Source: Bradymonadales bacterium (GTDB taxonomy: Bacteria > Myxococcota_A > Bradymonadia > UBA4248). Taken from it: a stretch of 64,000 nt of DNA. This document shows positions 1 to 64,000 of the stretch, piece by piece. The notes below the pieces were generated by a model. That model worked only from the letters and a program-made list of their open reading frames with translations. It was not told the DNA's origin and made no database searches. Numbering within the stretch: position 1 is the stretch's first letter; each line of letters starts with the position of its first letter. The stretch spans positions 3,697-67,696 of the forward strand of contig JBBAEA010000002.1 in assembly GCA_041656175.1 (NCBI GenBank), given 5' to 3'. Made by a program: the position numbers and the translations under genes.

Positions 1-2303
1 AGTTCCAAAAGCAGATCTTTACCCGTTTTATCTTTATATGGGCTTGCATCCCCCAACTCTTTTTCAAAGACTTCAATAAATTCGTCAAATTGGTCGATTT
101 GCTTTTGGTATGCTTCTTCGAGTTGTGTCCACATATGCAGTAGGTGGCCATCGCGGTCGCCTCTCCCCAAGTCGGCTCTTGAGGGAACTAATTCAAAGCC
201 ACACAAGGGCGTCATCGCCTTGATCAACGAATCGAAATCCCAGTCTTCATACATCACGCCTACGTCCATGAACTTATCGGCTTGCGCGATCAAAACGTCC
301 TCAAACGCATCCAACAACTCATCCTCAAGCGTATACCCCTCAAGGATACGAAGTCGTAAGCCATATATCGCCTTACGCTGCGCGTTCATTACGTCGTCGT
401 ATTCCAAAACGTTTTTTCGATAGTCGAAATTTCGCCCTTCAACGCGCTTTTGCGCCCCTTCGATTGCACGCGTCACCATTCCCGCTTCAATGGGAACACC
501 CGCTTCCATCCCCATACGCTCCATCATACCCGATAAACGCTCAGCCCCAAATATGCGCATTAAATCATCTTCCAAAGACAGGAAGAAGCGCGAAGCTCCG
601 GGGTCGCCTTGGCGTCCCGCGCGTCCTCGCAACTGATTATCGATGCGGCGCGACTCGTGTCGTTCTGTCCCTAAAATAAACAAGCCCCCCGCTTCAATAA
701 CCTCGCGTTTCTCGTCGGCACACGCTTCTACAAACCTACGCCGCGCCGCAAAAAACTCCTCCCCCTCATCGGTGCCAACTTCCTGGCGCGCCATGAAGCT
801 AGGGTTTCCGCCGAGTAAAATATCAGTACCACGCCCCGCCATATTGGTGGCTATCGTCACCGCGCCCTTGCGCCCCGCTTGCGCGATAATTTCGGCTTCA
901 CGCTTATGATTCTTAGCGTTTAGGACGTTGTGCACAATACCCTTTTTCTCCAAAACCTTCGAAATAACCTCGCTCTTCTCTACGTTCACCGTACCCACTA
1001 GCGCGGGCTGACCCGATTTCTGGCACTCCTCGATTTGCTTCACGATCGCCGCGATCTTTTCGCGCTCCGTCCTATACACCACGTCCTGCAAATCCTTGCG
1101 AACACAGGTTTCATTCGTCGGTATCGAAACGACGTCTAGCTTATAAATCTTTTTGAACTCCTCGGCTTCCGTATCCGCCGTACCCGTCATACCCGCTAGC
1201 TTATCGTACATGCGAAAATAGTTTTGGAAGGTGATCGTCGCCAGTGTCTGGCTCTCGGATTGGATCTCTACCCCTTCCTTTGCCTCGATCGCTTGGTGCA
1301 AACCATCCGACCAACGCCGTCCAGGCATCAAACGCCCCGTAAAATCATCGACAATAATAACCTTACCCCCATCAACCACATAGTTCTGATCGCGTTTATA
1401 CAAGGTATGCGCTTGCAACGCCTTGTTCACATGATGCAAATACTCAATATATTTGGGCTCATAAATATTATCCACCCCCAAGTGCTTCTCGATCTTCTCA
1501 ATCCCCGTTTCGTTGAGCGCCACCGACTGCTGCTTCTCATCCACGCTGTAGTCCTCATCGCGCTTCAAAAACGGCACCATCTTATTAATCGCAAAATAGA
1601 GCTCAAGATCCTGCTCAATCTGCCCCGAAATAATCAACGGCGTTCGCGCCTCATCAATTAATATAGAGTCCACCTCATCGACTATCGCATACGCCAAATC
1701 GCGCTGCACATAGTCCTCAATCCGAAACTTCATATTATCGCGCAGATAATCAAAGCCAAACTCATTATTCGTACCGTAAGTAATATCCGACGCATACGAT
1801 TTATGCCTATCGGCGTTGGGCATATCGGTCAAAATCTTACCCACCGAAAGCCCCAGAAACTTATAAATTTTCCCCATCCAGTCCGCGTCTCGGTCGGCTA
1901 AATAATCGTTCACCGTCACAAGATGCGCCCCCCTACCCAAAAGCGCATTCAAATACAAAGGACAAGTCGCCACCAGCGTCTTACCCTCACCCGTTTTCAT
2001 CTCCGCAATCATCCCCCGATGCAGCACCACCCCACCAATCATCTGCACATCATAATGCCGCATCTCCAGCACACGCTTACTCGCCTCACGCACCACCGCA
2101 AACGCTTCCGGAATCAGACTATCTAACGGCTCTCCATTAGCTAAACGCTCCTTAAAAACCGGCGTTTTCCCCTTCAGCTCATCATCACTTAGCGCCGAAA
2201 TCTCACTCTCCCACGCATTGATTTGAACCACTAGTGGCTGAATCTTACGCATCATTCGCTGATGACTCGTACCAAAAATTCGCTTAATTAAACCGCCAAA
2301 CAT
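1..2303 (-). CDS. secA: Preprotein translocase ATPase SecA; N-terminal ~767 codons, 3' end runs off window start
   Basis: Reverse-strand translation from ATG at 2303 gives [20 protein letters not shown]. Further in is [21 protein letters not shown], the SecA DEVD motor motif. No stop before position 1. Confidence 0.9.
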
Positions 2304-2436
2304 GTCCTGTGCCTCATGCCTCGAAACAAAACTCAACCCTGTGCAGAGCCGAAACAAAGCTGCTAAGTTATAGACACCGACTAGCCGTTGTCAAATATCT
2401 ACACGCAGCTATTTGCAAAAATAAGTTAGCAAGCTC

Positions 2437-2590
2437 TTTTGGGGGGCTCCGCCACCCCTACGCGCGGGCTTCTTCGTAAAATGCACAATTCGCATAAATA
2501 AAATGCGATGTGTGAGCTCAAACCGCTCATCCATCGCATTTTATATGCTCATTGCGCCTTTTACTCAGCGATCCCGCGCTACCCCCCCCT
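2437..2590 (+). repeat. Family-1 structured intergenic element (MITE/REP-like), copy 1a
   Basis: GGGGGG-loop-CCCCCC hairpin, then TACGCGCGGGCTTC, an internal palindrome, and GATCCCGCGCTACCCCCC at the far end. About 90% identical to copy 1j. Confidence 0.8.
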
Positions 2591-2617
2591 TACGCGTTGC
2601 ATGCTTGTCACTTCATA

Positions 2618-3301
2618 TTATTTCACCAAAGTCGATTTTTGCTCAGAGCTAATCACTTCGTCGAATTCACCCAAATCGTCGACGCTACAAACACGAAGCG
2701 ACAATCCGTTCTCGCGACAAAGCGTCATAGCAGTGAGATCCATAACGGCGAGTTTTTGTTCTAGGACTTCATCGAATGAAATTCGGCTAAAGCGTTTTGC
2801 GTTGGGGTTTTTATGGGGATCGCTATCGTATATTCCGTCTACTTTTGTAGCTTTTAGCAGTAAATCTGCCTTTAATTCCAGTGCCCTTAGGGCAGCAGCC
2901 GAATCTGTCGTAAAATAGGGGTTGGAAGTTCCACCAGCTACCAAAACAACCGTACCCGCCGCAAGGTAGTTCCTCGCTTTGCTAATACAGTAATCACTTG
3001 CCATGGAGGGTACAGCACTCATGGCGAGTGCATCTACTCCTGCAATGCGTAGTGCTTCAGCCAAAGCCATAGAGTTTATCACCGTGGCCATCATGCCCAT
3101 TTGATCAGCATAAGAACGATCCCAAGTACTGGCGAATTTTCCACGCATAATGTTGCCACCGCCCGTAACTATCGCCAATTCATGTCCACTTTGGTGAATT
3201 TTTTTAATAAGATTTGCAAAATGGGCTAAGGCTTCTGCATCTAGCCCAAGACCTGTTTTACCACCCAAAACCTCACCACTAAATTTGAGTAAAACACGCA
3301 T
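2618..3301 (-). CDS. pyrH: UMP kinase
   Basis: 227 aa. MRVLLKFSGE..GHELAIVTGGGNI..GTVVLVAGGTSNPYFTTD are typical amino-acid kinase / UMP kinase motifs. Confidence 0.9.
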   Translation of the reverse strand: MRVLLKFSGEVLGGKTGLGLDAEALAHFANLIKKIHQSGHELAIVTGGGNIMRGKFASTWDRSYADQMGMMATVINSMALAEALRIAGVDALAMSAVPSMASDYCISKARNYLAAGTVVLVAGGTSNPYFTTDSAAALRALELKADLLLKATKVDGIYDSDPHKNPNAKRFSRISFDEVLEQKLAVMDLTAMTLCRENGLSLRVCSVDDLGEFDEVISSEQKSTLVK

Positions 3302-3348
3302 TTATATTTTCCTATTCAATCACAGCTTGGTCAAAGCCAATGCAATTT

Positions 3349-4002
3349 TTACGGCACAGTGAAAATGACGCTAGCACCAGCTTGCCAGAGCACCGCTTTG
3401 AATACATCTTTGTTTTCATCGACTATGGAAGCATAAACGTTGACTTCAGGCAACAGCGTAATGCCAGGCGCTAGGCGCAGAGGGAGCCCTAGCATAAGAC
3501 CTGTATAAAATGCAGAACTTCCCCATATTTCTGTGCGTTCATCAGTTTTTGGAACATAAATACCAAGAAACTTCGGTCCAAAGCTGATTCCGACGAAAGG
3601 ATTAATATGGTATTCCATATAAACGGGAAGCTGAAAAGACAGAACGTGTGATGACGGATCATCCATGCCACCGGTACGAACCCATTGGTAGCCTGCCTCT
3701 AGCCCTAGACTTAGATCGAAATTTCCGCGTAAAAGCTGGTATTTGGCACCAATTTGGGCTCCTAAAAAATTGAGCTTTAGTCCAATATCGAAATTATCGG
3801 CAACACCGTAGCGTATGGCTGCCTCGAAGTTGGGATCTGTCGATGCACTAGTATTTTTGCCATCGCCCCCTGCGCCAGACGCGTTGATTGCCCATTGTAT
3901 TTCACCTTTTTCGACAGTAGCAGGCAATTGCATTGTGCTCACTGATGCACAAGCACTGAGAAAAAAGACAAAGAATAAGATAGGGAAGAGAATTCTTTTC
4001 AT
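3349..4002 (-). CDS. Hypothetical lipoprotein, probably outer-membrane associated
   Basis: 217 aa. N-terminal signal with lipobox LSAC. Beta-rich, Gly/Tyr-rich composition. No family recognised. Confidence 0.55.
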   Translation of the reverse strand: MKRILFPILFFVFFLSACASVSTMQLPATVEKGEIQWAINASGAGGDGKNTSASTDPNFEAAIRYGVADNFDIGLKLNFLGAQIGAKYQLLRGNFDLSLGLEAGYQWVRTGGMDDPSSHVLSFQLPVYMEYHINPFVGISFGPKFLGIYVPKTDERTEIWGSSAFYTGLMLGLPLRLAPGITLLPEVNVYASIVDENKDVFKAVLWQAGASVIFTVP

Positions 4003-4058
4003 GATATAAGCTAAATGCCGTTTTATAGTAAAATCGCTTTGCGCAGTGTTCTAGAGTT

Positions 4059-4210
4059 AGGGGGGTAGCGCAAGATCACCCTCATGATCGGTGCCTGAGC
4101 GTATTTTATGCATTGGATGCGCGATATGAGCGCATACAATGCATAAAATCTAACGCGAAGCCACCGATCATGAGGGAAGCTTGCGCGTAGGGGGGATATC
4201 CCCCCACAAA
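4059..4210 (-). repeat. Family-1 structured element, copy 1b (inverted orientation)
   Basis: GGGGGGTAGCGCAAGATCACC...CTTGCGCGTAGGGGGGATATCCCCCCAC. About 34-bp imperfect terminal inverted repeats. Confidence 0.8.
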
Positions 4211-4258
4211 AAAAAACATATACTAAATAACTGGCTCCATTGCGCAAAAAAGCTGCAA

Positions 4259-5368
4259 CTACTTGAATTTAATAAACAATAACAGAGCTAATAAAATAAC
4301 AAGCAGGAACAAAATGGCGGCAATGAGCAGTTTTAATACCTTACCGTGGGAGTTGACAGCAGATTTACTGTGGGCCTCGCTTGGGAGATTTTGGTAGGGC
4401 GAAATGGAGAAGTTCTGGGCAGAACTCGTGGGCGGAGCAGTGTAGGGTGCGGGCGCTTGCGGAATATTAACAGGTGGGGGAGGCGCTTGCTGCGCTTTAG
4501 CCTGTTCGGCGATGGCTTGCCTCCTAGCTAGCTCCTGCTGCTCAGCAATCGAAAGACTGGAAGGCGATGGGTTTGCGGGAGGCATAGGACTGATGGGTGG
4601 CGTAGCGGGTGCAGGCGCTGGTGGAACTTTAGCCATTTGAGGACTGGGGTTGTAAGCAGCCCTAACTTGCGGTGCTTGGCGCGGCGGCTCGAAAGGGTGA
4701 TGTGGGAGCGGTGGCTGTTCGTGGCGAATTTGCGGTTTGGGAGTGGGAACAGATACATGCGGGATAGGCGCGTTTGTGGGAGGCTGTACAGTGGATTTGG
4801 GCGACATCACGGGTGCGTGGCTTTGTGATTCGGGTACGAAATAGTCCACAACAGCCTTGATGTCAGCGGGCATTTGGTAGTTAATGACGCGGGGATCGTC
4901 AATAAAAGCGAAGTAGGACTCTGGAAATTCCTCAAACTCCATCTCCTGCCCATCGTCGCTATAAATACGCGGCGGTTGCACAGGACGCGTTTGGCGCAGC
5001 TCTTCTGTAAAAAGTAAAACCGCTTGCTCCTCGCCTGTATCGGGGTGCGAGTAAGGCGCATAAAAGCTATGAATGAAAGCATCGGAAGCGAAATTCGCAA
5101 CCATATTGGCTTGGTTCACAACAGGTGGCGAGCATTTTAGCAATATGACATGCACACCTAGCGCTAGAATCTGGTTCAACCAATTGACCCAGTCACGTAC
5201 ACCGCAAGAGTTAATGCGCTCAATCTCAGATAATTCAATCAGTAGCAGCCTACCTTGAATTTGTGATAACAAATTAACGAGTAGGTTATCCTCATCTAAA
5301 ATGCCTTGCAATTTTAGGTAAGTGTAACCATTTCCAGCGGTTAGTGTTGGTATAAATTTACGTTGCAT
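4259..5368 (-). CDS. STAS-like N-terminal domain, long Pro-rich linker, C-terminal transmembrane anchor; hypothetical
   Basis: 369 aa. N-terminal ~100 aa resemble an anti-sigma-antagonist STAS fold (GILDEDN..LIELSEIERINSCGVRDW). Then ~200 aa of P/A/Q low complexity. Ends in LLIAAILFLLVILLALLLFIKFK. Confidence 0.5.
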   Translation of the reverse strand: MQRKFIPTLTAGNGYTYLKLQGILDEDNLLVNLLSQIQGRLLLIELSEIERINSCGVRDWVNWLNQILALGVHVILLKCSPPVVNQANMVANFASDAFIHSFYAPYSHPDTGEEQAVLLFTEELRQTRPVQPPRIYSDDGQEMEFEEFPESYFAFIDDPRVINYQMPADIKAVVDYFVPESQSHAPVMSPKSTVQPPTNAPIPHVSVPTPKPQIRHEQPPLPHHPFEPPRQAPQVRAAYNPSPQMAKVPPAPAPATPPISPMPPANPSPSSLSIAEQQELARRQAIAEQAKAQQAPPPPVNIPQAPAPYTAPPTSSAQNFSISPYQNLPSEAHSKSAVNSHGKVLKLLIAAILFLLVILLALLLFIKFK

Positions 5369-5462
5369 GAATAATGTCCCGCGTACATGGTCTGTGTTCG
5401 CAACATCGAAAGAGCCCCCCCCCAGCGAGTCTAACAGGAATTACGAAGTGAAGCAAAATCAA

Positions 5463-6809
5463 TTAGCGTGTGTCCAACCTCGAATTTAGCATTAAGGGTG
5501 GTTGGCCAGTAGAAATAACAACATCGCGCCACAGATCGCTCTCTGGGTCAATGACATTGCGCTCATGCACCGACATGCGTATTGGCACATGTACGTAGCG
5601 GTCGTGGATCATCGAAATGAGCAAACCGCTGCGACCGCTCATCGCGGCGTGCACAGCAGATGCCCCAAGTCGCGCGCAATAAATCGAATCGTTGGGATTT
5701 GCCTTAGAACCACGAATAATATAACTCGGATCGATATATTTTAGGTTTAAGTTGACGCCGTCTCTCTTGGCTAGCTGAATAAATTTTTCTTTTAAAAATA
5801 CACCGATGTCAGAAAGTATTTTATTCCCTGATGCATCAACAAGGTTCGAGGCTTCGAGCAGTTCTTGGCCAGCGCCTTCGGCTACCAAGATAACCGCATG
5901 TTTTCTTCGCTCTAATCGTTTTTTTAGATTGATCCACAAACCGTTCTCGCCTTCAATATCGAAGGGCACCTCGGGAATGAGGACATAGTTTACATCGTTG
6001 GAGGCGAGCGCTGTGTGTGCAGCGATAAAGCCCGATTCGCGCCCCATTACTTTGACTAGCCCTAATCCATTAATCGCCGATACTGCCTCGGTGTGCGCGG
6101 CTTGAACAGCATTGACTGCGTGAGATACAGCAGTTTCAAAACCAAACGATCGTTGTACGAAGCTTAAATCGTTATCGATAGTTTTTGGAACCCCTACGAC
6201 GGCTAATGTTCTGTTTCTGCGTTTTGCTTCCTCGTAGATGGCGAGCGCTCCTCTTTGTGTGCCATCACCGCCGATGGTAAAGAGAATGTTGAGGTTGAGC
6301 TGTTCTATGGTATCAACGATAGCAGAGGTATCTGCGCCACCGCGTGAACTACCGAGTATGCTTCCACCATGCTCATGAATGTAGCTAACAACATCGGGCT
6401 CAAGTCGCATGGGCTCAAAAGCATAATCGTGTAAAAAACCGTTATAACCGAAAGGAATACCTATAATATTTCGCACGCCGTATTGGTACCATAGCGTCAT
6501 AACGATGGATCTAATCACATCATTGAGCCCGGGGCACAGACCACCGCAAGTTACGATTCCAGCACAAACTTTTTTGGGATCAAAAAATATTCGCTCCCTT
6601 GGACCAGCTTTCTCAAGGAGTTGTTTTTGCTGAAATATTTTTGTAATTGGCTCAGCATCCAAAACCGTGTCTATGTTGTAGATGACAGCTTCATCGTCGC
6701 TTACATAGTTGGCAATCATATCGTCTAAGCGATTGGATAGGTGTAGCGGAGACATCAACTTCGCTGGGCCTAACTTGTCGATACTAAAATCCAAGTCGTG
6801 TTTGCACAT
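5463..6809 (-). CDS. pfk: 6-phosphofructokinase (long PFK-A family form, possibly PPi-dependent)
   Basis: 448 aa. GIVTCGGLCPGLNDVIR and FTIGGDGTQRGA are PFK signatures. Confidence 0.85.
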   Translation of the reverse strand: MCKHDLDFSIDKLGPAKLMSPLHLSNRLDDMIANYVSDDEAVIYNIDTVLDAEPITKIFQQKQLLEKAGPRERIFFDPKKVCAGIVTCGGLCPGLNDVIRSIVMTLWYQYGVRNIIGIPFGYNGFLHDYAFEPMRLEPDVVSYIHEHGGSILGSSRGGADTSAIVDTIEQLNLNILFTIGGDGTQRGALAIYEEAKRRNRTLAVVGVPKTIDNDLSFVQRSFGFETAVSHAVNAVQAAHTEAVSAINGLGLVKVMGRESGFIAAHTALASNDVNYVLIPEVPFDIEGENGLWINLKKRLERRKHAVILVAEGAGQELLEASNLVDASGNKILSDIGVFLKEKFIQLAKRDGVNLNLKYIDPSYIIRGSKANPNDSIYCARLGASAVHAAMSGRSGLLISMIHDRYVHVPIRMSVHERNVIDPESDLWRDVVISTGQPPLMLNSRLDTR

Positions 6810-6902
6810 TTTACTTATTATCTTTTTTTCGTGTAGAGATTTTGGCTATATTTTAGAAAACGAGTTTTATGGTAACCACAAAATACGGAATAATTACAAA
6901 AA

Positions 6903-6932
6903 AGCCGCCAATGACGGCGGCCTTTTTGATTG
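6903..6932. terminator. Bidirectional rho-independent terminator hairpin
   Basis: GCCGCC-aatgac-GGCGGC stem, flanked by an A-run on one side and a T-run on the other. Lies between the ends of two minus-strand genes. Confidence 0.5.
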
Positions 6933-6940
6933 TGCTTTTT

Positions 6941-8065
6941 TTAGAATCTAAATCCTGCACCTATACCGCCGCCATCTTCAGTAAAAACAGGAGATATGTA
7001 GAGATCTTTCGCTCCGTAAATGTCTTCGTTCTGTTCTGGTCTAATAAGGAACAGAATAACCGAAACCACGGCAAGCACTGCACCCGACGCATACATTACA
7101 TTAGCAATCATCGCAGCTTTTTCGGCATCATCGCTATATTTTTTTGCATCCAGCTGGCTAGATACAGAACCAAACGTCGCGCCACTCGCCTTATTTTCTT
7201 TAATCGCTTTCTTTACTTTGTCGTCATTTTTCTTGGCATCTAGGCCAAATTTAACACCAACACCAATAGCACCAAGTGCTGCAACACCAATGATGATACC
7301 ACTAATCATTTGCCCTAAGGGTAGGGGATTACTCTCTTCTACGCGACCAGAGCCGAGTAGCGTATCAATAGCTGGCATTTCTTTATTAAAGAGGTTTGCC
7401 AGTGCCGATCCTAAGTCTTTTTCTTGTCTACGTAGTCTTGGTTGCGTATCGAATTGAACGAAGTTCTTATTGGAATTGGTTTTAACTTCAATCAAGTCCA
7501 GCGTAATTCGCGGTCGAGAGGGTTCGTCGTTGTAAAATCGACCAACGATGATGTAATCAGCATTATATTCTTTGGCCATGTCGGTTAGACAGCTTGGTGT
7601 ATCACCGTTGACGCAGTCAAAGCGCGTGTTGCTATCCATAGCGTTGAGATTATCGATAATAGGGAGCGCCACTACAGCGTCCATGTCGTCAAAAAGTTCC
7701 TTGGACATATGATCCACAATGGCGTCACTCAGGCTATCGAGATGCTTTTGTTCAGTGTCACCCACTGGTTCAAAAAACACCATGCTAACGGGTTTTCCGT
7801 TATTTGGCATTGTGAATTCTGGCTTTGTAGGAGCTTCAAGTTCACTGTCTTCGGTGAAGTTAAAAGTGTCCGATGCATCACTGTCCGAAAAATCGAAATC
7901 CTGGGCTACTGTTAGCGGAACAAAGGACGTACAAAAAAACGTCAGAGCCATAACGCTTAGTGCTCTTTTAAAACCATCACGCATACCAAAAGGATTCGAC
8001 ATGTCACCTCCAACCCTATTATTCCACATGCTCTGTATCAAATCACTCACTCTGAAACAAAACAA
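6941..8065 (-). CDS. Hypothetical secreted/membrane protein
   Basis: Long ORF of 374 aa. Hydrophobic signal-like segment, a TM segment near the C-terminus, and a Gly-rich C-terminal tail ending GAGFRF. Start codon uncertain. Confidence 0.5.
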   Translation of the reverse strand: MFCFRVSDLIQSMWNNRVGGDMSNPFGMRDGFKRALSVMALTFFCTSFVPLTVAQDFDFSDSDASDTFNFTEDSELEAPTKPEFTMPNNGKPVSMVFFEPVGDTEQKHLDSLSDAIVDHMSKELFDDMDAVVALPIIDNLNAMDSNTRFDCVNGDTPSCLTDMAKEYNADYIIVGRFYNDEPSRPRITLDLIEVKTNSNKNFVQFDTQPRLRRQEKDLGSALANLFNKEMPAIDTLLGSGRVEESNPLPLGQMISGIIIGVAALGAIGVGVKFGLDAKKNDDKVKKAIKENKASGATFGSVSSQLDAKKYSDDAEKAAMIANVMYASGAVLAVVSVILFLIRPEQNEDIYGAKDLYISPVFTEDGGGIGAGFRF

Positions 8066-8154
8066 AACCGTGCATTAAGCCCAATAAACCCCCAACCCTG
8101 CAACAAACTACTCCCTTTAGCTATAACTTGCAAGAAACCCAAGCTCATTTTTTC

Positions 8155-9258
8155 TTACAACTGCATTGGCATAACGATAAAGTCCATTTTTTTGTTGTCT
8201 AGATCGCGGATTAAGCTGGGATTATCGGTGTCGATAATCTCTATCGAAACGCGGTCTCCATCGATTACTCTCAAAACTTCTTCAATGTATTTCCAGTTAA
8301 ATCCAACCGTGACACCTGAGCCATCGTATTCACACTCAATGGCATCATGCACCTCGCCAGCCTCGGAATCAAAAGCGTGAATTTCCAGCTGCCCGGGGCT
8401 AAGGCTTAAGCGTATGGTACCAACCTTGGCGGTGTAGTTGCTAGCGCGTTTTAGAACTTGACTAAAACTCGACCTATCAACAAGTGCTTTGTGATCTAAG
8501 AATTTTGGAATAACTTTGGTAAAGTCTGGAAACTGTCCTGGAATGAGCTGTATCGATAAAGAAATTTTTGGGCTCAAAACGATCAGTCGCTCTTTTTCTA
8601 TACCCAGTTTTAGCTCTCCACCTTCCATCACGCGATTAATCTCGATAAGACCTTTTCGTGGAATGATCACACCCTTCTCTAGCGCTTCAGGAACGTCGTT
8701 AGTGACATTCATCTTGTTCTCAACCCGCGAAAGCCTGTGACCATCGGTCGATACCATTTGTACGCGACCATCTTTGTGCAGGACGAAGAAAGCGCCGTTG
8801 AAGTCCACACGTGTTTCGTCAGTGGAGATGCTAAATATCGTTTTACTGATCATATTGGAGAGTACAGAGGCATCTATGCTTAGATTATCATCAGCGTTCA
8901 TTGTCGGAAGTGATGGAAAATCATCGACGCTACTGCACATCAAGCGCCCCTTAAAACGTCCAGACTCTAAAATAGCTTGGTTACCTTCAAGGGATATGCT
9001 CAGAGGACCAGATTGCAAAGACTTCACTGTTTCAAATAGTCGTTTTGCTCCCAAAACTATCCGCCCCTCTTCTTCCACCTTAGCATCGCAAGTACTTCGT
9101 ATCGCAAGATCCAAATCAGTACCCAAAACAGTGATGCTGTTCTCACGCGCCTCGATCATGCAGGAAGCCAAAATAGCTAACGTCGTTTTGCTTGAGCAAA
9201 CTCCTTGGATCCTTGCTAACAACTCACTAAATGCGTCTCTGTCTATGCTGAATTTCAT
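8155..9258 (-). CDS. dnaN: DNA polymerase III beta sliding clamp
   Basis: 367 aa. MKFSIDRDAFSELL..TLAILASCMIEA.. through ..FIVMPMQL, clamp family over the full length. Confidence 0.9.
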   Translation of the reverse strand: MKFSIDRDAFSELLARIQGVCSSKTTLAILASCMIEARENSITVLGTDLDLAIRSTCDAKVEEEGRIVLGAKRLFETVKSLQSGPLSISLEGNQAILESGRFKGRLMCSSVDDFPSLPTMNADDNLSIDASVLSNMISKTIFSISTDETRVDFNGAFFVLHKDGRVQMVSTDGHRLSRVENKMNVTNDVPEALEKGVIIPRKGLIEINRVMEGGELKLGIEKERLIVLSPKISLSIQLIPGQFPDFTKVIPKFLDHKALVDRSSFSQVLKRASNYTAKVGTIRLSLSPGQLEIHAFDSEAGEVHDAIECEYDGSGVTVGFNWKYIEEVLRVIDGDRVSIEIIDTDNPSLIRDLDNKKMDFIVMPMQL

Positions 9259-9299
9259 TGGTCATCCTGTTTTCTAAAAGCAAATCCCCCCTCACTTCA

Positions 9300-9560
9300 T
9301 TCTATATCTAACTTATCTTTATAAGTCTATATAAGTTCGTATTAGAATTAGGCCTTGTGGATATCTGTAAAACCACGATAATTGATTGAAAATATTGAAT
9401 AATTCATCCACATCACTTTCAAAATTACTGTGTATTTCCACTGCATAAGTCTGTGCACAACGACATCCCAAGTGAGTGCTCACACTTATCCACTAGCCTA
9501 TCCACAGCTTATAGACAAGTTTTGCACAGATTTAAGCACAGGCAAATTTTAGACCTTTTG
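9300..9560. promoter_or_regulatory. Putative oriC / DnaA-box cluster in AT-rich spacer upstream of dnaN
   Basis: At least four 8/9 matches to TTATCCACA: TGTGGATAT at 9356-9364 (reverse), TCATCCACA at 9404-9412, TTATCCACT at 9486-9494, CTATCCACA at 9497-9505. AT-rich. Gene orientation switches from minus to plus across this gap. Confidence 0.55.
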
Positions 9561-9690
9561 CTCCAGATCTGAGTGACTAGCTTATGGCGTTTACAGTGAC
9601 AAAATTGATCTCATACGATAAACTTAGAGCAACAATGCTCTGTGTGGCTGTTTGGATTTGAGCCACTGAGGCAAGATTTTAGGGTGGGAG

Positions 9691-11391
9691 ATGAATAAAT
9701 CAGCGCTATTGGCAAAATGCCTAGGATTTACGTTGCTATTGTATACAAGTCATGTTTTTGGACAAGATACTATAGATAATAGCGAATTTTGGCCAAAATC
9801 TGTAGAAAATTCTGTGGAAAAAATTTCTTCCGATCCCGACACGCAAGACTCTGTAGAGGCAGTTTATCCATTAGATAAGGATGAGCAAGAAGCGAAAAGC
9901 GTTAAAAACGCGGAAAACGTCATTTACGAATCTGAGGAAAATCCGGCCGATGGAAGGATGCAAGTACAGCTTCGCCCAGATCCGCTAAGTATCGACGACG
10001 AAAGTTCCAAAAATCTAGAAGAAATCGCGCTCTCTGATCCTAAAATCGTCGCTATCGATATGGACGCTATCCAGAATGAAAACAAGAGTCAAAGTGCCAA
10101 AGACTATATCGCCGATAGATTTCGCTTCTCCTCCTATGGACGAGTTCAACCCTCCATTAACCCAGCCACTGGCGAATCTGGCCGCCAGACGCGCTTAGTT
10201 TATCCAAACCCAAGAGTAGACGAGGCATCGTATCTAGAACTGAGTTTAGACTACACACCCTATAGATCTAATGATGGGGTAGAAGTCGATGTCATGACTA
10301 CCATAGCGTTTGGGGGCGAAAAACTCTTCCACTTCGATAGCGATTTTGAAGCAAAAGTCGCGGTGCGTAATCTTTATGTAGAGGCGAGGAACTTATTTTT
10401 TACAGGTACGGTACTGTGGGCTGGTTCGCGAATGTACCGCGGTGATGACATCTATTTGCTCGATTTTTGGCCACTCGATAATCTTAACACCTACGGCGGC
10501 GGTGTCGGCTATAGAGCGAAATCACGAAGCAATATCGATCTGCACTTTGGCGTAAATCGCCTGAATAACGATTATCAGTACCAAGTAGTCGACGTCATTA
10601 ACGAACGTTTCGTCGGGGAGCAAGAAGTAGTGTTCCTAGATAGACAACGTTTTATAGGTTCGCTAAAATTTGAACAACTCTTGGGTGGCGAAGAAATTCC
10701 GCTCTTTAAACTCAAAGCCTATGCAGAATTCCACACCCTAGCTAAGGGTAAACTACTCCTAAAACAGCCAGAAATCGAAAAGGATTTGCCCAACGATAGC
10801 GGTTGGTTATTAGGTTTACAGTTTGGTGTATCTCATTTTTATCGCGATTCCTTCGTCAATCTTTTTGTAAAATACGCTTCAGGCTTAGCGGCCTACGGAG
10901 AGCACGCCATACCCTTTGGCGTGAATAACGACATGCGCGCAAAAAACGCAAAACAATTCCTCCTAGGCTTAAGCGCTGGTCTCGATACCCCATATTTTGG
11001 CGCCATATTTGGCGGCTACTTGCGACATTTCAAAGACGCCGATGCCAATGTCCAAGACTATGACGATGGGTGGGAAGGAGTATGGGATCTGCGACTCTCT
11101 GGCTTTATTGGCAAATACTTTAGCCCCTCCGTAGAGTTTAGCCAACAACTTCGCCGTGCAAACGACGTCAACCCCGTAAGCCTAAAACAAGAACTAGCTC
11201 AAATTTTTAAAATATCTATACTACCTGCAGTGCGTTTTGGTGACGGACTCTTGACAAGACCCGAAATACGCCTAAACTACAGCGTAAGCTTTCTTAATGA
11301 TGCGGCAAAAAATACTTTTGCACCGCGCGATCGACTAAGAAACCGTTCCATTGAGCACTTCCTAGGTTTTGCAGCAGAATGGTGGTTTTAA
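9691..11391 (+). CDS. Putative outer-membrane beta-barrel protein / porin
   Basis: 566 aa. Cleavable signal peptide. Alternating beta-strand pattern. C-terminus ends AEWWF, the aromatic terminal Phe typical of OMPs. Confidence 0.55.
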   Translation: MNKSALLAKCLGFTLLLYTSHVFGQDTIDNSEFWPKSVENSVEKISSDPDTQDSVEAVYPLDKDEQEAKSVKNAENVIYESEENPADGRMQVQLRPDPLSIDDESSKNLEEIALSDPKIVAIDMDAIQNENKSQSAKDYIADRFRFSSYGRVQPSINPATGESGRQTRLVYPNPRVDEASYLELSLDYTPYRSNDGVEVDVMTTIAFGGEKLFHFDSDFEAKVAVRNLYVEARNLFFTGTVLWAGSRMYRGDDIYLLDFWPLDNLNTYGGGVGYRAKSRSNIDLHFGVNRLNNDYQYQVVDVINERFVGEQEVVFLDRQRFIGSLKFEQLLGGEEIPLFKLKAYAEFHTLAKGKLLLKQPEIEKDLPNDSGWLLGLQFGVSHFYRDSFVNLFVKYASGLAAYGEHAIPFGVNNDMRAKNAKQFLLGLSAGLDTPYFGAIFGGYLRHFKDADANVQDYDDGWEGVWDLRLSGFIGKYFSPSVEFSQQLRRANDVNPVSLKQELAQIFKISILPAVRFGDGLLTRPEIRLNYSVSFLNDAAKNTFAPRDRLRNRSIEHFLGFAAEWWF

Positions 11392-11470
11392 CCATAAAAA
11401 TCTCTTTAAAATGAGAACTCAATGCAAAATTTATTCATAAAATTAACGTTCATATATACAATTTGATAAT

Positions 11471-12325
11471 ATGGATTCTATAAATCAGAATAACAACCAA
11501 CGAAGTTTCGATGCCGACGCTGCCTACGAATATCTTCGCCTGCACGGCGATTTGCTTTGCAATGCTAGACTTTCCCATTGGCGCCAAATTAGCGACGACA
11601 ACACGTTTTGGAAAACCTTATCCCAGTTCCAAGCCCCAAGTGGCGGCTTTAAAGGTGGTATCGACCCCGACTACCAGGGAGAAGTTCCCTCTGTGCACTC
11701 CACCATCGAAGCCATGCGCATTATGGTCATGCACAACCAACTTGAAGACCCACACGTGGCAAAAACCCTCGACTTCCTACGCTCATGTGTCCTTAGCGAC
11801 GGCACCTGGCAAGAGCGCGATGAGGTTTTAGCCGACCCACTTTCACCCGCATGGTATAAACCTGCCCAGTTCCGCGTCTACGAAACAGCCAGCATCGCTG
11901 GCTACGGTCTCGAACTTGGCTTCAGCGAGGCATGGGCGCCCGCCGTCCGATACGTGCGCCAAATCTGGACCCAAATGCCACTTGCCGAAACCGCACACCC
12001 CTACTGGGCAACGCTACTACTTTTGGGTCGCAGCACCGCCGACGCCGATATCAGCATCACTTTGGACGCCCTCGATAACCTGCACATGTTTGTGCGAAAG
12101 CACAAAATTGACCCTTACGACTGCTCTACCATCGTCGAAATTCTCGACGGCATAGAAGACCCCAACGTTGACGAAATCCTGTACCGCATCGCACAAATAC
12201 TCGCCCAATCCCAAGACGCTGACGGTGGAATTACCACGCAGTATAGCGAAAAATTGCGCGTACAAGGCACATTTAACGCCCTTTTTGCAGTCGCCATCAT
12301 GGCACAACGGGGAGTTTTGGAGTAA
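11471..12325 (+). CDS. Hypothetical protein with QW/prenyltransferase-like repeats
   Basis: 284 aa. Recurrent Q..(S/D)GG(F/T/I)..(W/Q) motifs: QAPSGGF, SDGTWQE, DADGGITTQY. Weak resemblance to the terpenoid cyclase / prenyltransferase alpha-alpha toroid. Confidence 0.4.
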   Translation: MDSINQNNNQRSFDADAAYEYLRLHGDLLCNARLSHWRQISDDNTFWKTLSQFQAPSGGFKGGIDPDYQGEVPSVHSTIEAMRIMVMHNQLEDPHVAKTLDFLRSCVLSDGTWQERDEVLADPLSPAWYKPAQFRVYETASIAGYGLELGFSEAWAPAVRYVRQIWTQMPLAETAHPYWATLLLLGRSTADADISITLDALDNLHMFVRKHKIDPYDCSTIVEILDGIEDPNVDEILYRIAQILAQSQDADGGITTQYSEKLRVQGTFNALFAVAIMAQRGVLE

Positions 12326-12337
12326 GGAAGTTTTGTC

Positions 12338-12490
12338 TTTGGTGGGGGGCACACTGCCCCCCTACGCGCAAGCTTCCCGCAGCATGCGCCTGCAAGCGCA
12401 AAATTTTGTGCATTGTTTCGCCTATTAGGCGAACCAACGCACAAAATGCGCTTTGCGGCCCCTGCTTTGGGCGATCTTGCGCTACCCCCC
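12338..12490 (+). repeat. Family-1 structured element, copy 1c
   Basis: GTGGGGGGCACACTGCCCCCCTACGCGCAAGCTTCC ... GGGCGATCTTGCGCTACCCCCC. Internal palindrome GCGCAAAATTTTGTGC...GCACAAAATGCGC. Confidence 0.8.
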
Positions 12491-12534
12491 ACTGCTTTGT
12501 TGTTCATTTTCTACAACACTGCTAGCAGCCACAT

Positions 12535-13113
12535 TTGCGGTTTTTTTGTAGTTTTTCCCAAAACCTAGGTTTTGCCTTTATGTATCGCTTAGCTATTATT
12601 TTTGCCTCTTTATTGACGATTTCCTGCACGCGCTACTACAGCCTACCCGATGCACCACCTAAAGAAGAGTGGCAGTCACACGCTATAGAAGAGAGCGAAA
12701 ATCCCCAAGAAGTCACCTTGCGACAATTAGAAGCAAAGCGCGCTTCTATCCAAGTTTACTCCGCTCTCCTATCTAAAGACTGGGATAAAGCTCTTTCTTT
12801 AATGAGTGCTGAAACTGTTGCACTTTTTCGCAGTGCTTCACCAAGCGAAGATCCTAAGCTAACACTGGAGTCTGGGGTTTTAGAATTGCGCGGACAAAGT
12901 ATTCCATTTGACCCCGTTGCAGATATATTTATTACAAACCTTAGCGATATTCGGACCGACTTTGGCGAAGAAGTCGCGGATTCCACCAAAACGAGGCAAA
13001 TCCTATTTGCCGTCGATGGCAACAAAAGAGCGCGGAAAATCGCCATGATAAAAGAGGGCGGAATTTGGGTTCTGCATAGCCCGATGATAAAATCGCCCAT
13101 AATCCAAGAGTAA
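12535..13113 (+). CDS. Hypothetical lipoprotein
   Basis: 192 aa. Signal with lipobox LTISC. Confidence 0.5.
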   Translation: MRFFCSFSQNLGFAFMYRLAIIFASLLTISCTRYYSLPDAPPKEEWQSHAIEESENPQEVTLRQLEAKRASIQVYSALLSKDWDKALSLMSAETVALFRSASPSEDPKLTLESGVLELRGQSIPFDPVADIFITNLSDIRTDFGEEVADSTKTRQILFAVDGNKRARKIAMIKEGGIWVLHSPMIKSPIIQE

Positions 13114-13117
13114 GACA

Positions 13118-13726
13118 GTGCTAGTAGATCGATGCTTATTAACGCAAAAAGACGGCTTGTGGGTGGGGCTTACCGAAAGGCTTGTACGCGTAGGTGAGAA
13201 CTTTCGCTTCCTCGCCTGGCTCTCGGCTATTGTGCTACTTCTTGCGATGATTCGCATCCTCGATATTTCTGTCGCACGTATGGGCGCGCTGGACTACATT
13301 AGTGTGGGAATTCCTGCAATTTTTGCGGTTGTTTTTTTTAAAATTTCTTCGCAGCGGCGCAGAATTCGCGAAATAGCCATTAAAATCGAAAAACCGCGCA
13401 AAGTTTTAGATGAAGATCAAAATTTACTAACGCAGGAGCAGTATTTTTACCTTCCCAAAAAAGACGATGCCCTTGGTTTTGAACAATACGATCGTAACGA
13501 TTGCAGCCACGTTGTCTTTGGCCTTATCGACTACAAACCCGAAAACGAGCGTCGCGGCCTTACACTCGAAGCATACGCGCTCTACTTCGCTAGACATGAT
13601 GGTTCGCCGCTTGTGATCGTCGAGAGCTGCTTTGATAAAATGTCTTGCTATAACTTAGGTCGTCGCATCGCTGCCATCACTTCGCTTCCCATCATTGAGC
13701 TCGGTAAGGGCCAGCCCTTTGCGTAG
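13118..13726 (+). CDS. Hypothetical membrane protein
   Basis: 202 aa. Two predicted TM helices. Start 4 bp after the preceding ORF, so probably co-transcribed. Confidence 0.45.
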   Translation: MLVDRCLLTQKDGLWVGLTERLVRVGENFRFLAWLSAIVLLLAMIRILDISVARMGALDYISVGIPAIFAVVFFKISSQRRRIREIAIKIEKPRKVLDEDQNLLTQEQYFYLPKKDDALGFEQYDRNDCSHVVFGLIDYKPENERRGLTLEAYALYFARHDGSPLVIVESCFDKMSCYNLGRRIAAITSLPIIELGKGQPFA

Positions 13727-13730
13727 CGCG

Positions 13731-14918
13731 CTAAAACGAAGGCAATATCTCCACGCTCATCGCATCGTGAAAGCGTAAACCCAAAGTAGTCACCCTGATT
13801 TCTGAATCACGGCGAGTGATCCAACCGCGATTTTCGCAGCGATGAAGCGCTGTGGGAAGTTCTGGGTAAGGAGGCGCTGTATCATTTATAATAGCATCGA
13901 GATCAAGCGGGAAAACTGTACGCAAACCGAGTATGAGTCGTTCTGCAAGATGGGTTTCGGCTTTGAGTTCCTCAAAAAAATCCAAGCTATTGGTGGGGTT
14001 TTGGAAGTATTGGCGTAAATGAACTTTATTAGCCCATCTATAGAATTTACCGTCTTTTGTATGATTAAAAGAATGGGCACCAGGCCCCAAGCCTAAATAA
14101 GGTACACCAGCCCAACACGATATATTGTGCGCAGAATAATAAGCATCACGGCTGAAACTCGATATTTCATAGCGTTGAAAAGGAAACACATTTTCTTCGA
14201 TAATTTCGAGTTGTTCAAAAATTTCGTTCTCGCCGCTTTTGATCATTTCCCCACGTTTAGCGCGTGTGCCAAAGGCTGTATAGTCCTCGATGCTTAGCTC
14301 GTAAATGGAAAGCTGCTTTGCGGCGCTGATCTCGGCTTGCTCAAGATCGGCTAAGAAACTTTCGCGTGTAGCACTGGCGCAACCGTAGATCAAATCAATG
14401 CTGATATCGTCAAAACGCGCCGCGGCCAGCGTTTTAATGGCAAAATGCGCATCTTCGGGGCTATGGCGCCTACCAAGTGCAGCTAAAGTCTTGGCGTCAA
14501 ACGACTGTATGCCCAGCGACACGCGGTTAAAACCCAAATCTTTCCACGCTTTGGCGCTCTCTTCGTTGACATGCTCTGGGTTTACTTCGATCGTAATTTC
14601 ATCGGCCAATCCAAATCGAGCGCTAAAAGCCGATAGCAAGATCTTTAGCGTTGACGTCTTGAGCAATGACGGCGTTCCGCCACCAAAATATATTGTATGC
14701 AGGCGCCTGTGGCTGAAATCCTTAGCCTTGGCATCAAGCTCATACAAAAGAGCCTCTACGAACTCGTCCTCTGGTATAGGATGAACAACGGTAGAGGCGA
14801 ATGCACAATAGGGACAGCGTTTTACACAAAAAGGAACGTGGACATAGATTCCAAACAAATTTTTACTGGTGTAATCGCTGAGCGTGCGCCCAAAAGGCAA
14901 AGATTGCGCGAAATGCAA
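13731..14918 (-). CDS. hemW: Radical SAM heme chaperone / oxygen-independent coproporphyrinogen oxidase-like protein
   Basis: 395 aa. YVHVPFCVKRCPYCAF is the CxxxCxxC radical-SAM cluster motif. HemN/HemW family length. Confidence 0.8.
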   Translation of the reverse strand: MHFAQSLPFGRTLSDYTSKNLFGIYVHVPFCVKRCPYCAFASTVVHPIPEDEFVEALLYELDAKAKDFSHRRLHTIYFGGGTPSLLKTSTLKILLSAFSARFGLADEITIEVNPEHVNEESAKAWKDLGFNRVSLGIQSFDAKTLAALGRRHSPEDAHFAIKTLAAARFDDISIDLIYGCASATRESFLADLEQAEISAAKQLSIYELSIEDYTAFGTRAKRGEMIKSGENEIFEQLEIIEENVFPFQRYEISSFSRDAYYSAHNISCWAGVPYLGLGPGAHSFNHTKDGKFYRWANKVHLRQYFQNPTNSLDFFEELKAETHLAERLILGLRTVFPLDLDAIINDTAPPYPELPTALHRCENRGWITRRDSEIRVTTLGLRFHDAMSVEILPSF

Positions 14919-14930
14919 AACTACTTAATT

Positions 14931-15085
14931 TTGCCTTCTTTAAACCAAACATGCTTTTTGGCTACGGGATCATATTTTTTGAAGCGTAGTTTGTCGGGCG
15001 TATTCTTTTTATTCTTGGTTGTTGTATAAAAATAACCAGTACCTGCTTCGCTTGTGAGACGAATTTTTTCACGTATAGCTGCCAT
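14931..15085 (-). CDS. rpmG: 50S ribosomal protein L33
   Basis: Manual translation of the minus strand gives [54 protein letters not shown]. Below the 60-aa cutoff of the ORF track. Confidence 0.8.
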
Positions 15086-15113
15086 ATCTTTATCCTTCCA
15101 TTAATAACGGGCG

Positions 15114-15187
15114 TACGCCCAGCAGGATTCGAACCTGCGACCCACGGCTTAGAAGGCCGTTGCTCTGTCCAACTGAGCTATGGGCGC
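15114..15187 (-). tRNA. tRNA-Arg (anticodon TCT)
   Basis: Reverse complement folds as GCGCCCA..AGCTCAGTTGGACAGAGC..ACGGC-CTTCTAA-GCCGT..GGTTCGAATCC..TGGGCGT with a discriminator A. Confidence 0.85.
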
Positions 15188-15193
15188 ATGTGA

Positions 15194-15267
15194 TCGGGGC
15201 GATAGGATTCGAACCTACGGCTTCCTGCTCCCAAAGCAGGCGCGCTACCAGACTGCGCCACGCCCCG
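15194..15267 (-). tRNA. tRNA-Pro (anticodon TGG)
   Basis: Reverse complement reads CGGGGCG..GCGCAGTCTGGTAGCGC..CCTGC-TTTGGGA-GCAGG..GGTTCGAATCC..CGCCCCG-A. Confidence 0.85.
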
Positions 15268-15332
15268 TTAGGTGCGTGCAGCTTTAAACTAAGTGCAAAG
15301 ATTTTGCAAGTTTTTTCTTTTTTTTATGCGAT

Positions 15333-15569
15333 GAGACCTTTGCACGGCTAGAAATTGTGAATTTAATTTTACAAATCCGATACAGTTTTAAACAAAATGA
15401 GACATTTTGTAGAGAAATATACGCTGAAAATGCTAATAAAATAAGGCAGGATGACGATACAATGACATTTTATTCGAAAAGCGCTTAAAAGAGTGTTTTC
15501 TTTGGGGAAGGGGGGAAACATCTTTTCTTTGGCACAAAGAAAAGGGTTTCCCCCCGTGCAAAGCTCTCT
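15333..15569 (+). repeat. Family-3 TIR element (MITE-like), copy 3a
   Basis: Left end GAGACCTTTGCACGG, right end CCGTGCAAAGCTCTC (inverted). Internal GGGGGGAAAC...GTTTCCCCCC hairpin. Confidence 0.75.
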
Positions 15570-15717
15570 AGTTATGTTAAGAGTCAAAAATCTTTCGCGT
15601 CACATGCTGTTTGCTCACACAAAATTATTGGATAAAGCTTAAATACTCGGCTAATATATTGCACGTGGTAAAAGCCTATGCCTTTACTGCTCGAACACGC
15701 ATAAAATAAGGAAAGAC

Positions 15718-17796
15718 ATGAAAAAAATTGCGTTTTATTTATCAATCATGCTTATTGGCGCATTTTCAACGATTAGTTGTAATGATCAAGGTGATAACAA
15801 AAGCTGCGACGACGTTGAGTGTGGAGCTGATGAAATCTGCGAAAAAGGAGAGTGCGTTCCCAATGAAGTAGATCTCTGCAAAGACGTCAGTTGCGATCCT
15901 AACCAGCACTGCGAAAAAGGAGAGTGCGTTCCCAATGAAGTAGATCCCTGCAAAGACGTCAGTTGCAATCCTAATCAGCACTGCGAAAATGGAGAGTGCG
16001 TTCCCAATGAAGTAGATCTTTGTAAAGACGTCAGTTGCGATCCTAACCAGCACTGCGAAAAAGGAGAGTGCGTCGATAATACTGAAAATCCTTGCAAAGA
16101 CGTTAGTTGCGAAAAAGGCCAAAGATGTGTAGGGGGTACGTGCGTCGATAGCTGTACAGGCATTGTTTGTATTGACAATCACATTTGTAAAAACGGTGAG
16201 TGCGTTTTAGATAATGACAAACTTTGTGAGAATGTCACTTGTACGACAGGATTTCATTGTAGTGCGGGCGAGTGCGTAAAGATTGATCCTTGCGATGACG
16301 TATTGTGTGACCCTGGTTTTGTGTGCCAGTTGGGCAACTGCTACGACAAAGCCATCTTCCCTTGTCTCGGTGTAACTTGCCCCGATGATCAGGTCTGCGA
16401 AAGCGGCGTGTGCGTAGTCATAGATGAACACGTTGAATTTGAAGAACCCGTGGGCAATGTTGTACCTAACTGGGATTTTGAAGAGTGGGAGCTTAGTTCG
16501 CCTACTTCATGGCATAGTTTTGGAATAGAGGTCGTTGTTAGTAAAAATACAAGTAATCCAAAATCAAAATTGGCTGCCGTTAACATTAATAATCCGCTCA
16601 AAAATAACGCAAGACTAGAGTCTATCCCATTGACGCTTGATGTAGGGAAGTATTATTGCTCTGCTTGGCTTAAAGGCGAAGGCACGGTTTTATTGGGTGC
16701 ACGCCTATCTGATACCGATAATCCTTCGAAGGGAAAATACAAATATAACTCAGAGACAGTATTAAATGGAAGTGGCCCTTATAAAGAGGTCTTCTTTAAT
16801 TTTACTGTCGATGCGACCATTCAAAAGGTAACGATTCTCATTACCGTAAAGAACACGAGCGGAATGAATGTTAACGTTGATGCCATTTCTTGTGTTCGTG
16901 CCGCTGGAAATTGTGACAACGTAACTTGCAAAGAATGGGAAGAATGCCGAGAATATGATGGTAGCTGTCGACCAAAAATAAGTCGCTGTAATACGGCAGA
17001 TGACTGCAGCGAGTGGCAGACTTGTGACGCCAACCATTATTGTGTACTCGCCGAGGGGCGCTGCAAAAGTACAGTGGATTGTGATGAAAATAGTGATAAG
17101 CCAAAATGTGATGTCAAAACCAAAATTTGTGTTGCTGGCGATCCTTGTGAAGGGGTAACGTGCGACGAGTGGAAAACGTGTCAACGCGCATCTGGCTTGT
17201 GTGTACTCGATGAAAATCGCTGTATTACATCAAAGGATTGCCTCAAAGATAAACCTGCATGCGATGTTACGACGCACACTTGTCAGGACTCTACACACGA
17301 TTGTAACATCTTCCCCAACGGTGGTTTCGAAAAATGGGATGACTATTATATACCGTATCACGGCGATAATTACCTTCCCGATTTTTGGTATGGTTTATTT
17401 GATCATCTATGGGACAATAAATACAACTCGGAAATTGATCCCAAAAATATTAAGCAGTACACGACGTCCGTGCACTCTGGGAATTATGCCATGCAAATCA
17501 TTTTCACAGAGTTTGTAGCAGATCGCTTAGCTTCCGATGAATTTGATATTCCACCAGGTGCGTATACATGCTCTTATTGGGTTCGAGGTAAAGGGACGTT
17601 ACGTCACCGCAGCTATTCTTCAGGTGGCGAATCTCCGTACACGGACTTTTACCAAATTGATACCGATAAGTGGCAACGTGTAGAATTTAATGCGCCTGGC
17701 AATGTTCGAGAATTTAGACTTATCCTGTACGTTAGCCAAACTGATGCGAGTAAAGATCACGTACAGATCGACGACGTTGTCTGCACTAAAAACTAA
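15718..17796 (+). CDS. Secreted lipoprotein with tandem Cys-rich modules and two beta-sandwich (CBM/galactose-binding-like) domains; hypothetical
   Basis: 692 aa. Signal with lipobox ISC. Four or more copies of CKDVSC(D/N)PNQHCE(K/N)GECVPNEVD, followed by further C-x-C modules. Confidence 0.65.
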   Translation: MKKIAFYLSIMLIGAFSTISCNDQGDNKSCDDVECGADEICEKGECVPNEVDLCKDVSCDPNQHCEKGECVPNEVDPCKDVSCNPNQHCENGECVPNEVDLCKDVSCDPNQHCEKGECVDNTENPCKDVSCEKGQRCVGGTCVDSCTGIVCIDNHICKNGECVLDNDKLCENVTCTTGFHCSAGECVKIDPCDDVLCDPGFVCQLGNCYDKAIFPCLGVTCPDDQVCESGVCVVIDEHVEFEEPVGNVVPNWDFEEWELSSPTSWHSFGIEVVVSKNTSNPKSKLAAVNINNPLKNNARLESIPLTLDVGKYYCSAWLKGEGTVLLGARLSDTDNPSKGKYKYNSETVLNGSGPYKEVFFNFTVDATIQKVTILITVKNTSGMNVNVDAISCVRAAGNCDNVTCKEWEECREYDGSCRPKISRCNTADDCSEWQTCDANHYCVLAEGRCKSTVDCDENSDKPKCDVKTKICVAGDPCEGVTCDEWKTCQRASGLCVLDENRCITSKDCLKDKPACDVTTHTCQDSTHDCNIFPNGGFEKWDDYYIPYHGDNYLPDFWYGLFDHLWDNKYNSEIDPKNIKQYTTSVHSGNYAMQIIFTEFVADRLASDEFDIPPGAYTCSYWVRGKGTLRHRSYSSGGESPYTDFYQIDTDKWQRVEFNAPGNVREFRLILYVSQTDASKDHVQIDDVVCTKN
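15805..16080 (+). repeat. In-frame 66-bp tandem repeat (about 4 units) inside the Cys-rich lipoprotein gene
   Basis: gatctctgcaaagacgtcagttgcgatcctaaccagcactgcgaaaaaggagagtgcgttcccaatgaagta recurs with fewer than 5 mismatches. Confidence 0.8.
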
Positions 17797-17807
17797 TTTC
17801 ACGCAAA

Positions 17808-17866
17808 GCCCAACACCTTGATTGCAGCCTTTTACGCTAAGCAACGTGTTGGGCGTTTTTGCATGC
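17808..17866 (+). terminator. Rho-independent terminator
   Basis: GCCCAACAC...GTGTTGGGC stem followed by GTTTTTGC, 10 bp after the stop of the Cys-rich gene. Confidence 0.55.
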
Positions 17867-17917
17867 TTTGTTTGTTAAAAATATTGATTTTTGCTTAACC
17901 AAAGGAAGGGATTGAAA

Positions 17918-19276
17918 ATGCAAGTTATAGTCATCGGTGTTGGATATGTGGGTCTCAATACTGCAGCAGCCCTAGCTTACTTAGGACATGACGTTCTTGG
18001 TATTGATAACGATGCGAAGAAAGTCGCCATGTTACAAAATCGCCGACCACCCATTAGCGAAGAGGGCTTAGAGGAACTTTTGGCTCTCGACCTCAAACTC
18101 AAATTTAGCCAAGAACTCGCCGTTGGCCTTGATAATGCCGACGTCATCTTTATCGCGGTTGGCACGCCATCGCGCGAGGATGGAAGTGCTAATATTGACT
18201 ACGTATACGACGCTGCCCGAGAACTAGGTCAAAAGCTCAAACCCAGTAAAGATCAGTGCATTGTGCTAAAATCCACCGTCCCCATCGGCGTCAATGAGCA
18301 TGTCGAGTCGCTGATACGAAAAGCCGTTGTGGAACGTGGATATGACGATGCCCTGCTGCACTTTGCCTCTAGCCCCGAGTTTTTGCGCGAAGGCAGAGCA
18401 TTGTCGGATACCTTTTACCCCGATCGCATCTTAATCGGCACCGATGATGATTATGCCTTCAATATTTTGGAAAAACTCTACAAACGGATTATTTCACGAG
18501 ATTTCGCGCATCCGTCGTTTTTGGAAGCTCTCAAAGAACTGCCCAATAGCCAAATAATTCGCAGCGATCGCGTGTCAGCTGAAATGATAAAATACGCCTC
18601 AAACGCGTTTTTAGCGCTAAAGATTAGTTTTATCAATGAAATTTCCGTTCTTTGTGAGGCGCTAGGCGCTGATGTGAACGATGTAAGTAAGGGTATGGGC
18701 CTAGATCGACGCATTGCTCCCTACTTCCTTAAAGCTGGTTTAGGCTGGGGTGGTTCTTGCTTCCCCAAAGACACGCTTGCCCTCATGAGTATGGCGGAGG
18801 ATTACGGTATTGAGCTCCCATTGATCGAAGGAGCACGGCGAGTAAATGAAGAACAACTCACGCGTGTGGTGCGCAAGGTGCAGGCTGAATTAAAGACCTT
18901 AGCGGGTAAGAAAATTGCCGTTTTGGGTATCAGTTTTAAGCCTCTAACCGATGATGTACGAAACAGCCCTGCTGTAGATTTGGCCATGCAATTACGCGAT
19001 TTGGGTGCAGACGTTTTTATGCACGATCCCGTTGGTGTGAGCAATGCGCGCGCCGTATACGGCGATACGGGCTTACACTTTTGCGATAGCGTTCAAGAGC
19101 TCTGCACTGACTCCGTTTGCAGCATACTCGCCACCGACTGGAACGAATACCGCAGACTCGATTTTGCCGACTTAGCTAAGCGTACGAAGCAGCCCATTAT
19201 GGTCGATGCGAGAAATTTTTTGGATCGCGACACCGTCGAAGAGAGCGGTTGGTACTACCTCGGGTTTGGGCGCTAA
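17918..19276 (+). CDS. ugd: UDP-glucose 6-dehydrogenase (UDP-glucose/GDP-mannose dehydrogenase family)
   Basis: MQVIVIGVGYVGL Rossmann N-terminus. GLGWGGSCFPKD catalytic Cys motif. About 452 aa from the internal Met. Confidence 0.85.
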   Translation: MQVIVIGVGYVGLNTAAALAYLGHDVLGIDNDAKKVAMLQNRRPPISEEGLEELLALDLKLKFSQELAVGLDNADVIFIAVGTPSREDGSANIDYVYDAARELGQKLKPSKDQCIVLKSTVPIGVNEHVESLIRKAVVERGYDDALLHFASSPEFLREGRALSDTFYPDRILIGTDDDYAFNILEKLYKRIISRDFAHPSFLEALKELPNSQIIRSDRVSAEMIKYASNAFLALKISFINEISVLCEALGADVNDVSKGMGLDRRIAPYFLKAGLGWGGSCFPKDTLALMSMAEDYGIELPLIEGARRVNEEQLTRVVRKVQAELKTLAGKKIAVLGISFKPLTDDVRNSPAVDLAMQLRDLGADVFMHDPVGVSNARAVYGDTGLHFCDSVQELCTDSVCSILATDWNEYRRLDFADLAKRTKQPIMVDARNFLDRDTVEESGWYYLGFGR

Positions 19277-19421
19277 GATTGCTTTGATTTATGGGGGCTA
19301 GCGCCCCACTCAGCATGCTGAACTGATTATTTTATTCGATGATGCCGATGAGCGAACTTTATCGTTGCCCAAGCACAGCGCTCTTTTGGCGCCGTGCTGA
19401 GGAAGAACCTTGCTGCTAGCA

Positions 19422-20806
19422 CTACAGATCCGTGATCCGTCCTAAAAATATCAGCGCCTTGGATTTGGTGTCGACAATGGCAAAGAGGAAGGGTCTATCG
19501 ACAATAAATTTGATGATTTCGCGAGCTTTTTCAATATCGCTCTTAGCGGTTCGCGGTTTATTGAGCACAACGGCGGTGGCCGCCGCCGCTTCGGCGCCAG
19601 CTTCATCAATTTCGACAAAGGCTTTATGAAAGATGTTACTGATGTAGAGCTCTTTTTTTCCAGTCATGCCGCTAAAAATCGGCGGCAGCATCCGAGAATG
19701 CCAATAGTGCGCCAAGTGTCTCAAGCATTCCTTTGCCATCAACCTTCAATTCTTGGCGAAACTTTGGCAAAGCCAGTTTCACGAAGCGCATTTGCTTCCT
19801 ATTGAGCATCATGCGGAAGTCTTCAGCCTTTAGCTCATCTTCGAGGTTTGCGAGTGCATAGCCCTCATTCGGTAGAACAAGCAACATGGACAGTGGAGAA
19901 TTCTTGTAGTAAAGGGTAAGTGCCTTGTAGTTCCTCCCAATAAAGACTTCCATGTTGTCGAGCCTGTGCATGGTCGGAACCTTTTTTTTGTTGCGCAGAC
20001 CTTTGAAGCTCTCGTTGCGGGTCTCTGACTTCTTAAACGGTATCTCCCACGGTGCTTTGAGGTAGATCGCGTTGACCAAAACCATGCGTGTGTATTCATC
20101 AATACTTCCGCTAGGCAAGAGACCTTGGATTTTGTTACTCGTCTTTTCGGCCACCCAACGATTGATCTTTTGGCGACTAGGCTCTGGGGCAGCTTCGAAA
20201 TCAAGGGGTTCAATGGCGATGCGGTAGTTTGCTTTGAGTCCCTCCATGAATTCAGGCAAAAAGGAGTAGCGTTTGGCGGGATAAATCTTATTGGCAATGC
20301 GCAGCAGAACCCCCTTAGCGGGTGCATCAAAGATACTTTTTTCAATCTGGAGACTAAGCGCATCCCTGTTGGCGCTATCCCGCTCAAAACCCATGGTTGT
20401 TAAGCAGTTCTGCGCGTGTCTCTCCCCGAGCTCCCGTAATCGTCATGCCCATGGCACGCTCAAAGGAATAGGGCGAGAAGACGACATTTTTCCCTGCGGG
20501 AAAAGTCTTAAGCGCTTGCCAAGCAAAGCGATTATTGGCATCAACCCACTCATCGATAGAGCCATCAAGCAAATGAGCTTCAGCCGAAGGCTCCTCAACA
20601 GCCTGCTGAGCTACGTCGTCTTTGTCTTTTTCCTCTACTTCTTCTTTTACTTCGTCTTTGGCTGCTCCCTGTGCAGAATCAATGGAATTATTGCCGGTTG
20701 CAGGCTGTTCTGCCTTGGGTTGGCAGGCAAAAAACCATAGAGAACACAAAAGGGATAAGCACAAAATGAAATAGTATCGCTGCATATTCACTCCTAAAGC
20801 TAGCAC
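19422..20806 (-). pseudogene. Serpin (serine protease inhibitor) lipoprotein gene split into three overlapping frames by two frameshifts
   Basis: ORFs 20384..20806, 19672..20394 and 19422..19742 together give a full serpin. There is a signal/lipobox N-terminus, the hinge EIDEAGAEAAAATAV and the C-terminus FLFAIVD...LFLGRITDL. Frame breaks lie at a T4 run (~20390) and a T5 run (~19693). Confidence 0.6.
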
Positions 20807-20928
20807 ACAAAACCGTCGATTAATGATCGCCTATTGATTGCGTTGTAGTCCAGTAGTAACGCCTTAGCCAAATTGTCGATTGGGATGGCGCATTTAGCGA
20901 CGTGTTTTGCACTTATGGCTTCCAGCTT

Positions 20929-21076
20929 TGGGGGTAGCGCGGGATCGCTGAGCAAAAGACGCTACAAGCGCACAAAATGCGATGGATGCGCGATTAGCAA
21001 ATACATCGCATTTTGTATTGCGCTTGTTGTCGAATTTTGCGAAGAAGCCCGCGCGTAGGGGGCTGCGCCCCCACAA
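20929..21076 (-). repeat. Family-1 structured element, copy 1d (inverted)
   Basis: GGGGGTAGCGCGGGATCGCTGAGC...CGCGCGTAGGGGGCTGCGCCCCCAC. Confidence 0.8.
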
Positions 21077-21204
21077 AAAAATGAAAATGATGCCACCGCT
21101 AATTTCTATTGTAGCAAAACCTTGTACAAGGGCTAAGGATTTCATACAATCGTGGTGTTTTTCGGATGCCGTGGAGGCGTTCTGCTATACAATATAATGA
21201 GGTC

Positions 21205-22332
21205 AAGATGGCTGGACTTTCGCTTAAAAAGATCGTGAAGCGCTATGGGAATCAGGAACCTACGCTGCGGGGGATTGATTTAGAGATTCGTGATGGGGAG
21301 TTTTTGGTGCTGGTAGGGCCGAGTGGTTGTGGCAAGTCGACGCTGCTGCGTACGATTGCGGGGCTGGAGTCGATTACGGATGGGGAGCTGCGGATTGGGG
21401 AGCGCGTGGTCAATCAGGTTGCGCCTAAGGATCGCGATATTGCGATGGTGTTTCAGAGCTATGCGCTGTATCCGCATATGACAATTCGGCGCAATATGAG
21501 TTTTGGCTTGGAGGTGCGGCGCGAACCGAAGGAAAAGATTGAGGCGCTTGTGAATGATGCCGCGCAGATGCTGGGCTTGGTGGAGCATTTGGACAAGTTG
21601 CCCAAGATGCTTTCGGGGGGGCAGCGACAGCGAGTGGCGATGGGACGGGCGATTGTGCGCCGGCCAAAAGCGTTTCTTTTTGATGAGCCCTTGAGCAATC
21701 TTGATGCGGCGCTGCGAACGCAAATGCGCGTTGAAATTAGGCGCTTGCATCGCAAGCTTAAAACGACAATTATTTACGTAACGCATGATCAAATCGAGGC
21801 GATGACGCTGGCGGATCGTATCGCGGTTTTGGAGGGGGGGCATTTGCAGCAGGTGGGAACGCCGCTTGAGCTATTTTTAACGCCAAATAATAAGTTCGTT
21901 GCGGGTTTCATTGGAAGCCCGGCGATGAATTTTGTGCCAGCGACGGTTTTTGTTAAAGAGCAACGCGCCTTTGTTCGTATCAATGCGAAGTCTTCTATTG
22001 AACTCGGGGAATCTGTAGCGAGCAAGGTCGAGGATGATCAAGATGTTATTTTGGGCATTCGCCCGCAAGATGTGGTGTTGGGCAACGAAACGCACCCTGT
22101 AAATTTGTATGTCAAGGTCGATGTTGTTGAAACTCTAGGTTGGGAGAGCCATGTGCACTTTAGGCTAGGGGATGCGCCGTTTTTGGCGGTGCTGGAGGCG
22201 CAGTCGGCCGCAGCGTTTAAGGTCGATGAGGAGATTGGTCTGCACGTCCCGACTTCGGCGGTTCACTTGTTTAACACCGAAACCCACGTCGCGATTGCTC
22301 ATGGAGACGTGGCTGAGCCAGAGGATGCGTAA
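21205..22332 (+). CDS. Sugar ABC transporter ATP-binding protein (MalK/UgpC type)
   Basis: Walker A GPSGCGKST. LSGGQRQR signature. Walker B LFDEPLSNLD. C-terminal TOBE-like regulatory domain. Confidence 0.85.
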   Translation, partial: KMAGLSLKKIVKRYGNQEPTLRGIDLEIRDGEFLVLVGPSGCGKSTLLRTIAGLESITDGELRIGERVVNQVAPKDRDIAMVFQSYALYPHMTIRRNMSFGLEVRREPKEKIEALVNDAAQMLGLVEHLDKLPKMLSGGQRQRVAMGRAIVRRPKAFLFDEPLSNLDAALRTQMRVEIRRLHRKLKTTIIYVTHDQIEAMTLADRIAVLEGGHLQQVGTPLELFLTPNNKFVAGFIGSPAMNFVPATVFVKEQRAFVRINAKSSIELGESVASKVEDDQDVILGIRPQDVVLGNETHPVNLYVKVDVVETLGWESHVHFRLGDAPFLAVLEAQSAAAFKVDEEIGLHVPTSAVHLFNTETHVAIAHGDVAEPEDA

Positions 22333-22376
22333 AGCGTCTTATTCGTTGGATGCTCATGTAACTTTTACACCAAGGA

Positions 22377-24956
22377 GTGATAATGACGAGTAAACGATAC
22401 GCATTATTTGAATTTGCCCCATCGTTTCGCGTGGGTACTTCGATATTTTTGATATGGCTGTTTAGCCTTTGTTTTGGATTTTTTGGCTGCGACGCAGCTA
22501 CGCCAGAGCCAGGCGAGGAACAGGGCGAGGATTTGCAGCGCGTGAGTGCGAAGGGGGCGGCCGATGTGACACTTTGGCACGCCTACCGCGGCGACGAACA
22601 GCTTGCGCTTGATGGCGCTGTTGAAGAGTTCCGAAAACTGCACCCCACATGGAAAATCGACGTTTTACCAGTCGCTGATGAGTCCTATGCCAATAAGCTC
22701 TTTACGGCGATTCCGCGGGGAAGCGGGCCCGACGTGTTTATTGCCGCCCATGACAATATTGGCTCCTGGGCCAACAACCAAATCATTGCCGATGTCGACG
22801 CGTATTTTGGCGCCGATGAACGCAAACTCTTCCACCCCCTAACGGTAGATGCGCTGCTCTATCAGCGAGAGTTGACGACGGCTGAGCGCGAACAACGAGG
22901 GCAAAAACTCGATGAAGAGCGCATTTATGCCATGCCTTTGGCCTATAAGAGCCCTGTACTATTTTACAATAAAGATCTTGTTTCTACGCCACCAAGCGAT
23001 ACGAACGAGCTTTACGCGATCATGCAAAAGCTCACCGATACGGTGTCGCAGCGCTACGGCTTTGTGTATGAGAACACGAATCTCTTCTTTCACGCGGCGT
23101 GGTTAAACGGTTTTGGTGGCACCTTATTTAATGAGGCGGGCAATGTCGAGATTGCCACCGAAAACAACGCGGCGAGCTTTGAGTTCGCGGCTAAACTCAA
23201 CGCGTACATGCCCGCTGGCGTGGATGGTGCGCGAATAGGTAAGCTCTTTAATGATGGCACGGCTGCGATGGTTATTAGTGGTCCGTGGTTTATGGCGGAA
23301 CTGCGAGAAGATCTCAACTACGGTGTAGCGACGATGCCGCTCATCAACGAGTCTGGAAACTTTGCTGCACCCTTTGTAACGGCTGAGGGAATATTTTTAT
23401 CAAAATACGCCAAAGACAAAAAATCGACGGAGCAAATTCAAAAATCTGTCGAGCTCATGCAATTTATCGCGAAAGATTCTGCGTATCGCCGACTAATCGA
23501 CGGCAAGCAGATGGTTGCCTACCTCGACGCCTACGAGCAACTCAAAGGCGATAACGACGAAAAGGCCGCTTTCATGAAAAGCGTGGCACCGACGTTTTTG
23601 GCACAGCTTGAGCATGCCTACCCCACAAGTTCTCGCCCTGAGATGGGTTCGTTGTGGGCTAGCATGCGCCAGGCGCTGCAAAAATCTTTGTTCGGCGGAC
23701 CCTCGGGCGAAACGCCATATTGGTTGTTTTTGCTCATTTCGGTCTTTGTAGCCGCTCTACTTCTTTTGTCTAAGGCGACAAACCCGAGTCTAAACACCAA
23801 GCGAAGTCAACAATTATACGTTGCGGGTTCTATCCTATCGTTTGTGGCGCTCATTCCCATTATTTGGCGCATCGCGTCTATTCAAGGAGTGAACCGCCAG
23901 GTCGAACCGATGAAGGCGTTGATGGAAGCGCAAAATCGTTTCTTGCAACTCAAAGCGCCAGCGATGGAGGCGGCAAACCCTGGTCCCTTCCTGGCCGTCG
24001 TTTGCGGAATTTTGCTCATCATCATGATCCTCAGCATCAAAGCGTATAAGCGCCACAAGGCCAAAAACATCGAATACACGGATAACAAAGTGGCGGCTGC
24101 TTTCGTGGCACCAGCCATCATCGGCATGATCGTTTTGGTTATTACGCCCTTTACCGTGGGTGCTGCGCTATCCTTTTTTAGCTACCAAAACGGCGAGTTT
24201 ATTTTCGTGGGTGCCCAAAACTTCGTGCGGCTATTTTCGACGCAACAGGCATCATTTACAGATTCGCTCTCGTTTTACTTCACGCTTGTGGTTACCGTTT
24301 TGTGGACGGTGGTGAACGTTTCATTGCACGTTTGCTTCGGTATTATATTGGCACTGCTACTACGCGATCCTTGGCTGAAACTCAAAGGGATGTACCGTGT
24401 ATTATTCATCATTCCGTGGGCAATGCCGAACTATATTACGGCGCTTATTTGGCGCGGCATGTTTGATACGTCGTTTGGCGCTATCAACGGAATTTTAGTT
24501 TCGCTTGGCCTAAACCGCGTCGAGTGGTTTAACGAGTTTTTAACCTCGTTTTCTGCCAACCTTATTACCAACACTTGGCTGGGCTTCCCCTTCATGATGG
24601 TGGTAACGTTGGGCGCGCTACAAGCGATCCCCCGAGATCTCGAAGATGCCGCCTCCGTCGACGGTGCAAACGCCATACAGCGCTTCCGAAACGTCACCTT
24701 CCCGCTGCTCAAACCAGCGCTTATGCCCGCGGTTATTTTGGGCTCGGTTTGGACCTTCAACGCCTTTAACATCATTTACTTAGTGAGCATGGGAAACCCC
24801 GATGGCTCAACCGAAATATTGGTTTCCGAGGCGTATAAGTGGGCCTTTGAGCGCCAGTTCCAATACGGTTACGCTGCCGCCTACGCCATGGTCGTATTCT
24901 TTATCCTAGTCGTATACTCTAAGTTGACGCAACTCGTTTTGGAGGACAAACAATGA
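22377..24956 (+). CDS. Fusion protein: periplasmic sugar-binding lipoprotein (SBP family 1, MalE-like) joined to a MalF-type ABC permease
   Basis: 859 aa. Lipobox FFGC. About 440 aa of SBP fold (WHAY..DVFIAAHDNIGSW). Then 6 or more TM segments carrying the EAA loop EDAASVDGANAIQRFRNVTFP. Confidence 0.75.
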   Translation: MIMTSKRYALFEFAPSFRVGTSIFLIWLFSLCFGFFGCDAATPEPGEEQGEDLQRVSAKGAADVTLWHAYRGDEQLALDGAVEEFRKLHPTWKIDVLPVADESYANKLFTAIPRGSGPDVFIAAHDNIGSWANNQIIADVDAYFGADERKLFHPLTVDALLYQRELTTAEREQRGQKLDEERIYAMPLAYKSPVLFYNKDLVSTPPSDTNELYAIMQKLTDTVSQRYGFVYENTNLFFHAAWLNGFGGTLFNEAGNVEIATENNAASFEFAAKLNAYMPAGVDGARIGKLFNDGTAAMVISGPWFMAELREDLNYGVATMPLINESGNFAAPFVTAEGIFLSKYAKDKKSTEQIQKSVELMQFIAKDSAYRRLIDGKQMVAYLDAYEQLKGDNDEKAAFMKSVAPTFLAQLEHAYPTSSRPEMGSLWASMRQALQKSLFGGPSGETPYWLFLLISVFVAALLLLSKATNPSLNTKRSQQLYVAGSILSFVALIPIIWRIASIQGVNRQVEPMKALMEAQNRFLQLKAPAMEAANPGPFLAVVCGILLIIMILSIKAYKRHKAKNIEYTDNKVAAAFVAPAIIGMIVLVITPFTVGAALSFFSYQNGEFIFVGAQNFVRLFSTQQASFTDSLSFYFTLVVTVLWTVVNVSLHVCFGIILALLLRDPWLKLKGMYRVLFIIPWAMPNYITALIWRGMFDTSFGAINGILVSLGLNRVEWFNEFLTSFSANLITNTWLGFPFMMVVTLGALQAIPRDLEDAASVDGANAIQRFRNVTFPLLKPALMPAVILGSVWTFNAFNIIYLVSMGNPDGSTEILVSEAYKWAFERQFQYGYAAAYAMVVFFILVVYSKLTQLVLEDKQ

Positions 24957-25855
24957 GTAAAGCCAGCAAAAAACAATGGGTAGACCGCCCAGTGAGCATC
25001 AGTCGTGGGCGCGCCATGCTCAAAGGTGGCTTAACACACTTGGCGCTCAGCATTGCCGCCTTCATCGTCATTTACCCCGTACTCTGGGTCGTCAAAATGG
25101 CGCTCACCCCAAACCGCGAGGCAGGGCTCGATCCCAACCCCTTTATCGACCCTAGCAAAGCATCACTAGAAAACTTCGAGTACGTCCTTTTCCGAACGGA
25201 TGTCGCTGGAAACTCACTTTTCGCGCACCAACTTTTTAATTCTATTGTCATCGCCGCATTAACTACCATTATCGGCGTTGTCTTAGCCTGCACCGCCGCA
25301 TACGGCTTTAGTCGCCTCAAATTCATTGGCCGCGAAGTTGGCCTCCAAGGCTTCCTCGTCACGCAAATGTTCCCAGGCGTAGTCATGGCCATCCCTCTCT
25401 ACATCCTACTGGGCAAACTCGGCCTGCTCAACTCCATCGTCGGCCTTGTACTCGTCTACTCCGTTTCGGCGCTCCCTTTCTGCGTCTGGAACCTTAAGGG
25501 CTATTTCGACACCATACCCAAAGAACTCGAAGAAGCCGCCATTGTCGACGGCGCCTCGCGACTCAAAATCTTTACCACCATCGTCTTGCCCCTCGCGCGC
25601 CCCGCTATCGCCATCACCGCCCTATTCTCCTTCATGACCGCGTGGAACGAATTTATCCTCGCCGCAACCCTCATGAACAAAGAACTCGCCTACACCCTGC
25701 CCGTCGCCCTCAAACAATTCGTCGGCGCCCAGTCCGCCGACTACGGCTACTTCGCCGCGGGTGCCATACTCGTATCCATCCCCATCATGGCGCTGTTCTT
25801 TGCCTTGCAAAAAAACTTGGTCGGTGGCCTTACTGCCGGCGGCGTCAAAGGTTAA
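24953..25855 (+). CDS. Sugar ABC transporter permease (MalG/UgpE type)
   Basis: 300 aa. EAA motif EEAAIVDGASRLKIFTTIVLP. Overlaps the upstream gene by 4 bp. Confidence 0.85.
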   Translation: MSKASKKQWVDRPVSISRGRAMLKGGLTHLALSIAAFIVIYPVLWVVKMALTPNREAGLDPNPFIDPSKASLENFEYVLFRTDVAGNSLFAHQLFNSIVIAALTTIIGVVLACTAAYGFSRLKFIGREVGLQGFLVTQMFPGVVMAIPLYILLGKLGLLNSIVGLVLVYSVSALPFCVWNLKGYFDTIPKELEEAAIVDGASRLKIFTTIVLPLARPAIAITALFSFMTAWNEFILAATLMNKELAYTLPVALKQFVGAQSADYGYFAAGAILVSIPIMALFFALQKNLVGGLTAGGVKG

Positions 25856-25877
25856 GCCGCGTATTTTTTTGATTTCC

Positions 25878-26031
25878 TTGTGGGGGGCTAAAGCCCCCCT
25901 ACGCGCGGGCTTCTTCGCAAAATTCGACAATTCGCGCATCATTTTGTGCAACGTTTCGACTATTCGTCGAACCATTGCACAAAATGCGCTCATTGCGCCT
26001 TTTGCTCAGCGATCCCGCGCTACCCCCCCCC
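25878..26031 (+). repeat. Family-1 structured element, copy 1e
   Basis: TTGTGGGGGGCTAAAGCCCCCCTACGCGCGGGCTTCTTCG ... GATCCCGCGCTACCCCCCCC. Confidence 0.8.
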
Positions 26032-26087
26032 AGCTTTAACGCAAAACACCATGCTCCCCCATGCAAAGCGTGAGACCTTTGCACGGC

Positions 26088-26500
26088 CTTTCGTGTTTTT
26101 CGTGGTAAAAATGCTGTTCGTGGCATTCGTGGTTCATAATTTAAAGACACGAAAGGCACGGAAGACCATAACAAATCAAGCTGGTTCTGAAAGAATAAAA
26201 AATCTTCTCGTGTGTTTTCGAGTTTTTCGTGGTTCATAATTTAAAGACACGAAAGGCACGAAAGACCATAACAAATCAAGCTGGTTCTGTAAGAATAAAA
26301 AACTTTTCGTGTGTTTTCGTGTTTTTCGTGGTTCAAAATTTAAAGACACGAAAGGCACGAAAGACCATAACAAATCAAGCTGGTTCTGTAAGAATAAAAA
26401 ACTTTTCGTGTGTTTTCGTGTTTTTCGTGGCAAAAAAATCTTTTCGTGTGTTTTCGTGTTTTTCGTGGTAAAAAAGCTTTCGTGGTAAAAAATCTGTTCG
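26088..26500 (+). repeat. Tandem array A: 3 units of about 100 bp plus 2-3 units of about 38 bp. Each long unit is an imperfect hairpin built from CACGAAA/TTTCGTG heptamers
   Basis: Unit starts at 26126, 26226 and 26325 are near-identical. TTTCGTGG(C/T)AAAAAA recurs. Directly preceded by an orphan family-3 left TIR, GAGACCTTTGCACGGC at 26072-26087. Confidence 0.85.
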
Positions 26501-26632
26501 CGCTTATAAACATAAGGTTATGATGGAAAAAATACGAAGCCTTGCTTCTACCTTCAAAATTTGTCACCACGCCCCTGCTCTCATAAACTTTGCATCAACG
26601 GCGCTTATGGGTGTTAGCGCGTTTCAGGGAGG

Positions 26633-27130
26633 ATGGAAATGCAAGGTCTTCGGGTTGTATTTGTTGCCATTGATAGCATTATCTCGATGGATGAAAAGTT
26701 TGGGAAGTGGCGCATAAATAAAGAGTTAATACAATCTTTGCGCTACCAATCACGTTTTGGTTACGCTGTCGTTGCGCTTTTTTCGCCGCGTATGCATGGA
26801 TTGTTACTCGAGGATGCAGCGGAGTGCGAGGAAGCGCTAAACTATTTGCAGCTTGTACTTAAATCGGCACGCTGCCCCGCGTTTACAGAGAATATTGTTC
26901 TTGATGAAGAACATAGCCCTGAGAATTTGCGCTCGTTCATGGCCTTACACCGCGTAAACACCGAAGGTTCAATGCTTTTTGGCGCTCCCGAATACGAAGC
27001 ACTCGCCAAAGCCCTAGACCTTGCCTATGGAACAGCCAAAGATACGCCAAAGAAAGCGCTTAGCCGCCCCTCCTTTAGGCAAGCGCTTGTACAGCGGTTG
27101 CAAACTGCCCTACATGCGATATGCTTATAA
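26633..27130 (+). CDS. Hypothetical protein
   Basis: 165-aa ORF. No recognisable family. Start ambiguous: the overlapping ORF at 26520 is probably spurious. Confidence 0.35.
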   Translation: MEMQGLRVVFVAIDSIISMDEKFGKWRINKELIQSLRYQSRFGYAVVALFSPRMHGLLLEDAAECEEALNYLQLVLKSARCPAFTENIVLDEEHSPENLRSFMALHRVNTEGSMLFGAPEYEALAKALDLAYGTAKDTPKKALSRPSFRQALVQRLQTALHAICL

Positions 27131-27229
27131 CTAGCGTCCTGAGTGACAAATCGGTGACGTTGTACAAAAAATACCTAGTCTAAGAATCTAGCTTTAGCTT
27201 GCTCTGAACAATGTGAAAATTGCACAATT

Positions 27230-27384
27230 GTAGGGGCTGGTTTCAAAGCTGCCCTTGTTTAAAACAACGAAAGTCAGGCTTGTTTTCAAAATAAAAGTCA
27301 ATAAAATCAATGCCCTACACACAAAAACGGGTTCCAAGGGCGCTAGCCTTTGGACGGGGTTTGGGGCGGTAGCCCCAATAATCA
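27230..27384 (+). repeat. Family-4 element, copy 4a: GC hairpin followed by a conserved 3' module
   Basis: GTAGGGGCTGGTTTCAAAGCTGCCCTTG...AATAAAATCAATGC...GGGTTCCAAGGGCGCTAGCCTTTGGACGGGGTTTGGGGCGGTAGCCCCAATAATCA. About 80% identical to copy 4b. Confidence 0.7.
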
Positions 27385-27458
27385 GAGTTTCCTTAGGGGA
27401 GCTAGCGTTGTACAATGATGAAAGAGTAAAGCCAAGAAAGAGTCATTAAGTTATTAGC

Positions 27459-29264
27459 ATGAAGAATGTTCATTTACGATCGCAGCGCGTCGCTCTGCTA
27501 AAACGAAAAAAAGAGCAGCGTCGCCTACTCACTTTGCAGCAAGATATCGCTTGGTCTAATGTCGAAAATGCGTCGGACTACGAGGACGCGCCTAACGATA
27601 GTTACGTTTTGCTTGAGCGACTCAGTGCCGAAAAATTTAAAGTTTTACGCCTTGCTAAACCTGGTAGTGTCTTACACGAAGTGTACGCTATAGCCGAGAA
27701 GAACGCGTTAGATTTTTCTTTTCCCGAAAAAGTTGAAGACGAACTTGCGGCGATTTTATCGCAGCCAACGTCCTTCGATAGACTGAGCGATTACAGCCAC
27801 CTCCCCTTTGTGACAATAGACGGCGAAGGGACGATGGACTTGGATCAGGCTTTGTATGTGGAGCGGGCAAAGGATAGTGACTATAAAATCGAGAACGATT
27901 GTGTTTACGTCGTGTGGTATGCCATCGCGGATCCATCGCATTTTATTCGTTATGGCTCCGCGCTGTATGAAGAAGCACTGCAACGCGGTGCAAGCATATA
28001 TTTCGCAGGTTTTAGCGCGCCAATGCTTCCAAGGGCGCTATCTACGGGTTTGATTTCGCTTAATGAAGGCGTCGATAGGCGCGCGCTACTCTTTATTATG
28101 CAGATCAATGAAGAGGGAAAATGCATAAAAACAGAATTGCTTCGCTCTAAAATTCGTAGTGTCGCTAAATTATCGAACGAAGAAGTCTCGCAATACTACA
28201 AATCTCCGCAGAATCATCGTTTAGCAAAACAGAGCTTTACGCCCAGTTTACTAGCGTTTAAAGAGGTAGCGCTCTTGCGGGTTAAAGAGGCAAGAACGCG
28301 TAACGTCGTGCACTTTAACCGCGTTAGCCTAGATGTTTCTCTGGATGTTGACCGTGATCGCTTCGTTTTAGGTTTTGATGAGCGTGATGAAGTATCATTA
28401 TATAATGAGCAACTTTCGCTGCTCTGCAACATGGAAGGCGCAAAGTTTCTCCTCCAACAACAATCTCGCGATCCCGACATACTCGCCATCTTCAGGAACC
28501 ACGAAGCGCCGAGTCAAGAGAGTTTGCTTGAATTAGAGCAGAGCATTGCGGCGCTTTGCGACGTTCACCAGCTTAGCGACGTTTGGCGCTGGGAACGCAC
28601 GAAGCAAAGCTTGTCCGATTACCTCGATGCACTGCCTAATTCCACCACTAAACATGAGCGCTACTATCGTTTGCGCCAAGCCATTGAGCGACAAATTCTG
28701 ATGATGCAGCGCCGTAGCGTGTTTTCGCCTGCTGCTGGCCTGCATTCTGCGCTGGGTGTAAATCCTTATGCCAGATTTTCGGCGCCTATGCGCGAGATCG
28801 TGGGTATTTTCACGCACAGAGAGGCGATAGAAGGGCTACATATTAGTCCGTATGGGCTTAGCATCGAAGAAAATTCAAAGCTAAGGACGCGTGTTATCGA
28901 AGCTGCAAACCGTGCCAAGGACAAGCAAAGTCGCATATCTAAGGCCATCGATAGCGCGGCGATCGCGCGTGCGATTAGCCGCGACTACAAGATCCCAAAA
29001 GCGCAGCGCCCCGTTCGCGTGGGCACGATTATGGGAATGAAGTCAAGCGCGCTTTACGTCCGGCTAGACTCCCCCCCGATTGAGCTTAAAGTCTACATTA
29101 AAGACATCATCGAAGAGCAGAAACAAAATTATATACTCAACGAGGCTAAAACTGTGCTACAGAGCGAGGATGGGCGCGTTCGCTACGTTGTTGGCCAATC
29201 CATTGGGCTACGCGTTCATAGCTATAACGCCAAGAAAAACAAGTGGTCGGTGCTTCCCGCGTAA
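27459..29264 (+). CDS. rnb: RNB-domain 3'-5' exoribonuclease (RNase II/R family)
   Basis: 601 aa. PFVTIDGEGTMDLDQALYVE matches the RNB active-site region (TIDP.DA.DFDDA type). Confidence 0.7.
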   Translation: MKNVHLRSQRVALLKRKKEQRRLLTLQQDIAWSNVENASDYEDAPNDSYVLLERLSAEKFKVLRLAKPGSVLHEVYAIAEKNALDFSFPEKVEDELAAILSQPTSFDRLSDYSHLPFVTIDGEGTMDLDQALYVERAKDSDYKIENDCVYVVWYAIADPSHFIRYGSALYEEALQRGASIYFAGFSAPMLPRALSTGLISLNEGVDRRALLFIMQINEEGKCIKTELLRSKIRSVAKLSNEEVSQYYKSPQNHRLAKQSFTPSLLAFKEVALLRVKEARTRNVVHFNRVSLDVSLDVDRDRFVLGFDERDEVSLYNEQLSLLCNMEGAKFLLQQQSRDPDILAIFRNHEAPSQESLLELEQSIAALCDVHQLSDVWRWERTKQSLSDYLDALPNSTTKHERYYRLRQAIERQILMMQRRSVFSPAAGLHSALGVNPYARFSAPMREIVGIFTHREAIEGLHISPYGLSIEENSKLRTRVIEAANRAKDKQSRISKAIDSAAIARAISRDYKIPKAQRPVRVGTIMGMKSSALYVRLDSPPIELKVYIKDIIEEQKQNYILNEAKTVLQSEDGRVRYVVGQSIGLRVHSYNAKKNKWSVLPA

Positions 29265-29367
29265 GCGTCACAATAGCCAAGTTCCAGCGCAATGCCTGCT
29301 TTGGCCGTGCAAAATATAGTATGGCTGCTTCTACGCGTTTTTGGCTTAAAAAAGTAACTGGCCCGTT

Positions 29368-30795
29368 TTAGGAAAGCAATCGGTGTCCCATCTCGAAGAT
29401 GGGGCCACCACCAAAAATGAGCAAACAGTCATTAGCTTGGAGAATAGCCGCGAGGTGCTCTTCGAGTGCGCGCATGCTCGGAAAAGCATAAGCGTCGCGA
29501 CCAAGCGCTTGAATTTTAAGGGCGAGCGCATCGGAGCTGATGCCCTCGACGTGGGCTTCACCAGCGGGGTCAAGCGGGGCGAGTGCGATATGATCGGCGA
29601 GCGCGAGACTTTGGGCGAGTTCATGCCAGTGGTGGGTGCAAAGACTGTAGCGGTAGGGCTGAAATACAGCGATGACGCGTTGTTCGTACTGTTTTTGCCA
29701 AAGTATGTCGTTTTTGATGGACGTGGGGTGGCTAGCGTAGTCGGTGACCAAGGAGATTTGCCGTGCGTCGTTGCGGCTGTGTTGGCAGCGGTCGATGAGG
29801 CCGGGGTAGTGGGCAAGTGCGCTAGTGATGTGTTGGGGGGCGATACCGAGGAGCTTGGCTAAGCTCGCCGCGGCGAAAAGATTGTAAGCATTGGAGAGGC
29901 CGCCAAGGGCGGGTCGGATAGGGATTTGCGCGTCGCGGGCTTGTAGCCGAAAGTCAATGAGCCCGCTGGGTTTTAGCTCTTTGTGGCTAGCAGTGAAATC
30001 CCAGTCGATAGGCTCAGTGGATCCTTTATGAGACCAAATGGCTAAGTAGAGATGGGGGGATTTGGGGATTTGTTTAAGCAGATCTGCGGCGCCAACCCCG
30101 TCATATTGAAATAATATTCGAGTTCCGTGCGCAAGACAGTTTTTTATGAGTTCTGCGAAACTATCCACGATTTTTTGGAGGCTGCCATAAACGTTGAGAT
30201 GATCGGCTTCGATGTTGTTGATGAGTAGGTAGCTGGGGCGATGCAACTCGTGGGTTCTGTCGGATTCGTCAACTTCGACAATGAGGTATTCGGCGTTTTG
30301 TACGTAGCGTGCAGCTCTGGGTTCGCCCTTGATAGGAGCGCCTAAGATGTAGGAAGTACGTAGCTTTGCGCTTTGGCATATGGCGAGTATTGCGCCCGCG
30401 GTGGTGCCCTTACCGTGGGTTCCGCAAACGGCGATGGAGCAGGGGTGGGCTTGAGTAATTTTGGCTAGAAAGTGTCCGCGTTTGATGGCGATTCCGCGTC
30501 TTTGTGCTTCGGCGCGTTCGGGGTTTTGCACAGGGATGGCGCTGGAATAGATCACACAGTCGGCGTCTCCCAAGTTCTCGGCCACTTGCGTTGTGTAGAC
30601 GCGGGCGCCTGCTTCTCGAAGCTCTGCAAGCGCTTCGCCATCGCGGCAGTCGCTTCCGCGTACGTCGTAGCCCGCCTCTAACATGTAGCGCGCTAGGCTC
30701 GACATCCCAGCGCCAGCGATACCTATAAAATGAAGGCGCTGTGGAATATCGCTACTGATATTACGGTTTTCTTGCATCTTCTCGCAATTCCTCAA
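29368..30795 (-). CDS. murC: Mur ligase, UDP-N-acetylmuramate--L-alanine ligase (MurC/Mpl family)
   Basis: 475 aa. HFIGIAGAGMSSLARYMLEAGYDVRGSD N-terminal Rossmann. GTHGKGTT P-loop. Start overlaps the 3' end of the upstream gene; an internal Met at 30777 is possible. Confidence 0.7.
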   Translation of the reverse strand: MRNCEKMQENRNISSDIPQRLHFIGIAGAGMSSLARYMLEAGYDVRGSDCRDGEALAELREAGARVYTTQVAENLGDADCVIYSSAIPVQNPERAEAQRRGIAIKRGHFLAKITQAHPCSIAVCGTHGKGTTAGAILAICQSAKLRTSYILGAPIKGEPRAARYVQNAEYLIVEVDESDRTHELHRPSYLLINNIEADHLNVYGSLQKIVDSFAELIKNCLAHGTRILFQYDGVGAADLLKQIPKSPHLYLAIWSHKGSTEPIDWDFTASHKELKPSGLIDFRLQARDAQIPIRPALGGLSNAYNLFAAASLAKLLGIAPQHITSALAHYPGLIDRCQHSRNDARQISLVTDYASHPTSIKNDILWQKQYEQRVIAVFQPYRYSLCTHHWHELAQSLALADHIALAPLDPAGEAHVEGISSDALALKIQALGRDAYAFPSMRALEEHLAAILQANDCLLIFGGGPIFEMGHRLLS

Positions 30796-32338
30796 GTTTA
30801 AATCGCTCCACCTTCCGGATCAGGTTACGTCGGCTAATGCCCAGCTCGACTGCTGTTTTGGTTTTGTTCCAATGGTTGCGCTCTAAAGAATTGAAAATCA
30901 TGGTCTTTTCAATGTTTTCGAGGGTGTCGGGCATGTTGACTTCGTGGTCCATATTTCGTAGCTGCTCAGAAACCATGTCTTGAGCGATCGCGGTGCTCTC
31001 TCGCATACTATAAGGTCTCGCTATACGCGGACTAACAACGCTAAGGGGAATTTCGCTATCGATGGGCGACAAAACCACTATGCGTTCAACTTCGTTTTCG
31101 AGCTCTCGAACGTTACCAGGCCAATCGTATTGTACAAGGGCACGCATCGCTTCTTTTGAAATTTTCTTTGGCTTGTAGCCGTTTTCGTGGCATTTTTTCT
31201 CAATAAAATGCTGTATTAACGCAACAATGTCGTCGCGGCGCTCTGCTAGCGATGGCACACGCAGCGTAATAACATTTATCCTATAATAAAGGTCGCGCCT
31301 GAAACTGCCGTTTTCGACCATTTCATCGAGGTTCTTGTTGGTAGCCGCGATAATCCGCACATCCACTCGTCTTGTCACGGAATCGCCAACGGGCACGAAG
31401 GTTCCCTCTTGCAAAACACGCAGTAACTTCACCTGCAAAGCCGCCGACATATCGCCTATTTCGTCCAAAAAGAAGCTTCCCTTATCGGCGACCTCAAATA
31501 GCCCGGGCTTATCGATGTAGGCGCCAGTGAAGGCGCCGCGTTTGTGGCCAAATAGCTCTGAATCGAGTAGCGAATCGTTGAGTGCCGAGCAGTTTTGTAT
31601 AACAAAGGGCGCGTTTGCTCGCGGGCCATTATAGTGGATAGCGCGCGCGACGAGTTCCTTGCCCACGCCCGGGGGACCCAAAATTAAGACCGACGACTCG
31701 CTTTGGACGACTTTATCGAGCGTTTTGAACAATTGTTTTATGGGGGCACTGCCACCGATGATGTGAGAGTAATCGTATTTTGTTTCGGGTTTTTCTATTT
31801 CGGGAGCAGGTTTTTCGCCTAAATGCTGTGCCGCGCTTTGTGCGATTTGTGCCAATAATTCTCCAGCGATTTGGGCTTCGCGGGGCTGTAAACGTACAGT
31901 TTCACGAAATCCATGAGAAACCAGCGTTCTGTTGAGCCCGAGCTCTTTGCCTCGCTCAAAAACGCAGCTTTCTTCCTCGATTCCCGCATTATGCGATAGG
32001 AAACCAGAGGCAAAAATCGCGCCCACGACTTCTTTGCCGACGATGACGGGTGCGGCGAGCCCGCGCAGACCAGCGTGACACTCCAAAAACACAAAAGCTG
32101 CTGCCTCCTTGCTCAAGTCCTCGAACCACTCCGCGTAACTCAGCGCGCACGAACGCGAGTCGCTACGGCTCAAAAACGCATCGCACAACGGCTTATCAAC
32201 CGCTTGCTGCTCGCCTAAATACGTCACCAAACCACGCGGCCCCAAAATCCCCACCCACACGTTGAGTTGTTTTCGTAAAATTTCGGCCAAACGTTCTACC
32301 GTTGGCAAATTCGCTATTTCGTACCAATTAATCATCAA
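30761..32338 (-). CDS. Sigma-54-dependent transcriptional activator (sensor domain, AAA+, HTH)
   Basis: 525 aa. GPPGVGKE Walker A. GAFTGA sigma-54 contact motif. DWPGNVRELEN. C-terminal Fis-type HTH. Confidence 0.85.
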   Translation of the reverse strand: MMINWYEIANLPTVERLAEILRKQLNVWVGILGPRGLVTYLGEQQAVDKPLCDAFLSRSDSRSCALSYAEWFEDLSKEAAAFVFLECHAGLRGLAAPVIVGKEVVGAIFASGFLSHNAGIEEESCVFERGKELGLNRTLVSHGFRETVRLQPREAQIAGELLAQIAQSAAQHLGEKPAPEIEKPETKYDYSHIIGGSAPIKQLFKTLDKVVQSESSVLILGPPGVGKELVARAIHYNGPRANAPFVIQNCSALNDSLLDSELFGHKRGAFTGAYIDKPGLFEVADKGSFFLDEIGDMSAALQVKLLRVLQEGTFVPVGDSVTRRVDVRIIAATNKNLDEMVENGSFRRDLYYRINVITLRVPSLAERRDDIVALIQHFIEKKCHENGYKPKKISKEAMRALVQYDWPGNVRELENEVERIVVLSPIDSEIPLSVVSPRIARPYSMRESTAIAQDMVSEQLRNMDHEVNMPDTLENIEKTMIFNSLERNHWNKTKTAVELGISRRNLIRKVERFKLEELREDARKP

Positions 32339-32442
32339 AGTGTCTGCTAAATGGGCATAAACGAGTGAAATTATCTATAAATATAAATTTTGTTCGGTTG
32401 TTGCTTTAATAGTACGCCGACTGTTAAAGAGAATTTCCTTTT

Positions 32443-32596
32443 TTGTGGGCGGGGGAAGTGTCCCCCCTCGCCAAAGCCTCCTCACAAAATACAGCAGCGA
32501 GCGCTTTATAAAATGCGGTGTTTTAGCTATTCGCTAAACCACCGCATTTTATGCGTTCGCTGTGCCTTTTCTTCGGGGGTCTTTGGCTCCCCCCTC
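32443..32596 (+). repeat. Family-1 structured element, copy 1f (degenerate)
   Basis: TTTTGTGGGCGGGGGAAGTGTCCCCCCTCGCC...GGGGGTCTTTGGCTCCCCCCTC. Internal palindrome AAAATGCGGTG...CACCGCATTTT. Confidence 0.6.
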
Positions 32597-32772
32597 TAAA
32601 TTTTCGGTATGGCCACAACAAGTTTCACCGCGATGGGCGTCTTGCGCAAGTTTGGCAAAGCGCTCTTGCTGAGCACTGGCTATGCTAACATAACAACCGC
32701 GTGATTGCATGTGGATTCTAGGAGTGCGCTTATATGCGCGAAGGACTCAGCAAGGACAGCCGAGTATTCGAA

Positions 32773-32860
32773 AAATCAATAAAATCAAGGCACTATACAG
32801 AAAATAGCGTTTAAAGACGACAGCCCTTAGCTGGGCGTGGTGCAGCGCCCCAATAAATTA
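32773..32860 (+). repeat. Family-4 element, 3' module only (copy 4d)
   Basis: AATAAAATCAAGGCA...CAGCCCTTAGCTGGGCGTGGTGCAGCGCCCCAATAAAT. Confidence 0.5.
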
Positions 32861-33003
32861 GAGCTTCCTTTGCCTATTGAGGATTTGCGCTTGTCGATAT
32901 TTTTTCTGCGGCGCTTTACAAACTGTGATTATTGTAAAAACGTCCAAAAACTATGTATAGCTGTTGTTACCGCGTGTTTGCGGTTGCTTACCCGGAGTTT
33001 TGA

Positions 33004-34017
33004 ATGCCAGAGAAATACTACCAACTTCCCTACGACTACGAGCCTTTGCTTGATTTACGCCAAACGCAGGTTGCCATAAAATTTGTCAAAGATGCTTTTG
33101 AGCGAGAGTTGGCTCAAGCGCTCAATTTGAGTCGTGTCACGGCGCCGTTATTCGTGACGCCATCGAGCGGCTTAAACGATGAACTCAGCGGCGTGGAGCG
33201 ACCTGTAAGCTTTGCAGCCGCATCGTGTAGTGAAGAACTAGAAATAGTTCATTCATTAGCGAAGTGGAAGCGCATGGCGCTTGCGCGATACGGCTTTACA
33301 GCGGGGGAGGGTTTGTATACGGATATGAACGCGATACGTCGCGATGAATATTGTGATAGCCTGCACTCGATCTACGTCGATCAATGGGATTGGGAGCGGG
33401 TGATGCTCGAGGATGAACGCAATTTTGCCTACCTCCTCGATACGGTTGAGCGCATTTACGCGGCTATCAAGTCGATAGAGTGGTTAGTGCGTAGCCGCTT
33501 TCCAGTGATTAAACCGAGCTTACCCGATAATATATTTTTTATTACTTCGCAGGATCTCCTCAATCGTTACCCCGATAAGACGCCTAAGCAGCGCGAAGCG
33601 ACAATTGCCGAGACTTACGGCGCGGTATTTATCATTGGGATTGGGGGGAAGCTGAGTAACAATGAGCCCCACGACTTGCGCGCCCCAGACTATGACGATT
33701 GGACCTTAAACGGTGATATTATTCTATGGAACGATGTCTTGAATTGTGCGTTCGAACTAAGTAGTATGGGCATACGTGTAGATCCACCCGCTCTGCGTAG
33801 GCAGTTAGATCTTGTCAATGGTAAGAGCCGTGAGAATCTACCCTTTCATAAGTCTTTGCTTCAAGGGGAGCTGCCCTTAACCATCGGTGGTGGTATTGGG
33901 CAGTCGCGGCTTTGTATGCAATTATTAAAGAAGGCCCATATCGGCGAGGTGCAAGTGAGCCATTGGCCAAAACGTGTTTTGGAAGAGTGCCAGAGTTATG
34001 GCATTGAGCTACTATAG
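33004..34017 (+). CDS. asnA: Aspartate--ammonia ligase (asparagine synthetase A)
   Basis: 337 aa. Class-II aaRS-like AsnA fold: ..SIYVDQWDWERV.., ..LTIGGGIGQSRLCM... Confidence 0.85.
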   Translation: MPEKYYQLPYDYEPLLDLRQTQVAIKFVKDAFERELAQALNLSRVTAPLFVTPSSGLNDELSGVERPVSFAAASCSEELEIVHSLAKWKRMALARYGFTAGEGLYTDMNAIRRDEYCDSLHSIYVDQWDWERVMLEDERNFAYLLDTVERIYAAIKSIEWLVRSRFPVIKPSLPDNIFFITSQDLLNRYPDKTPKQREATIAETYGAVFIIGIGGKLSNNEPHDLRAPDYDDWTLNGDIILWNDVLNCAFELSSMGIRVDPPALRRQLDLVNGKSRENLPFHKSLLQGELPLTIGGGIGQSRLCMQLLKKAHIGEVQVSHWPKRVLEECQSYGIELL

Positions 34018-34097
34018 TTTTGGTAGCATTTGAGAATCTAGCGATCGTTGTTTTTTGACACGCTGAGATCAGAATGGAGTAAACTGAGGAGAATTTT

Positions 34098-34739
34098 ATG
34101 GGAAAACGATTATTTATCCTTTTTGTAGCATCACTACTCGTTTTTGCAGGCTTAGGCCTCGCCCATGCGCCAGAGGCGAAAGCCGACACGAGTAAGACAG
34201 GCTTCGATTTGCTGCTCGGCATTGGTATGCAGTTTTGTACAGACGATGATGATAAGTGTAATACGAGCGAGAGCTTAAGCGCTGTGGGAGGACTTAGCGC
34301 TGGCTACACCTTCGAGTTGCACCCCATGTTTGCCATTGGGCCGTTTTTTGACCTTGATATGGGCGGCCTAGATGGCAAAGGCGTGGACAGATCCTTTACG
34401 ATGCAGGCCAATCTTATGCTAAAAGCTTTCGTTCGTCCCACGTATTTCGACTTTTGGCTGGGGCTAGGCGTGGGCTTTGCGCATTATCAACAAACCGTTG
34501 AGTTTTTAAACAGCGAAGTTACGGCCAAATGGAATGGTGGTTCGCTAAAAGTTAGCATCGGTGCAACGTATTTTTTACCAATGATGAGCAATATTGGTGT
34601 TGGCATTGACTATGCGTATATTCACAACTACAGCGGGAAGGAGTCTGGAGATTGGGATGGTTATACCATAGAAAGCAACAAGAAGGTCGACTACATTGGA
34701 ATTTCGCAGTTTAAGTTCCACGTGCGATTGAACTTTTAA
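34098..34739 (+). CDS. Small outer-membrane beta-barrel protein (OmpW/OmpA-barrel-like)
   Basis: 213 aa. Signal peptide. Alternating amphipathic strands. C-terminal ...FKFHVRLNF. Confidence 0.5.
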   Translation: MGKRLFILFVASLLVFAGLGLAHAPEAKADTSKTGFDLLLGIGMQFCTDDDDKCNTSESLSAVGGLSAGYTFELHPMFAIGPFFDLDMGGLDGKGVDRSFTMQANLMLKAFVRPTYFDFWLGLGVGFAHYQQTVEFLNSEVTAKWNGGSLKVSIGATYFLPMMSNIGVGIDYAYIHNYSGKESGDWDGYTIESNKKVDYIGISQFKFHVRLNF

Positions 34740-34839
34740 GTGAAGCATTTTGGCGTTATGGGGTGTTGTGCTGAGATGGGGACTTTTTGTTTTCTGAACA
34801 ATATCCGATAATTTGTGTTGTGATTTTGGCGGGGGCAGC

Positions 34840-34968
34840 TTTGAAAGCTGCCCCTTTCTTTATTAACGCCAAAAATTAGACGGGGCGTCGCGGGGTGTCC
34901 CCGCGGAGGGGGTAGTGGCAAACCCGCGCACAGCGCGGGGTTGACACGTAGGGGGAAACTTCCCCCAC
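34840..34968 (+). repeat. Composite fragment: family-4 hairpin (GGGGGCAGCTTTGAAAGCTGCCCC) followed by a miniature family-1-like terminus
   Basis: GGGGGTAGTGGCAAACCCGCGCACAGCGCGGGG...CGTAGGGGGAAACTTCCCCCAC resembles reverse-orientation family-1 ends. Confidence 0.5.
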
Positions 34969-35206
34969 CAAAGAAAAAGACAGCTATATCGAATCAATCA
35001 GCGTATGCCCAGGGCTTGGATGCCGCCATTTTTTAGGGCTATCATGCGCAGTATGGCTAGGCACGGGCTTGCATATTTTTGGCGGATGCTGTTGTTGAGT
35101 GACGCAATAGTTGAAAGAACGATAAATTTCATGATTTGGCATCTTTTATTCTTGTAATTTGCTGCTACTATAAAGCGTGGGGGTGGAAGAATTTGGTAGA
35201 GAGCAA

Positions 35207-36883
35207 ATGAGAAATAATATTTATTACATTTTCATGCTGTTATCGCTAGTGCTTTTGGCGTGTGGTGAAGCGGGTTATTACCCTCAACAACCATCATTTG
35301 ATTGTATGAGCGACGGCGATTGTGGCGATTCGATGCGCTGTTTGGCCAACCGCTGTGTCGATAGCATCGGTTCTGGCGAAGGCACAGTAAAGCCCGTGGA
35401 ACTGGCGCTGCGCATCACTTTGGCAGATAGCCCAGCGTCCACTTATATTAAAAGAAGTTCTTTTGTAGCAGGCGAAGCACTAGAAGACATTTATGTACCT
35501 GAGCCAGTACCCGTAAGTGTTAGCGTGTTTTATAAGGACAAAGCCATAGAAGGCTACGCTGTTTTGTCGCAAAACAGCAATATTGAAGCGGTGAGTTTTG
35601 CGCAAACGGTGGCCTTAGGTAGTGCGGATATGAACTTAGATTCGCGCAAATCTGTATTACCAGGTGTTTATACCATTAGTGTTTATCCGAATAATAGTGC
35701 ATTAAGGCTTCAAATGCCCACGGTTGTATTTAATAATATTTATATCGATCAATCGCGTAAATCTGTTGAACTCGTGATTGGCGATCGCGAAAAAGAAGAG
35801 CAGATGCTTCGCTTGCGAGGCGACGTATTCGCCGATTTTGATGTGCTAGGCGATATGAAAGTAGAATTAAAAGCCTCTCACCGTGGCTCACAGGCGAGTT
35901 CTGCGACTTACCGTTTGAACAAGTCGATGTTAAAGGAAGGTTACGATATTTTGCTTCCGCCGCAACAGAAGGGGGAGGAACGTGTTTATGACGTGAATGC
36001 AAAATATTATCTTGGCGATCACCTCGTTGTAACAGAACGACTTAGTACGGAAACGGTGCTCGTTTCAACTCCAGCATCGGAAGAATGGGAGGAGATAGAA
36101 GGCCGTAGCTTTAACTTATCAAAGCTTTCTAAAATGAGTTACCCCATTCGCGTTGTTTCGGACAATGGCAAAAGCGTAAAGAATGCCGTTATTACTGTTG
36201 ATGCTGTGTCGAAAGATAAAGAGCATCTCATTAAGTTTTCGGCCTCTGCCATGGAGCAGAGCGACGCTAGCGGGCGCGCCAAGATCGATCTTCCAGTCTT
36301 TGGGGAAGACTACCTTATCGACTACCATTTTACCGTAGCATTTGAGAACCAAGATGAATATGCCTCTACTCAAGTAGTCGTTGAAAATGGCTTGCCTAAG
36401 GAACTTGAAATTGTAGTTGGCTACAAAAAAGAGCTCAAAGGCATAGTTTATGGACGCGATAATGACAGCGTAGTGGCGAATGCGCGCGTCATCGCGAGCC
36501 CGCTTAAAAACGCGCTTGGCCGCCTAGAAGCATACACTGATGAAAAGGGCGAGTTTTCGCTTCGCGTGCATGATTCTGAGTATGATGTTTCGATAGTGCC
36601 ACCAGCGAATTCTTCTTATCCCCCAGGCTTCTTTCGCATGAACAGCGGCAGCGCCGTTGATGGGACGGTGGCGCTTATTCTTGGAAAATCAAGTCTCGTA
36701 TTTGGACACTGCTTTAAGCACGATGGCACTACACTTACCAATGCGCAGATTGACGTCTTTCTTATCGAAGATGAGCAGATAGGTGTACTAACGACGACTG
36801 CCACCGACGATGATGGAATGTATAGGGCGTATATACCGCTGATGGATAGTATTATGCCGTCAGTCATGCTTCGCCATTATTAA
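35207..36883 (+). CDS. Hypothetical lipoprotein, beta-rich; possible carboxypeptidase-regulatory-like repeats
   Basis: Signal with lipobox LLACG at the internal Met. A CxxxxCGxxxRC knot near the N-terminus. About 558 aa. Confidence 0.5.
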   Translation: MRNNIYYIFMLLSLVLLACGEAGYYPQQPSFDCMSDGDCGDSMRCLANRCVDSIGSGEGTVKPVELALRITLADSPASTYIKRSSFVAGEALEDIYVPEPVPVSVSVFYKDKAIEGYAVLSQNSNIEAVSFAQTVALGSADMNLDSRKSVLPGVYTISVYPNNSALRLQMPTVVFNNIYIDQSRKSVELVIGDREKEEQMLRLRGDVFADFDVLGDMKVELKASHRGSQASSATYRLNKSMLKEGYDILLPPQQKGEERVYDVNAKYYLGDHLVVTERLSTETVLVSTPASEEWEEIEGRSFNLSKLSKMSYPIRVVSDNGKSVKNAVITVDAVSKDKEHLIKFSASAMEQSDASGRAKIDLPVFGEDYLIDYHFTVAFENQDEYASTQVVVENGLPKELEIVVGYKKELKGIVYGRDNDSVVANARVIASPLKNALGRLEAYTDEKGEFSLRVHDSEYDVSIVPPANSSYPPGFFRMNSGSAVDGTVALILGKSSLVFGHCFKHDGTTLTNAQIDVFLIEDEQIGVLTTTATDDDGMYRAYIPLMDSIMPSVMLRHY

Positions 36884-36928
36884 TACGTTGATGGGCAATT
36901 TTGTACTATTTCGTCGTAAACAGTACTT

Positions 36929-37110
36929 AAGGACGCTCTGATCAACACAAAAACCGTAGGGGCAGGTTTCAAACCTTCCCTTGCTTAAAGCAAGGAAAAT
37001 CAGGCGAACGTTTAAAATAAAGCCAATAAAATCAAGGCAGTATGCAAACAAAGGGTTCTAAGGTCGCTAGCCCTTAGCGGGGTTTGGGGCGGAGCCCCAA
37101 AAATAAATCA
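36929..37110 (+). repeat. Family-4 element, copy 4b, including the upstream TTAAGGAnnCTCTGA motif
   Basis: TTAAGGACGCTCTGATCAACAC..GTAGGGGCAGGTTTCAAACCTTCCCTTG...GGGTTCTAAGGTCGCTAGCCCTTAGCGGGGTTTGGGGCGGAGCCCCAAAAATAAATCA. Confidence 0.7.
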
Positions 37111-37127
37111 GAACTTTCCTCAAAAAC

Positions 37128-38795
37128 ATGCTAAAATTTCTAGCTTGCTATTTTTTGTCGCAAATGAGAAAATACCATCAAGCTTGTAGCTGGGTTAGGC
37201 GAGCATTTGCTTGTGGGTGCATGAGCTGGTTCTTACTTGGCACGACTACGCTAACGCTGAGCGCTTGTAAAAGAGATGTTTTTATAGGCGATAGCACGAC
37301 ACAGGATGGAAAGTCTATGCAGAGATTGCGAAAAGCAGCTTTGGCTGGCACTTGGTATACTGCTAATCCCAAATCCTTGCGAAAATCTATTGTTCAATAT
37401 TTAGAAGAAGCGCAGCCCAAGCGCATTGGCTTTGAGCAGAACCCCTTGGCTCTTGTTATACCGCATGCTGGGCATCAGTGGTCTGGCTCTACTGCAGCCA
37501 GTGCCTACGTCAATATTCCCAAAGCCAACGAAATTCGCCGCGTTTTTATATTGTCTCCAAACCATCGCATGCCAGTTCGTGGAGTGGTGACGGATCGTGT
37601 CGACGCGTTCTCGACACCGCTTGGGGATGTGCCTGTAGACAGTGCGCTCATCAATGATTGGTTGGAGCGCGACTTGATAGGCGAGAGCTCGCAAGCGCAC
37701 CGTCAAGAGCACGCTATCGAAATCCAGTTGCCCTTTCTACAAACGATATTGGAAGACTTCAGCATTGTTCCTCTCATTGTGGGACAGCTCGATAAAGATG
37801 AATTATTAAAATTTAGCAGGGCATTAAAAGAGAGTCTAAAACCCAACGATTTACTCGTCATATCGAGTGATTTTCTGCACTACGGCGAGGGATTTGGATA
37901 CGTTCCTTTTGGAGCACCAGTCATCGAAAATATTCGCCAATACGATATGGCCACTTTTGAGGCGATAAGCGCGTTAGATGTTCATGTTTTTGAAGAGCAT
38001 ATCTTAAAAGAGCCGCACTGCGCATGCGGTTCGAACTCGCTGTGGGTGCTTAGCGCAGTTTTTCAAGACAGCAAGAGCGTAGTTGTTAAGCTCGACTACA
38101 ACACATCCGCCATGATCTCGGGCGAAGACGACATGTCGGTCTCCTACATGGCACTAGCCGTGGTTCCCAAAACTTCTATTAAGGCTGATATTCAGTCTTC
38201 AACGGAGCATAATAAAATGATAAGCCAGAATCCATTGCAGCCAAATGAAACCATTCAAGCACTAAAACTGGCGCGCATAGCCTTGAACGCAGGGGTGGCT
38301 GCGGGTGAGAGCACAGATTTTGACCTCGACGCCATAAAGGCAGCTGAATTAGACTTAAGCCCTGTCTTTAAGGAAGAATACGGCGTCTTTGTTACACTTA
38401 AGCAAAACGACGAGCTACGTGGTTGCATTGGCAATATCTTGCCCTACGCCAATTTGGCGCGTTCTATCTGGGGAAGGGCGCAGGATGCTGCGTTGGGCGA
38501 CCCTCGTTTTGAAGATGTGCAGCCCGAGGAATTGGCGCATATATCTCTAGAGATATCAGTGCTAACGCGTCCGCAAAAAGTCACTAGCTTCGAAGATATT
38601 GTTATTGGGAAGCACGGCATTATTCTAAAAAAGCAAGGCAGAACCTCGGTCTTTTTACCGCAAGTAGCGCCTGAGCAAGGTTGGACGTTGGAGCAAACCC
38701 TAGGTGCTTTAGCGCAAAAAGCGGGCTTCTCTTCTAACGCGTGGCGAAGTGATACGCAGCTCGAAGTCTTTGAAGCGCAAGTATTCTCGGAGTAA
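37128..38795 (+). CDS. Fusion of a MEMO1-family domain (AmmeMemoRadiSam system protein B) with a C-terminal AMMECR1 domain (protein A)
   Basis: 555 aa. LALVIPHAGHQWSGSTAASAY..ILSPNH is Memo-like. The C-terminal GVFVTLKQNDELRGCIGNILP is the AMMECR1 signature. A likely signal or lipoprotein start sits at the internal Met near 37221. Confidence 0.75.
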   Translation: MLKFLACYFLSQMRKYHQACSWVRRAFACGCMSWFLLGTTTLTLSACKRDVFIGDSTTQDGKSMQRLRKAALAGTWYTANPKSLRKSIVQYLEEAQPKRIGFEQNPLALVIPHAGHQWSGSTAASAYVNIPKANEIRRVFILSPNHRMPVRGVVTDRVDAFSTPLGDVPVDSALINDWLERDLIGESSQAHRQEHAIEIQLPFLQTILEDFSIVPLIVGQLDKDELLKFSRALKESLKPNDLLVISSDFLHYGEGFGYVPFGAPVIENIRQYDMATFEAISALDVHVFEEHILKEPHCACGSNSLWVLSAVFQDSKSVVVKLDYNTSAMISGEDDMSVSYMALAVVPKTSIKADIQSSTEHNKMISQNPLQPNETIQALKLARIALNAGVAAGESTDFDLDAIKAAELDLSPVFKEEYGVFVTLKQNDELRGCIGNILPYANLARSIWGRAQDAALGDPRFEDVQPEELAHISLEISVLTRPQKVTSFEDIVIGKHGIILKKQGRTSVFLPQVAPEQGWTLEQTLGALAQKAGFSSNAWRSDTQLEVFEAQVFSE

Positions 38796-38824
38796 GTTGC
38801 GCGCGAACGCGTTCATTGATGGCA

Positions 38825-39221
38825 CTTTCGTGTCTTTAAATTTTTAACCACGAAAGCCACGAAAACACACGAAAAGTTTTTTATTCTTAGATGTCCAGCT
38901 TGATATGTAATAATCTTTCGTGCCTTTTGTGTCTTTAAATTTTTAACCACGAAAGCCACGAAAACACACGAAAAGTTTTTTATTCTTAGATGTCCAGCTT
39001 GATATGTAATAATCTTTCGTGTATTTCGTGGCAAAAAAAAAGCTTTCGAGCCTTTCGTGTATTTCGTGGCAAAAAAAAGCTTTCGAGCCTTTCGTGTATT
39101 TCGTGGTAAAAAAGCTTTCGAGCCTTTTGTGTATTTCGTGGCAAAAAAAGCTTTCGCGCCTTTCGTGTATTTCGTGGTAAAAAAGCTTTCGAGCCTTTTG
39201 TGTATTTCGTGGCAAAAAAAG
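38825..39221 (-). repeat. Tandem array B: 2 units of about 100 bp plus 6 units of about 37 bp. Reverse-complement, diverged relative of array A
   Basis: Units at 38835 and 38934 are near-identical. Then six copies of CGTGTATTTCGTGG(C/T)AAAAAAAGCTTTCGAGCCTTT. About 85% identical to the array-A unit on the opposite strand. Confidence 0.85.
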
Positions 39222-39224
39222 GCC

Positions 39225-40787
39225 TTATTGATTTAAAGAGTGCAACGCTTTTTTTGCCATATCGACGATTTCGATCGACTGTGATTCTTTGCTGTCTTCA
39301 TCGATGGCGGAAACTTCCAAAATTCCGTTGACATCGATTTTGAAGCTCACTTTGATTTTCGGGATCATACGTGGGGCTGGGCGGATGCCGCTCAACTCAA
39401 AGGCTCCCAAAAACGTGTTCTCCTCGCAGCGCTTACCCTCGCCTTGGTAAACCGATATGACGACGCTCGATTGATTGTCGCGGTTTGTGGTAAAATGGCG
39501 ATGCACGCGGTGAGGAACTTTAGTGTTTTTGGGGATTAGCGGTACAAAGACCGAGTTTGCCGCCTCGATCCCAAGGGTAAGCGGTGTGATATCGAGCAGC
39601 AGAAGATCGCTTTGTGGCGTAGCCAAGCTCATCGCCTGTATCGCAGCGCCAATACCGACCACCTCGTCTGGGTTCATGCTCGTGTTCAGCGGCTTTGAGA
39701 GCCACTTTTGCACCATTTCGCGAATGAGCGGCATACGCGTCATTCCGCCGACCATAATGAGCTCATCCAGATCCTTGATCCGTAGCCCCGCGTCGCGCAA
39801 CACGCGCTCGCAGATCCTTAAAGAGCGCTCCACGAGCGGCAAGCACAAGTTCTCGAAATGCGAGCGGTAAACGACTTCCGAAATTCCAAGATTCTCGTTG
39901 ATATTTGGCGATATTCGCGGCAGCTTGATTTCAGTGTGTTCGTTTTGAGATAGCTGAATTTTGGCGTATTCCGCCGCATCGACTATACGCTGCATCGCCA
40001 TCTGATCGAGCGAAAGATCGATGCCGTGCTCTGATTTGAAGTTCTTGATTAACCAATCGGCTAGTATTTGGTTAAAGTCGTTGCCACCAAGAAAAGTGTC
40101 GCCGCCAGTGCCAATGACGTTGAACAGCCCCTCGCTGATTTCGAGCACCGAAACGTCGAAGGTACCACCGCCAAAATCGTAAACCGCCACGCGCTGATTT
40201 TTCTCTGAGCCAAAGCCGTAAGCAAGCGCCGCGGCAGTGGGTTCATTGATGAGGCGCAGAACCTCTAAACCTGCGAGTTCCGCAGCCTCTTTGGTGGCGG
40301 TTCGCTGGACGTTATCAAAGTGCGCTGGTACCGAAATAACGGCTTGCTTAACCTCGCAGCCAAGGGCATACTCGGACATTCTTTTGACTTTTTTAAGTAC
40401 AGCGGCGCTTACTTCCACAGGGCTTATACGTTGCCCACCGATTTCACAAAGAGGCATGCCATCGGGATCCGCGACGACGCTGTAGCTGATATATGGCAAG
40501 GTTTTTTGTACGTTGTCGGAGGAGAATTTTTGCCCAAGTAAACGCTTGGACGAGTGTACCGAAAGGTAGGGTTGCGTCGCCATCTGCGCTTTTGCCAAGT
40601 GCCCCACGAAAAACCGCCCTTCGCGATTCAAGGACATCACCGAGGGCATGGTGGAGTGACCTGTCTCATCGAGTATTATTTGTACCGCGCCGCCCTTTAC
40701 GACGGCAGCGCAAGTGTTTGATGTACCTAAATCAATACCGAGTACGGGCATGCAACTCCTGTTTACTAACAAGGGGCTAAAATTCAA
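39225..40787 (-). CDS. Hsp70-family ATPase with shortened substrate-binding domain (DnaK/HscC-like paralogue)
   Basis: 520 aa. [31 protein letters not shown]. No long C-terminal lid or EEVD region. The start could be the internal Met at 40751. Confidence 0.75.
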
Positions 40788-40796
40788 AAACTAAAG

Positions 40797-41032
40797 CCTT
40801 TGCAAGGCTAGTAATAATGAATTTTATTTTATAAATTCTATACAGTTTAAAACAAAATGAGACATTTTGTAGAGAAGCATAAGTTAATAGTGCTAATCAT
40901 ATAAGACAGGTAGAAGATAGAATGACATTTTATTTGAAAATTGCTTAAAAGAGTGTTTTTTTTGGGGAGGGGGGGCGAGGGGAAGCTTTTTGCTTTTGCA
41001 AAAAGAAAAAAGCTTCCCCCCGCGCAAAGCTC
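40797..41032 (+). repeat. Family-3 TIR element, copy 3b
   Basis: CCTTTGCAAGGCTAG...ACAAAATGAGACATTTTGTAGAGAA...GCTTAAAAGAGTG...GGAAGCTTTTTGCTTTTGCAAAAAGAAAAAAGCTTCC...GCGCAAAGCTC. Confidence 0.7.
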
Positions 41033-41092
41033 AAAAACTGGCAATTTCCCAAAAAACGACTGTGCGCCTTAAAACTCTACAGCGCAAAACGC

Positions 41093-42526
41093 CTATTTTT
41101 TAAAGAGTTTGTCAAAAAGACCGCCCTTCTTAGGCGTCGGATTTTCTACGGGAATATTGCCCAAAGAGCGCACATTCTGCCGTTTTGGGAGCTCTGCATC
41201 GTTTAATTTGATATCATCCAAAAACGAGCGACGCTGCGTTTCTGGCGCATCCTTCGTTGACAAGGCGGCTTGAAGTTGAATTTTGGGCGACTCGCGACTT
41301 TCAGCGCTGTCTTTCGCCTGCGTTCCCTCGCCTGCCAGCAACGCGGCATCAGGCTCTGCCTCTTCTACTTCACGCTCTTTCGGCTCAGCGCTTACGCTGT
41401 CCTCGATTTTTCCCAATAGTTCCGAGATGCTTTCGCGCGTTTCAGTTTGCTCGGGTGTCGGCTGCACAGAATCTTGCTCTTGCTTATCCTCATCGCGTTG
41501 CATCTGCTGCAGGAGTTCTTGCATTTGTTGAGAGCTGTCATCCTCTCCACCATGCGAGGGGTCCACCATTCCAAGTAGCGTTGGTTCTTGAGCTATATCG
41601 AGTTCCGCCGAATCGCTAAGCCCTAACAAGGAAACACCCCTCACTTCCTCCGAAACACGCTTCACGCTGAGCAACGACTCGCTAGTTTCGTCCTCCCCTA
41701 GGAGTTGGTCACTGTTGGGGTCAATATTCGGCGCTGCCAACACAGCCGCCGCGGGTTCGTCATCATCGTTTATCACCGCACTCTCAATATCCGAGCGCAA
41801 TTCCTCGTTCGCACTCACAAGTGCCGCCAAATAGTCTTTGCTCGCGTTTGCCTCAAGATCCCGCGGTTCTTCATAAACCCCGCTTACCTCAAAGCCAGCC
41901 CCCACGCCAAGATTCTCGCCGCTGGAGCGCGTCGCCGATAGCTCTGGCGCAGCCAGCCCCACACCAGCGAACAAATCATCTAGACCCGCGTCAATATCGG
42001 TCTCACCGAAGAGATCAAAACCCAAAGAATCGCCAGCCTTCGCCTCTACAATGTGCAACTTAGGTTTATCCTGCGTCGCTTCAGAAGCCGCAGTATCAGT
42101 CGCTTGGGAGGAGGATTGCGCCGTTTCAGTCGCCTCGGCAGCCTCCATCGCTGGCGGTGTCGAGTCGCGCTCTGTTAAACCGCCGCGCTGCTTATGCTCC
42201 TGGATTTCCTTGGCCTTTAAGACCGCATCGACCACTTCCTTAAAGGGCCGATTAATCCGATTAAGCGAGAGTAGCATCCCCGACATCTGCGAAGACGGCC
42301 CCCCCACAAACGGAATCTCCTTGCGCACGACGCCCTCGCCGATATACACCTGCGAATCATCGGCGAGTCGGAACTCAAAATGCACCTCGGTTCCAATGGG
42401 TCGCGTCGAACGCGTACGGATAAACAGCCCAGCACGACTAATCAGCGGCGCAATTCCCTCAATAAACGCCTCCTGCGTCGTATACTTAAGTGTCGCCTTA
42501 ATCATCGCAATACGGTTCGCATCCAC
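41093..42526 (-). CDS. PilZ-like domain protein with long acidic low-complexity C-terminal region
   Basis: 477 aa. N-terminal ISRAGLFIRT...LADDSQVYIGEGVV resembles myxobacterial PilZ/TIGR02266-type domains. The rest is a D/E/S/A-rich disordered region. Confidence 0.45.
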   Translation of the reverse strand: MDANRIAMIKATLKYTTQEAFIEGIAPLISRAGLFIRTRSTRPIGTEVHFEFRLADDSQVYIGEGVVRKEIPFVGGPSSQMSGMLLSLNRINRPFKEVVDAVLKAKEIQEHKQRGGLTERDSTPPAMEAAEATETAQSSSQATDTAASEATQDKPKLHIVEAKAGDSLGFDLFGETDIDAGLDDLFAGVGLAAPELSATRSSGENLGVGAGFEVSGVYEEPRDLEANASKDYLAALVSANEELRSDIESAVINDDDEPAAAVLAAPNIDPNSDQLLGEDETSESLLSVKRVSEEVRGVSLLGLSDSAELDIAQEPTLLGMVDPSHGGEDDSSQQMQELLQQMQRDEDKQEQDSVQPTPEQTETRESISELLGKIEDSVSAEPKEREVEEAEPDAALLAGEGTQAKDSAESRESPKIQLQAALSTKDAPETQRRSFLDDIKLNDAELPKRQNVRSLGNIPVENPTPKKGGLFDKLFKK

Positions 42527-42635
42527 TGTTCACCTCACAAAATAGCATTGCCCCCGCGTCCACGCATATTTATAGCACATTCCTTTGCTCAAGCAATATT
42601 ATGTAGCTTTTGGCATTTAAAAGCCTTTTCTTTTT

Positions 42636-42781
42636 TTGTGGGGGAGCGCCCCCTACGCGCGGGCTTCCTCGTAAATATCACAATTCGCGCCTTATTTTGT
42701 GCGCTGTATCGGCTATTCGCCAACCCAGCGCACAAAATGCGCTCATGGTGCTATTTCCTCGGCGATCCCGCGCTACCCCCC
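42636..42781 (+). repeat. Family-1 structured element, copy 1g
   Basis: TTTGTGGGGGAGCGCCCCCTACGCGCGGGCTTCCTCG...GGCGATCCCGCGCTACCCCCC. Followed by TTAAGGAAACTCTGATATATG and an inverted family-4 terminal fragment at 42803-42835. Confidence 0.8.
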
Positions 42782-42902
42782 TGCGCCCTTAAGGAAACTC
42801 TGATATATGGGGGCTACCGCCCAAAACCCCGCTTCGTTTTGTGGGGCGCTGCTAAGGCTATCGCCCTTAGAACCCTTTTTTTGTGTAGCGTCTTGAATTT
42901 CT

Positions 42903-45041
42903 CTAGCTCATCAAAACGCGAACAGAATCGGCTTCCACGGTTATTCTTAGCCCTTTCTCGCTGTGCGCTTCATCGATGTCGACGAAGTCCTGTGGAGAGT
43001 CGAGTGCGGTGTTAATGATGCTCTTCCACGTCCTGCGAGGAATCTCGAAAGACAGTGGCTCTCGCCACGCATTCATGGCGATATAGAAACGATGCTCTCG
43101 CGGGCCAGCCAATAGTTCGCATGCTAGGCTGTGGGAGTGCGCGCTCCAATCGGGTTTGCCCATCGAAACGCCATGCCAAATAATACCAGCTTGTGTTCTC
43201 AGAGCCGTTTGCGTAGCGACAAAGGGATCGGCGAATTCAGTACGCTTTAGCGCTGGATGTTTTGCGCGAAGCTTGATAAGCAGTCGCATAAAACGCAGCA
43301 TTTCTTCGCCATTTTCGTTGTATGTCCAGTCTATCCAGCCTACAGGGTTATCTTGGCAGAACGCGTTGTTGTTGCCGCCTTGACTTCGCCAATACTCATC
43401 ACCGCCCAAGATCATCGGCGTTCCCCGTGAGATGAAAAGCGTGGTTAACAAATTTTTTGCGCGCTGCTTTCGGCGGCGCTCTAGCGCTTCATCCCCTGGC
43501 CCCTCAACGCCCATATTATCGCTAAAGTTTTGCTCCGAGCCATCACGATTTTGCTCTCCATTACGTTCGTTGTGCTTTTTATTGTAGGAGCAAAGGTCTC
43601 GCAGGGTAAAACCGTCGTGAGCCGTTACAAAGTTTACACTTTGGGATGCATTTTGTTTTGTGCCAAATAAGTCACGGCTACCACCAATACGTAGAGCCAA
43701 GTCCTTTACCGTGTCGTTATCGGAACGCCAAAATCGGCGCAAATCATCGCGAAAGCGCCCATTCCACTCTGCCCAGTCCACTGGGAAACGCCCGACTTTG
43801 TACATGCCAGCGGCGTCCCAAGATTCGGCAATGAGCTTGCAGCCTCGTAAGATCGGGTCGGCTGCAATATCGTTGAGTAAACCAAGTTGAGGATCCGAAA
43901 TCCACTCCCCTTCGTGGGAGCGCCCCAAAATAGTAGCTAGGTCAAAACGAAAACCGTCTACTCGCATCTCGACTAGCCAAAATCGTAGGCAATCAATGAT
44001 AAGCTGTTTCATAACGGGATGGTTACAATTCATGGTATTGCCGCAACCCGTATAGTTCTCGTATCGCTTGTTCTTATCAAGCATGTAATAAACGGAGTTA
44101 TCTAGCCCGCGGTACGCGATGGTAGGACCGTGTTCGTTTCCTTCTCCCGAATGATTAAAGACGACGTCAAGAATGACTTCGATTTTTGCTTCGTGAAAAC
44201 GCTGTACCATTTCGCGAAATTCACGCGGACCCTGTGTAGGATCGGGATCTGACACGTAACTGTGGTGCGGGGCAAAAAAGCCGATAGTCGCATAGCCCCA
44301 GTAGTTGCGGTTGCGCTCACCAGTGACAGGGTCGACCAAATTTGGCGGTTCCCATTCGTTAAACTGTGCAACAGGCAAAAGTTCGATGGCTGTAATGCCA
44401 AGCGACTTTAAATGCGGGATTCGATCGCAAAGCCCCGCAAATGTTCCAGGCAACTTTGATAACGACGAAGGATGTGCCGTCATTCCCTTCACATGGCACT
44501 CGTAAATAACCGAGTCCTCCAAGCTATGTTTAGGTCTAGCGGTTTCCCCCCATGCAAACGAAAGCGGTTTCAAGGCTATGGACTTTGCGGTAACGCCCGC
44601 GCTCCAATACGGTGAAAATGAGCGTTCTCGCAGGGAGGAATCGCGATCGTAGCCATAAATCGCGTCCGAAAATACATTGTAGCGTCCGACGTATGCGCGA
44701 GAATAAGGGTCGGCCAACAATTTATTGACGTTAAATCGATGTCCGTGCCGTGGCATATACGGCCCGTCTAGACGAATGCCGTATAACTGACCCGCCCGAA
44801 CGCCTTCGACAAAAATATGCCAAATATCTCCAGTTCTATGAAGATCTGAGTCTAGGACATGCGTCCTATATGGCATCTCATCTTCGGCGTTGCGAAACAA
44901 GTCTATGTATGCAGCCGTTGCATTACGCGAGTAAAACGCAAAGTTAACTCCCTCATCGCTCACCGTTGCGCCGAAGGGTAAGGGGTGTCCTATCGATCTA
45001 TACATCGCGTGCTTTCCAAGTACGCCGGCTGCTAAAAGCAA
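42903..45041 (-). CDS. glgX: Glycogen debranching enzyme (isoamylase, GH13)
   Basis: 712 aa. N-terminal CBM48 region (GATVSDEGVNFAFYS). GH13 catalytic regions (GFRFDLA, ..VTAHDGFTLRD..). Confidence 0.85.
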   Translation of the reverse strand: MLLAAGVLGKHAMYRSIGHPLPFGATVSDEGVNFAFYSRNATAAYIDLFRNAEDEMPYRTHVLDSDLHRTGDIWHIFVEGVRAGQLYGIRLDGPYMPRHGHRFNVNKLLADPYSRAYVGRYNVFSDAIYGYDRDSSLRERSFSPYWSAGVTAKSIALKPLSFAWGETARPKHSLEDSVIYECHVKGMTAHPSSLSKLPGTFAGLCDRIPHLKSLGITAIELLPVAQFNEWEPPNLVDPVTGERNRNYWGYATIGFFAPHHSYVSDPDPTQGPREFREMVQRFHEAKIEVILDVVFNHSGEGNEHGPTIAYRGLDNSVYYMLDKNKRYENYTGCGNTMNCNHPVMKQLIIDCLRFWLVEMRVDGFRFDLATILGRSHEGEWISDPQLGLLNDIAADPILRGCKLIAESWDAAGMYKVGRFPVDWAEWNGRFRDDLRRFWRSDNDTVKDLALRIGGSRDLFGTKQNASQSVNFVTAHDGFTLRDLCSYNKKHNERNGEQNRDGSEQNFSDNMGVEGPGDEALERRRKQRAKNLLTTLFISRGTPMILGGDEYWRSQGGNNNAFCQDNPVGWIDWTYNENGEEMLRFMRLLIKLRAKHPALKRTEFADPFVATQTALRTQAGIIWHGVSMGKPDWSAHSHSLACELLAGPREHRFYIAMNAWREPLSFEIPRRTWKSIINTALDSPQDFVDIDEAHSEKGLRITVEADSVRVLMS

Positions 45042-45044
45042 AAG

Positions 45045-45117
45045 TGGCTAGGGACGGAATTGAACCGCCGACACGAGGATTTTCAGTCCTCTGCTCTACC
45101 TACTGAGCTACCTAGCC
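45045..45117 (-). tRNA. tRNA-Phe (anticodon GAA), copy 1
   Basis: Reverse complement reads GGCTAGG-TA-GCTCAGTAGGTAGAGC-A-GAGGA-CTGAAAA-TCCTC-GTGTC-GGCGG-TTCAATT-CCGTC-CCTAGCC-A. Confidence 0.85.
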
Positions 45118-45132
45118 CTAGGGCGAAACAAA

Positions 45133-45205
45133 TGGCTAGGGACGGAATTGAACCGCCGACACGAGGATTTTCAGTCCTCTGCTCTACCTACTGAGCTACC
45201 TAGCC
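45133..45205 (-). tRNA. tRNA-Phe (anticodon GAA), copy 2
   Basis: Identical 73-nt sequence 88 bp downstream of copy 1. Confidence 0.85.
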
Positions 45206-45351
45206 ACAAAACGCTCTCACAATAAAGAGCGCAGCCACTTACTACGCGAAGTCAGCACGCGTGTCAAGGAATTTCATTTCTCACTGAAAAGTATGAAGAA
45301 CTTATACCTAAGTCGTAAAATTATCCCGTATTTGGCTGTTCTTAAACGCTA

Positions 45352-45430
45352 TAAGGAGACTCTGATGATTGCAAAATTAGTAGGGGCAGGTTTCAAACCT
45401 GCCCTTGATTAAAACAACGAAAGTCAGCTG
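45352..45430 (+). repeat. Family-4 element, 5' part only (copy 4c). The hairpin likely serves as terminator for the ALDH gene
   Basis: ATAAGGAGACTCTGATGATTGCAAAATTAGTAGGGGCAGGTTTCAAACCTGCCCTTGATTAAAACAACGAAAGTCAG. Confidence 0.6.
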
Positions 45431-45441
45431 CAAGAGCAAAG

Positions 45442-46821
45442 CTAAATAATGCGCTTCATCCACTTTAACCATCCCTTTTGGTAGGGGGGATAGCGCAAAG
45501 ATAGATCCATTTTTGTGGAGTTGTGCAGTACCGCCTTGAGGTGACTAAAACCGTCAAAGCTGTACTTTCCGTGGCTAAGCCCCATACCGCTGTTGCCTAC
45601 ACCGCCAAAGGGCAAATTGATGTTGGCAAGATGCATCAAGGAGTCGTTAATGCACATGCCGCCAGTACTCAGTGTTTGCACCATGCGTTTTCGTAAGTCT
45701 TTGTTTTTACTATACAAATAAGATGCTAATGGCTCTGGGTTCTTCGCAATTTCAGCAAAAATCTCATCTTCACTCGAAACGCTGAATATAGGCAATATGG
45801 GGCCAAAAATCTCGTCTGTACGCAAACGGGAGTCGGGCACAATATTGTCAAGCACAGTAGGTGCGATGTAACGGCAGTGCTCGTCGGCTTGCCCACCGAT
45901 GACGATATCGCCGTCCCCAAGCATGTCATGAAGTCTATCGAAATGCCGTTCATTAATGATGCGCGCATAGTCCGCAGATTCTTCGGGGTTCTCGCCGTAA
46001 AGCGCTACGATTTGTCGGCGTATAGCATCGAGTAACGCATGATGTTCGCTTTTTTTGACCAGCACATAGTCGGGCGCAATGCAAGTTTGGCCAGCGTTGG
46101 TAAATTTAGCCCACACAATACGTCTAGCGCTCACCTCCATATCGGCGCAGTCCCAAACGACGCAGGGCGATTTACCACCGAGTTCCAAAGTACAAGGCGT
46201 GAGATGCTCTGCGGCTGCTCGCGCGATGTGTTTAGCCGTTGCCGTGCTACCCGTAAAAAAGATGTAGTCAAAGCGCTCTTTAAGCAGTTCTTGGGTTTCC
46301 TCGGGTCCACCCTCTACGATGGCAAAGCAACGCGGGTCGAGGTATTTTGGCAAAGTTTCGACTAAAAGTTGGCTAACATTCGGTGCAAATTCGGAGGGTT
46401 TAAGCACAAAAGTGTTACCCGCTGCGACTGCCGATAATATGGGGCCAAGCGTAAGCAAAAGGGGGTAGTTCCACGGGCTTATAACGAGTACCACGCCTCG
46501 CGGAATGGGCTGTACATAGGATTTGGCTAAAAAAACGGGCAAAGGCGAGCTTGTTTTACGCGGCTTCATCCATGATTTAAGGCGCTTAAGGGCGTGGTCG
46601 AGTTCCATACGCACAAAACCAATCTCTGAGAGCCAAGCCTCGTTATAGGGTTTTCGCAAGTCACCCATCAAGGCGCTTGCCATAGCTTCCTCTTCTTTTT
46701 CGATCATTTCGCGCAAGGCCAAGAGCTGCGAGCGGCGCCATTCGTAGCTTAGCGTATGGCCAGCTTCAAAATAGTCGCGTAAATTTTTTACTTTCTCTTT
46801 ACTATTCATCGTATTTCTCAA
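45442..46821 (-). CDS. NAD(P)-dependent aldehyde dehydrogenase (class-3-like)
   Basis: 459 aa. ELGGKSPCVV catalytic region. EEIFGPILPIF. TGSTATAKHI. Confidence 0.85.
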   Translation of the reverse strand: MRNTMNSKEKVKNLRDYFEAGHTLSYEWRRSQLLALREMIEKEEEAMASALMGDLRKPYNEAWLSEIGFVRMELDHALKRLKSWMKPRKTSSPLPVFLAKSYVQPIPRGVVLVISPWNYPLLLTLGPILSAVAAGNTFVLKPSEFAPNVSQLLVETLPKYLDPRCFAIVEGGPEETQELLKERFDYIFFTGSTATAKHIARAAAEHLTPCTLELGGKSPCVVWDCADMEVSARRIVWAKFTNAGQTCIAPDYVLVKKSEHHALLDAIRRQIVALYGENPEESADYARIINERHFDRLHDMLGDGDIVIGGQADEHCRYIAPTVLDNIVPDSRLRTDEIFGPILPIFSVSSEDEIFAEIAKNPEPLASYLYSKNKDLRKRMVQTLSTGGMCINDSLMHLANINLPFGGVGNSGMGLSHGKYSFDGFSHLKAVLHNSTKMDLSLRYPPYQKGWLKWMKRII

Positions 46822-47755
46822 AAACCGCAGATTCCTGCAGACGATAGCCGTTTACAAAACTGTTAGCGTCCATCCACGCTTTGCCCTCGGGTTTCAAGGC
46901 GCGCACGCCCAAAACGCCGTTTTGGCATGCAATGCGGATAGCGCGCTGCTCTTTATCGTAGCCTAAAAAGCTGCCGGCTGCAGCATTGTGCACATAGTCT
47001 TCGCTGTAAACCTCAGATAGTGTAAGGCGTTTGCCGCCAAAGCGCACAAAAGCCGATGGCCAGGGTGAAAGACCTCGTATGGTACAGGATATTTGTCTTG
47101 CGTCTTGCAAAAAATGGATGGCGCCCATTTGCTTTGTGAGCATTGGCGCAACGCTAGGCTCGCCGCGTTGTGGCTCTGCTTCGAGTTTTCCCTCGGCGAT
47201 TTCGGCGATATGATCGACTAAAATCTGCGCCGACAACACACTGAGTTTGTCATGCATGCTTTGTGCCGTGTCGTTATCAGCGATGGGGAGGCTTCGCCTT
47301 GCATACACAGGTCCCGTGTCCATTCCCGCGTCCATGCGCATAAGGCAAACCCCAGTTTCGTGCTCGCCGTTGATGATGCTCCATGCGATGGGGGCGGCGC
47401 CGCGGTATTTGGGCAACAACGAAGCATGCAGGTTGAGCGGCGCAATTTTAGGTATGGCCAAAAAACTGGGACGCAGAATTTTGCCATACGCAATGGTTAC
47501 AAAAAAATCTGGCGCCAGATCGCTAAGAGCTTCGCGCATTTCTGCTGTATTGAGTTTTACGGGGCTATAGACCTGTAAACCGCGTTCTAGCGCCGCCGCC
47601 TTCACGGCGCAAGCCTTCATGCGACGCCCACGCCCTTGCTCCTTATCGGCCTGAGTAACAACGGCTCGCAGATCTATGCGCTCATCATCGCAGAGGCGCT
47701 CTAGCGTTGGCAATGCGTACTCGGGGCTGCCCATAAAAACTACTGAATATCGCAT
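46802..47755 (-). CDS. fmt: Methionyl-tRNA formyltransferase
   Basis: 317 aa. MRYSVVFMGSPEYALPTLERL.. N-terminus. NLHASLLPKYRGAAPI formyltransferase core. Confidence 0.85.
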   Translation of the reverse strand: MRYSVVFMGSPEYALPTLERLCDDERIDLRAVVTQADKEQGRGRRMKACAVKAAALERGLQVYSPVKLNTAEMREALSDLAPDFFVTIAYGKILRPSFLAIPKIAPLNLHASLLPKYRGAAPIAWSIINGEHETGVCLMRMDAGMDTGPVYARRSLPIADNDTAQSMHDKLSVLSAQILVDHIAEIAEGKLEAEPQRGEPSVAPMLTKQMGAIHFLQDARQISCTIRGLSPWPSAFVRFGGKRLTLSEVYSEDYVHNAAAGSFLGYDKEQRAIRIACQNGVLGVRALKPEGKAWMDANSFVNGYRLQESAVFEKYDE

Positions 47756-47865
47756 CTAAACCATTGTCTCCTTGTGTTTGATTTCGGCGTTTTGTGCGGC
47801 AAAACTCTTGAGTTAACGCGCTTTATTCGGCATTTATTGAAAAAACACTTCCTTTTGCGTTGCTC

Positions 47866-49854
47866 TTACATTACTTCTAAACACTCTATACCAAGAAGCG
47901 TTAATCCGTTTCGCAAAACGCTACCGCAGGCATCTACAAGTCGCAGTCGAGCTTCGCGAAGTTCGGCGTCTTCGCAAGTGAGTATGGGGTGTCCCGCCCT
48001 ATCGGTAAAGATGAAGGCAAAGCCCTTACAAAGGTTAAAGAGGTATTCCGCAAGTTTTGAGGGGTCCCGCGCGTCGCACGCCCACTGCAGTGCAGCTTTA
48101 TACTGCGCAAGTTGCAGCAGGATTTTTCGCTCTTGCGGCGACTTGAGGGAAGCCAAAACATCTTTTGAAAAGCCTTCGTCAGCTTCGTACTTAGCTTTTC
48201 GTAAAATCGAGCGCGTTCTTGCGTAGTTCATGAGGCAATATGCACCCGTGCGACCTTGCAGATCGATGGATTTTTCGGGGTTAAATTCCATCCAAGAGCT
48301 CGGAGTAACGTCCAGTAAATAATAGCGAATAGCGGCTAGTGCGATGACTTGGGCGCGTCTCTCCAACTCGGCTTCGTCGGCGTCAACGTAGTATTCACGA
48401 TCCGATTTCTCGTCCATCAGTGCTTTGACCATTTCTTTGATCTCTACAATCAGGTTGTCGGTATCAACCACGGTGCCCTCACGACTCTTCATTCTACCCG
48501 TAGGTAGCGTCACCATGCCGTAGGAGAGGTGCTCAAAGCGGTCTTTAAGATCTTCGCGTAGGTCTTCTAAAATTCCAAATAAAACCCTAAAATGATGGTT
48601 TTGTTCGTCAGCAACCACATAAATCATGTGATCATACGAAAATTCGTCAAATCTGGCTAATGCTGTGCCGATGTCTTGAGTCATGTATACGGTAGTACCG
48701 TTAGCCCGAAGCAGGATTTTGTCGCCTTCTAGTTTCATGCGGCTAAGGTCGTAGGCGACAGCATTATCGGGCAGTTGGTGAAAGATCTTTCGCTCCAAGC
48801 CGTCCAGTACGATGTCTTTGCCCAGTTTGTAGGTTTCACTTTCGTAGTAAATTTTATCAAAGCCTAGGCCGAGTACATCGTAAGTTTGCATAAAGCCACT
48901 GATAACCCAATCGTTAAGTTGTTTGGATAATCGGCGTACTTCGGGGTCGCCTTCTTCCCACTTTACGAGTAGTTCAGTGGCGCGTCGTCCTAGTTCGCTT
49001 TCTGTGTTGAAGTACTTGTCTTTGTAGTTCGCTTTAAAGCTGTCGCGCAAGTCGGCGGGGGCTTTGCCTTTGCGCTTATTTTCGGCTTTTTGGTAGTAGG
49101 CATCATATTGTTTCTTAGCGCGTTGAGCGTCTGGTCCTTCTAGCCACGCGTCGTAGGCTTTGGCACCGCTTTCGGAGGCTAGCCATGCGTCGTATTCTGC
49201 TTGAAACTCTTGCTCAAAGCGTACGTAGTAATCGCCGATAAAGTGGTCCCCCTTGGTATGGGTGCTCTCGGGGGTTGCGTCGTTTGCGAAGCGTTGGTAG
49301 CTCAAAATCGATTTACAGATGTGTATACCGCGATCATTAATGATGTTAACGCGTTTTACATCGTAGCCGCAAGCACTGAGTATGCGTGAGACGGACTCGC
49401 CGATGACGTTATTGCGCAAGTGACCCAAGTGCTGAGGTTTGTTAGTGTTGGGGCCAGAAAACTCGACAACTACGCGTTCGTTATTGGCCGCTTTCGTGCC
49501 ATAACAGTCTTTAGCCTCGAGTATTTCGCCCACAACGGCTTTAGACAATAAGTCGGTTCTGTACTGCATATTGACGTAGGGGCCAGCGGATTCTACCCAG
49601 TCTAAGTACGGAGAGTCAGATAGCATTTGTGCAAGTTTCGCGGCGATGGCGACGGGGTTATTCTTCTCTTTTGGCTCTAAGTTTTGCAGTTTCCCGCGCA
49701 AGCAAAAGCATGCAAAAGCTACGTCTCCTTCGGAGGTGTCTGGTACAGGGGAGAGCGAAAGATTTTGTGCGAGCTCTTGGGGCGCGCCTAAGGAAAGGGT
49801 TGCCGCGCTTAACGCGGACATTAATTCTGATTGGAGGGCGTCGAAGCTGTGCAT
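47866..49854 (-). CDS. argS: Arginine--tRNA ligase (long form)
   Basis: 662 aa. Class-I HIGH-region NKPQHLGHLRN. C-terminal DALS anticodon-binding domain, with insertions. Confidence 0.8.
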   Translation of the reverse strand: MHSFDALQSELMSALSAATLSLGAPQELAQNLSLSPVPDTSEGDVAFACFCLRGKLQNLEPKEKNNPVAIAAKLAQMLSDSPYLDWVESAGPYVNMQYRTDLLSKAVVGEILEAKDCYGTKAANNERVVVEFSGPNTNKPQHLGHLRNNVIGESVSRILSACGYDVKRVNIINDRGIHICKSILSYQRFANDATPESTHTKGDHFIGDYYVRFEQEFQAEYDAWLASESGAKAYDAWLEGPDAQRAKKQYDAYYQKAENKRKGKAPADLRDSFKANYKDKYFNTESELGRRATELLVKWEEGDPEVRRLSKQLNDWVISGFMQTYDVLGLGFDKIYYESETYKLGKDIVLDGLERKIFHQLPDNAVAYDLSRMKLEGDKILLRANGTTVYMTQDIGTALARFDEFSYDHMIYVVADEQNHHFRVLFGILEDLREDLKDRFEHLSYGMVTLPTGRMKSREGTVVDTDNLIVEIKEMVKALMDEKSDREYYVDADEAELERRAQVIALAAIRYYLLDVTPSSWMEFNPEKSIDLQGRTGAYCLMNYARTRSILRKAKYEADEGFSKDVLASLKSPQERKILLQLAQYKAALQWACDARDPSKLAEYLFNLCKGFAFIFTDRAGHPILTCEDAELREARLRLVDACGSVLRNGLTLLGIECLEVM

Positions 49855-49883
49855 GGTGCTACTTTAGTTTATGCGAATAAATT

Positions 49884-50036
49884 GAGGGGGAGCGCAAGAT
49901 CACCCAAAAAAGTCGCCTATTGCCGCACGCTGTGCGAAGGCCGAGCGTATAGCGAGGACTTTGCACGGCGTAAAGCGGCAATTGGCGAATTTTGAGGGAA
50001 GCTTGCGCGCGGGGGAGTAATCCCCCGCCTTCCCCA
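49884..50036 (-). repeat. Family-1 structured element, copy 1h (inverted)
   Basis: GAGGGGGAGCGCAAGATCACC...GAGGGAAGCTTGCGCGCGGGGGAGTAATCCCCCGCC. Confidence 0.8.
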
Positions 50037-50123
50037 AAAAGAATTTGAAATTTAAGCTCGCTGGTCGCACGAGCGGCCTAATGCTTAAGACTTTTTGGCC
50101 GCGTAATCAATAGCTGCGACGAT

Positions 50124-51035
50124 TTAGTTGAGCACGCAGGCTTTTCCGAATTGGTAGGCGTCGATGTATTCGCGCTCGGGGGCGAGGTGCTTTTCGAGCC
50201 TTTTGAGGATGCGGCTTTCGAGTTGGCGAGCGCGTTCGCGGCTGATGGAAAAGACGTTGCCGAGCTCTTGTAAGGTTAGCGGAGACTCACTGTTCATGCG
50301 AAGTTGCCAGATTTGGGAGTCGCGGCCTGTGAGTTTTTGTTCAAATTCTTCGAGGCTAGCTTTGATGCGGTTTGCGGCAAATTGTTGGTCAATAAGCTCT
50401 TCGGCGCTGTCGTCGTGGGAGGCGATGGAATCAATAACGCAGTTATCGCTATCTTCGCCGCCGATGGGCGCAAAGAGCGAAAGTTCGTGGTTGCCGAGGC
50501 GTTGTTGCATTTCGGTAATTTCGTTCTCGCGTACGCCAAGGGACTGGGCGAGTGCGGCGGTGGTGGGGGTTTTGCCGGCTTGGCGGAATTTTTGCTCTTC
50601 TTTGTGTAAGTTGTAGAAGAGTTTGCGCTGGTTTTGCGTGGCGCCGATTTTGACGAGCCGGTGGTTATCCATCAGGAACTTGAGGATGTAGGCACGGATC
50701 CAGAATTGGGCGTAGGTGGAGAGTCGGATGTTTTTACTGACGTCGAATTTTTCGACAGCAAAGAGCAAGCCAACGTTTCCTTCTTGAATGAGGTCAAGAA
50801 GTTGGGCGTTTTGGCTTTGGTAGTCGCGGGCGATTTTAACAACCAAGCGAAGATTAGCGTTGATGAGGCGTTTTTTGGAGATCTCGTCGCCGCTTTGTGC
50901 TGCGCGTGTTAGTGCGTATTCCTCTTCGCGCGTGAGCACTTGATAGCTTTTGATGCTATCGAGGTATTGTTGCAGGGATGTCGTTGCGACTTGTCGTTTG
51001 TAGTTGTTTGTGCGCTTTTGCAGCGAGTATTTCAT
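50124..51035 (-). CDS. rpoH: RNA polymerase sigma-32 (heat-shock sigma factor)
   Basis: 303 aa. Sigma-70 regions 2-4. RpoH box ATQNQRKLFYNLHKE. Confidence 0.75.
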   Translation of the reverse strand: MKYSLQKRTNNYKRQVATTSLQQYLDSIKSYQVLTREEEYALTRAAQSGDEISKKRLINANLRLVVKIARDYQSQNAQLLDLIQEGNVGLLFAVEKFDVSKNIRLSTYAQFWIRAYILKFLMDNHRLVKIGATQNQRKLFYNLHKEEQKFRQAGKTPTTAALAQSLGVRENEITEMQQRLGNHELSLFAPIGGEDSDNCVIDSIASHDDSAEELIDQQFAANRIKASLEEFEQKLTGRDSQIWQLRMNSESPLTLQELGNVFSISRERARQLESRILKRLEKHLAPEREYIDAYQFGKACVLN

Positions 51036-51206
51036 ATTAAGCCCTCAGCTCGATGTGGCTTCGATGATCTAAGCACAATCACTTGTTGTGCGCTTTGGAA
51101 GCAATTATTGCCGTGAAGGTTTTAGGCACTCATGCGCCCACATCTACACGGCTCATATACTATACGAACGAGAGTCTCTTTTGGATCGGCTCTTGCGTAA
51201 AATACT

Positions 51207-52745
51207 TTAAAAGAACCTAATCAGGGGGAAGATACCTATTGCCTCTAAGGTGAAAACAATAATATAGAGAATGACAATACCAACGCCGACTATAATGAAT
51301 AGGAATTTGGGATCGGAATTTGCTTTTTTGAGCAAGGCTTTTGCGTCTTTATTGGAGGAACTGGTACTTTCGGCGAGCTCGGCGCCAAGGGAATCAGGCT
51401 CGTTAGTGGCGCTTTGCTTGATTTTTGCGCTGTTTGCAAGAACGCTCGCGGGGGTATCAATACTGGTAATAAGGAGCAAGTCCTCGTAGATTTCAGCCGA
51501 TGTTGCGTAGCGCTCTTGGGGTAATTTGGCTGCTGCCTTTCGCAGTAGTGCTGCTAAGGCTGTATTGTTCCATGACTTGGGTAGTTCCAGCTCATTGTAG
51601 GACTGCTTGTAGGCGATATCAAAGAGGCTAGTGCCTTCAAAGGCGGGTTTTCCGAGAAGCATTTCGTAAAAGATGAGCGCGAAAGCGTAAACGTCGACGT
51701 TTGGGCTGAGCACTTCGTTTCGGAGTTGTTCAGGTGCCATGTATTGCGGAGAGCCGTAGACTTTGTCGGTGCTCATGGTGATGTCATGGGCGGTGAATGC
51801 GCTTTCAGCGCTCATACATTTTGAGAGGCCAAAGTCGAGTATTGTTACGAGGTCTTCGTATCCCTCTTTGGAGCTGAGGATAATGTTGGCGGGTTTAAGA
51901 TCACGGTGAACAATGTCGCACTTGTGTGCTTCGCGTAGTCCCTTGAGAATTTGCAGAGCGATTTTGCGCGCTGTTAGGAACGGTATACGCCCTTGCTCAA
52001 GTCGCTTTTCCAGAGTTTCGCCATCGAGCAGCTGCATTGTCATCCAAAGTGCGCCATCACTGCGTTTACCAAAGTGGTAGAGCCGCACAATGTTGGGGTG
52101 TTCAAGTCGTGAAACCAGATCGACTTCGCGCTCAAAGCGTTTTTGTATAGAGTCGACCTCGTTCTCGGCTTCAGGGAGTATCATTTTGAGCGCTTCGTCG
52201 CGGCCAAGATTGAGGTTTTTAACTTTAAATACCGCACCAAAGCCGCCTTTTCCCAGCATTGACAAAATGCGGTAGTGCTCAAAGTTATCGCCAAAGGTGG
52301 GAAGCTGATAGTCACGATCTTCCCAGCCCGATGAATTTAGGAGCTGGATTGTCATCTCCGCGCCACTTTGCTTTGGCGCGTGTTTAGGCGCGCCATCAAG
52401 TTTAATGGTCATCTCCGCGCTATTTTGCTTTGGCGCGTGTTTAGGTGCGCCATCAAGTTGAATGGTCATCTCCCCGCTATTTTGCTTTGGCGCGTGTTTA
52501 GGCGCACCATCAAGTTTAATGGTCATCTCCCCGCTACTTTGCTTTGGCGCGTGTTTAGGCGCACCATCAAGTTTAATGGTCATCTCCCCGCTACTTTGCT
52601 TGGGCACATAGTCATGTACAAGATCCTGCTCCGTTGTTGTATCATCAGCATGAGCTTCTGTGTTGTGGGAGCTAACAACAGCATCATGAGTCTCAATGGT
52701 ATGGGGGCCGCTATTTATTTCACTTTGTTCATAATCGTTATGCAT
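51207..52745 (-). CDS. Ser/Thr protein kinase (Hanks type) with N-terminal 20-aa tandem repeats and a C-terminal TM anchor
   Basis: 512 aa. GKGGFGAVFKVK. HRDLKPANIIL. DFGLSK. Five copies of APKHAPKQ(S/N)SGEMTI(K/Q)LDG. Confidence 0.8.
   Translation of the reverse strand: MHNDYEQSEINSGPHTIETHDAVVSSHNTEAHADDTTTEQDLVHDYVPKQSSGEMTIKLDGAPKHAPKQSSGEMTIKLDGAPKHAPKQNSGEMTIQLDGAPKHAPKQNSAEMTIKLDGAPKHAPKQSGAEMTIQLLNSSGWEDRDYQLPTFGDNFEHYRILSMLGKGGFGAVFKVKNLNLGRDEALKMILPEAENEVDSIQKRFEREVDLVSRLEHPNIVRLYHFGKRSDGALWMTMQLLDGETLEKRLEQGRIPFLTARKIALQILKGLREAHKCDIVHRDLKPANIILSSKEGYEDLVTILDFGLSKCMSAESAFTAHDITMSTDKVYGSPQYMAPEQLRNEVLSPNVDVYAFALIFYEMLLGKPAFEGTSLFDIAYKQSYNELELPKSWNNTALAALLRKAAAKLPQERYATSAEIYEDLLLITSIDTPASVLANSAKIKQSATNEPDSLGAELAESTSSSNKDAKALLKKANSDPKFLFIIVGVGIVILYIIVFTLEAIGIFPLIRFF
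52345..52610 (-). repeat. 60-bp in-frame tandem repeat (about 4.5 units) within the kinase gene
   Basis: gctttggcgcgtgtttaggcgcaccatcaagtttaatggtcatctccccgctactttgct recurs. Confidence 0.8.
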
Positions 52746-52965
52746 TTACTCACCATTTATGCCTTTACATCAAATACTTAGAGCCAGTGTTCCTAAGAGA
52801 CACGTATCCTGTACAACGAAATATATAACATTATATCGCGCCACTTTCCAGTTGTGAGAAAGAGCAAGCGCTAAGACTACGTTGATTTAATGCGAAAACA
52901 ATCAAAAAAAACTAACGAAAGAAAGGATGGCTATCCTAGCTAGTTTGAACTCGGTCAAAAAATCG

Positions 52966-53062
52966 AAAAATACTTTTCTTAGCAAGTTTGATGCGGGTTC
53001 CAGTTTCAAAGAACAAAATACTTGTCTTAGCAAGTTTGATGCGGGTTCCAGTTTCAAAGAAC
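52966..53062 (+). repeat. 51-bp tandem duplication (2 copies) abutting the left end of MITE 3c
   Basis: CTTAGCAAGTTTGATGCGGGTTCCAGTTTCAAAGAAC occurs twice. Confidence 0.7.
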
Positions 53063-53388
53063 GAGACCTTTGCACGGCTAGAAATAACGAATTTAATTTT
53101 ACAAATTCGATACAGCCTTAAACAAAATGAGACATTTTGTAGAGAGATATAAGCTAAAATGCTAATAAAATAAGGCAAGGCGAAGGTAAAATGACGTTTT
53201 ATTCGAAAAGCGCTTAAAAGAGTGCTTTCTTTTTAGTGCCACAGCCGTCCAGGCTGTGGCCGCTTCGCGCGCGGCCTCAGCCGCGACCAATCGCTGACAT
53301 CCATGTCGCGATTGAAGGGGAGGGGGGTACGGGGGGAACCTTTTTTCTTTTGCAAAAAGAAAAAAGGTTCCCCCCGCGCAAAGCTCTC
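53063..53388 (+). repeat. Family-3 TIR element, copy 3c, with a 100-bp internal insertion
   Basis: GAGACCTTTGCACGGCTAGAAATAACGAATTTAATTTTACAAAT......GGAACCTTTTTTCTTTTGCAAAAAGAAAAAAGGTTCC..GCGCAAAGCTCTC. Extra GC-rich hairpin GCCACAGCCGTCCAGGCTGTGGC. Confidence 0.75.
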
Positions 53389-53391
53389 AAG

Positions 53392-54609
53392 CTAATCCTC
53401 GGACAATAAGCCCAGGTTCGCCAATAGCACCAACAGCGTTGCTTTAGGCGCAAAGTCGGCGGCATGTAAGCAAATTTGCTCGATCCCCAAATCCATCGCA
53501 AAGACCTCGTTTAACCGCAAATCTTCTATTTCGGTGCAAAGCGCTTGTAGGGCAGCAGCGATGTCGTGTAACTGCGTTGTTAACTCGTCCCAAAACGAGT
53601 GCAGTGTTCCCAAACGCGCCCGCAGAGCGCTGCGATCCTCGTATTCTAAGCTGATGGGGCTATTCTTCCCGAGCGCAATCCCGTCGCCGAGCAGGCGCTG
53701 GTGGACGCTGCGTTGGTGGATCTCTTTGGGGAGTCGGTGTTGTACCAAGCGGTCTACATCGATTTGAACGGCTTCGATTTGGACAAGTTCACTGAGTTTT
53801 CGGCTCAAAAATACGATTAAGCCCAAGACCGCTGGAGGCGATAAACTCTGGCTAGCACTTGTATATAAGCGCACGGAGTCGATGCTGCTCGCAATATCGT
53901 AGCGGCGGCGCGCTGCGCTAAGCCATGCGTAGGCTTCGCTAAGCGCGATTAAGCCATCCTCGGTCCCCGAAATAATGACGTCAGACTCCCCACCTACAGC
54001 GCCTAAAACCTCACTCAAACAGCGATGCGCCTGGGAAGAACCCGCACCCGAACTCAAGCGCTGTATGATTAAATCCACGGAGTTCAAATACGCCAAACCC
54101 TCCACCGCATAAAGGCTCTTAGCCAACTCTTCCCCCGACATCCTCGCCGCCCCCGACAACTCCACCATGAGCAACTCTAAGCGCAACCCCTCGTCTTTGC
54201 ACAAAAACAAGCGCTCATCGGGGACTTTGTCCAAGCAGACACCGCAAGGCAAATCAAGTAATGACGCCATTTCCTTACACGCCTCGAATAGCTCCATGTC
54301 GCCTAGCGCAAAAAGCGCGCTCAATCCCACCGTACTCCCATCGCCCAAAGATTCTTGCACAAAGCTTTGGTAATCGCGTTCATCCTCGAAAATCTTCTGC
54401 TCTAGTACCAAGCCCACATTGCGCAGCTCCGCTACCCTATCGTCGCGAAGCCAAGGCGCGCACTCCCGCGTCGAAAGCACCATCACGCGCCCTTCAGGCC
54501 AAGCCTCGTAGAGGTAGGACTCCAAATCCTCCACAATCCCCACACCCATACGACACTTCGTACAAAGCCGCAGCCCACTGCGCCGCTCAAGTTCCCTACA
54601 AAATGACAT
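53392..54609 (-). CDS. Hypothetical protein (N-terminal CxxC pair)
   Basis: 405-aa ORF with good coding composition. No family recognised. Confidence 0.4.
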   Translation of the reverse strand: MSFCRELERRSGLRLCTKCRMGVGIVEDLESYLYEAWPEGRVMVLSTRECAPWLRDDRVAELRNVGLVLEQKIFEDERDYQSFVQESLGDGSTVGLSALFALGDMELFEACKEMASLLDLPCGVCLDKVPDERLFLCKDEGLRLELLMVELSGAARMSGEELAKSLYAVEGLAYLNSVDLIIQRLSSGAGSSQAHRCLSEVLGAVGGESDVIISGTEDGLIALSEAYAWLSAARRRYDIASSIDSVRLYTSASQSLSPPAVLGLIVFLSRKLSELVQIEAVQIDVDRLVQHRLPKEIHQRSVHQRLLGDGIALGKNSPISLEYEDRSALRARLGTLHSFWDELTTQLHDIAAALQALCTEIEDLRLNEVFAMDLGIEQICLHAADFAPKATLLVLLANLGLLSED

Positions 54610-54647
54610 CAGCTACTCCTTTGCGCAAAAACTTCCCTTAAAGTGGG

Positions 54648-54680
54648 CAAAAAAAAACCGTCATTGACATGACGGTTCCA
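54648..54680 (-). terminator. Rho-independent terminator downstream of dfx
   Basis: On the minus strand: AACCGTCATGTCAATGACGGTT stem followed by T9. Confidence 0.6.
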
Positions 54681-54694
54681 AATCGCTCTAACAG

Positions 54695-55075
54695 CTACTC
54701 TGTCGACTTCCACAAACCGTGCAAGTTGCAATAAGCATACGCCGCTACCAACTCTTCGTCCACAAGCGCGAACTCAACAATCGGCTGCTCGCCGGCGACT
54801 AAATTCTTGCGATGCCCGCCCTTTGAAGTCTGTATATAAACCCATTCGATCAAGTGCTCTGGAATCATTGGGTGCAAAATACTGCCCACTTCAACGCGGA
54901 TCTTCCCATCTACTCTTTTGACGACAGGGATGTGTTTTTCGTTGCTTGCATCAACAGTATTCTCGGCTAAGACTTCCATGTTTTCGCCACAGCATACCAG
55001 CGGTACGCCAGCATTGTTGATTAGGCCGACTAAGTTTCCACAGTGTTTACAGAGGCAAAAGGTCATTTTTGTCAT
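54695..55075 (-). CDS. dfx: Desulfoferrodoxin (superoxide reductase, 2Fe class)
   Basis: N-terminal desulforedoxin CxxC...CC (FCLCKHCGNLVGL...VCCGENM). C-terminal SOR domain (HIPVV, HPMIPEHLIEWVY, YCNLHGLWKS). Confidence 0.8.
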   Translation of the reverse strand: MTKMTFCLCKHCGNLVGLINNAGVPLVCCGENMEVLAENTVDASNEKHIPVVKRVDGKIRVEVGSILHPMIPEHLIEWVYIQTSKGGHRKNLVAGEQPIVEFALVDEELVAAYAYCNLHGLWKSTE

Positions 55076-55274
55076 ATTAACTCCCATAAAAGTGACGCAC
55101 AGCAAAGTTCGCTGCTCAAATATAGTGCGCGAAAAATTAAATTATTTCAAGCGTTCGTATAAAGATCTTGTGGATTCCGACCTTCATAAATTAAAAAGAC
55201 AGCGTTCTTTTAAAAGTAGACATTCTCCCAAGCAAAGTTCCCCGTGCAAAGCTTTCCAGTTTTTGTATTTTTTT

Positions 55275-55423
55275 TGTGGGGGGCTATTGCCCCCCTACGC
55301 GCAAGCTGCCCGCAAAATTCGGCAAGAGCCGCTGTATTTAATGCGCCGTTCACGCTAATCGCGTGACCAGCGCATTAAATGCGTCTCTAGCCGAATTTTG
55401 CGGGTGATCTTGCGCTACCCCCC
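55275..55423 (+). repeat. Family-1 structured element, copy 1i
   Basis: TTTTTGTGGGGGGCTATTGCCCCCCTACGCGCAAGCTGCC...GGGTGATCTTGCGCTACCCCCC. Internal palindrome TTTAATGCGC...GCGCATTAAAT. Confidence 0.8.
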
Positions 55424-55450
55424 AGACCGCAACTAAACCAATAACAGCAA

Positions 55451-58400
55451 TCAACTCTCGATTACACGCGCATGACCACAACTCACCGAAATGACATCCA
55501 ACAAATGCTCCAAAATACGGCGAGGATTCCCACCCTCCATCGCCCACAAATTGGGATCGTTAACAATACCCGTCTTTTTATCCGTGCGAACCGAAAAACG
55601 ATCCAAAACCCACTCAATCGCCGATTTCCCGTTCACAATAAAATCATGCGCCACATCGGGGATACCGCTGATGGTAATAAACCCGTTATAAATAATGATC
55701 GACTTATCAAGCGCCTTCCCCTTCTTTGCGAAAACCATCTTCTCCACCCGATACGAAACCCCCTCAAACTCACCTTCAAGCTTTATCCCGAACTCGCGGT
55801 AATCTGGGACTTTCCGCATCGTGTGCAAATCGATTAACGCCGCACCGCGTGCCGATAAACGCGAAAATTCCGAATAATCTGCGGGCAAATCAATCCGCGG
55901 CAAACTCTTCTTCAGCTCCACCTTATACCGCTTTTGATACCCCAGATCCCACAATTGCCCATAAACAAAATCAAAGATAGCTCGCTTCCCCACCTTCACC
56001 CCATAAAGCTTCTCCGCCTCAGCCACAATCCAGTCACTTACCCCGTCACGCCGCCTGCAAACCGAATTTTCTGCAAATAACCCCCCCGAATTTTCTTCAT
56101 ACCAATACAAGGGGAAACATTGTGCTCCCGCTTCCATCAAATTTAAATCAGGAACTTTATCAACGACAAATGCCGAAAAATCCTTTTTTGCCCCCAAACC
56201 AGTCACACAAATCAATAAATTCTCGCTATCCGCCTCTGGAAAAAACGCAGGCTGGCGATATACCCTTTCATTATATTTAGATGTAAAATATAGATATTGA
56301 GGTACAAAAGGGCGATAAATACTTTCATAAACCCTATTATCTTCAAAAACATCAGCTTCTTTAGCAGTTTTAGCTTTTCTTTCTAAACGCTTCATCAAAC
56401 TGGTTGTCCAACTGATTTTTGTTAAATCATAATCCACAAAATCTTGGATTTTAATAGTGATTTTACCCTTTTTTGCCTCTCTATAACGAGAGACTTCATT
56501 ATTATAAAAATCGATCATTCCTAACAATCGTTCCTTCAAAGATTCTTGACTGAAATCATAAACCCAAGCATCGCGATTTGTTTTAACTCCACAACTATGC
56601 GCTGCGAAAAAACTTCCCTTGCCATCGCCGAATTTTTTGGCGTTTTCGAGCGGAATCATCGTCTCGAAAGTTTCATCGCGCTGGTTGATCCAATCGTGAT
56701 ATTGATTGGGTTGTAGTGCCTCACCCCAATCAATACCTTGAACGCTTTGTGCCGTTTTGATGCGTTCTAATTTATCTTCGCGACTCAAATAATCGCCGAT
56801 ATCGTGATAATATATTTGTGCTTTGCCGTCATAGTTGGGATCTTTTACCAATAAACAAATCGCTATGGGCGTACGAGAGCCTGAGTCAAAAACATTACCA
56901 GCCTCCTTTTTACGTAATACACCACTTGTATAAGCATTTCCTCTTAAATTATAACAATAAACCGCACTGAATTCCTCTTCTAAGCACGCCCTAAAACCGT
57001 CAAAAGCCAGATTATCGATCCAACTCCCATTGCTAATAAAAGCCACAATCCCCCCATTTTCCTCATCCAAGCGATCACTCGCCCAACGAAAAGCCTTCAC
57101 ATAACTATCGTATAAGGAGTTTTTATTTGTAGCCGTCGATTTTTTTGCGTAAGTTTCATCGATCCGCGCTTCTAATTGTTTATAACTCGCGTTTTGCGCG
57201 TTGTCGTTGGCGCTTTTTTGCCCGATTGAATAGGGTGGATTCCCTAAAATCACCATCAGCGGCTGCTTTTGCTGCTCAACAACGCGCTGCGAATTATCCG
57301 GAAAAAACGCGGTAAAAACGTTATTTCTTTCGCCCAACTCAAAACTATCCGTCAAACAGATGCCGTCAAACGAAAATGTCGAATTTTCCACGGTCTCCCC
57401 CTCATCTATGCCGCGCGCTTTCATCTGCCAGCGCAAAGAATTTTCTATATTCACCGCCGCAATATAATACGCCAACAATAATATTTCGTTTGCGTGCAGC
57501 TCCCCGTGATATTTACGCAATAGATCCTCATCGTTAATCAATCCGCATTCCAACAAGCGCGCCATAAAAGTGCCCGTCCCCGTAAACGGATCGAGTACGT
57601 GAACCCCCTCATCGCTCAAATGACGCCCAAAATACTTTTGCAACAAAAAATCCGTCGAATGCAGAATAAAATCCGCAATTTCAATCGGTGTGTACACGAT
57701 CCCGAGCTTTTCCACCGTCAGCGGAAACGCCAACTTAAAAAACGTTTCATACAATTCGGTAATAATCTTTTGCCGTCCCTCGGAACTTTGCACCCCGCGT
57801 ACGCGATCAGCAACCGATGTATAAAATCCCTGCATCGCTCGCGTTCCCTCTGCAAAATCCGAAACCTTTTGCATCTCATCGATGATCCTTCGCATCGAAC
57901 GCGAAATAGGGTTATTATCTTCAAAGCTTCCGTCATCAAAAAGTGCGTTAAAGATCGGCCCCGTGATCAGGTGCTGCGCCAACATCTCCACAACTTCCTC
58001 TTTCGAAAGCGCGTTGTTGATATTCGCACGCAATTCTTGGTGGAATACGCTAAACCTTTTACGAATTCCCGCATTTTCCTCGACCAATGCAGCGATTTGC
58101 GTGATATTATTTTGTACAATCGTCCCCACATCTCCCGCCCAGTCTTCCCAATAACGCCGTGAACCCACGCGCTGCACAAGTTTGGCGTAGATCAAACCCT
58201 GTGTTTCCTGGATAAAATTCAGATCTAACTGAATACCATCAACAAGAATTCTACTATCCTCAAAATCTGCATCACTACGGTCACTCGCAGCACCCGACTC
58301 ACCGATAACAGCCCCAGTTTTTCCAACTTTCTGCTGTTTCAACGCCAGCTGCTGAACCTTGATTTCAAACCGCTCATCGTGCGCACGAAGGGCGCGAAGT

Positions 58401-60478
58401 ACGGACCAAACGGTTTTATAATCTTCGCTGTTATTAAGGGCTTCCTCCGCGTTGGCTCCAGCTTTAAGTACAACGGGAATAATAATGTAGCCGTACTTCT
58501 TAGCCTCGGCTTTGCGCATCACGCGCCCCACCGATTGCACGATATCGATCTGCGAATTCTTCGGGCTCAAAAACAACACTGCATCTAAGCTGGGAACATC
58601 GACTCCCTCGCTCAAACAGCGAACATTGCTCAATATCCGACACTCTGCCCCGTCACGTGGAACGCTTTTGAGCCAGTGTAAGCTCTCATCGCGCTGCATC
58701 GCCGACATCTTCCCGTCCACGTGCGCACAATTGGGATATACCGACATCGAACGCATCTCATTTTCCCACAAGAACACTTCGTTTGCATCACTTTCTGCAC
58801 CATCAAGAGCATCAGTATCGATATCTGCCGTATTTTCCGACATCAAGCAGCCGATCATATTAAGCTCGCTCTCAATACGCTTCGAGTTTGCAATGCTATG
58901 CGTAAAGGCAACCGCTGTACGCATCGGCTCGGGATCAACCTTCTCCAACTCATCGCTATCATCACGCGAAATCTTATTAAGCGCCGATACGCAGGCAACC
59001 AGCTTTGCCGCGCTGGTAACTTCCAAACGATCCGAACTCTCTTTCTCATCAAGAATCCGCCGTATCTGCACCGGTAAATCATCAGTAATCGTAAAGACCA
59101 GCACCCGATAGTCGCTTAAAAGCCCCAACTGCACCGCTTTTCCGAAACTAAGGCTATAAAAAACATCGCCATACAACGCCACATCATCCATCGAACACAG
59201 AACGACATCCTCGCCGCGCGCCCGATCCTTGGCATCCTCCCCGTAAAGCCGCGGCGTCGCCGTCATATACAAACGCCGTTTCGCCAAAATTTGCGTGTTG
59301 TAATGCACCTTTACAAACGACGAAATGTCATCAGACCCATCGTGAACACCAGTAGTTCGATGCGCCTCATCCGAAATCACCAAATCAAACGACAAATCCG
59401 CTCCCGACTCCGCACTCGCCAAAGCTTGCCCCTCGATCACCGCATCTATCGATTGATACGTACTAAATACAACGTTAAGACGCTTCAGCGCATGAGAACC
59501 GCTATTCTCCTCGCCGAATAGGCAGCCGCTCGCCCTAAACTCCGAGCCTTCATTCTTGGCCGTATCCCGCGCTTCTAAACATTCTAAAAACCACTTCGCA
59601 ATATCCGCAGGATTCGTATTGGCGGGTTCTGCCAAATCAACGACACTCGTAAAAGTATCATCGTCGACATTAGACCGCTTTTTACTACTCACTTTGGAGT
59701 CCGAGCAAACACAAAGCGGGCGCATACTCGTATTTTTATGATCAAGCCAACTCCCCAGGCTTTGCCCCAGTAGCGCAATCGATGGAACCAAAAACAAGAC
59801 AAAATCCCCGTCTTCACACAGATCCTCGGCTATCCGAAGCGACGTAAATGTCTTACCCGTACCGCACGCCATAATCATACGACCGCGATCATTACTCGAA
59901 TAATGCGACCGCGCCGCCTCCAACGCTTCCAGCTGATGCGCTCGCAAGGTAAACGGCTCATATTGCGCTTGAGAACCGACAAACCCCGCCACGAGCTTTT
60001 CCCAATCTACTGGGCTCTCCCTCAAGGTCGATAAGCTGATCCGCGTTACCGGCGGCTGATGTTGCCGAATCATTGCTTCGGCATTTGCGCCCCATTTGTC
60101 GGTTGTCGATATCCATAAAGCCCGAGTAAAAACGCAGCTATTGCCCGCTTCATCTAAAAACGTCTTAGCCGTCATCGATAAAAAACTGTCGATATTCGCC
60201 TTGTTTACCGAGTGCGCCGCAGCGTAACATTTACATTGCACGGCCCAATATTCCCCATCCTTCGTTTTCGCCACCAAATCAATACCCAAATCCTTCCCGC
60301 CCCCCGCAAAACTCTCGCGAAGCGGAAATTCCCCCCACAAATACACCTCCTCCAACTGATCGGCATAACGCGGTTCCGTTAACAGATATCGCTGACTTAA
60401 GCGCTCAAAACTATCACCGATCCGACGTTTTCCGCCTGCTGTCCGAAAAATATCCAGTACTTCATCTATTGTTAACAT
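55451..60478 (-). CDS. Single-polypeptide restriction-modification enzyme: Mrr-like nuclease, SF2 helicase-type ATPase, N6-adenine methyltransferase, C-terminal target-recognition region (Type ISP-like)
   Basis: 1675 aa. N-terminal GGKDLGIDLVAKTKDGEYWAVQCKCY is a PD-(D/E)xK Mrr core. Walker A MACGTGKT. DEAH box VISDEAHRTTG. YMTATP and QSVGRVMRK helicase motifs. MTase motif I VLDPFTGTGTF and motif IV ILGNPPY. Confidence 0.8.
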   Translation of the reverse strand: MLTIDEVLDIFRTAGGKRRIGDSFERLSQRYLLTEPRYADQLEEVYLWGEFPLRESFAGGGKDLGIDLVAKTKDGEYWAVQCKCYAAAHSVNKANIDSFLSMTAKTFLDEAGNSCVFTRALWISTTDKWGANAEAMIRQHQPPVTRISLSTLRESPVDWEKLVAGFVGSQAQYEPFTLRAHQLEALEAARSHYSSNDRGRMIMACGTGKTFTSLRIAEDLCEDGDFVLFLVPSIALLGQSLGSWLDHKNTSMRPLCVCSDSKVSSKKRSNVDDDTFTSVVDLAEPANTNPADIAKWFLECLEARDTAKNEGSEFRASGCLFGEENSGSHALKRLNVVFSTYQSIDAVIEGQALASAESGADLSFDLVISDEAHRTTGVHDGSDDISSFVKVHYNTQILAKRRLYMTATPRLYGEDAKDRARGEDVVLCSMDDVALYGDVFYSLSFGKAVQLGLLSDYRVLVFTITDDLPVQIRRILDEKESSDRLEVTSAAKLVACVSALNKISRDDSDELEKVDPEPMRTAVAFTHSIANSKRIESELNMIGCLMSENTADIDTDALDGAESDANEVFLWENEMRSMSVYPNCAHVDGKMSAMQRDESLHWLKSVPRDGAECRILSNVRCLSEGVDVPSLDAVLFLSPKNSQIDIVQSVGRVMRKAEAKKYGYIIIPVVLKAGANAEEALNNSEDYKTVWSVLRALRAHDERFEIKVQQLALKQQKVGKTGAVIGESGAASDRSDADFEDSRILVDGIQLDLNFIQETQGLIYAKLVQRVGSRRYWEDWAGDVGTIVQNNITQIAALVEENAGIRKRFSVFHQELRANINNALSKEEVVEMLAQHLITGPIFNALFDDGSFEDNNPISRSMRRIIDEMQKVSDFAEGTRAMQGFYTSVADRVRGVQSSEGRQKIITELYETFFKLAFPLTVEKLGIVYTPIEIADFILHSTDFLLQKYFGRHLSDEGVHVLDPFTGTGTFMARLLECGLINDEDLLRKYHGELHANEILLLAYYIAAVNIENSLRWQMKARGIDEGETVENSTFSFDGICLTDSFELGERNNVFTAFFPDNSQRVVEQQKQPLMVILGNPPYSIGQKSANDNAQNASYKQLEARIDETYAKKSTATNKNSLYDSYVKAFRWASDRLDEENGGIVAFISNGSWIDNLAFDGFRACLEEEFSAVYCYNLRGNAYTSGVLRKKEAGNVFDSGSRTPIAICLLVKDPNYDGKAQIYYHDIGDYLSREDKLERIKTAQSVQGIDWGEALQPNQYHDWINQRDETFETMIPLENAKKFGDGKGSFFAAHSCGVKTNRDAWVYDFSQESLKERLLGMIDFYNNEVSRYREAKKGKITIKIQDFVDYDLTKISWTTSLMKRLERKAKTAKEADVFEDNRVYESIYRPFVPQYLYFTSKYNERVYRQPAFFPEADSENLLICVTGLGAKKDFSAFVVDKVPDLNLMEAGAQCFPLYWYEENSGGLFAENSVCRRRDGVSDWIVAEAEKLYGVKVGKRAIFDFVYGQLWDLGYQKRYKVELKKSLPRIDLPADYSEFSRLSARGAALIDLHTMRKVPDYREFGIKLEGEFEGVSYRVEKMVFAKKGKALDKSIIIYNGFITISGIPDVAHDFIVNGKSAIEWVLDRFSVRTDKKTGIVNDPNLWAMEGGNPRRILEHLLDVISVSCGHARVIES

Positions 60479-60655
60479 CTCGCTTGCCCTTTCTTATCCA
60501 AAACATGCCCATCGACCCGTTCGACATCAATCGGATACCATCAAACTAGCGTACTCTCAATATTGGCTAACTGATAAAATGAAGCAAGAAAGCTCAATAG
60601 CTCAGAGCATCCTTAGGGAAACTCTGAAATATTCGATATTTATGACTTTTGCTCT

Positions 60656-60809
60656 TGTGGGGGGCTATTGCCCCCCTACGCGCGGGCTTCCTCGTAAAAT
60701 GCGACAATTCGCATAAATAAAATGCGATGTATTCGCTCAAACCGCTCATTCATCGCATTTTATGTGCTCATTGCGCATTTTCCTCGGCGATCCCGCGCTA
60801 CCCCCCCCC
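60656..60809 (+). repeat. Family-1 structured element, copy 1j
   Basis: CTTGTGGGGGGCTATTGCCCCCCTACGCGCGGGCTTCCTCG...GGCGATCCCGCGCTACCCCCCCCC. About 90% identical to copy 1a. Confidence 0.8.
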
Positions 60810-60965
60810 AGCGTTTCACGCGAAAGAAAATGTGCACAGTCTCTCCCTATTCTCTTCATTCCTATAAGATTGACGCCCGTTGCTAAGCTCTTTATACTTT
60901 TGTTACATCTTTTCGCGTTGCCAGATCGCGGCGCAATGTTTTTTGTTCAACCTAGGAGTTTGTCT

Positions 60966-62519
60966 ATGATTCTTCGAAGCACCGTCATTGAAAATCGCTA
61001 TTTTGATTCAGTTTTTCTCATGAGCTTAGCCGCGGAGCTTAAGAAGATGGGCGGCGTACTGGACGCCTCCGCGCTTATGGGAACAGATAGTAACAAGGAT
61101 TTACTCAAGGATAGTGGGCTTTTGGATGATATCGCGAAATCCGCGGCTCCCAATGACCTTATTTTAAGCGTCAAAATCGAGAATGAATCGCAGTATCCCT
61201 CCATAAAAGAGCGCATCGACAAATTTTTGGCAGGCGAGGACGATGCTGCGCCGAAGAAGAGGTCGGGGCGCGGGGAGCAAGTGGCGCATACTATTGAGGA
61301 GGGTTTAGATATTTTGGAGGATGCAAATCTACTCCATATCTCGATCCCTGGGCCTTTTGTGTATAACGAGGCGTTGCGCGCCATCGATAAGGGGCTAAAT
61401 CTCTTTATCTTCTCCGATAACGTTTCGATCGAAGAGGAGCGCATCATTAAAGAAGAGGCTAAAAAACGGGATCTCCTCGTCATGGGTCCCGACTGCGGAA
61501 CCGCCATCATCAACGGCGTTGGCCTTGGTTTTGCAAACGTCGTCCCCCGCGGCCCACTCGCCGTTATCGGCGCGTCGGGAACGGGGATACAGGAAATAAC
61601 ATGCTTGGCCGCGCAACGCGGCATTGGAATCGCTCAGGCCATCGGTTTGGGGGGACGCGACCTTCGCAAAGAAATTGGCGCCATATCGATGTTGCAAGCC
61701 CTCGATATGATCGAAACGCAAAGCGAAGTTAAGGTGATTTGTTTGGTCTCAAAACCTGCACACCCCGATAGTATGGCCAAAATCATGGCTCGCGCTGAAC
61801 GCATGAATCTGCCGATCATAGCCTGTTTCCTCGGTGCGAGCACAGAAATCGCGCATCCCAAAAACGTTCACATCGCCACTCGCCTTGATGAAGCTGTCGA
61901 TATGGTGGAAGCCGTACTACGCGGTGAAACCCCAAAGAGAAGCGATAAGGCCATCATTAGCGAAACATGCTTGGCTAAGCTCCAAGAGCGAAAGGCGAAA
62001 CTGCCCGCTACGCGCAAAAACATTAAGGGGCTGTTTAGCGGCGGTACTCTTTGCGACGAAGCGCTGTATATGGCTAAGTCCTTGAAACTCGAAAAGATCC
62101 AAAGCAACCTTGTCGCAGATAGCGATCCCATGGCTATTATTAATGATGGGCAAAACGCAAACCTATTCCTCGACATGGGGGACGACAAGTTTACGCGCGG
62201 ACGCCCACACCCCATGATCGAGTTTGGCTATCGCATGGAGCGAGTACGCGCTGAAGCCGCAAGAGCAGAGACCGCCGTTATTTTACTCGATCTCGTTATA
62301 GGCTATGGTTCGCACAAAGATCCGCTTGCAGCACTGCTGCCCGTTATCGAGGAGTTCAACAAGGACAGCGATCCCGTCTTCGTACTCTCGATCACGGGGA
62401 CAGCGCAAGATCCGCAAAACCTTGAGCAGATTAAAACGCAAGTGAAAGCCGCTGGCGCGTGGATTGCAAAGAGTAACGCGCAGGCCGCTGCGATGGCCAT
62501 CGAGTTTGTGAAGCGCTAG
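60966..62519 (+). CDS. fdrA: FdrA-family protein (succinyl-CoA-synthetase-alpha-like / acyl-CoA synthetase FdrA)
   Basis: MILRSTVIENRYFDSVFLMSLAAELKK resembles the FdrA N-terminus. Internal CoA-binding and ligase-CoA domains: GIQEITCLAAQRGIGIAQAIGLGGRD. About 517 aa from this start. Confidence 0.75.
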   Translation: MILRSTVIENRYFDSVFLMSLAAELKKMGGVLDASALMGTDSNKDLLKDSGLLDDIAKSAAPNDLILSVKIENESQYPSIKERIDKFLAGEDDAAPKKRSGRGEQVAHTIEEGLDILEDANLLHISIPGPFVYNEALRAIDKGLNLFIFSDNVSIEEERIIKEEAKKRDLLVMGPDCGTAIINGVGLGFANVVPRGPLAVIGASGTGIQEITCLAAQRGIGIAQAIGLGGRDLRKEIGAISMLQALDMIETQSEVKVICLVSKPAHPDSMAKIMARAERMNLPIIACFLGASTEIAHPKNVHIATRLDEAVDMVEAVLRGETPKRSDKAIISETCLAKLQERKAKLPATRKNIKGLFSGGTLCDEALYMAKSLKLEKIQSNLVADSDPMAIINDGQNANLFLDMGDDKFTRGRPHPMIEFGYRMERVRAEAARAETAVILLDLVIGYGSHKDPLAALLPVIEEFNKDSDPVFVLSITGTAQDPQNLEQIKTQVKAAGAWIAKSNAQAAAMAIEFVKR

Positions 62520-62524
62520 GCACT

Positions 62525-62676
62525 GAGGGGGAGCGCAAGATCACCTGAGGAATTCGCTTAGTTACGCACACTGTGCATAAGTCGAGCGTATAGCGAGAAT
62601 TTTGCACAGTGTATCGCGGAACTTAGCGAATAATGAGGGAAGCTTGCGCGGGGGGGAGACTTCCCCCCTCCCCAAA
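62525..62676 (-). repeat. Family-1 structured element, copy 1k (inverted)
   Basis: GAGGGGGAGCGCAAGATCACC...GAGGGAAGCTTGCGCGGGGGGGAGACTTCCCCCCTCC. Confidence 0.8.
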
Positions 62677-62732
62677 AAATAGCCATAATATTTGGAACAA
62701 TGTTTTTAACCATTTTGAATGTGAGCATAAAT

Positions 62733-64000
62733 ATGACGAATCCCTTACTTGGCAATGATAAATTATCTGTTATTAACATGGGTCTGCCCTCTTTCGCCGA
62801 ATCGCTCGCCGAACAAGGCGCCGCCGTCACACAGCTACAATGGAAGCCCGCAGCCGACGCAAAACCCGAGCTTCTCAGCGTACTCGCGCGCATAAACCGC
62901 GCTGGCAAAGAGCTGTCTGCGCTTCAAGAAAAAATCGAAGCCGCCAACAAGCAAGCCGTGGAGCGCTTGAACGAAGCGCAAGCGATTTGGACCGACGTGC
63001 AGCCCGCGCGTGACGTCGTTAAAGGTTTTCACGACAATTTGATTCTGCACGCAGGCCCGCCCATCGCCTGGGAAAAGATGTGTGGCCCCATGCAAGGTGC
63101 CATAGCGGGCGCCCTTATTTATGAAGGGAAAGCCAAAACTTTCGAGGAAGCATGCGTACTTGCCGAGAGCGGTAAGATTGAGTTCGCACCATGCCATCAC
63201 TACCAAATGGTGGGACCCATGGCTGGCGTGGTATCGCCTTCGATGTGGGTTTCGGTGGTACATAACCCCACACACGGGAATTACGCCTACTGCACACTCA
63301 ACGAAGGATTGGGCAAAGTTTTGCGCTTCGGCGCCTACGATGAAGAAGTTATGACGCGGCTCAAGTGGATGGAAAAAGTGCTGGCGCCCGCCTTGTCAAA
63401 GGCCGTAAAACACGCGGGCGGCATCAATATTAAAGCGCTCATCGCGCAGGCGCTGCAGATGGGCGATGAATTGCACAACCGCAATAACGCGGGAACGTCG
63501 CTCTTGCTGCGAGAGCTGCACACGCATCTGTGCAAATGCGGGCTAAGCCTTGAAGTCGTCGAAGAAGTCTACGCTTTTATCAACGCTAATAACCACTTCT
63601 TCCTTAATTTCTCGATGCCCGCGGGTAAAGTTGCAGCCGATGCCATTAAGGGCATTGAGTACTCCACCATTATGTGCGCAATGTGCCGAAACGGCGTCGA
63701 AATTGGCATACGTGTTGCAGGCACAGGGGATCGCTGGTACACCACGCAATCTGGTATTCCGAAGGGTTTGTATTTTGGCGGCTACTCCGAAGCCGACGCC
63801 AACCGCGATCTCGGGGATTCCACGATCTGCGAAACTGCGGGTTTTGGCGGTTTTGCCATGGCTACTGCACCGGCCATCGTCAAGTTCACGGGGGGAGACG
63901 CCGAAATGGCCTTGCGCATCACGAACGAAATGTACGACATTTGCTACGCCCGACACCGCGACTATCAAATGCCTATACTCGATTTTGCAGGCACACCGCT
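62733..64000 (+). CDS. DUF1116-family protein (YlbE-like, usual FdrA partner); 3' end beyond window
   Basis: ATG at 62733 with an open frame to the window end: MTNPLLGNDKLSVINMGLPSFAESLAEQGAAV... Not in the ORF track because no stop lies within the window. Confidence 0.65.
   Translation, partial: MTNPLLGNDKLSVINMGLPSFAESLAEQGAAVTQLQWKPAADAKPELLSVLARINRAGKELSALQEKIEAANKQAVERLNEAQAIWTDVQPARDVVKGFHDNLILHAGPPIAWEKMCGPMQGAIAGALIYEGKAKTFEEACVLAESGKIEFAPCHHYQMVGPMAGVVSPSMWVSVVHNPTHGNYAYCTLNEGLGKVLRFGAYDEEVMTRLKWMEKVLAPALSKAVKHAGGINIKALIAQALQMGDELHNRNNAGTSLLLRELHTHLCKCGLSLEVVEEVYAFINANNHFFLNFSMPAGKVAADAIKGIEYSTIMCAMCRNGVEIGIRVAGTGDRWYTTQSGIPKGLYFGGYSEADANRDLGDSTICETAGFGGFAMATAPAIVKFTGGDAEMALRITNEMYDICYARHRDYQMPILDFAGTP

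Follow-up and report, generated by a model that had tools for sequence, protein, structure and literature searches.

REPs are GC-rich palindromes of 20-40 nt that carry a 5' GT[AG]G foot and whose stem base consists of three G-C pairs (PMC6006769; PMC3733652). The GTAG REPs of TnpA_REP subclass 2.4 (Quentin et al., 2018), equivalent to RAYT group 4 (Bertels et al., 2017), have a pan-phylum 'double-foot' consensus (GTAG...CTAC) with a patchy occurrence across phyla, and their palindrome has been described as an in-frame insertion in RAYT-like transposase genes, located between the HuH motif and the Tyr motif (PMC6006769). REPs have also been reported within longer palindromes, such as the 'TIRtrons' and the GTAG-15 dimers of Anabaena variabilis, which lie in TATAGGA...TCCTATA (Di Nocera et al., 2013; PMC3733652). 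Bacterial MITEs are recognized by their inverted repeats, 5'-TA-3' termini with a target-site duplication, small size, non-coding nature and many dispersed copies, and further by a partner IS or transposase with matching inverted repeats and by insertion polymorphism (Delihas, 2008; PMC2229807). RUP of Streptococcus pneumoniae, with IS630-Spn1 as its proposed partner, and the Correia/nemis elements of Neisseria are likewise small, non-coding and bounded by inverted repeats with 5'-TA-3' at both ends.

In this study, we analysed a 64-kb stretch of DNA (hereafter the window) from a lineage labelled by NCBI as a Bradymonadales MAG, which contains an intergenic repeat family designated family 4. 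It is likely that this family is a MITE-like non-coding element with terminal inverted repeats and TA ends, in which a GTAG REP of the RAYT type is embedded. With subclass 2.4 it shares the foot and a palindrome with three G-C base pairs, the cross-phylum consensus, and the occurrence of the same palindrome in frame in RAYT-like genes. However, the window hairpin is single-footed (...CCCTTG and not ...CCCCTAC) and degenerate in two of three copies; it is never found in REPINs or free-standing, but as a module inside a longer inverted-repeat element, and it is accompanied by no RAYT gene in the window and only by a pseudogene fragment in a relative. With RUP and Correia/nemis, family 4 has in common the many intergenic copies, internal deletion variants and long stem-loops if transcribed. 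On the other hand, no sequence resemblance to them was noticed (no direct sequence comparison was made), the family-4 interior consists of GC-rich rather than AT-rich stem-loops in which neither a promoter nor an IHF motif was found, and only family 4 has a RAYT-type REP, while its target-site duplication and partner transposase are putative. As in A. variabilis, a GTAG REP lies within a TA-bounded inverted repeat, but the REP dimers there occupy the centre of the palindrome, whereas family 4 has a single REP near its 5' end, followed by ~120 nt of other modules, and its enclosing element also occurs without the hairpin.

Copies in the window

The window contains five copies of the repeat (two full and three partial), at 27195-27395, 32752-32870, 36928-37122, 42790-42900 (minus strand) and 45352-45430, together with one variant at ~34795-34990, which is far above chance. 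A profile search with nhmmer located the five copies at these positions, except that the copy starting at 36928 was delimited at 37120. The hairpin GTAGGGGCAGGTTTCAAACCTGCCCTTG was detected with up to three mismatches on the plus strand at 27230, 36956 and 45380, and the 3' module GGGGTTTGGGGCGG(T/A)AGCCCCAA at 27356, 37079 and, inverted, at 42808-42830, whereas shuffled sequences are expected to yield 0 for each; the repeat family proposed by the first-pass annotation is therefore real. A diverged 3' module (repeat families D18 and D19) was also found at 32772-32856. The features are as follows:

27195-27395, plus strand: full copy A, with a degenerate 5' inverted repeat (~27196-27209) and a 3' inverted repeat (27381-27395) with TA at its end; an RNB-domain gene starts 63 nt downstream
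27230-27257, plus strand: REP hairpin of copy A, two mismatches, stem weakened
27334-27353 and 27361-27378, plus strand: internal stem-loops of copy A
36928-37122, plus strand: full copy B, with 5' inverted repeat TAAGGACGCTCTGAT (36928-36942) and 3' inverted repeat ATCAGAACTTTCCTCA (37107-37122); flanked by a 568-aa gene and the Memo-AMMECR1 gene
36956-36983 and 37079-37101, plus strand: REP hairpin (one mismatch) and 3' module of copy B
45352-45430, plus strand: 5' fragment C, with 5' inverted repeat (45352-45366), perfect hairpin (45380-45407) and ~20 nt of interior, after which it ends; 11 nt past the stop codon of a convergent aldehyde dehydrogenase gene
32752-32870, plus strand: 3' fragment D, comprising the AATAAAATCAAGGC block of the interior, a degenerate 3' inverted repeat (32857-32871) and a pair of diverged stem-loops; asnA lies 133 nt downstream
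42790-42900, minus strand: 3' fragment E, in inverted orientation; on the plus strand, the 3' inverted repeat reads TAAGGAAACTCTGAT (42790-42804); 2 nt past the stop codon of an isoamylase gene and adjoining a 'family-1' repeat (42631-42789)
34795-34990, plus strand: related variant F, with a degenerate 5' inverted repeat (TTCTGAACAAT...) and its own interior module (34878-34975)
34831-34855, plus strand: hairpin of variant F, GGGGGCAGCTTTGAAAGCTGCCCC, with a T-tail and without the GTAG foot; terminator-like, after an OMP gene
60601-60628, no strand assigned: inverted-repeat junction, 3' and 5' repeats back to back with one TA in common (CTCAGAGCATCCT-TA-GGGAAACTCTGAA), adjoining a 'family-1' repeat

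Some details of the first-pass annotation had to be revised. Its copy starts at 36929 and 45352 are real positions of the element, but it is the inverted repeat that starts there, and the hairpins begin at 36956 and 45380; a hairpin is indeed present at 34840, but it is the footless variant listed above. The sequence ...AAGGCA given for copy A actually reads AATAAAATCAATGCC, and the TTAAGGAnnCTCTGAT motif said to precede three copies is exact at B and C and only degenerate at A. Pfam confirmed the identities of the neighbouring genes (RNB/RNase II-like, AsnA and Memo-AMMECR1).

Terminal inverted repeats and mosaic interior

The ends of the element are inverted repeats of ~14-15 nt with TA at both termini (TAAGGAnnCTCTGAT...ATCAGAGnnTCCTTA), laid out as TA-AGGAnnCTCTGAT ... 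ATCAGAGnnTCCT-TA. Six matches to the TTAAGGAnnCTCTGAT motif with at most two mismatches were found in the window against 0.28 expected, and the motif TTAAGGAnnCTCTGA is found in inverse orientation at the 3' ends (27381-27396, 32857 and 42789-42804). The inverted repeats and TA termini are visible in alignments of the window copies as well as in sets of 15 and 25 copies that include the related organism, and 78% of the inverted-repeat alignment cells (helix 2) are able to pair. Pairs of inverted repeats 158-374 nt apart, which is the size range of the element, were observed eight times in the loci of the relative and once in the window (copy B), the 5' repeat of copy A being degenerate. TA is present at both ends for nearly all intact ends: 49 inverted-repeat ends begin with TAA or TAG, and every other trinucleotide accounts for 16 or fewer. 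A single TA is also common to tail-to-head junctions, both in the window (60601-60628) and in a contig of the relative (L158:11577-11604). The first-pass annotation had recognized neither the terminal inverted repeats, with the inverted motif at the 3' end, nor the REP/RAYT nature of the hairpin.

In addition to the five window copies, ~33 copies were found in ~170 kb of metagenome Ga0265293 from a related organism, and none of these 38 copies overlaps an ORF of at least 100 aa. Many of them abut stop codons, and several lie between convergent genes. Full-length copies of 158-250 nt that have TA ends, both inverted repeats and their modules in the same order are present at unrelated loci in the two organisms, and the indels between copies are not multiples of three. 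No transposase domain was detected among the 20 window ORFs scanned, and across the window and ~230 kb of related sequence we detected neither a transposase with matching inverted repeats nor an intact RAYT. Similarly, no two paired inverted repeats were separated by more than 400 nt, and the loci of the relative contained no multi-copy ORF. The element is very probably non-autonomous.

Inside the element, short stem-loop modules are combined in a mosaic fashion. The hairpin is absent or half present in five of 25 aligned copies and forms tandem multiples in others (contigs L151, L136, L143, L147 and L149), the 3' module has internal deletions in some copies, and the interior is swapped for other modules in two (L147:3009-3219 and L147:11964-12337). 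The first of these replaced interiors is the module of variant F, which in the relative lies between the same inverted repeats. The mosaic, modular distribution suggested from the window alone is borne out by the copies of the relative.

REP hairpin and its RAYT relatives

The 5' module has a GTAG foot, a stem base of three G-C pairs and a GC-rich palindrome, and is therefore a REP; it reads GTAG-GGGCAGGTTTCAAACCTGCCC at 27230, 36956 and 45380. Its cross-phylum consensus is the 29-mer GTAGGGGCAGGTTTCAAACCTGCCCCTAC, present in more than ten phyla, and the 25-mer of the hairpin was found at more than 118 loci from more than ten phyla with unrelated flanks. The 'double foot' ...CCCCTAC is completed in 60 of 132 matches.

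The same palindrome is read in frame (VGAGF/LKPAPT) within RAYT-type tyrosine transposase genes. The RAYT-like gene L066:4260-4874 (NF047646, E = 1e-18) contains it between the HUH motif (PDHFHAII) and the Tyr motif (QRNYYEHIIR), and inserts of the VGAG[LF]KPAPT type were observed in essentially all of the best 120 of 2987 homologues, the top PDB match of the profile being 4ER8, a TnpA_REP. The same REP was also found 54 nt upstream of a truncated RAYT (L082:881-1141), and in Brocadia genomes it is embedded in another inverted-repeat element. In the relative, one contig (L145:358-16) carries the family-4 5' inverted repeat and hairpin joined to the C-terminal half of a frameshifted RAYT, a pseudogene whose closest matches are at most 59% identical and mostly fragments themselves.

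Inverted REPIN doublets are usually presumed to be the mobilised unit. No such doublets were found in the window, where all hairpins are single and on the plus strand; REP doublets were only observed in other organisms, such as the Zoogloeaceae loci L012, L040, L058, L071 and L119. The window hairpins may be decaying relics, since two of the three have stem-breaking mismatches.

Proposed spread of the element and alternative explanations

By analogy with RUP and IS630-Spn1, the whole element would spread, or would once have spread, through a TA-targeting cut-and-paste DDE transposase acting in trans. The REP hairpin would be an independent module that is acquired, lost and multiplied within it. 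A RAYT acting on single-stranded DNA could bring this about, as could slippage during replication together with recombination at the palindrome, and the mosaicism would follow from either. Effects on neighbouring genes, for example of the 3' stem-loop on upstream transcripts, would be incidental, and family 4 is in this respect fairly ordinary selfish intergenic DNA. No empty (unoccupied) site was found, so that mobility and TA target duplication are putative, and the terminal TA could alternatively be just a part of the inverted repeat. No insertion polymorphism was observed among three strains (L001-L004), in which the family-4 copies are identical and all indels fall within tandem repeats, although these strains (99.6-100% identical) are too close for a strong test.

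A bolder version of this scenario, which we regard as unlikely, is a chimeric mobile element, namely a TA-targeting inverted-repeat MITE that acquired the hairpin recognized by a group-4 RAYT, so that two unrelated enzyme classes, DDE and HUH tyrosine transposases, act on it. Cleavage of the GTAG hairpin by the RAYT would then drive the exchange of modules among the repeat families in the intergenic regions of this lineage. If so, the RAYT pseudogene fused to the family-4 5' end in L145 would be the footprint of such an event.

It was also considered that the hairpin serves as a REP-type 3' end structure, protecting or terminating the upstream mRNA after stop codons, with the benefit to the host explaining its persistence. 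REPs have been reported mostly downstream of coding regions, acting as RNA elements (PMC3733652). In the 38-copy census the 5' (hairpin) end points toward a gene end 15 times and toward a gene start six times, many copies begin a few nt from a stop codon, and the variant hairpin at 34831-34855 carries a T-tail after the OMP gene. However, the orientation bias is not significant (two-sided binomial p ~0.08) and rests on crude ORF calls, and TA targeting would equally place copies close to stop codons, because TAA and TAG contain TA. The three canonical hairpins (27230, 36956 and 45380) have TTG(N)TTAAA after the stem instead of a T-tail, none was called as an intrinsic terminator, and the mismatches weaken two of their stems. 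Thus, the description of the hairpin as terminator-like applies to the variant alone, and a function at 3' ends is not a likely reason for the persistence of the family.

An exapted cis-regulatory module comparable to Correia elements, whose 3' module or outward inverted repeat would provide a promoter, leader or processing site, appears improbable. Promoters and RNase III sites are known in Correia and other MITEs (PMC10969869), the family-4 inverted repeats could form a 14-15-bp stem in read-through RNA, and the 3' end points toward a gene start in four of five window copies (the RNB gene, asnA, Memo-AMMECR1 and a 477-aa gene). In the larger census, however, the 3' end is directed at a gene start in 12 cases and at a gene end in nine (two-sided binomial p ~0.66), the distance to the next gene start varies from 7 to ~260 nt, no sigma-70-like promoter lies within any copy, and several copies are located between convergent genes. 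Promoter-like and terminator-like sites were not enriched in the region.

Equally improbable is an intergenic patchwork that is not mobile as a unit and arose by recombination, gene conversion and slippage, with the inverted repeat as one more palindromic module. The extreme mosaicism with unrelated interiors inside the same inverted repeats, the back-to-back junction, the variable number of hairpins, the lack of a detectable transposase and the uniform strains are all consistent with it. Nevertheless, the constant architecture of the full-length copies at unrelated loci in two organisms is difficult to explain unless the unit moved as a whole.

Finally, it is very improbable that each full copy is a gene for a structured, trans-acting small RNA: the full copies have three to four conserved stem-loops and fold more stably than shuffles (z = -2.9 and -2.6), which is due to their inverted repeats and palindromes, but only tRNAs reached the gathering score with the Rfam 15 covariance models and nothing overlapped any copy even at E<=1, no terminator was found at the 3' end of the element, covariation in the proposed stems did not exceed controls (199-432 of 500 shuffles reached the observed values), and the copies are truncated and mosaic, with freely variable module content. 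The first-pass annotation had proposed a candidate sRNA or promoter-proximal module; judging from the sequence, family 4 shows no sign of either, with no Rfam match, promoter, excess covariation, fixed orientation or fixed spacing. A few pairs in the 3' stem-loops (193/210 and 237/254) changed on both sides, and such compensatory changes would also fit selection on RNA or DNA structure.

Structure and mosaicism of the family-4 repeat

The hairpin GTAGGGGCAGGTTTCAAACCTGCCCTTG occurs in the window at 27230, 36956 and 45380, always on the plus strand and with at most three mismatches (dinucleotide shuffles expect none), and the 3' module GGGGTTTGGGGCGG(T/A)AGCCCCAA at 27356 and 37079, with an inverted copy at 42808-42830 and a diverged one at 32772-32856. 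The strings quoted in the first-pass annotation are present in the window (three hairpins, and three 3' modules including the inverted one). The positions 36929 and 45352, which it had read as hairpin starts, are instead where the terminal repeat begins, and what it gave as a hairpin-only copy at 34840 is another variant of the hairpin, lacking the GTAG foot. The following copies were delimited by profile search.

Family-4 copies in the window
27195-27395, family-4 copy
32752-32870, family-4 copy
36928-37120, family-4 copy
42790-42900, minus strand, family-4 copy
45352-45430, family-4 copy

Alignment of the window copies showed that the 5'-side motif TTAAGGAnnCTCTGA returns at the 3' side as its reverse complement ATCAGAGnnTCCTTA. 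This motif (TAAGGAAGCTCTGAT) had been noted in front of three copies; it is the terminal inverted repeat of the element. A consensus was derived from alignments of 15, and then 25, copies.

Family-4 consensus, 5' to 3'
5' end: TA-AGGAnGCTCTGAT-CAA(TGTGAAAAT)TGCAAAAAcA
Hairpin, directly after the 5' end block: GTAGGGGCAGGTTTCAAACCTGCCCTTG
Interior after the hairpin: ATTAAAACAACGAAAGTCAGGC...TTTTCAAAATAAAGTCAATAAAATCAATGC...
Next block: CTAAGGGCGcTAGCCCTTAG
Then: CGGGG-TTGGGGCGGTAGCCCCAA
3' end: AAATAA-ATCAGAGCTTCCT-TA

Elements with both inverted repeats are 158-374 nt long, and TAA or TAG opens nearly all intact ends. A single TA is common to both repeats at two tail-to-head junctions, window 60601-60628 and L158:11577-11604 (a metagenomic locus); at the former, the 3' and 5' inverted repeats stand back to back as a 28-nt palindrome that adjoins a repeat of another intergenic family, family 1. 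Bacterial miniature inverted-repeat transposons (MITEs) are described in the literature as small, without coding capacity and ending in inverted repeats with TA at the termini (PMC2229807), and family 4 fits this description. The inverted repeat is also Shine-Dalgarno-like (TAAGGAGG/TAAGGAAG; window 36928-36935 and 45352-45359 and related loci), its complement resembling an anti-Shine-Dalgarno-like CTCCTTA; the Shine-Dalgarno-like strand points into the element, with no conserved start codon after it.

A scan of public metagenomes with the hairpin in its lineage-specific form gave 36 loci, about 15 of them from a single metagenome, Ga0265293. The latter contain true family-4 copies (67-87% identity) together with the other repeat families of the window, and show no synteny with it. 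Among 25 aligned copies, the hairpin is missing or half present in five, such as L139:9733-9916 and L158:2995-3152, and in other loci it has been multiplied in tandem (L151, L136, L143, L147 and L149). L147:3009-3219 has these inverted repeats around an interior of quite another kind, which corresponds to window 34878-34975, adjoining the variant hairpin at 34831-34855. The 3' module is partly deleted in L131, L140 and L158. Family-4 modules have been gained, lost and duplicated, and the earlier remark on mosaic, modular recombination is borne out by this hairpin loss and multiplication, the swapped interior and the 3'-module deletions. We do not claim that the hairpin indel coincides with the palindrome bounded by GTAG and CT(T/A)G, as gap placement is ambiguous in pairwise alignments and one hairpin-less copy retains a half-hairpin-like stretch.

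Other repeats were noticed in the same sequences. An intergenic family of about 180-330 nt (window 15337-15573, 40797-41039 and 53067-53393) has a long palindrome, GGGGGGAA...TTCCCCCC, at its end and a copy of 89% identity in L147. TTTCGTG-rich arrays with 99-nt and 35-38-nt tandem units occupy window 26071-26532 and 38825-39250; indels between the near-identical strains L001 and L002 are found only in these arrays, and related arrays are present in Ga0265293 loci.

The hairpin as a GTAG REP of the RAYT type

Searching one genome per species for GTAGGGGCNGGTTTCAAANCTNCCC, we identified at least 118 loci, which among the matches listed belong to Dehalococcoidia, Chloroflexia, Brocadia and other Planctomycetota, Bacteroidales, Nitrospirota, cyanobacteria, Acidobacteriota, Zoogloeaceae and others. 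Only the palindrome is common to the listed loci, the flanks being unrelated, and in 60 of the 132 matches listed it is completed to the perfect 29-mer GTAGGGGCAGGTTTCAAACCTGCCCCTAC. Genomes of more than 10 phyla have exactly this 29-nt double-foot REP in common, and it also lies inside genes for RAYTs, the REP-associated tyrosine transposases. In some genomes the palindrome occurs as inverted doublets, in tandem arrays or within other inverted-repeat elements. Translation of the palindrome gives V-G-A-G-F/L-K-P-A-P-T. A 204-aa ORF of locus L066 contains it in frame, between the HUH motif PDHFHAII and the Tyr motif QRNYYEHIIR, and this ORF matches the NCBIfam REP-associated tyrosine transposase model (E=1e-18). 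Database relatives of the L066 protein number 2987, most of them PF01797 and many titled 'REP element-mobilizing transposase RayT'; at least one VGAG[LF]KPAPT-type segment is present at the same position in essentially all of the best 120 of these 2987, in a search that was itself seeded by shared words. A PDB search with the single L066 sequence gave no match, whereas a profile of its family identified E. coli TnpA_REP (PDB 4ER8) as the best solved relative.

The TnpA_REP subclass 2.4, equivalent to RAYT group 4, is patchy in its taxonomic spread and is associated with 'double foot' REPs (5' GT[AG]G ... C[TC]AC 3') whose stem base consists of three G-C pairs (Quentin et al., 2018, PMC6006769). 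The GTAG REP super-family was defined by Di Nocera et al. (2013, PMC3733652), who also described REPs within longer palindromes. An in-frame REP within RAYT genes is an already published phenomenon of subclass 2.4; we located it via the RAYT papers, as literature searches for the hairpin sequence itself and for the peptides it encodes returned nothing. Based on the identity of the palindrome, its in-frame location in RAYT genes and the published description of subclass 2.4, the 'terminator-like hairpin' of family 4 (GTAG form GTAGGGGCAGGTTTCAAACCTGCCC) is a member of this REP class, although it is single-footed and partly degenerate where the published REPs are double-footed. Family 4 is thus present in multiple intergenic copies, does not encode protein, and has inverted repeats and TA at its borders and a RAYT-type REP as its 5' module. 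It is most likely a bacterial MITE carrying a GTAG REP, both kinds being already known.

A direct link between family 4 and RAYT is shown by a contig of a relative, Ga0265293_10011766 (L145:358-16, minus strand), in which a family-4 5' inverted repeat is followed by 47 nt, the hairpin and part of a RAYT gene. The latter is a frameshifted C-terminal half that starts at the hairpin (...SEIVLALKTFSAQRINEY... / WQRNYYEHIIRDE...). The junction may be a product of hairpin-mediated recombination or of MITE insertion into a RAYT gene. Database matches to this fragment were all distant and fragmentary, with no close homologue that is intact. The possibility that the family-4 interior is an internally deleted RAYT gene was discarded, since local alignment past the hairpin is no better than with shuffles.

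A further class of REP with a GTAG foot, of the form GTAGGGGG(G)-loop-CCCCC(C), was observed at eight distinct window sites (12 overlapping matches; shuffles expect none), most of them part of family-1 repeats. It therefore seems that two or more types of REP form the core of the intergenic repeats in this lineage.

Second REP class, sites in the window
4187-4205
12344-12365
21055-21072
25882-25902
34948-34966
42640-42656
55278-55298
60659-60679

The same double-foot REP is central in a different element of about 110 nt in Brocadia and relatives (L010, L031, L057, L062, L081 and L106), with inverted repeats AGTTTTTTGAAAAA...TTTTTCAAAAAACT; REP-in-inverted-repeat composites thus recur across unrelated phyla. 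Many RAYT-like proteins (P0016, P0035, P0059, P0061, P0068 and others) have long tandem peptide repeats that grew out of the in-frame REP, such as KPAPTDTVHM x6 and VGAGS x n, and the palindrome is therefore unstable even within the transposase gene.

Family 4 as the proposed small RNA or promoter module

The first-pass annotation had proposed that family 4 could be a small RNA or promoter-proximal module placed upstream of several plus-strand genes. The flanking genes it named (RNB-domain ribonuclease, AsnA and Memo-AMMECR1) have the identities claimed, and identical proteins carry the NCBI label 'MAG: Bradymonadales bacterium'. Folding of the full copies is somewhat better than that of shuffles (z of -2.9 and -2.6), because of the inverted repeats and palindromes. 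Four proposed helices (hairpin, the pair of 3' stem-loops, and the stem of the inverted repeats) were tested in 25 copies: 78.7% of cells pair, versus 24-59% with partners slid, and covariation is no higher than expected, 199-432 of 500 shuffles reaching the observed measures. The palindromes are real, but carry no RNA-specific signal. No Rfam family matches family 4 at the gathering score or at E<=1, the search returning only tRNAs and two spurious sub-threshold matches. In a consensus scan of 26.5-46 kb, promoter-like and terminator-like sites were not commoner than in shuffles, no promoter-like site fell within any family-4 copy, and a T-tail was found only at the variant hairpin 34831-34855.

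Placement was examined for 38 copies against crude ORF calls (at least 100 aa), none of which is overlapped by a copy. In 12 cases the 3' end points towards a gene start and in nine towards a gene end (binomial p ~0.66); for the 5' end, the neighbour is a gene end in 15 cases and a gene start in six (p ~0.08); the distance to the next start varies from 7 to about 260 nt, and stop codons adjoin many copies on one or both sides. Because of these orientation and distance counts, the placement upstream of plus-strand genes does not generalise. With no Rfam match, no promoter, covariation within the range of shuffles and no fixed placement, family 4 is probably not a small RNA or promoter module.

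A near-identical tandem pair of tRNA-Phe(GAA) genes lies at window 45044-45206 (minus strand); a below-threshold Rfam match to YrlA covers both genes and is most likely an artefact of the pair.

Mobility and annotation

A TA-targeting transposase supplied in trans presumably moves, or once moved, the whole unit, by analogy with RUP and IS630-Spn1; the copies often contact TAA/TAG stop codons, which fits TA targeting. The hairpin probably acts as a separate unit within the element and could shift via RAYT action on single-stranded DNA or by slippage and recombination at the palindrome. As for an autonomous partner, Pfam detected no transposase in 20 window ORFs, and we found no inverted-repeat pairs at IS-like spacing, no multi-copy ORFs in the loci of the relative and, beside the hairpin in the 118 genome loci listed, nothing but rare RAYT genes in a search for enriched gene families. 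Empty sites were not seen either, the copies being identical among the near-identical strains L001-L004.

In this MAG and its relatives, family-4 elements should be masked as repeats rather than annotated as sRNA genes, promoters or terminators, which averts mis-annotation. Three points are to be kept: the combination of MITE and REP, documented here in a little-studied lineage that carries the label Bradymonadales, with a RAYT-type REP as one module of a MITE-like element bounded by inverted repeats and TA; the RAYT pseudogene fused to a family-4 end; and the REP 29-mer, whose exact sharing across more than 10 phyla bears on the spread of REPs and RAYTs and on possible horizontal movement of group-4 RAYTs.

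Effects on the biology of neighbouring genes are unlikely. Elsewhere in the window, two ORFs, of 692 and 512 aa, contain tandem repeats (15765-16110 and 52342-52626) whose periods, 72 and 57 nt, are multiples of three; both probably encode repeat-containing proteins. A serpin gene (19672-20806) appears as two overlapping ORFs, one of 140 aa and the other of 240 aa; frameshifting, pseudogene formation and sequencing error are all possible causes.

Follow-up and report, generated by a model that had tools for sequence, protein, structure and literature searches.

The DNA analysed here is a window of 64 kb (64,000 nucleotides) from a metagenome-assembled genome of Bradymonadales; dnaN, argS and a murein ligase gene are among the ordinary chromosomal genes of this window. 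A gene for a Memo-AMMECR1 fusion (AmmeMemoRadiSam B/A; 37128-38795, + strand) and a gene for an Hsp70-like protein of 520 aa (39225-40787, - strand) converge in this window, and the whole 430-bp spacer between their 3' ends is occupied by a tandem repeat, array B (38825-39221). The Memo-AMMECR1 gene ends 29 nt before the array, and the stop codon of the Hsp70-like gene (39225-39227) lies 3 nt from the other end of the array. The first-pass annotation had reported a two-tier tandem array at this place, between convergent genes, and both the array and its position are real, as evident from Tandem Repeats Finder. The first tier (38825-39030) has a period of 99 bp with 2.1 copies and 96% matches, and the second (39014-39221) has a period of 35 bp (also 71) with 5.8 copies and 91% matches, its units being 35-37 bp long.

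The 99-bp periodicity opens with a leading fragment (38825-38847, + strand), which comprises a partial right-arm heptamer pair, CTTTCGTGTC, and a 13-nt linker, TTTAAATTTTTAA. Long unit 1 (38848-38933, + strand) consists of a left arm of three heptamers (CCACGAAAGCCACGAAAACACACGAAAAG, 38848-38876), a loop of 38 nt (38877-38914) and a right arm of two heptamers (CTTTCGTGCCTTTTGTGTC, 38915-38933). Long unit 2 (38947-39031, + strand) has its left arm at 38947-38975 and its loop at 38976-39013, while its right arm (CTTTCGTGTATTTCGTGG, 39014-39031) doubles as the first arm of the short tier (39014-39221, + strand). Each of the 5.8 short units is a three-heptamer right arm (CTTTCGAGC CTTTCGTGT ATTTCGTGG) followed by (C/T)A6-9G, and their consensus from Tandem Repeats Finder, CTTTCGTGTATTTCGTGGCAAAAAAAGCTTTCGAGC, is the unit of the first-pass annotation read in another register. 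A 12-bp inverted repeat (TGGCAAAAAAAG / CTTTTTTTGCCA, 39210-39259), 100% complementary and with 26 nt between its arms, ties the last short unit to the final codons of the Hsp70-like gene.

The second array of the window, array A, begins with leading solo arms (26087-26133, + strand; CCTTTCGTGTTTTTCGTGG + TAAAAATG + CTGTTCGTGGCATTCGTGG), which are followed by a long tier of 3.1 units of 99 bp with 97% matches (26126-26430, + strand; Tandem Repeats Finder). Its long unit is composed of a left arm of two heptamers (ACACGAAAGGCACGAAAG), a 38-nt loop, a right arm of three heptamers (CTTTTCGTGTGTTTTCGTGTTTTTCGTGG) and a 14-nt linker; the linkers of the long units in both arrays are 13-14 nt of A/T sequence. 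The short tier of array A (26423-26503, + strand) is made of units of a right arm and an A-run, about 38 bp long and 2.4 in number (26396-26484 in Tandem Repeats Finder), and degenerates into CTTTCGTGG TAAAAAAT CTGTTCGCGC. The window contains 45 copies of the heptamer TTTCGTG/CACGAAA as compared to 12.6 +/- 3.2 in shuffled sequence, and 36 of the 45 copies lie inside the two arrays, which are the only two loci of the element in these 64 kb.

The long unit of array A is the reverse-complement homologue of that of array B. Rotation-aware alignment of A units with reverse-complemented B units gives 81-89% identity, with A2 and A3 aligning without gaps, as against only about 60% on the same strand; this agrees with the value of about 85% given earlier. 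The numbers of heptamers per arm on the + strand, two on the left and three on the right in array A, three on the left and two on the right in array B, are also those expected of an inverted copy. The description of array B as an inverted and diverged copy thus holds for its long units, but not for the array as a whole, because the short units of TTTCGTGG and an A-run (35-38 bp) stand on the + strand at both loci, so that reversing array A would not yield array B. The short units contain right arms only, that is, three heptamers ending in CGTGG and then (C/T)A6-9(G/T), and the short unit of array B is closer to its own right arm (spacer CC, 9-nt period) than to that of array A. Each short tier seems to derive from the local arm of its own array, and an independent origin of the two short tiers is therefore most likely. 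The two-tier layout, which had been taken as kept at both loci despite divergence, does recur, and it is seen again in a locus titled Neisseriaceae (below); however, independent origin of the short tiers points to a shared amplification mechanism rather than to a conserved architecture.

Copy numbers of both arrays differ between assemblies of the same species. In GCA_964449095.1, array B has 3.0 long and 7.8 short units instead of the 2.1 and 5.8 found here, between identical flanks, and the loop of its third long unit is nearer to that of array A. In JGI 3300060803, array A has four long units and one short unit fewer, again with identical flanks, and one of its left arms carries an 18-bp expansion of two heptamers. 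The length changes are of 9-10, 35-38 and 99 bp. Three further assemblies of the species end inside the arrays, and a 102-aa "gene" has been called inside array A in one assembly. The copy-number differences could partly be errors of short-read metagenome assembly; real alleles are nevertheless favoured, because the same arrays are recovered with unit-specific substitutions in independent assemblies from different samples.

The arm 19-mer common to both arrays, CTTTTCGTGTGTTTTCGTG, was used as a query against a collection of species-representative genomes (596 Gbp) and matched 27 loci, as compared to about 4 matches expected by chance when the expectation is estimated from 596 Gbp assuming uniform base composition. 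By record title, the phylum labels being the titles of metagenome-assembled genomes, these loci belong to Acidobacteriota (including Pyrinomonadaceae), Verrucomicrobiota (Opitutaceae), Gemmatimonadota, Planctomycetota (Gimesia), KSB1, Hydrogenedentota, Desulfobacterales, and alpha- and beta-Proteobacteria; titles also name Neisseriaceae (Vogesella and Deefgea isolates), Variovorax and Asticcacaulis. Deefgea chitinilytica, Sulfidibacter corallicola and a 5.2-Mb chromosome of Pyrinomonadaceae (OY969475.1) are among the carriers. An inverted CACGAAA-type arm, which lay outside the search pattern, is found by inspection within 350 nt in about 22 of the 27 loci, and this partner arm stands 13-300 nt upstream. 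The matches inside an ORF at two loci (L009 and L030) look like chance.

The plan of the element is two to three CCACGAAA-type heptamers, a loop, and two to three TTTCGTG heptamers ending in GG, the heptamers being spaced by 9-10 nt. Three-heptamer arms, defined by at most one mismatch per heptamer, number 51 in 203 kb of locus sequence and 11 in the window, as against none in shuffled sequence, and at several loci 2-5 arms fall within 8 kb. Among 89 distinct arms, the spacing is 9 nt in 79 cases and 10 nt in 73, and arms of three heptamers are the most common (55 of the 89). A G comes directly after the outermost heptamer in 85%, with A-rich sequence beyond it. The spacer positions are variable, so that conservation is periodic and lies on the heptamers. 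A T-run typically precedes the hairpin and an A-run follows it. Copies in the same genome (L007, L011) have loops of unlike length and sequence, and a common loop sequence is seen only within arrays or at orthologous loci. The elements are intergenic and occur between convergent, tandem and divergent genes alike.

Departures from this plan are also found. Solo direct-repeat arms that have no partner make up the short tiers of arrays A and B and occur at L003, L023 and L026. A multi-tier array is present in a record titled Neisseriaceae (L014), where 164 bp x 2.2 is combined with a perfect 10-bp repeat, TTTTCGTGTG, x 6.8. At L019, a second family is nested within a TTTCGTG element; its layout is the same, but its heptamers are CACAGAG/CTCTGTG. 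A viral contig (L031) carries five direct CACGAAA repeats between its tail and lysis modules, with no inverted arm.

Searches for a gene or a described family that goes with the element gave negative results. Pfam analysis of 123 ORFs near elements revealed housekeeping functions, with no recurrent partner and no transposase among the 25 most frequent of 175 families, a scope in which a transposase gene present only once could escape notice, and 10 further ORFs near elements likewise included neither a transposase nor a recurrent partner. No Rfam family reached its gathering threshold over the arrays, the window having only tRNAs and one TPP riboswitch elsewhere; at E ≤ 10, the window and four of the loci returned only generic hairpin models of the miRNA-precursor type, at 9-25 bits as compared to thresholds of 40-245. 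A blastn comparison of array A with plasmid and phage collections gave no match. Full-text literature searches with the heptamers and double heptamers returned no bacterial context, only the yeast SCB element and primers.

The symmetry of the element was studied in 25 non-identical copies. While CGTGG/CCACG is nearly invariant, the palindrome continues 2-10 nt further out with compensatory changes, the ends of the element thus being undefined. The pair adjoining CCACG/CGTGG is formed in 23 of the 25 elements, using GC, AU, UA, CG and GU, and the covariation score is 0.273, which none of 500 shuffles reaches (0.120); slid controls give 0.09-0.15. Whether changes in the stem arms compensate each other had been raised in the first-pass annotation, and at the stem base they do. 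That annotation had made its claim depend on further arrays elsewhere in the genome and on covariation in the arms; related elements exist in many genomes, and the covariation is present. No target-site duplication is seen in 20 of 24 elements, and a single nucleotide is duplicated in the other 4.

Symmetry alone does not decide between selection for a hairpin and two transposon-like ends read by a protein, since both predict it. The hairpin geometry claimed earlier for the units does exist. In RNA folding against shuffles, long unit 1 of array B gives -19.9 kcal/mol (z -2.9) on the + strand and -17.5 kcal/mol (z -1.2) on the - strand, and the long unit of array A gives -26.4 kcal/mol (z -3.6) on the + strand and -19.6 kcal/mol on the - strand, the z-scores ranging from -1.2 to -3.6. 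Selection for folding of a transcript is a different matter. Mismatches of the wobble type show no strand bias in the 25 elements (30 on the top and 26 on the bottom strand; per-element asymmetry P = 0.8), and arm mismatches of the transversion type (63) outnumber those of the transition type (56), so that there is no evidence of selected transcript folding. The better-folding strand, moreover, does not follow the flanking genes, and conservation falls periodically on the heptamers. Together, these observations favour a protein that reads duplex DNA over an RNA structure specific to one strand.

With about even confidence, we consider the array to be a non-coding DNA repeat of the REP or MITE kind, whose arms are rows of protein-binding heptamers and which has been amplified in place into an array of variable copy number. 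The arm usually consists of three TTTCGTG heptamers 9-10 bp apart, which is about one helical turn, and ends in CGTGG/CCACG; the element is flanked by T- and A-runs and encloses a loop of arbitrary sequence. The arms would be rows of sites for a putative sequence-specific protein, as suggested by conservation that falls on the heptamers and not on spacers or loops, and by pairing quality of the arms that is not favoured. On such a protein-recognition reading, the (TTTCGTGNN)3 duplex is the predicted specific binding target. The most likely binder would be an enzyme that spreads the element, which is built like a transposon end with subterminal repeats. The arrays grow and shrink in nested steps of 9-10 bp, of 35-38 bp (arm and A-run) and of 99 bp (element and linker), probably by replication slippage or unequal recombination among the many near-identical arms. 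Neither the Memo nor the Hsp70 gene would then be specifically served by the array, their intergenic spacer being a tolerant site for it. Several observations count against parts of this reading. Neither an autonomous copy, with arms flanking a transposase or recombinase gene, nor a pair of empty and filled sites was seen in about 350 kb of retrieved DNA, so that mobility is putative. Recent spread as a MITE is disfavoured by the loops, whose divergence between copies of one genome is unusual for a MITE, and plain insertion is an insufficient model because the palindrome reaches 6-10 bp into copy-specific sequence in some copies (L006, L008, L027). The element is also confined to two loci in 64 kb, and it is absent from 11-21 kb around the nearest Memo orthologues found (47-52% identical) in three distant relatives, loci that are not syntenic with the Bradymonadales locus.

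The same rows of heptamers could instead be binding-site arrays for a conserved host protein that reads direct repeats spaced by one helical turn, for example a nucleoid-associated protein or a multimeric regulator, with an architectural, insulating or regulatory role that is selected and not selfish. This is unlikely in our estimate. It would account well for conserved heptamers with free spacers and loops at a phasing of 9-10 bp, for the partnerless solo arms of the short tiers and of L003, L023 and L026, and for the same heptamer in genomes labelled as different phyla; a promoter-like site (26561-26589) ahead of an ORF at 26633 lies, moreover, about 60 bp downstream of the end of array A, the sigma-70 promoter scan being at chance level. 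However, the elements take every kind of position relative to genes, no candidate protein was found, copy number differs between assemblies of one species, and the element is missing from distant relatives, while palindromic symmetry and compensatory changes at the stem base would be needless for a row of direct repeats. Another role for the host would lie in RNA, with the elements acting like REP of E. coli as 3' UTR stem-loops against exonucleases, as insulation or in termination, and with array B serving the Memo and Hsp70 genes. The filling of the convergent spacer by array B, where no other terminator-like hairpin is present, agrees with such a role, as do the better folding of the long units of arrays A and B than of shuffles on the + strand and the 17-bp stem of array A, whose three G.U pairs fall on the + strand, the strand of both its flanking genes. 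Yet the absent wobble bias and the transversion-type majority described above disagree with it, the better-folding strand shows no consistent link to the strand of neighbouring genes, the short tier has no partner arm with which to pair, and Rfam offered nothing at E ≤ 10 save generic hairpin models far below their thresholds. Termination in particular finds no G+C-rich stem with a U-tract beyond chance (2 weak terminator-like sites per region, 1.4-1.6 expected, and none inside the units of either array), and the runs that typically flank the hairpin, of T before it and of A after it, are the reverse of an intrinsic terminator. Action in RNA is therefore judged unlikely.

Mobilisation as a classical REP/REPIN, moved in single-stranded form by a RAYT (a Y1 HUH transposase) encoded elsewhere in each genome, is quite improbable, even if the resemblance in layout is considerable. 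REP, BIME and REPIN sequences are likewise short non-coding intergenic palindromes that leave no target duplication and have two inverted modules forming a larger hairpin, and BIMEs are tandem mosaics of alternating orientation with two alternating kinds of linker and a copy number that varies between strains, as it does here between assemblies. A REP unit is an imperfect palindrome of 20-40 nt with a GTAG (or CGTC) tetranucleotide flanking its stem. The module described here, in contrast, is not a small palindrome but three direct heptamers one turn apart; it has no GTAG/CGTC tag, ending in CCACG/CGTGG and then lineage-specific paired bases; its core heptamer is common to genomes labelled as many phyla, whereas REPs are lineage-specific; and no link to a RAYT is seen, there being no Y1 transposase among the 25 most frequent of 175 Pfam families near elements (where a single gene could be missed) or in the 10 further ORFs. 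A coding repeat, a CRISPR array, a type III antitoxin RNA array or an assembly artefact is highly improbable. The period of 35-37 nt does resemble the lengths of ToxI-type and CRISPR repeats, one frame on the - strand of array B is free of stops, and arrays of this kind break assemblies. But the 35-37 bp period recurs in its entirety at 91% with no unique spacers, which, with no cas domains in the flanking genes, speaks against CRISPR, and the neighbours of array B are the 3' ends of Memo-AMMECR1 and Hsp70 and not a ToxN/AbiQ or other toxN-like gene. The open frame results from the low T content of that strand; it lies out of frame with Hsp70 and is not among the ORFs of at least 80 aa, and the length steps of the short tier are not multiples of 3. 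Recovery of the unit-specific substitutions from different samples speaks against an artefact. Plasmid iterons or a parC-type centromere, which the phasing would suit, were rejected in view of the chromosomal housekeeping context and the lack of a plasmid or phage match by blastn, and a sigma-54 promoter suspected by eye in TGGCA-A(n)-GC was rejected as the distance between GG and GC is not constant, ranging over the units from N7 to N10.

For a repeat with protein-read arms, the nearest mechanistic analogue of the arm design is the end of IS607-family elements. According to PMC6188088, these ends carry several short direct subterminal motifs, often helically phased, at both ends of the element, which are bound cooperatively by dimers of the serine transposase TnpA. 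The same source (PMC6188088) reports GG termini, no target duplication and occurrence in very distant lineages, and describes the ends as flanking tnpA/tnpB and as having no true terminal inverted repeats. Measured against that account (PMC6188088), and by description rather than by motif sequence, the likeness lies in the three heptamers per arm at 9-10 nt, their presence at both ends and the missing target duplication, while the difference lies in arms that are here nearly symmetrical, enclose a non-coding loop of 13-300 nt and have no cognate transposase among the genes found. Membership in the IS607 family is not claimed, because neither an autonomous copy nor an empty site was seen and the ends of the element are not defined.

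Other repeats share single features with the element. Correia/NEMIS MITEs of Neisseria are also non-autonomous, intergenic, about 100-300 bp long, bounded by terminal inverted repeats and foldable in DNA or RNA; unlike these and DDE MITEs in general, the present element has no target-site duplication, its internal sequence is not conserved within a genome and its arms are internally repetitive. The pneumococcal BOX element, with its variable number of boxB, and the mycobacterial MIRUs are intergenic modular VNTRs in which one sub-module varies in tandem between strains, but their sequences are unrelated, they are confined to one genus or species and they have no phased-heptamer arms. Possible resemblances at the level of the motif are to ACGAAAA in the ends of phage Mu and the inverted repeats of the Tn3 family, to the binding repeats of MraZ (GTGG-type motifs with a 10-bp period) and to the heptad repeats of CtsR.

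An intergenic palindromic repeat that is tandemly amplified is thus of a familiar kind; the tri-heptamer arm and the cross-phylum conservation are not, to judge by Rfam and the literature that could be searched. It may be, and we put this forward only tentatively, that the TTTCGTG tri-heptamer palindrome represents an undescribed, multi-phylum family of non-coding DNA, whose arms are recognition arrays for an unrecognised mobilising enzyme, possibly a serine transposase or another transposase that makes no target duplication, or for a conserved DNA-binding protein. If so, the Bradymonadales arrays would be hot spots of in-place amplification. As the arrays break short-read assemblies and differ between samples, they give rise to contig ends and to spurious gene calls, and are potential strain markers as well. 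Restriction to one lineage is usual for intergenic palindromic repeats of the REP, BIME and MITE types. A seven-base word kept under the labels of Acidobacteriota, Verrucomicrobiota, Planctomycetota, Gemmatimonadota, Desulfobacterales, Proteobacteria and Bradymonadales implies a protein partner of conserved specificity, and naming that partner would add either a new mechanism of mobile elements or a new, widely shared DNA-binding system.

A second heptamer family has been found beside the TTTCGTG/CACGAAA inverted-repeat element, and its layout, CCACAGAG TC GCAGAG G CCACAGAG ... CTCTGTG TC CTCCGTG A CTCTGTGG, is that of the TTTCGTG family itself. It occurs at three loci, L019 (1500-1700), L028 (725-750) and L029 (1010-1035). 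On L019, a Hydrogenedentota MAG, the loop of a TTTCGTG element encloses a nested element of the CTCTGTG type, and on two metagenome contigs a TTTCGTG arm is directly adjoined by CTCTGTG/CTCTGCG triplets. The window itself shows no excess of CTCTGTG, with 4 occurrences against 4.3 expected.

Variants of the TTTCGTG element were also recorded in sequences titled Neisseriaceae. The right arm of the element at L014 770-837 contains a perfect (TTTTCGTGTG) x 6.8, a microsatellite-like expansion of the unit of heptamer plus spacer. The stretch GGTTCGAGTCCTGG... is present in element loops at L013 7540-7600 and 7790-7850 and at L022 3075-3130, and it looks like a tRNA T-arm/3' fragment. On the viral contig IMGVR_UViG_3300032038_003105 (L031 4480-4550), CACGAAA is repeated five times in direct orientation with a period of 10-11 nt, just 5' of AAGGAGG-N8-ATG, with tail genes on one side and lysis genes on the other; no inverted partner arm accompanies this array, a possible relative of the element.

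Some other tandem repeats of the window lie in or next to coding sequence. A tandem repeat of 57 bp x 4.5 (94%) occupies 52351-52605, in the 5' part of a Ser/Thr kinase ORF on the - strand (51207-52745), and one of 48 bp x 2.0 (52967-53062) is located just upstream of the same ORF, while an in-frame repeat of 72 bp x 3.8 (15837-16112) lies inside the gene of a 692-aa CBM_4_9 protein (15718-17796). Two pairs of adjacent tRNA genes, both encoded on the - strand, were found at 15114-15267 and 45045-45205, the latter being an exact tandem duplication of 88 bp. The Hsp70-like protein encoded beside array B (39225-40787) has only 520 aa and, as its HSP70 profile match stops at position 501 of 599, it is without the C-terminal end of the canonical HSP70 domain. 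The 477-aa ORF that follows this gene gave no match in a Pfam search.

A homopolymer of nine C (26023-26031), the same in every assembly read, precedes array A by about 55 nt. In GCA_964449095.1, another assembly of the same species, the gene caller placed a 102-aa "gene" wholly within array A (L039 3-311), almost certainly a spurious call to which the stop-poor repeat gave rise. Small G+C-rich intergenic hairpins of the form GGGG(C/G)-N3-5-(C/G)CCCC, with runs of T and A on their flanks, occur at 21059-21071, 25882-25899 and 37086-37098 of the window and at L040 9-28, with 2 exact matches against 0.04 expected. One hairpin of this type separates the permease gene from array A, and such sites are the starting points of two Logan contigs. 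These hairpins look like the real terminators of this genome, or else like another small repeat.

Follow-up and report, generated by a model that had tools for sequence, protein, structure and literature searches.

A predicted chromosomal single-protein Type ISP restriction-modification enzyme with a strain-variable specificity module in a lineage labelled Bradymonadales

The best-described relatives of the enzyme reported here are LlaGI and LlaBIII, which are encoded on plasmids of Lactococcus lactis (PDB 5FFJ and 4XQK) and in which nuclease, motor, coupler, methyltransferase and target-recognition domains follow one another in this order. Close relatives within the Type ISP family are nearly identical in their N-terminal part and diverge in the C-terminal part that comprises methyltransferase and recognition, as published for LlaGI versus LlaBIII and among 552 family members (PMC3553950; PMC4872093). 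Cleavage triggered by collision after translocation is common to Type ISP and Type I enzymes (PMC3553963). However, classical Type I systems, whose HsdR subunit contains a related SF2 translocase, consist of three separate subunits (HsdR/M/S), extrude loops bidirectionally and recognize bipartite sites. The single-chain enzymes of the DrdV/MmeI type (Type IIL/IIG) have the logic of single-strand modification in common with Type ISP (10.1101/2021.01.06.425610), but they have neither the helicase-like motor nor the coupler, and their cleavage position is at a fixed distance from the site.

In the 64-kb window, i.e., the whole stretch of DNA analysed, a Type ISP restriction-modification gene is located at 55451..60478 on the minus strand. 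Its open reading frame is intact, starts with ATG and codes for 1675 amino acids, which align collinearly and over the full length with LlaBIII (4xqk) and LlaGI (5ffj), each at E = 0. The N-terminal Mrr-type PD-(D/E)xK nuclease domain (aa 34-163; 59990..60379, minus strand) matches Pfam Mrr_cat_2 at 1.1e-40; its motifs, read from the translation, are KDLGIDLVA (62-70) and AVQCK (79-83), and residues D63, D67, Q81 and K83, counted in the alignment, correspond to D74, D78, Q92 and K94 of LlaBIII. The SF2 helicase-like translocase (aa 176-656; 58511..59953, minus strand; Pfam ResIII 5.5e-19, Helicase_C 1.1e-9) contains the motor motifs GTGKT (206-210), DEAH (370-373), TATP (406-409) and QSVGRVMRK (648-656), all intact, and is followed by a Type ISP coupler domain (aa 776-900; 57779..58153, minus strand), which covers 125 of the 126 positions of the ISP_coupler profile (PF22240, 2.1e-39). 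In the gamma-class N6-adenine methyltransferase (aa ~904-1289; 56612..57769, minus strand), motif I, FTGTG (within 962-971), precedes motif IV, NPPY (1080-1083). The generic Pfam models Eco57I and N6_Mtase match this domain only weakly, with scores under the cut-offs set by Pfam, so that its assignment is based on the collinear alignment with the LlaGI methyltransferase and on these motifs. The C-terminal target-recognition domain (aa 1290-1657; 55508..56611, minus strand) matches Type_ISP_C (PF18135) at 3.5e-93 over 340 of 342 profile positions.

One polypeptide thus unites the whole set of sequence features of a Type ISP enzyme, namely Mrr nuclease, SF2 ATPase, coupler, gamma-class methyltransferase and C-terminal target-recognition domain, and judged by these domains and motifs the protein is a putative intact, chromosomally encoded single-protein Type ISP restriction-modification enzyme. 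An earlier sequence-only reading of this DNA had anticipated the three catalytic units, a C-terminal region of target-recognition size and the domain order of LlaGI and LlaBIII; the alignments agree with it on each of these points, and of the profile matches it had proposed as a check, those to nuclease, motor and Type ISP families were obtained and those to the generic methyltransferase families stayed below cut-off. It was also right that no separate methylase or specificity gene (hsdM/hsdS) lies nearby, according to a Pfam scan of the neighbouring genes and public annotations. NCBIfam offers no model for Type ISP; its matches to the protein, among them weak ones to the EcoAI R subunit of Type I, score far below the model cut-offs throughout. 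Amino acids 795-1673 are homologous to the methyltransferase and recognition unit of DrdV (PDB 7LO5; E = 3e-127), although the protein, unlike DrdV, has the full motor. It differs from LlaGI and LlaBIII in being chromosomally rather than plasmid-encoded, and it exceeds them in length by about 100 amino acids, short insertions being located at aa ~293-333 and ~545-575.

By analogy with LlaGI and LlaBIII, to which the protein is homologous over its full length, methyltransferase and target-recognition domain would clamp an asymmetric site of 6-7 bp, and in host DNA one adenine on one strand would be methylated. On unmodified DNA, the SF2 motor would translocate the enzyme downstream from the site at the expense of ATP; only the collision of two enzymes converging from head-to-head sites would lead to a double-strand break, both strands then being nicked by the Mrr nucleases.

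The family as such is common and well studied. More than 8000 database homologues were found at E <= 1e-50, which are routinely labelled "type ISP restriction/modification enzyme", 173 plasmid records carry a homologue, and 552 family sequences had been analysed by 2016 (PMC4872093), so that the earlier description of the enzyme type as rare does not apply. In itself the gene is of modest value: a further chromosomal member of the Type ISP family, from a little-sampled, uncultured lineage labelled Bradymonadales. Outside the species, identity to the next best homologues does not exceed 49%, and these belong to other phyla; the database search found none in the range of 49%-93% identity. When the recognition module alone was used as query, the best database relatives were 42-48% identical, and neither a donor nor a close relative was retrieved. 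Since the module is not more than 48% identical to any database entry, its recognition sequence is probably new.

The gene sits between two housekeeping genes; it is flanked on the left by a desulfoferrodoxin gene (dfx, 54695..55075, minus strand; PF01880) and on the right by fdrA/allF (60966..62519, plus strand), as had been read from the sequence. The true start of fdrA/allF lies 204 nt inside the listed open reading frame, and its product has 517 amino acids in public assemblies. Both flanks are conserved in a sister species, L016, represented by one contig, which retains the order of a 405-aa gene, dfx and allF; identities of the orthologues are 54% for the 405/406-aa gene, 81% for dfx and 74% for allF (P0122). 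In this contig dfx and allF are separated by 204 bp that contain neither the Type ISP gene nor a repeat. Because the sister species lacks the gene within conserved synteny, the gene is accessory in the dfx/allF intergenic region. Within its own species, each of the four assemblies covering the locus contains the gene, and look-ups with the exact Type ISP, desulfoferrodoxin and AllF proteins returned the same arrangement or short contigs only, with no deletion variant among them. Both the gene and the 405aa-dfx-allF order are absent from L017, which is more distantly related. AllF scans of genome and metagenome collections, both without this lineage, yielded relatives of 36-41% identity from other phyla only.

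About 110 nt of the L016 spacer beside allF and one block of 16 nt near dfx align with the two spacers of the window; the alignment of its middle is not significant (p = 0.16 and 0.24), the spacer being too diverged to place the boundaries of an insertion. The joint lack of the gene and of the two repeats that adjoin it in the window would likewise be expected of a repeat-bounded unit. An empty site of the kind proposed earlier, with both repeats fused, was found in part: L016 provides the dfx-allF gap without the gene, but its 204-bp spacer holds no fused repeat.

Variation at the locus was observed between strains. Comparison with strain L009, whose contig ends at about position 56081 of the window, within the target-recognition domain, and covers the right breakpoint only, revealed 4 SNPs and a single indel of 3 nt in the 6.85 kb from 57150 to 64000; identity drops abruptly to 58-87% over 56000-57100. 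At the protein level, the two sequences are 100% identical up to about aa 1150 and then 42-94% identical in 50-aa blocks. The variable segment (55451..57100, minus strand; right breakpoint at about 57050-57150) comprises the C-terminal part of the methyltransferase and the target-recognition domain, and it coincides with a dip in GC content to 0.425. This specificity module has been replaced by recombination between strains that are 99.9% identical in the flanks, and the replacement very likely gives the strains different recognition sequences. A swap of this pattern is already known from the pair LlaGI and LlaBIII. The allele of the window occurs in samples ERZ27247346 and SRR8449813, and the alternative one in JGI 3300060803. 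A tblastn search with the alternative allele for a silent recognition-domain cassette matched nothing but the Type ISP gene itself. The earlier proposal had sought variability in recombination between repeats; the variability actually present, replacement of the specificity module, had been missed. With 4 SNPs in 6.85 kb, the two alleles represent a clean natural module replacement, well suited to mapping recognition loops to targets.

We put a probability of roughly 0.8 on the reading that this putative intact Type ISP enzyme is an accessory gene of the dfx/allF spacer whose specificity module is swapped between strains, and that the repeats next to it settled independently. Most likely, the repeats entered both spacers beside the gene without having carried it in; the order of events would then be the gene first and the repeats later.

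The repeats in question are palindromic intergenic elements of about 150 nt. Copy 1i (55275..55425, plus strand) scores 150.4 bits with the covariance model R1, is located downstream of the Type ISP gene at a distance of 25 nt from its stop codon, and has a DNA fold of -60 kcal/mol (z = -12.6). Copy 1j (60656..60808, plus strand; 150.9 bits; -41.6 kcal/mol, z = -6.95) is situated in the divergent intergenic region shared with allF, 177 nt upstream of the start codon, and recurs in strain L009 (9671-9823, 150.9 bits). The position of both copies near the ends of the gene, in the same orientation, is as noted before. A third copy (62523..62671, minus strand; 99.7 bits) follows the allF stop codon after 4 nt, so that allF is bracketed as well. 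Altogether, the window contains 11 full copies of 147-153 nt, all noncoding, and further copies occur in L009 and L016. The left ends of 1i and 1j have 37 nt in common at 92% identity, with a longest perfect run of 29 nt; the chance expectation of a common left-end motif of 25 nt is 0.00.

In Neisseria, "minimal mobile elements" are sites at which strains exchange one restriction cassette or specificity module for another. By a similar route, the repeats, or simply the conserved genes dfx and allF, might serve as homology anchors by which DNA that has been taken up replaces the resident allele. The replacement of the module between 99.9%-identical strains, with one breakpoint within that part of the gene which is conserved, is consistent with such an exchange, and 1i, 25 nt past the stop codon, marks a place where the other breakpoint could fall. 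However, the L009 contig ends before this distal breakpoint, no alternative cargo was seen at the dfx/allF site, and homology within the gene and in dfx would be sufficient without any role of the repeats. We regard a function of the flanks as anchors as unlikely, albeit as the least unlikely of the alternatives to independent settlement of the repeats beside an accessory gene.

The composition of the gene bears on whether it was acquired at all. Over aa 1-1150, GC content is 0.487 against a background of 0.489, GC3 and codon usage are native-like, and the tetranucleotide distance of the gene amounts to z = 1.0-1.4 only. The native-like N-terminal two thirds imply that the acquisition is old, or that the donor was similar, or that the gene is ancestral and was lost in the sister lineage. 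The last of these options, vertical inheritance followed by deletion from the dfx/allF spacer in the lineage of L016, agrees with the presence of the gene in all four assemblies spanning the locus. On the other hand, the 204-bp spacer of L016 retains no remnant of the gene and no hybrid repeat, L017 lacks gene and gene order alike, homologues between 49% and 93% identity are missing with the nearest ones belonging to other phyla, and the coding-strand GC skew is the highest of 36 genes (the Type ISP gene and 35 background genes; z = 2.15). Ancestry of the gene therefore appears improbable. The comparison of composition proposed by the sequence-only reading thus had a divided outcome, since aa 1-1150 look native and the C-terminal module, with a GC content of 0.425 that departs from the background, and the GC skew (z = 2.2 when rounded) stand out.

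According to the sequence-only reading, the gene looked like cargo delimited by miniature elements (MITEs), which would make 1i, the Type ISP gene and 1j one mobile unit, inserted into the dfx/allF spacer like a composite transposon. The orthologous 204-bp spacer of L016, which lacks the gene and both repeats, and the direct orientation of 1i and 1j with their common left end would fit such a unit. However, random placement of 11 copies in the 41 intergenic regions of the window gives 2.7 bracketed genes, compared with two observed (the Type ISP gene and allF); the probability is 0.97 for at least one bracketed gene and 0.067 for a given gene. The repeat bracket of the Type ISP gene is an effect of density and no more than chance. 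Both allF and, in L009, a SpoU gene are likewise bracketed, in inverted orientation. Over the long hairpin, identity between 1i and 1j is only 58%, and the two belong to different sub-families with an AAG/CTT and a GGG/CCC closing stem, respectively; 1j is most similar to the copy at 2438, 58 kb away (92% identity). No direct repeat indicative of a target-site duplication was found around any of 14 distinct copies or around the 1i-1j pair, no transposase domain was found among 40 scanned open reading frames of the window, and the 1i-ISP-1j unit was found at the same locus of the same species only, not at another locus or in another genome. Joint mobilization of gene and repeats is thus very unlikely. 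Since about a quarter of the intergenic regions hold a repeat, a gene flanked by two of them is not evidence of mobilization, and this negative result should be useful wherever repeats are as dense.

On/off switching through deletion between the direct repeats, also suggested earlier, is extremely improbable, because such a deletion would be irreversible and hence not phase variation, and although 1i and 1j have the 29-nt perfect run at their left ends, the gene is retained in each of the four assemblies spanning the locus, and the short contigs retrieved by the exact-protein look-ups break at the centres of the repeat palindromes, not at deletion junctions.

Compared with the gene beside which they lie, the repeats form the more unusual object. 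Each copy is an imperfect palindrome over its whole length (G6...C6 ends; 94% of cells paired), so that inverted termini exist trivially; the left arm has an extra loop and C6, and a T-rich tract precedes the 5' end. The termini are conserved, in contrast to the interior hairpin, which is free to vary in sequence and in length, from 31 to about 120 nt. Covariation is strong and restricted to Watson-Crick pairs. These properties, i.e., covariation of this kind, conserved termini and a variable interior, are the reason why the family may deserve a study of its own. A search against Rfam detected four tRNAs in the window and no family matching the repeats.

In length (about 150 nt), abundance, strictly intergenic location, occurrence in both orientations and long imperfect palindrome, the family resembles ERIC, REPIN and Correia-type repeats and bacterial MITEs. 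It differs from these in the absence of target-site duplications and of a partner transposase among the 40 open reading frames scanned, in the additional G6-loop-C6 hairpin at one end only, and in the combination of fixed termini with a free interior. As a speculation to which we attach little weight, the repeats may constitute an undescribed palindromic class acting at the DNA level, in which the termini alone are fixed (T-tract, G6-loop-C6 hairpin, TAC ... TAC-C6) around an interior hairpin that stays Watson-Crick paired as it changes in sequence and length, and whose copies might serve as movable anchor points, by homology or structure, favouring the capture of accessory genes and their exchange between alleles, as with this restriction enzyme or its specificity module.

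A role as intrinsic terminators was rejected, as neither of the hairpins 1i and 1j is followed by a U-tract on either strand. The repeat after allF in the window and that in L016 were likewise judged not to be orthologous, since they agree at 54 of 86 positions, a proportion that other copies reach as well. Repeat positions differ between the related species. The copies have no orientation bias with respect to genes: of those in tandem gene pairs, 4 point in the sense and 3 in the antisense direction, another 3 occupy divergent intergenic regions, and the remaining copy is antisense after a gene end.

The gene between the desulfoferrodoxin gene dfx (54695–55075, minus strand) and fdrA/allF, which in public gene calls starts at 60966, not 60762, is a single ORF (55451–60478, minus strand) of 1675 aa with an ATG start. 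Its translation contains all of the motifs listed by the sequence-only reading: KDLGIDLVA (residues 62–70) and AVQCK (79–83) of the nuclease; GTGKT (206–210), DEAH (370–373), TATP (406–409) and QSVGRVMRK (648–656) of the motor; and FTGTG (within 962–971), followed by NPPY (1080–1083), of the methyltransferase. Pfam returned the full Type ISP set, namely Mrr_cat_2 (1e-40), ResIII, Helicase_C, ISP_coupler (2e-39) and Type_ISP_C (3.5e-93), with generic methyltransferase models scoring just under the cut-off. The assignment is borne out by collinear, end-to-end alignments to the solved structures of LlaBIII (4XQK; 1066 bits, E = 0) and LlaGI (5FFJ; 1029 bits, E = 0), whereas DrdV, which lacks a motor, matches across the methyltransferase and recognition part. 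Counted along the alignment, D63, D67, Q81 and K83 correspond to D74, D78, Q92 and K94 of LlaBIII. Judged from its sequence, the protein has every defining feature of the Type ISP family, and the gene, an accessory one set within conserved chromosomal surroundings, is predicted to code for an intact and unremarkable Type ISP enzyme. From homology and the literature on such enzymes, it would methylate adenine on one strand of an asymmetric site, translocate downstream at the expense of ATP, and cut upon collision of two converging enzymes; its specificity is probably new. The family can hardly be called rare, as had been proposed: a database search with the protein retrieved at least 8000 homologues with an E value of 1e-50 or lower, many carrying the annotation “type ISP restriction/modification enzyme”. 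Homologues were also present in 173 plasmid records spanning dozens of genera, at identities of up to about 44%; in 145 of these records the match covered 80% or more of the query. The family analysis by Kulkarni et al. in 2016 already took in 552 members (PMC4872093).

Three publicly available assemblies encode an identical protein: one metagenome assembly from ENA, the NCBI MAG GCA_964449095.1 and one assembly from Logan. The source labels are “Bradymonadales bacterium” for the neighbouring AllF and “Bradymonadia bacterium” for the closest relative of the ISP protein. The other genes of the window are those of an ordinary chromosome (dnaN, pfk, murC, asnA, hsp70, argS, fmt, a sigma-70 gene), and no integrase or transposase domain was found among the 40 ORFs scanned. 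On a sister-species contig, the 405-aa gene, dfx and allF have orthologues (54, 81 and 74% identical, respectively) whose order and orientation match those of the window, and the 204-bp gap between dfx and allF contains neither the ISP gene nor any repeat. In a more distant relative (AllF 58%), miaA lies upstream of allF and the ISP gene is again absent. Outside the species, the best homologues among the matches listed reach 49% identity at most and belong to Flavobacteriia, Electrothrix, Chlorobi and others. A gain of the gene in this lineage is the simpler interpretation. Codons 1–1150 have a GC content of 0.487 and a GC3 of 0.525 (background 0.489 and 0.518), the codon-usage distance is about 1 SD over the mean, and the tetranucleotide distance has a z of 1.0–1.4. 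Only coding-strand GC skew ranks the gene top among the 36 compared, itself included (z = 2.15), and composition is weak evidence of recent transfer. Alignment showed the dfx/allF spacers of the window and the sister species to be too diverged for the insertion boundaries to be placed. The locus lies near dnaA, which is found about 6.5 kb past the right end of the window (1517–2923 on a contig of a near-identical strain); dnaN (8155–9258) is about 60 kb from dnaA, at the opposite end, so that the usual dnaA–dnaN adjacency is absent.

The intergenic repeat flanking the gene, about 150 nt long, palindromic and densely spread over the window, is the more unusual object. A covariance model built on nine copies identified 11 full copies in the window, on the plus strand at 2438–2589, 12341–12492, 25879–26030, 32448–32597, 42637–42783, 55275–55425 (copy 1i) and 60656–60808 (copy 1j), and on the minus strand at 4058–4208, 20927–21075, 49882–50030 and 62523–62671, with further copies in the near-identical strain (266–418, 1350–1504) and the sister species (1856–2009, 4323–4406). 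Each consists of a T-rich tract, a G6-loop-C6 hairpin, an imperfect palindrome of about 120 nt closed by GCGCRRG/CYYGCGC, and a TAC-C6 end; the G6 run can pair with either C6 run, the nearer or the more distant, so that two mutually exclusive folds are possible. Interiors vary strongly among copies, but both ends are conserved, as are a few unpaired motifs (GATC, GCT, CCA). A 65-nt miniature (34905–34969, minus strand) retains the T-tract, a G5-loop-C5 hairpin and the TAC and TACCCCC ends around an interior hairpin of 31 nt, as compared to about 120 nt in full copies, which suggests that function resides in the termini. Folded as single-stranded DNA, 1i has an energy of -60 kcal/mol (z = -12.6), and 1j one of -41.6 kcal/mol (z = -6.95). 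Changes on both sides occur in 31 of 47 pairs, and 94% of cells are paired, values reached by none of 500 shuffles (slid controls, 35–50% paired); one-sided, G-U type cells number five. Since pairing is Watson-Crick only and both orientations are used without bias relative to genes, the data point to a palindrome at the level of DNA, not to an RNA. The repeat has no match in Rfam.

Two repeats in the same orientation do lie beside the ISP gene, 1i at 25 nt from its stop codon and 1j at 177 nt upstream of its start, and the absence of gene and both repeats from the sister locus would fit insertion of all three as one repeat-delimited cargo unit. However, this empty site is equally consistent with insertion of the gene, which would create two new spacers, and later colonisation of both by a repeat that occupies about a quarter of all spacers. 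Random placement of 11 copies over 41 intergenic regions brackets 2.7 genes on average (P of at least one, 0.97), and two are bracketed in the window (ISP, allF), besides a SpoU gene in the near-identical strain. Moreover, identity between 1i and 1j is only 58%, they fall into separate sub-families, and 1j is most similar to the copy at 2438 (92%); no target-site duplication surrounds single copies or the pair, and among the matches listed in the homologue search with the protein, the unit was found at no other locus and in no other species. In the sister species, copies occupy other positions, between dfx and the 406-aa orthologue of the 405-aa gene and also downstream of allF, so repeats come and go independently of the ISP gene. 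The bracket is a density effect, and the “MITE-delimited cargo” is very improbable.

Phase variation by recombination between 1i and 1j fares no better: the only substrate is shared perfect runs of 29 nt at the left and about 12–16 nt at the right ends, the deletion would be irreversible, and all four assemblies covering the locus keep the gene. The ends of short Logan contigs at palindrome centres are assembly effects, not junctions. The real variability at the locus is a swap of the specificity module. The near-identical strain, represented by a contig of JGI 3300060803, has the ISP gene at the same place beside allF, with 1j present, and from 57150 to 64000 differs from the window by four SNPs and one 3-nt indel; leftwards of about 57100, identity falls abruptly to 58–87%. 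That sole indel in 6.85 kb falls in the 3'-terminal poly-C tract of 1j (60800–60808). The proteins are 100% identical (two differences) up to about residue 1150 and then, in 50-aa blocks, 74, 94, 80, 42, 42 and 74%; a GC dip (0.39–0.43) spans the same segment. Placed by offset from the LlaGI alignment and the loop coordinates of PMC4872093, the breakpoint would lie approximately between recognition Loops II and III. Because the replaced piece would carry methyltransferase Loop III and all recognition-domain readers, the two alleles likely differ in recognition sequence. The replacement resembles that between LlaGI and LlaBIII, which are described as more than 95% similar over the first three domains (PMC3553950). 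A divergent specificity module with a conserved remainder has also been described for the family at large (PMC4872093); the natural swap is neat, yet already known for Type ISP enzymes. The alternative module has no silent cassette within the 64-kb window, and a database search with the recognition module found a close relative elsewhere for neither allele.

Further features were observed in the window. A second family (26126–26484 and 38825–39221, in opposite orientations) consists of 99-nt tandem units (3.1 and 2.1 copies) followed by 35–38-nt units rich in TTTCGTG/CACGAAA, and recurs just past the right end of the window (positions 1–394 of contig L001). A 72-nt tandem repeat (15837–16112; 3.8 copies, 89–93% matches) lies within a 692-aa ORF without Pfam match. 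A serpin gene is broken into two ORFs that overlap (19672–20394 and 20384–20806, minus strand) and may be frameshifted or a pseudogene. A Ser/Thr kinase gene has an internal 57-nt tandem repeat (52351–52605; 4.5 copies), where the ENA assembly differs; the kinase is called with 493 aa there and has 512 aa in the window ORF, which may reflect repeat copy number or another start call. A 646-bp spacer separates the kinase gene from the 405-aa gene and harbours a 48-nt tandem duplication (52967–53062) and, at 53063–53232, a copy (90% identity) of the 171-nt sequence 15333–15503 that adjoins a tRNA pair (15114–15267).
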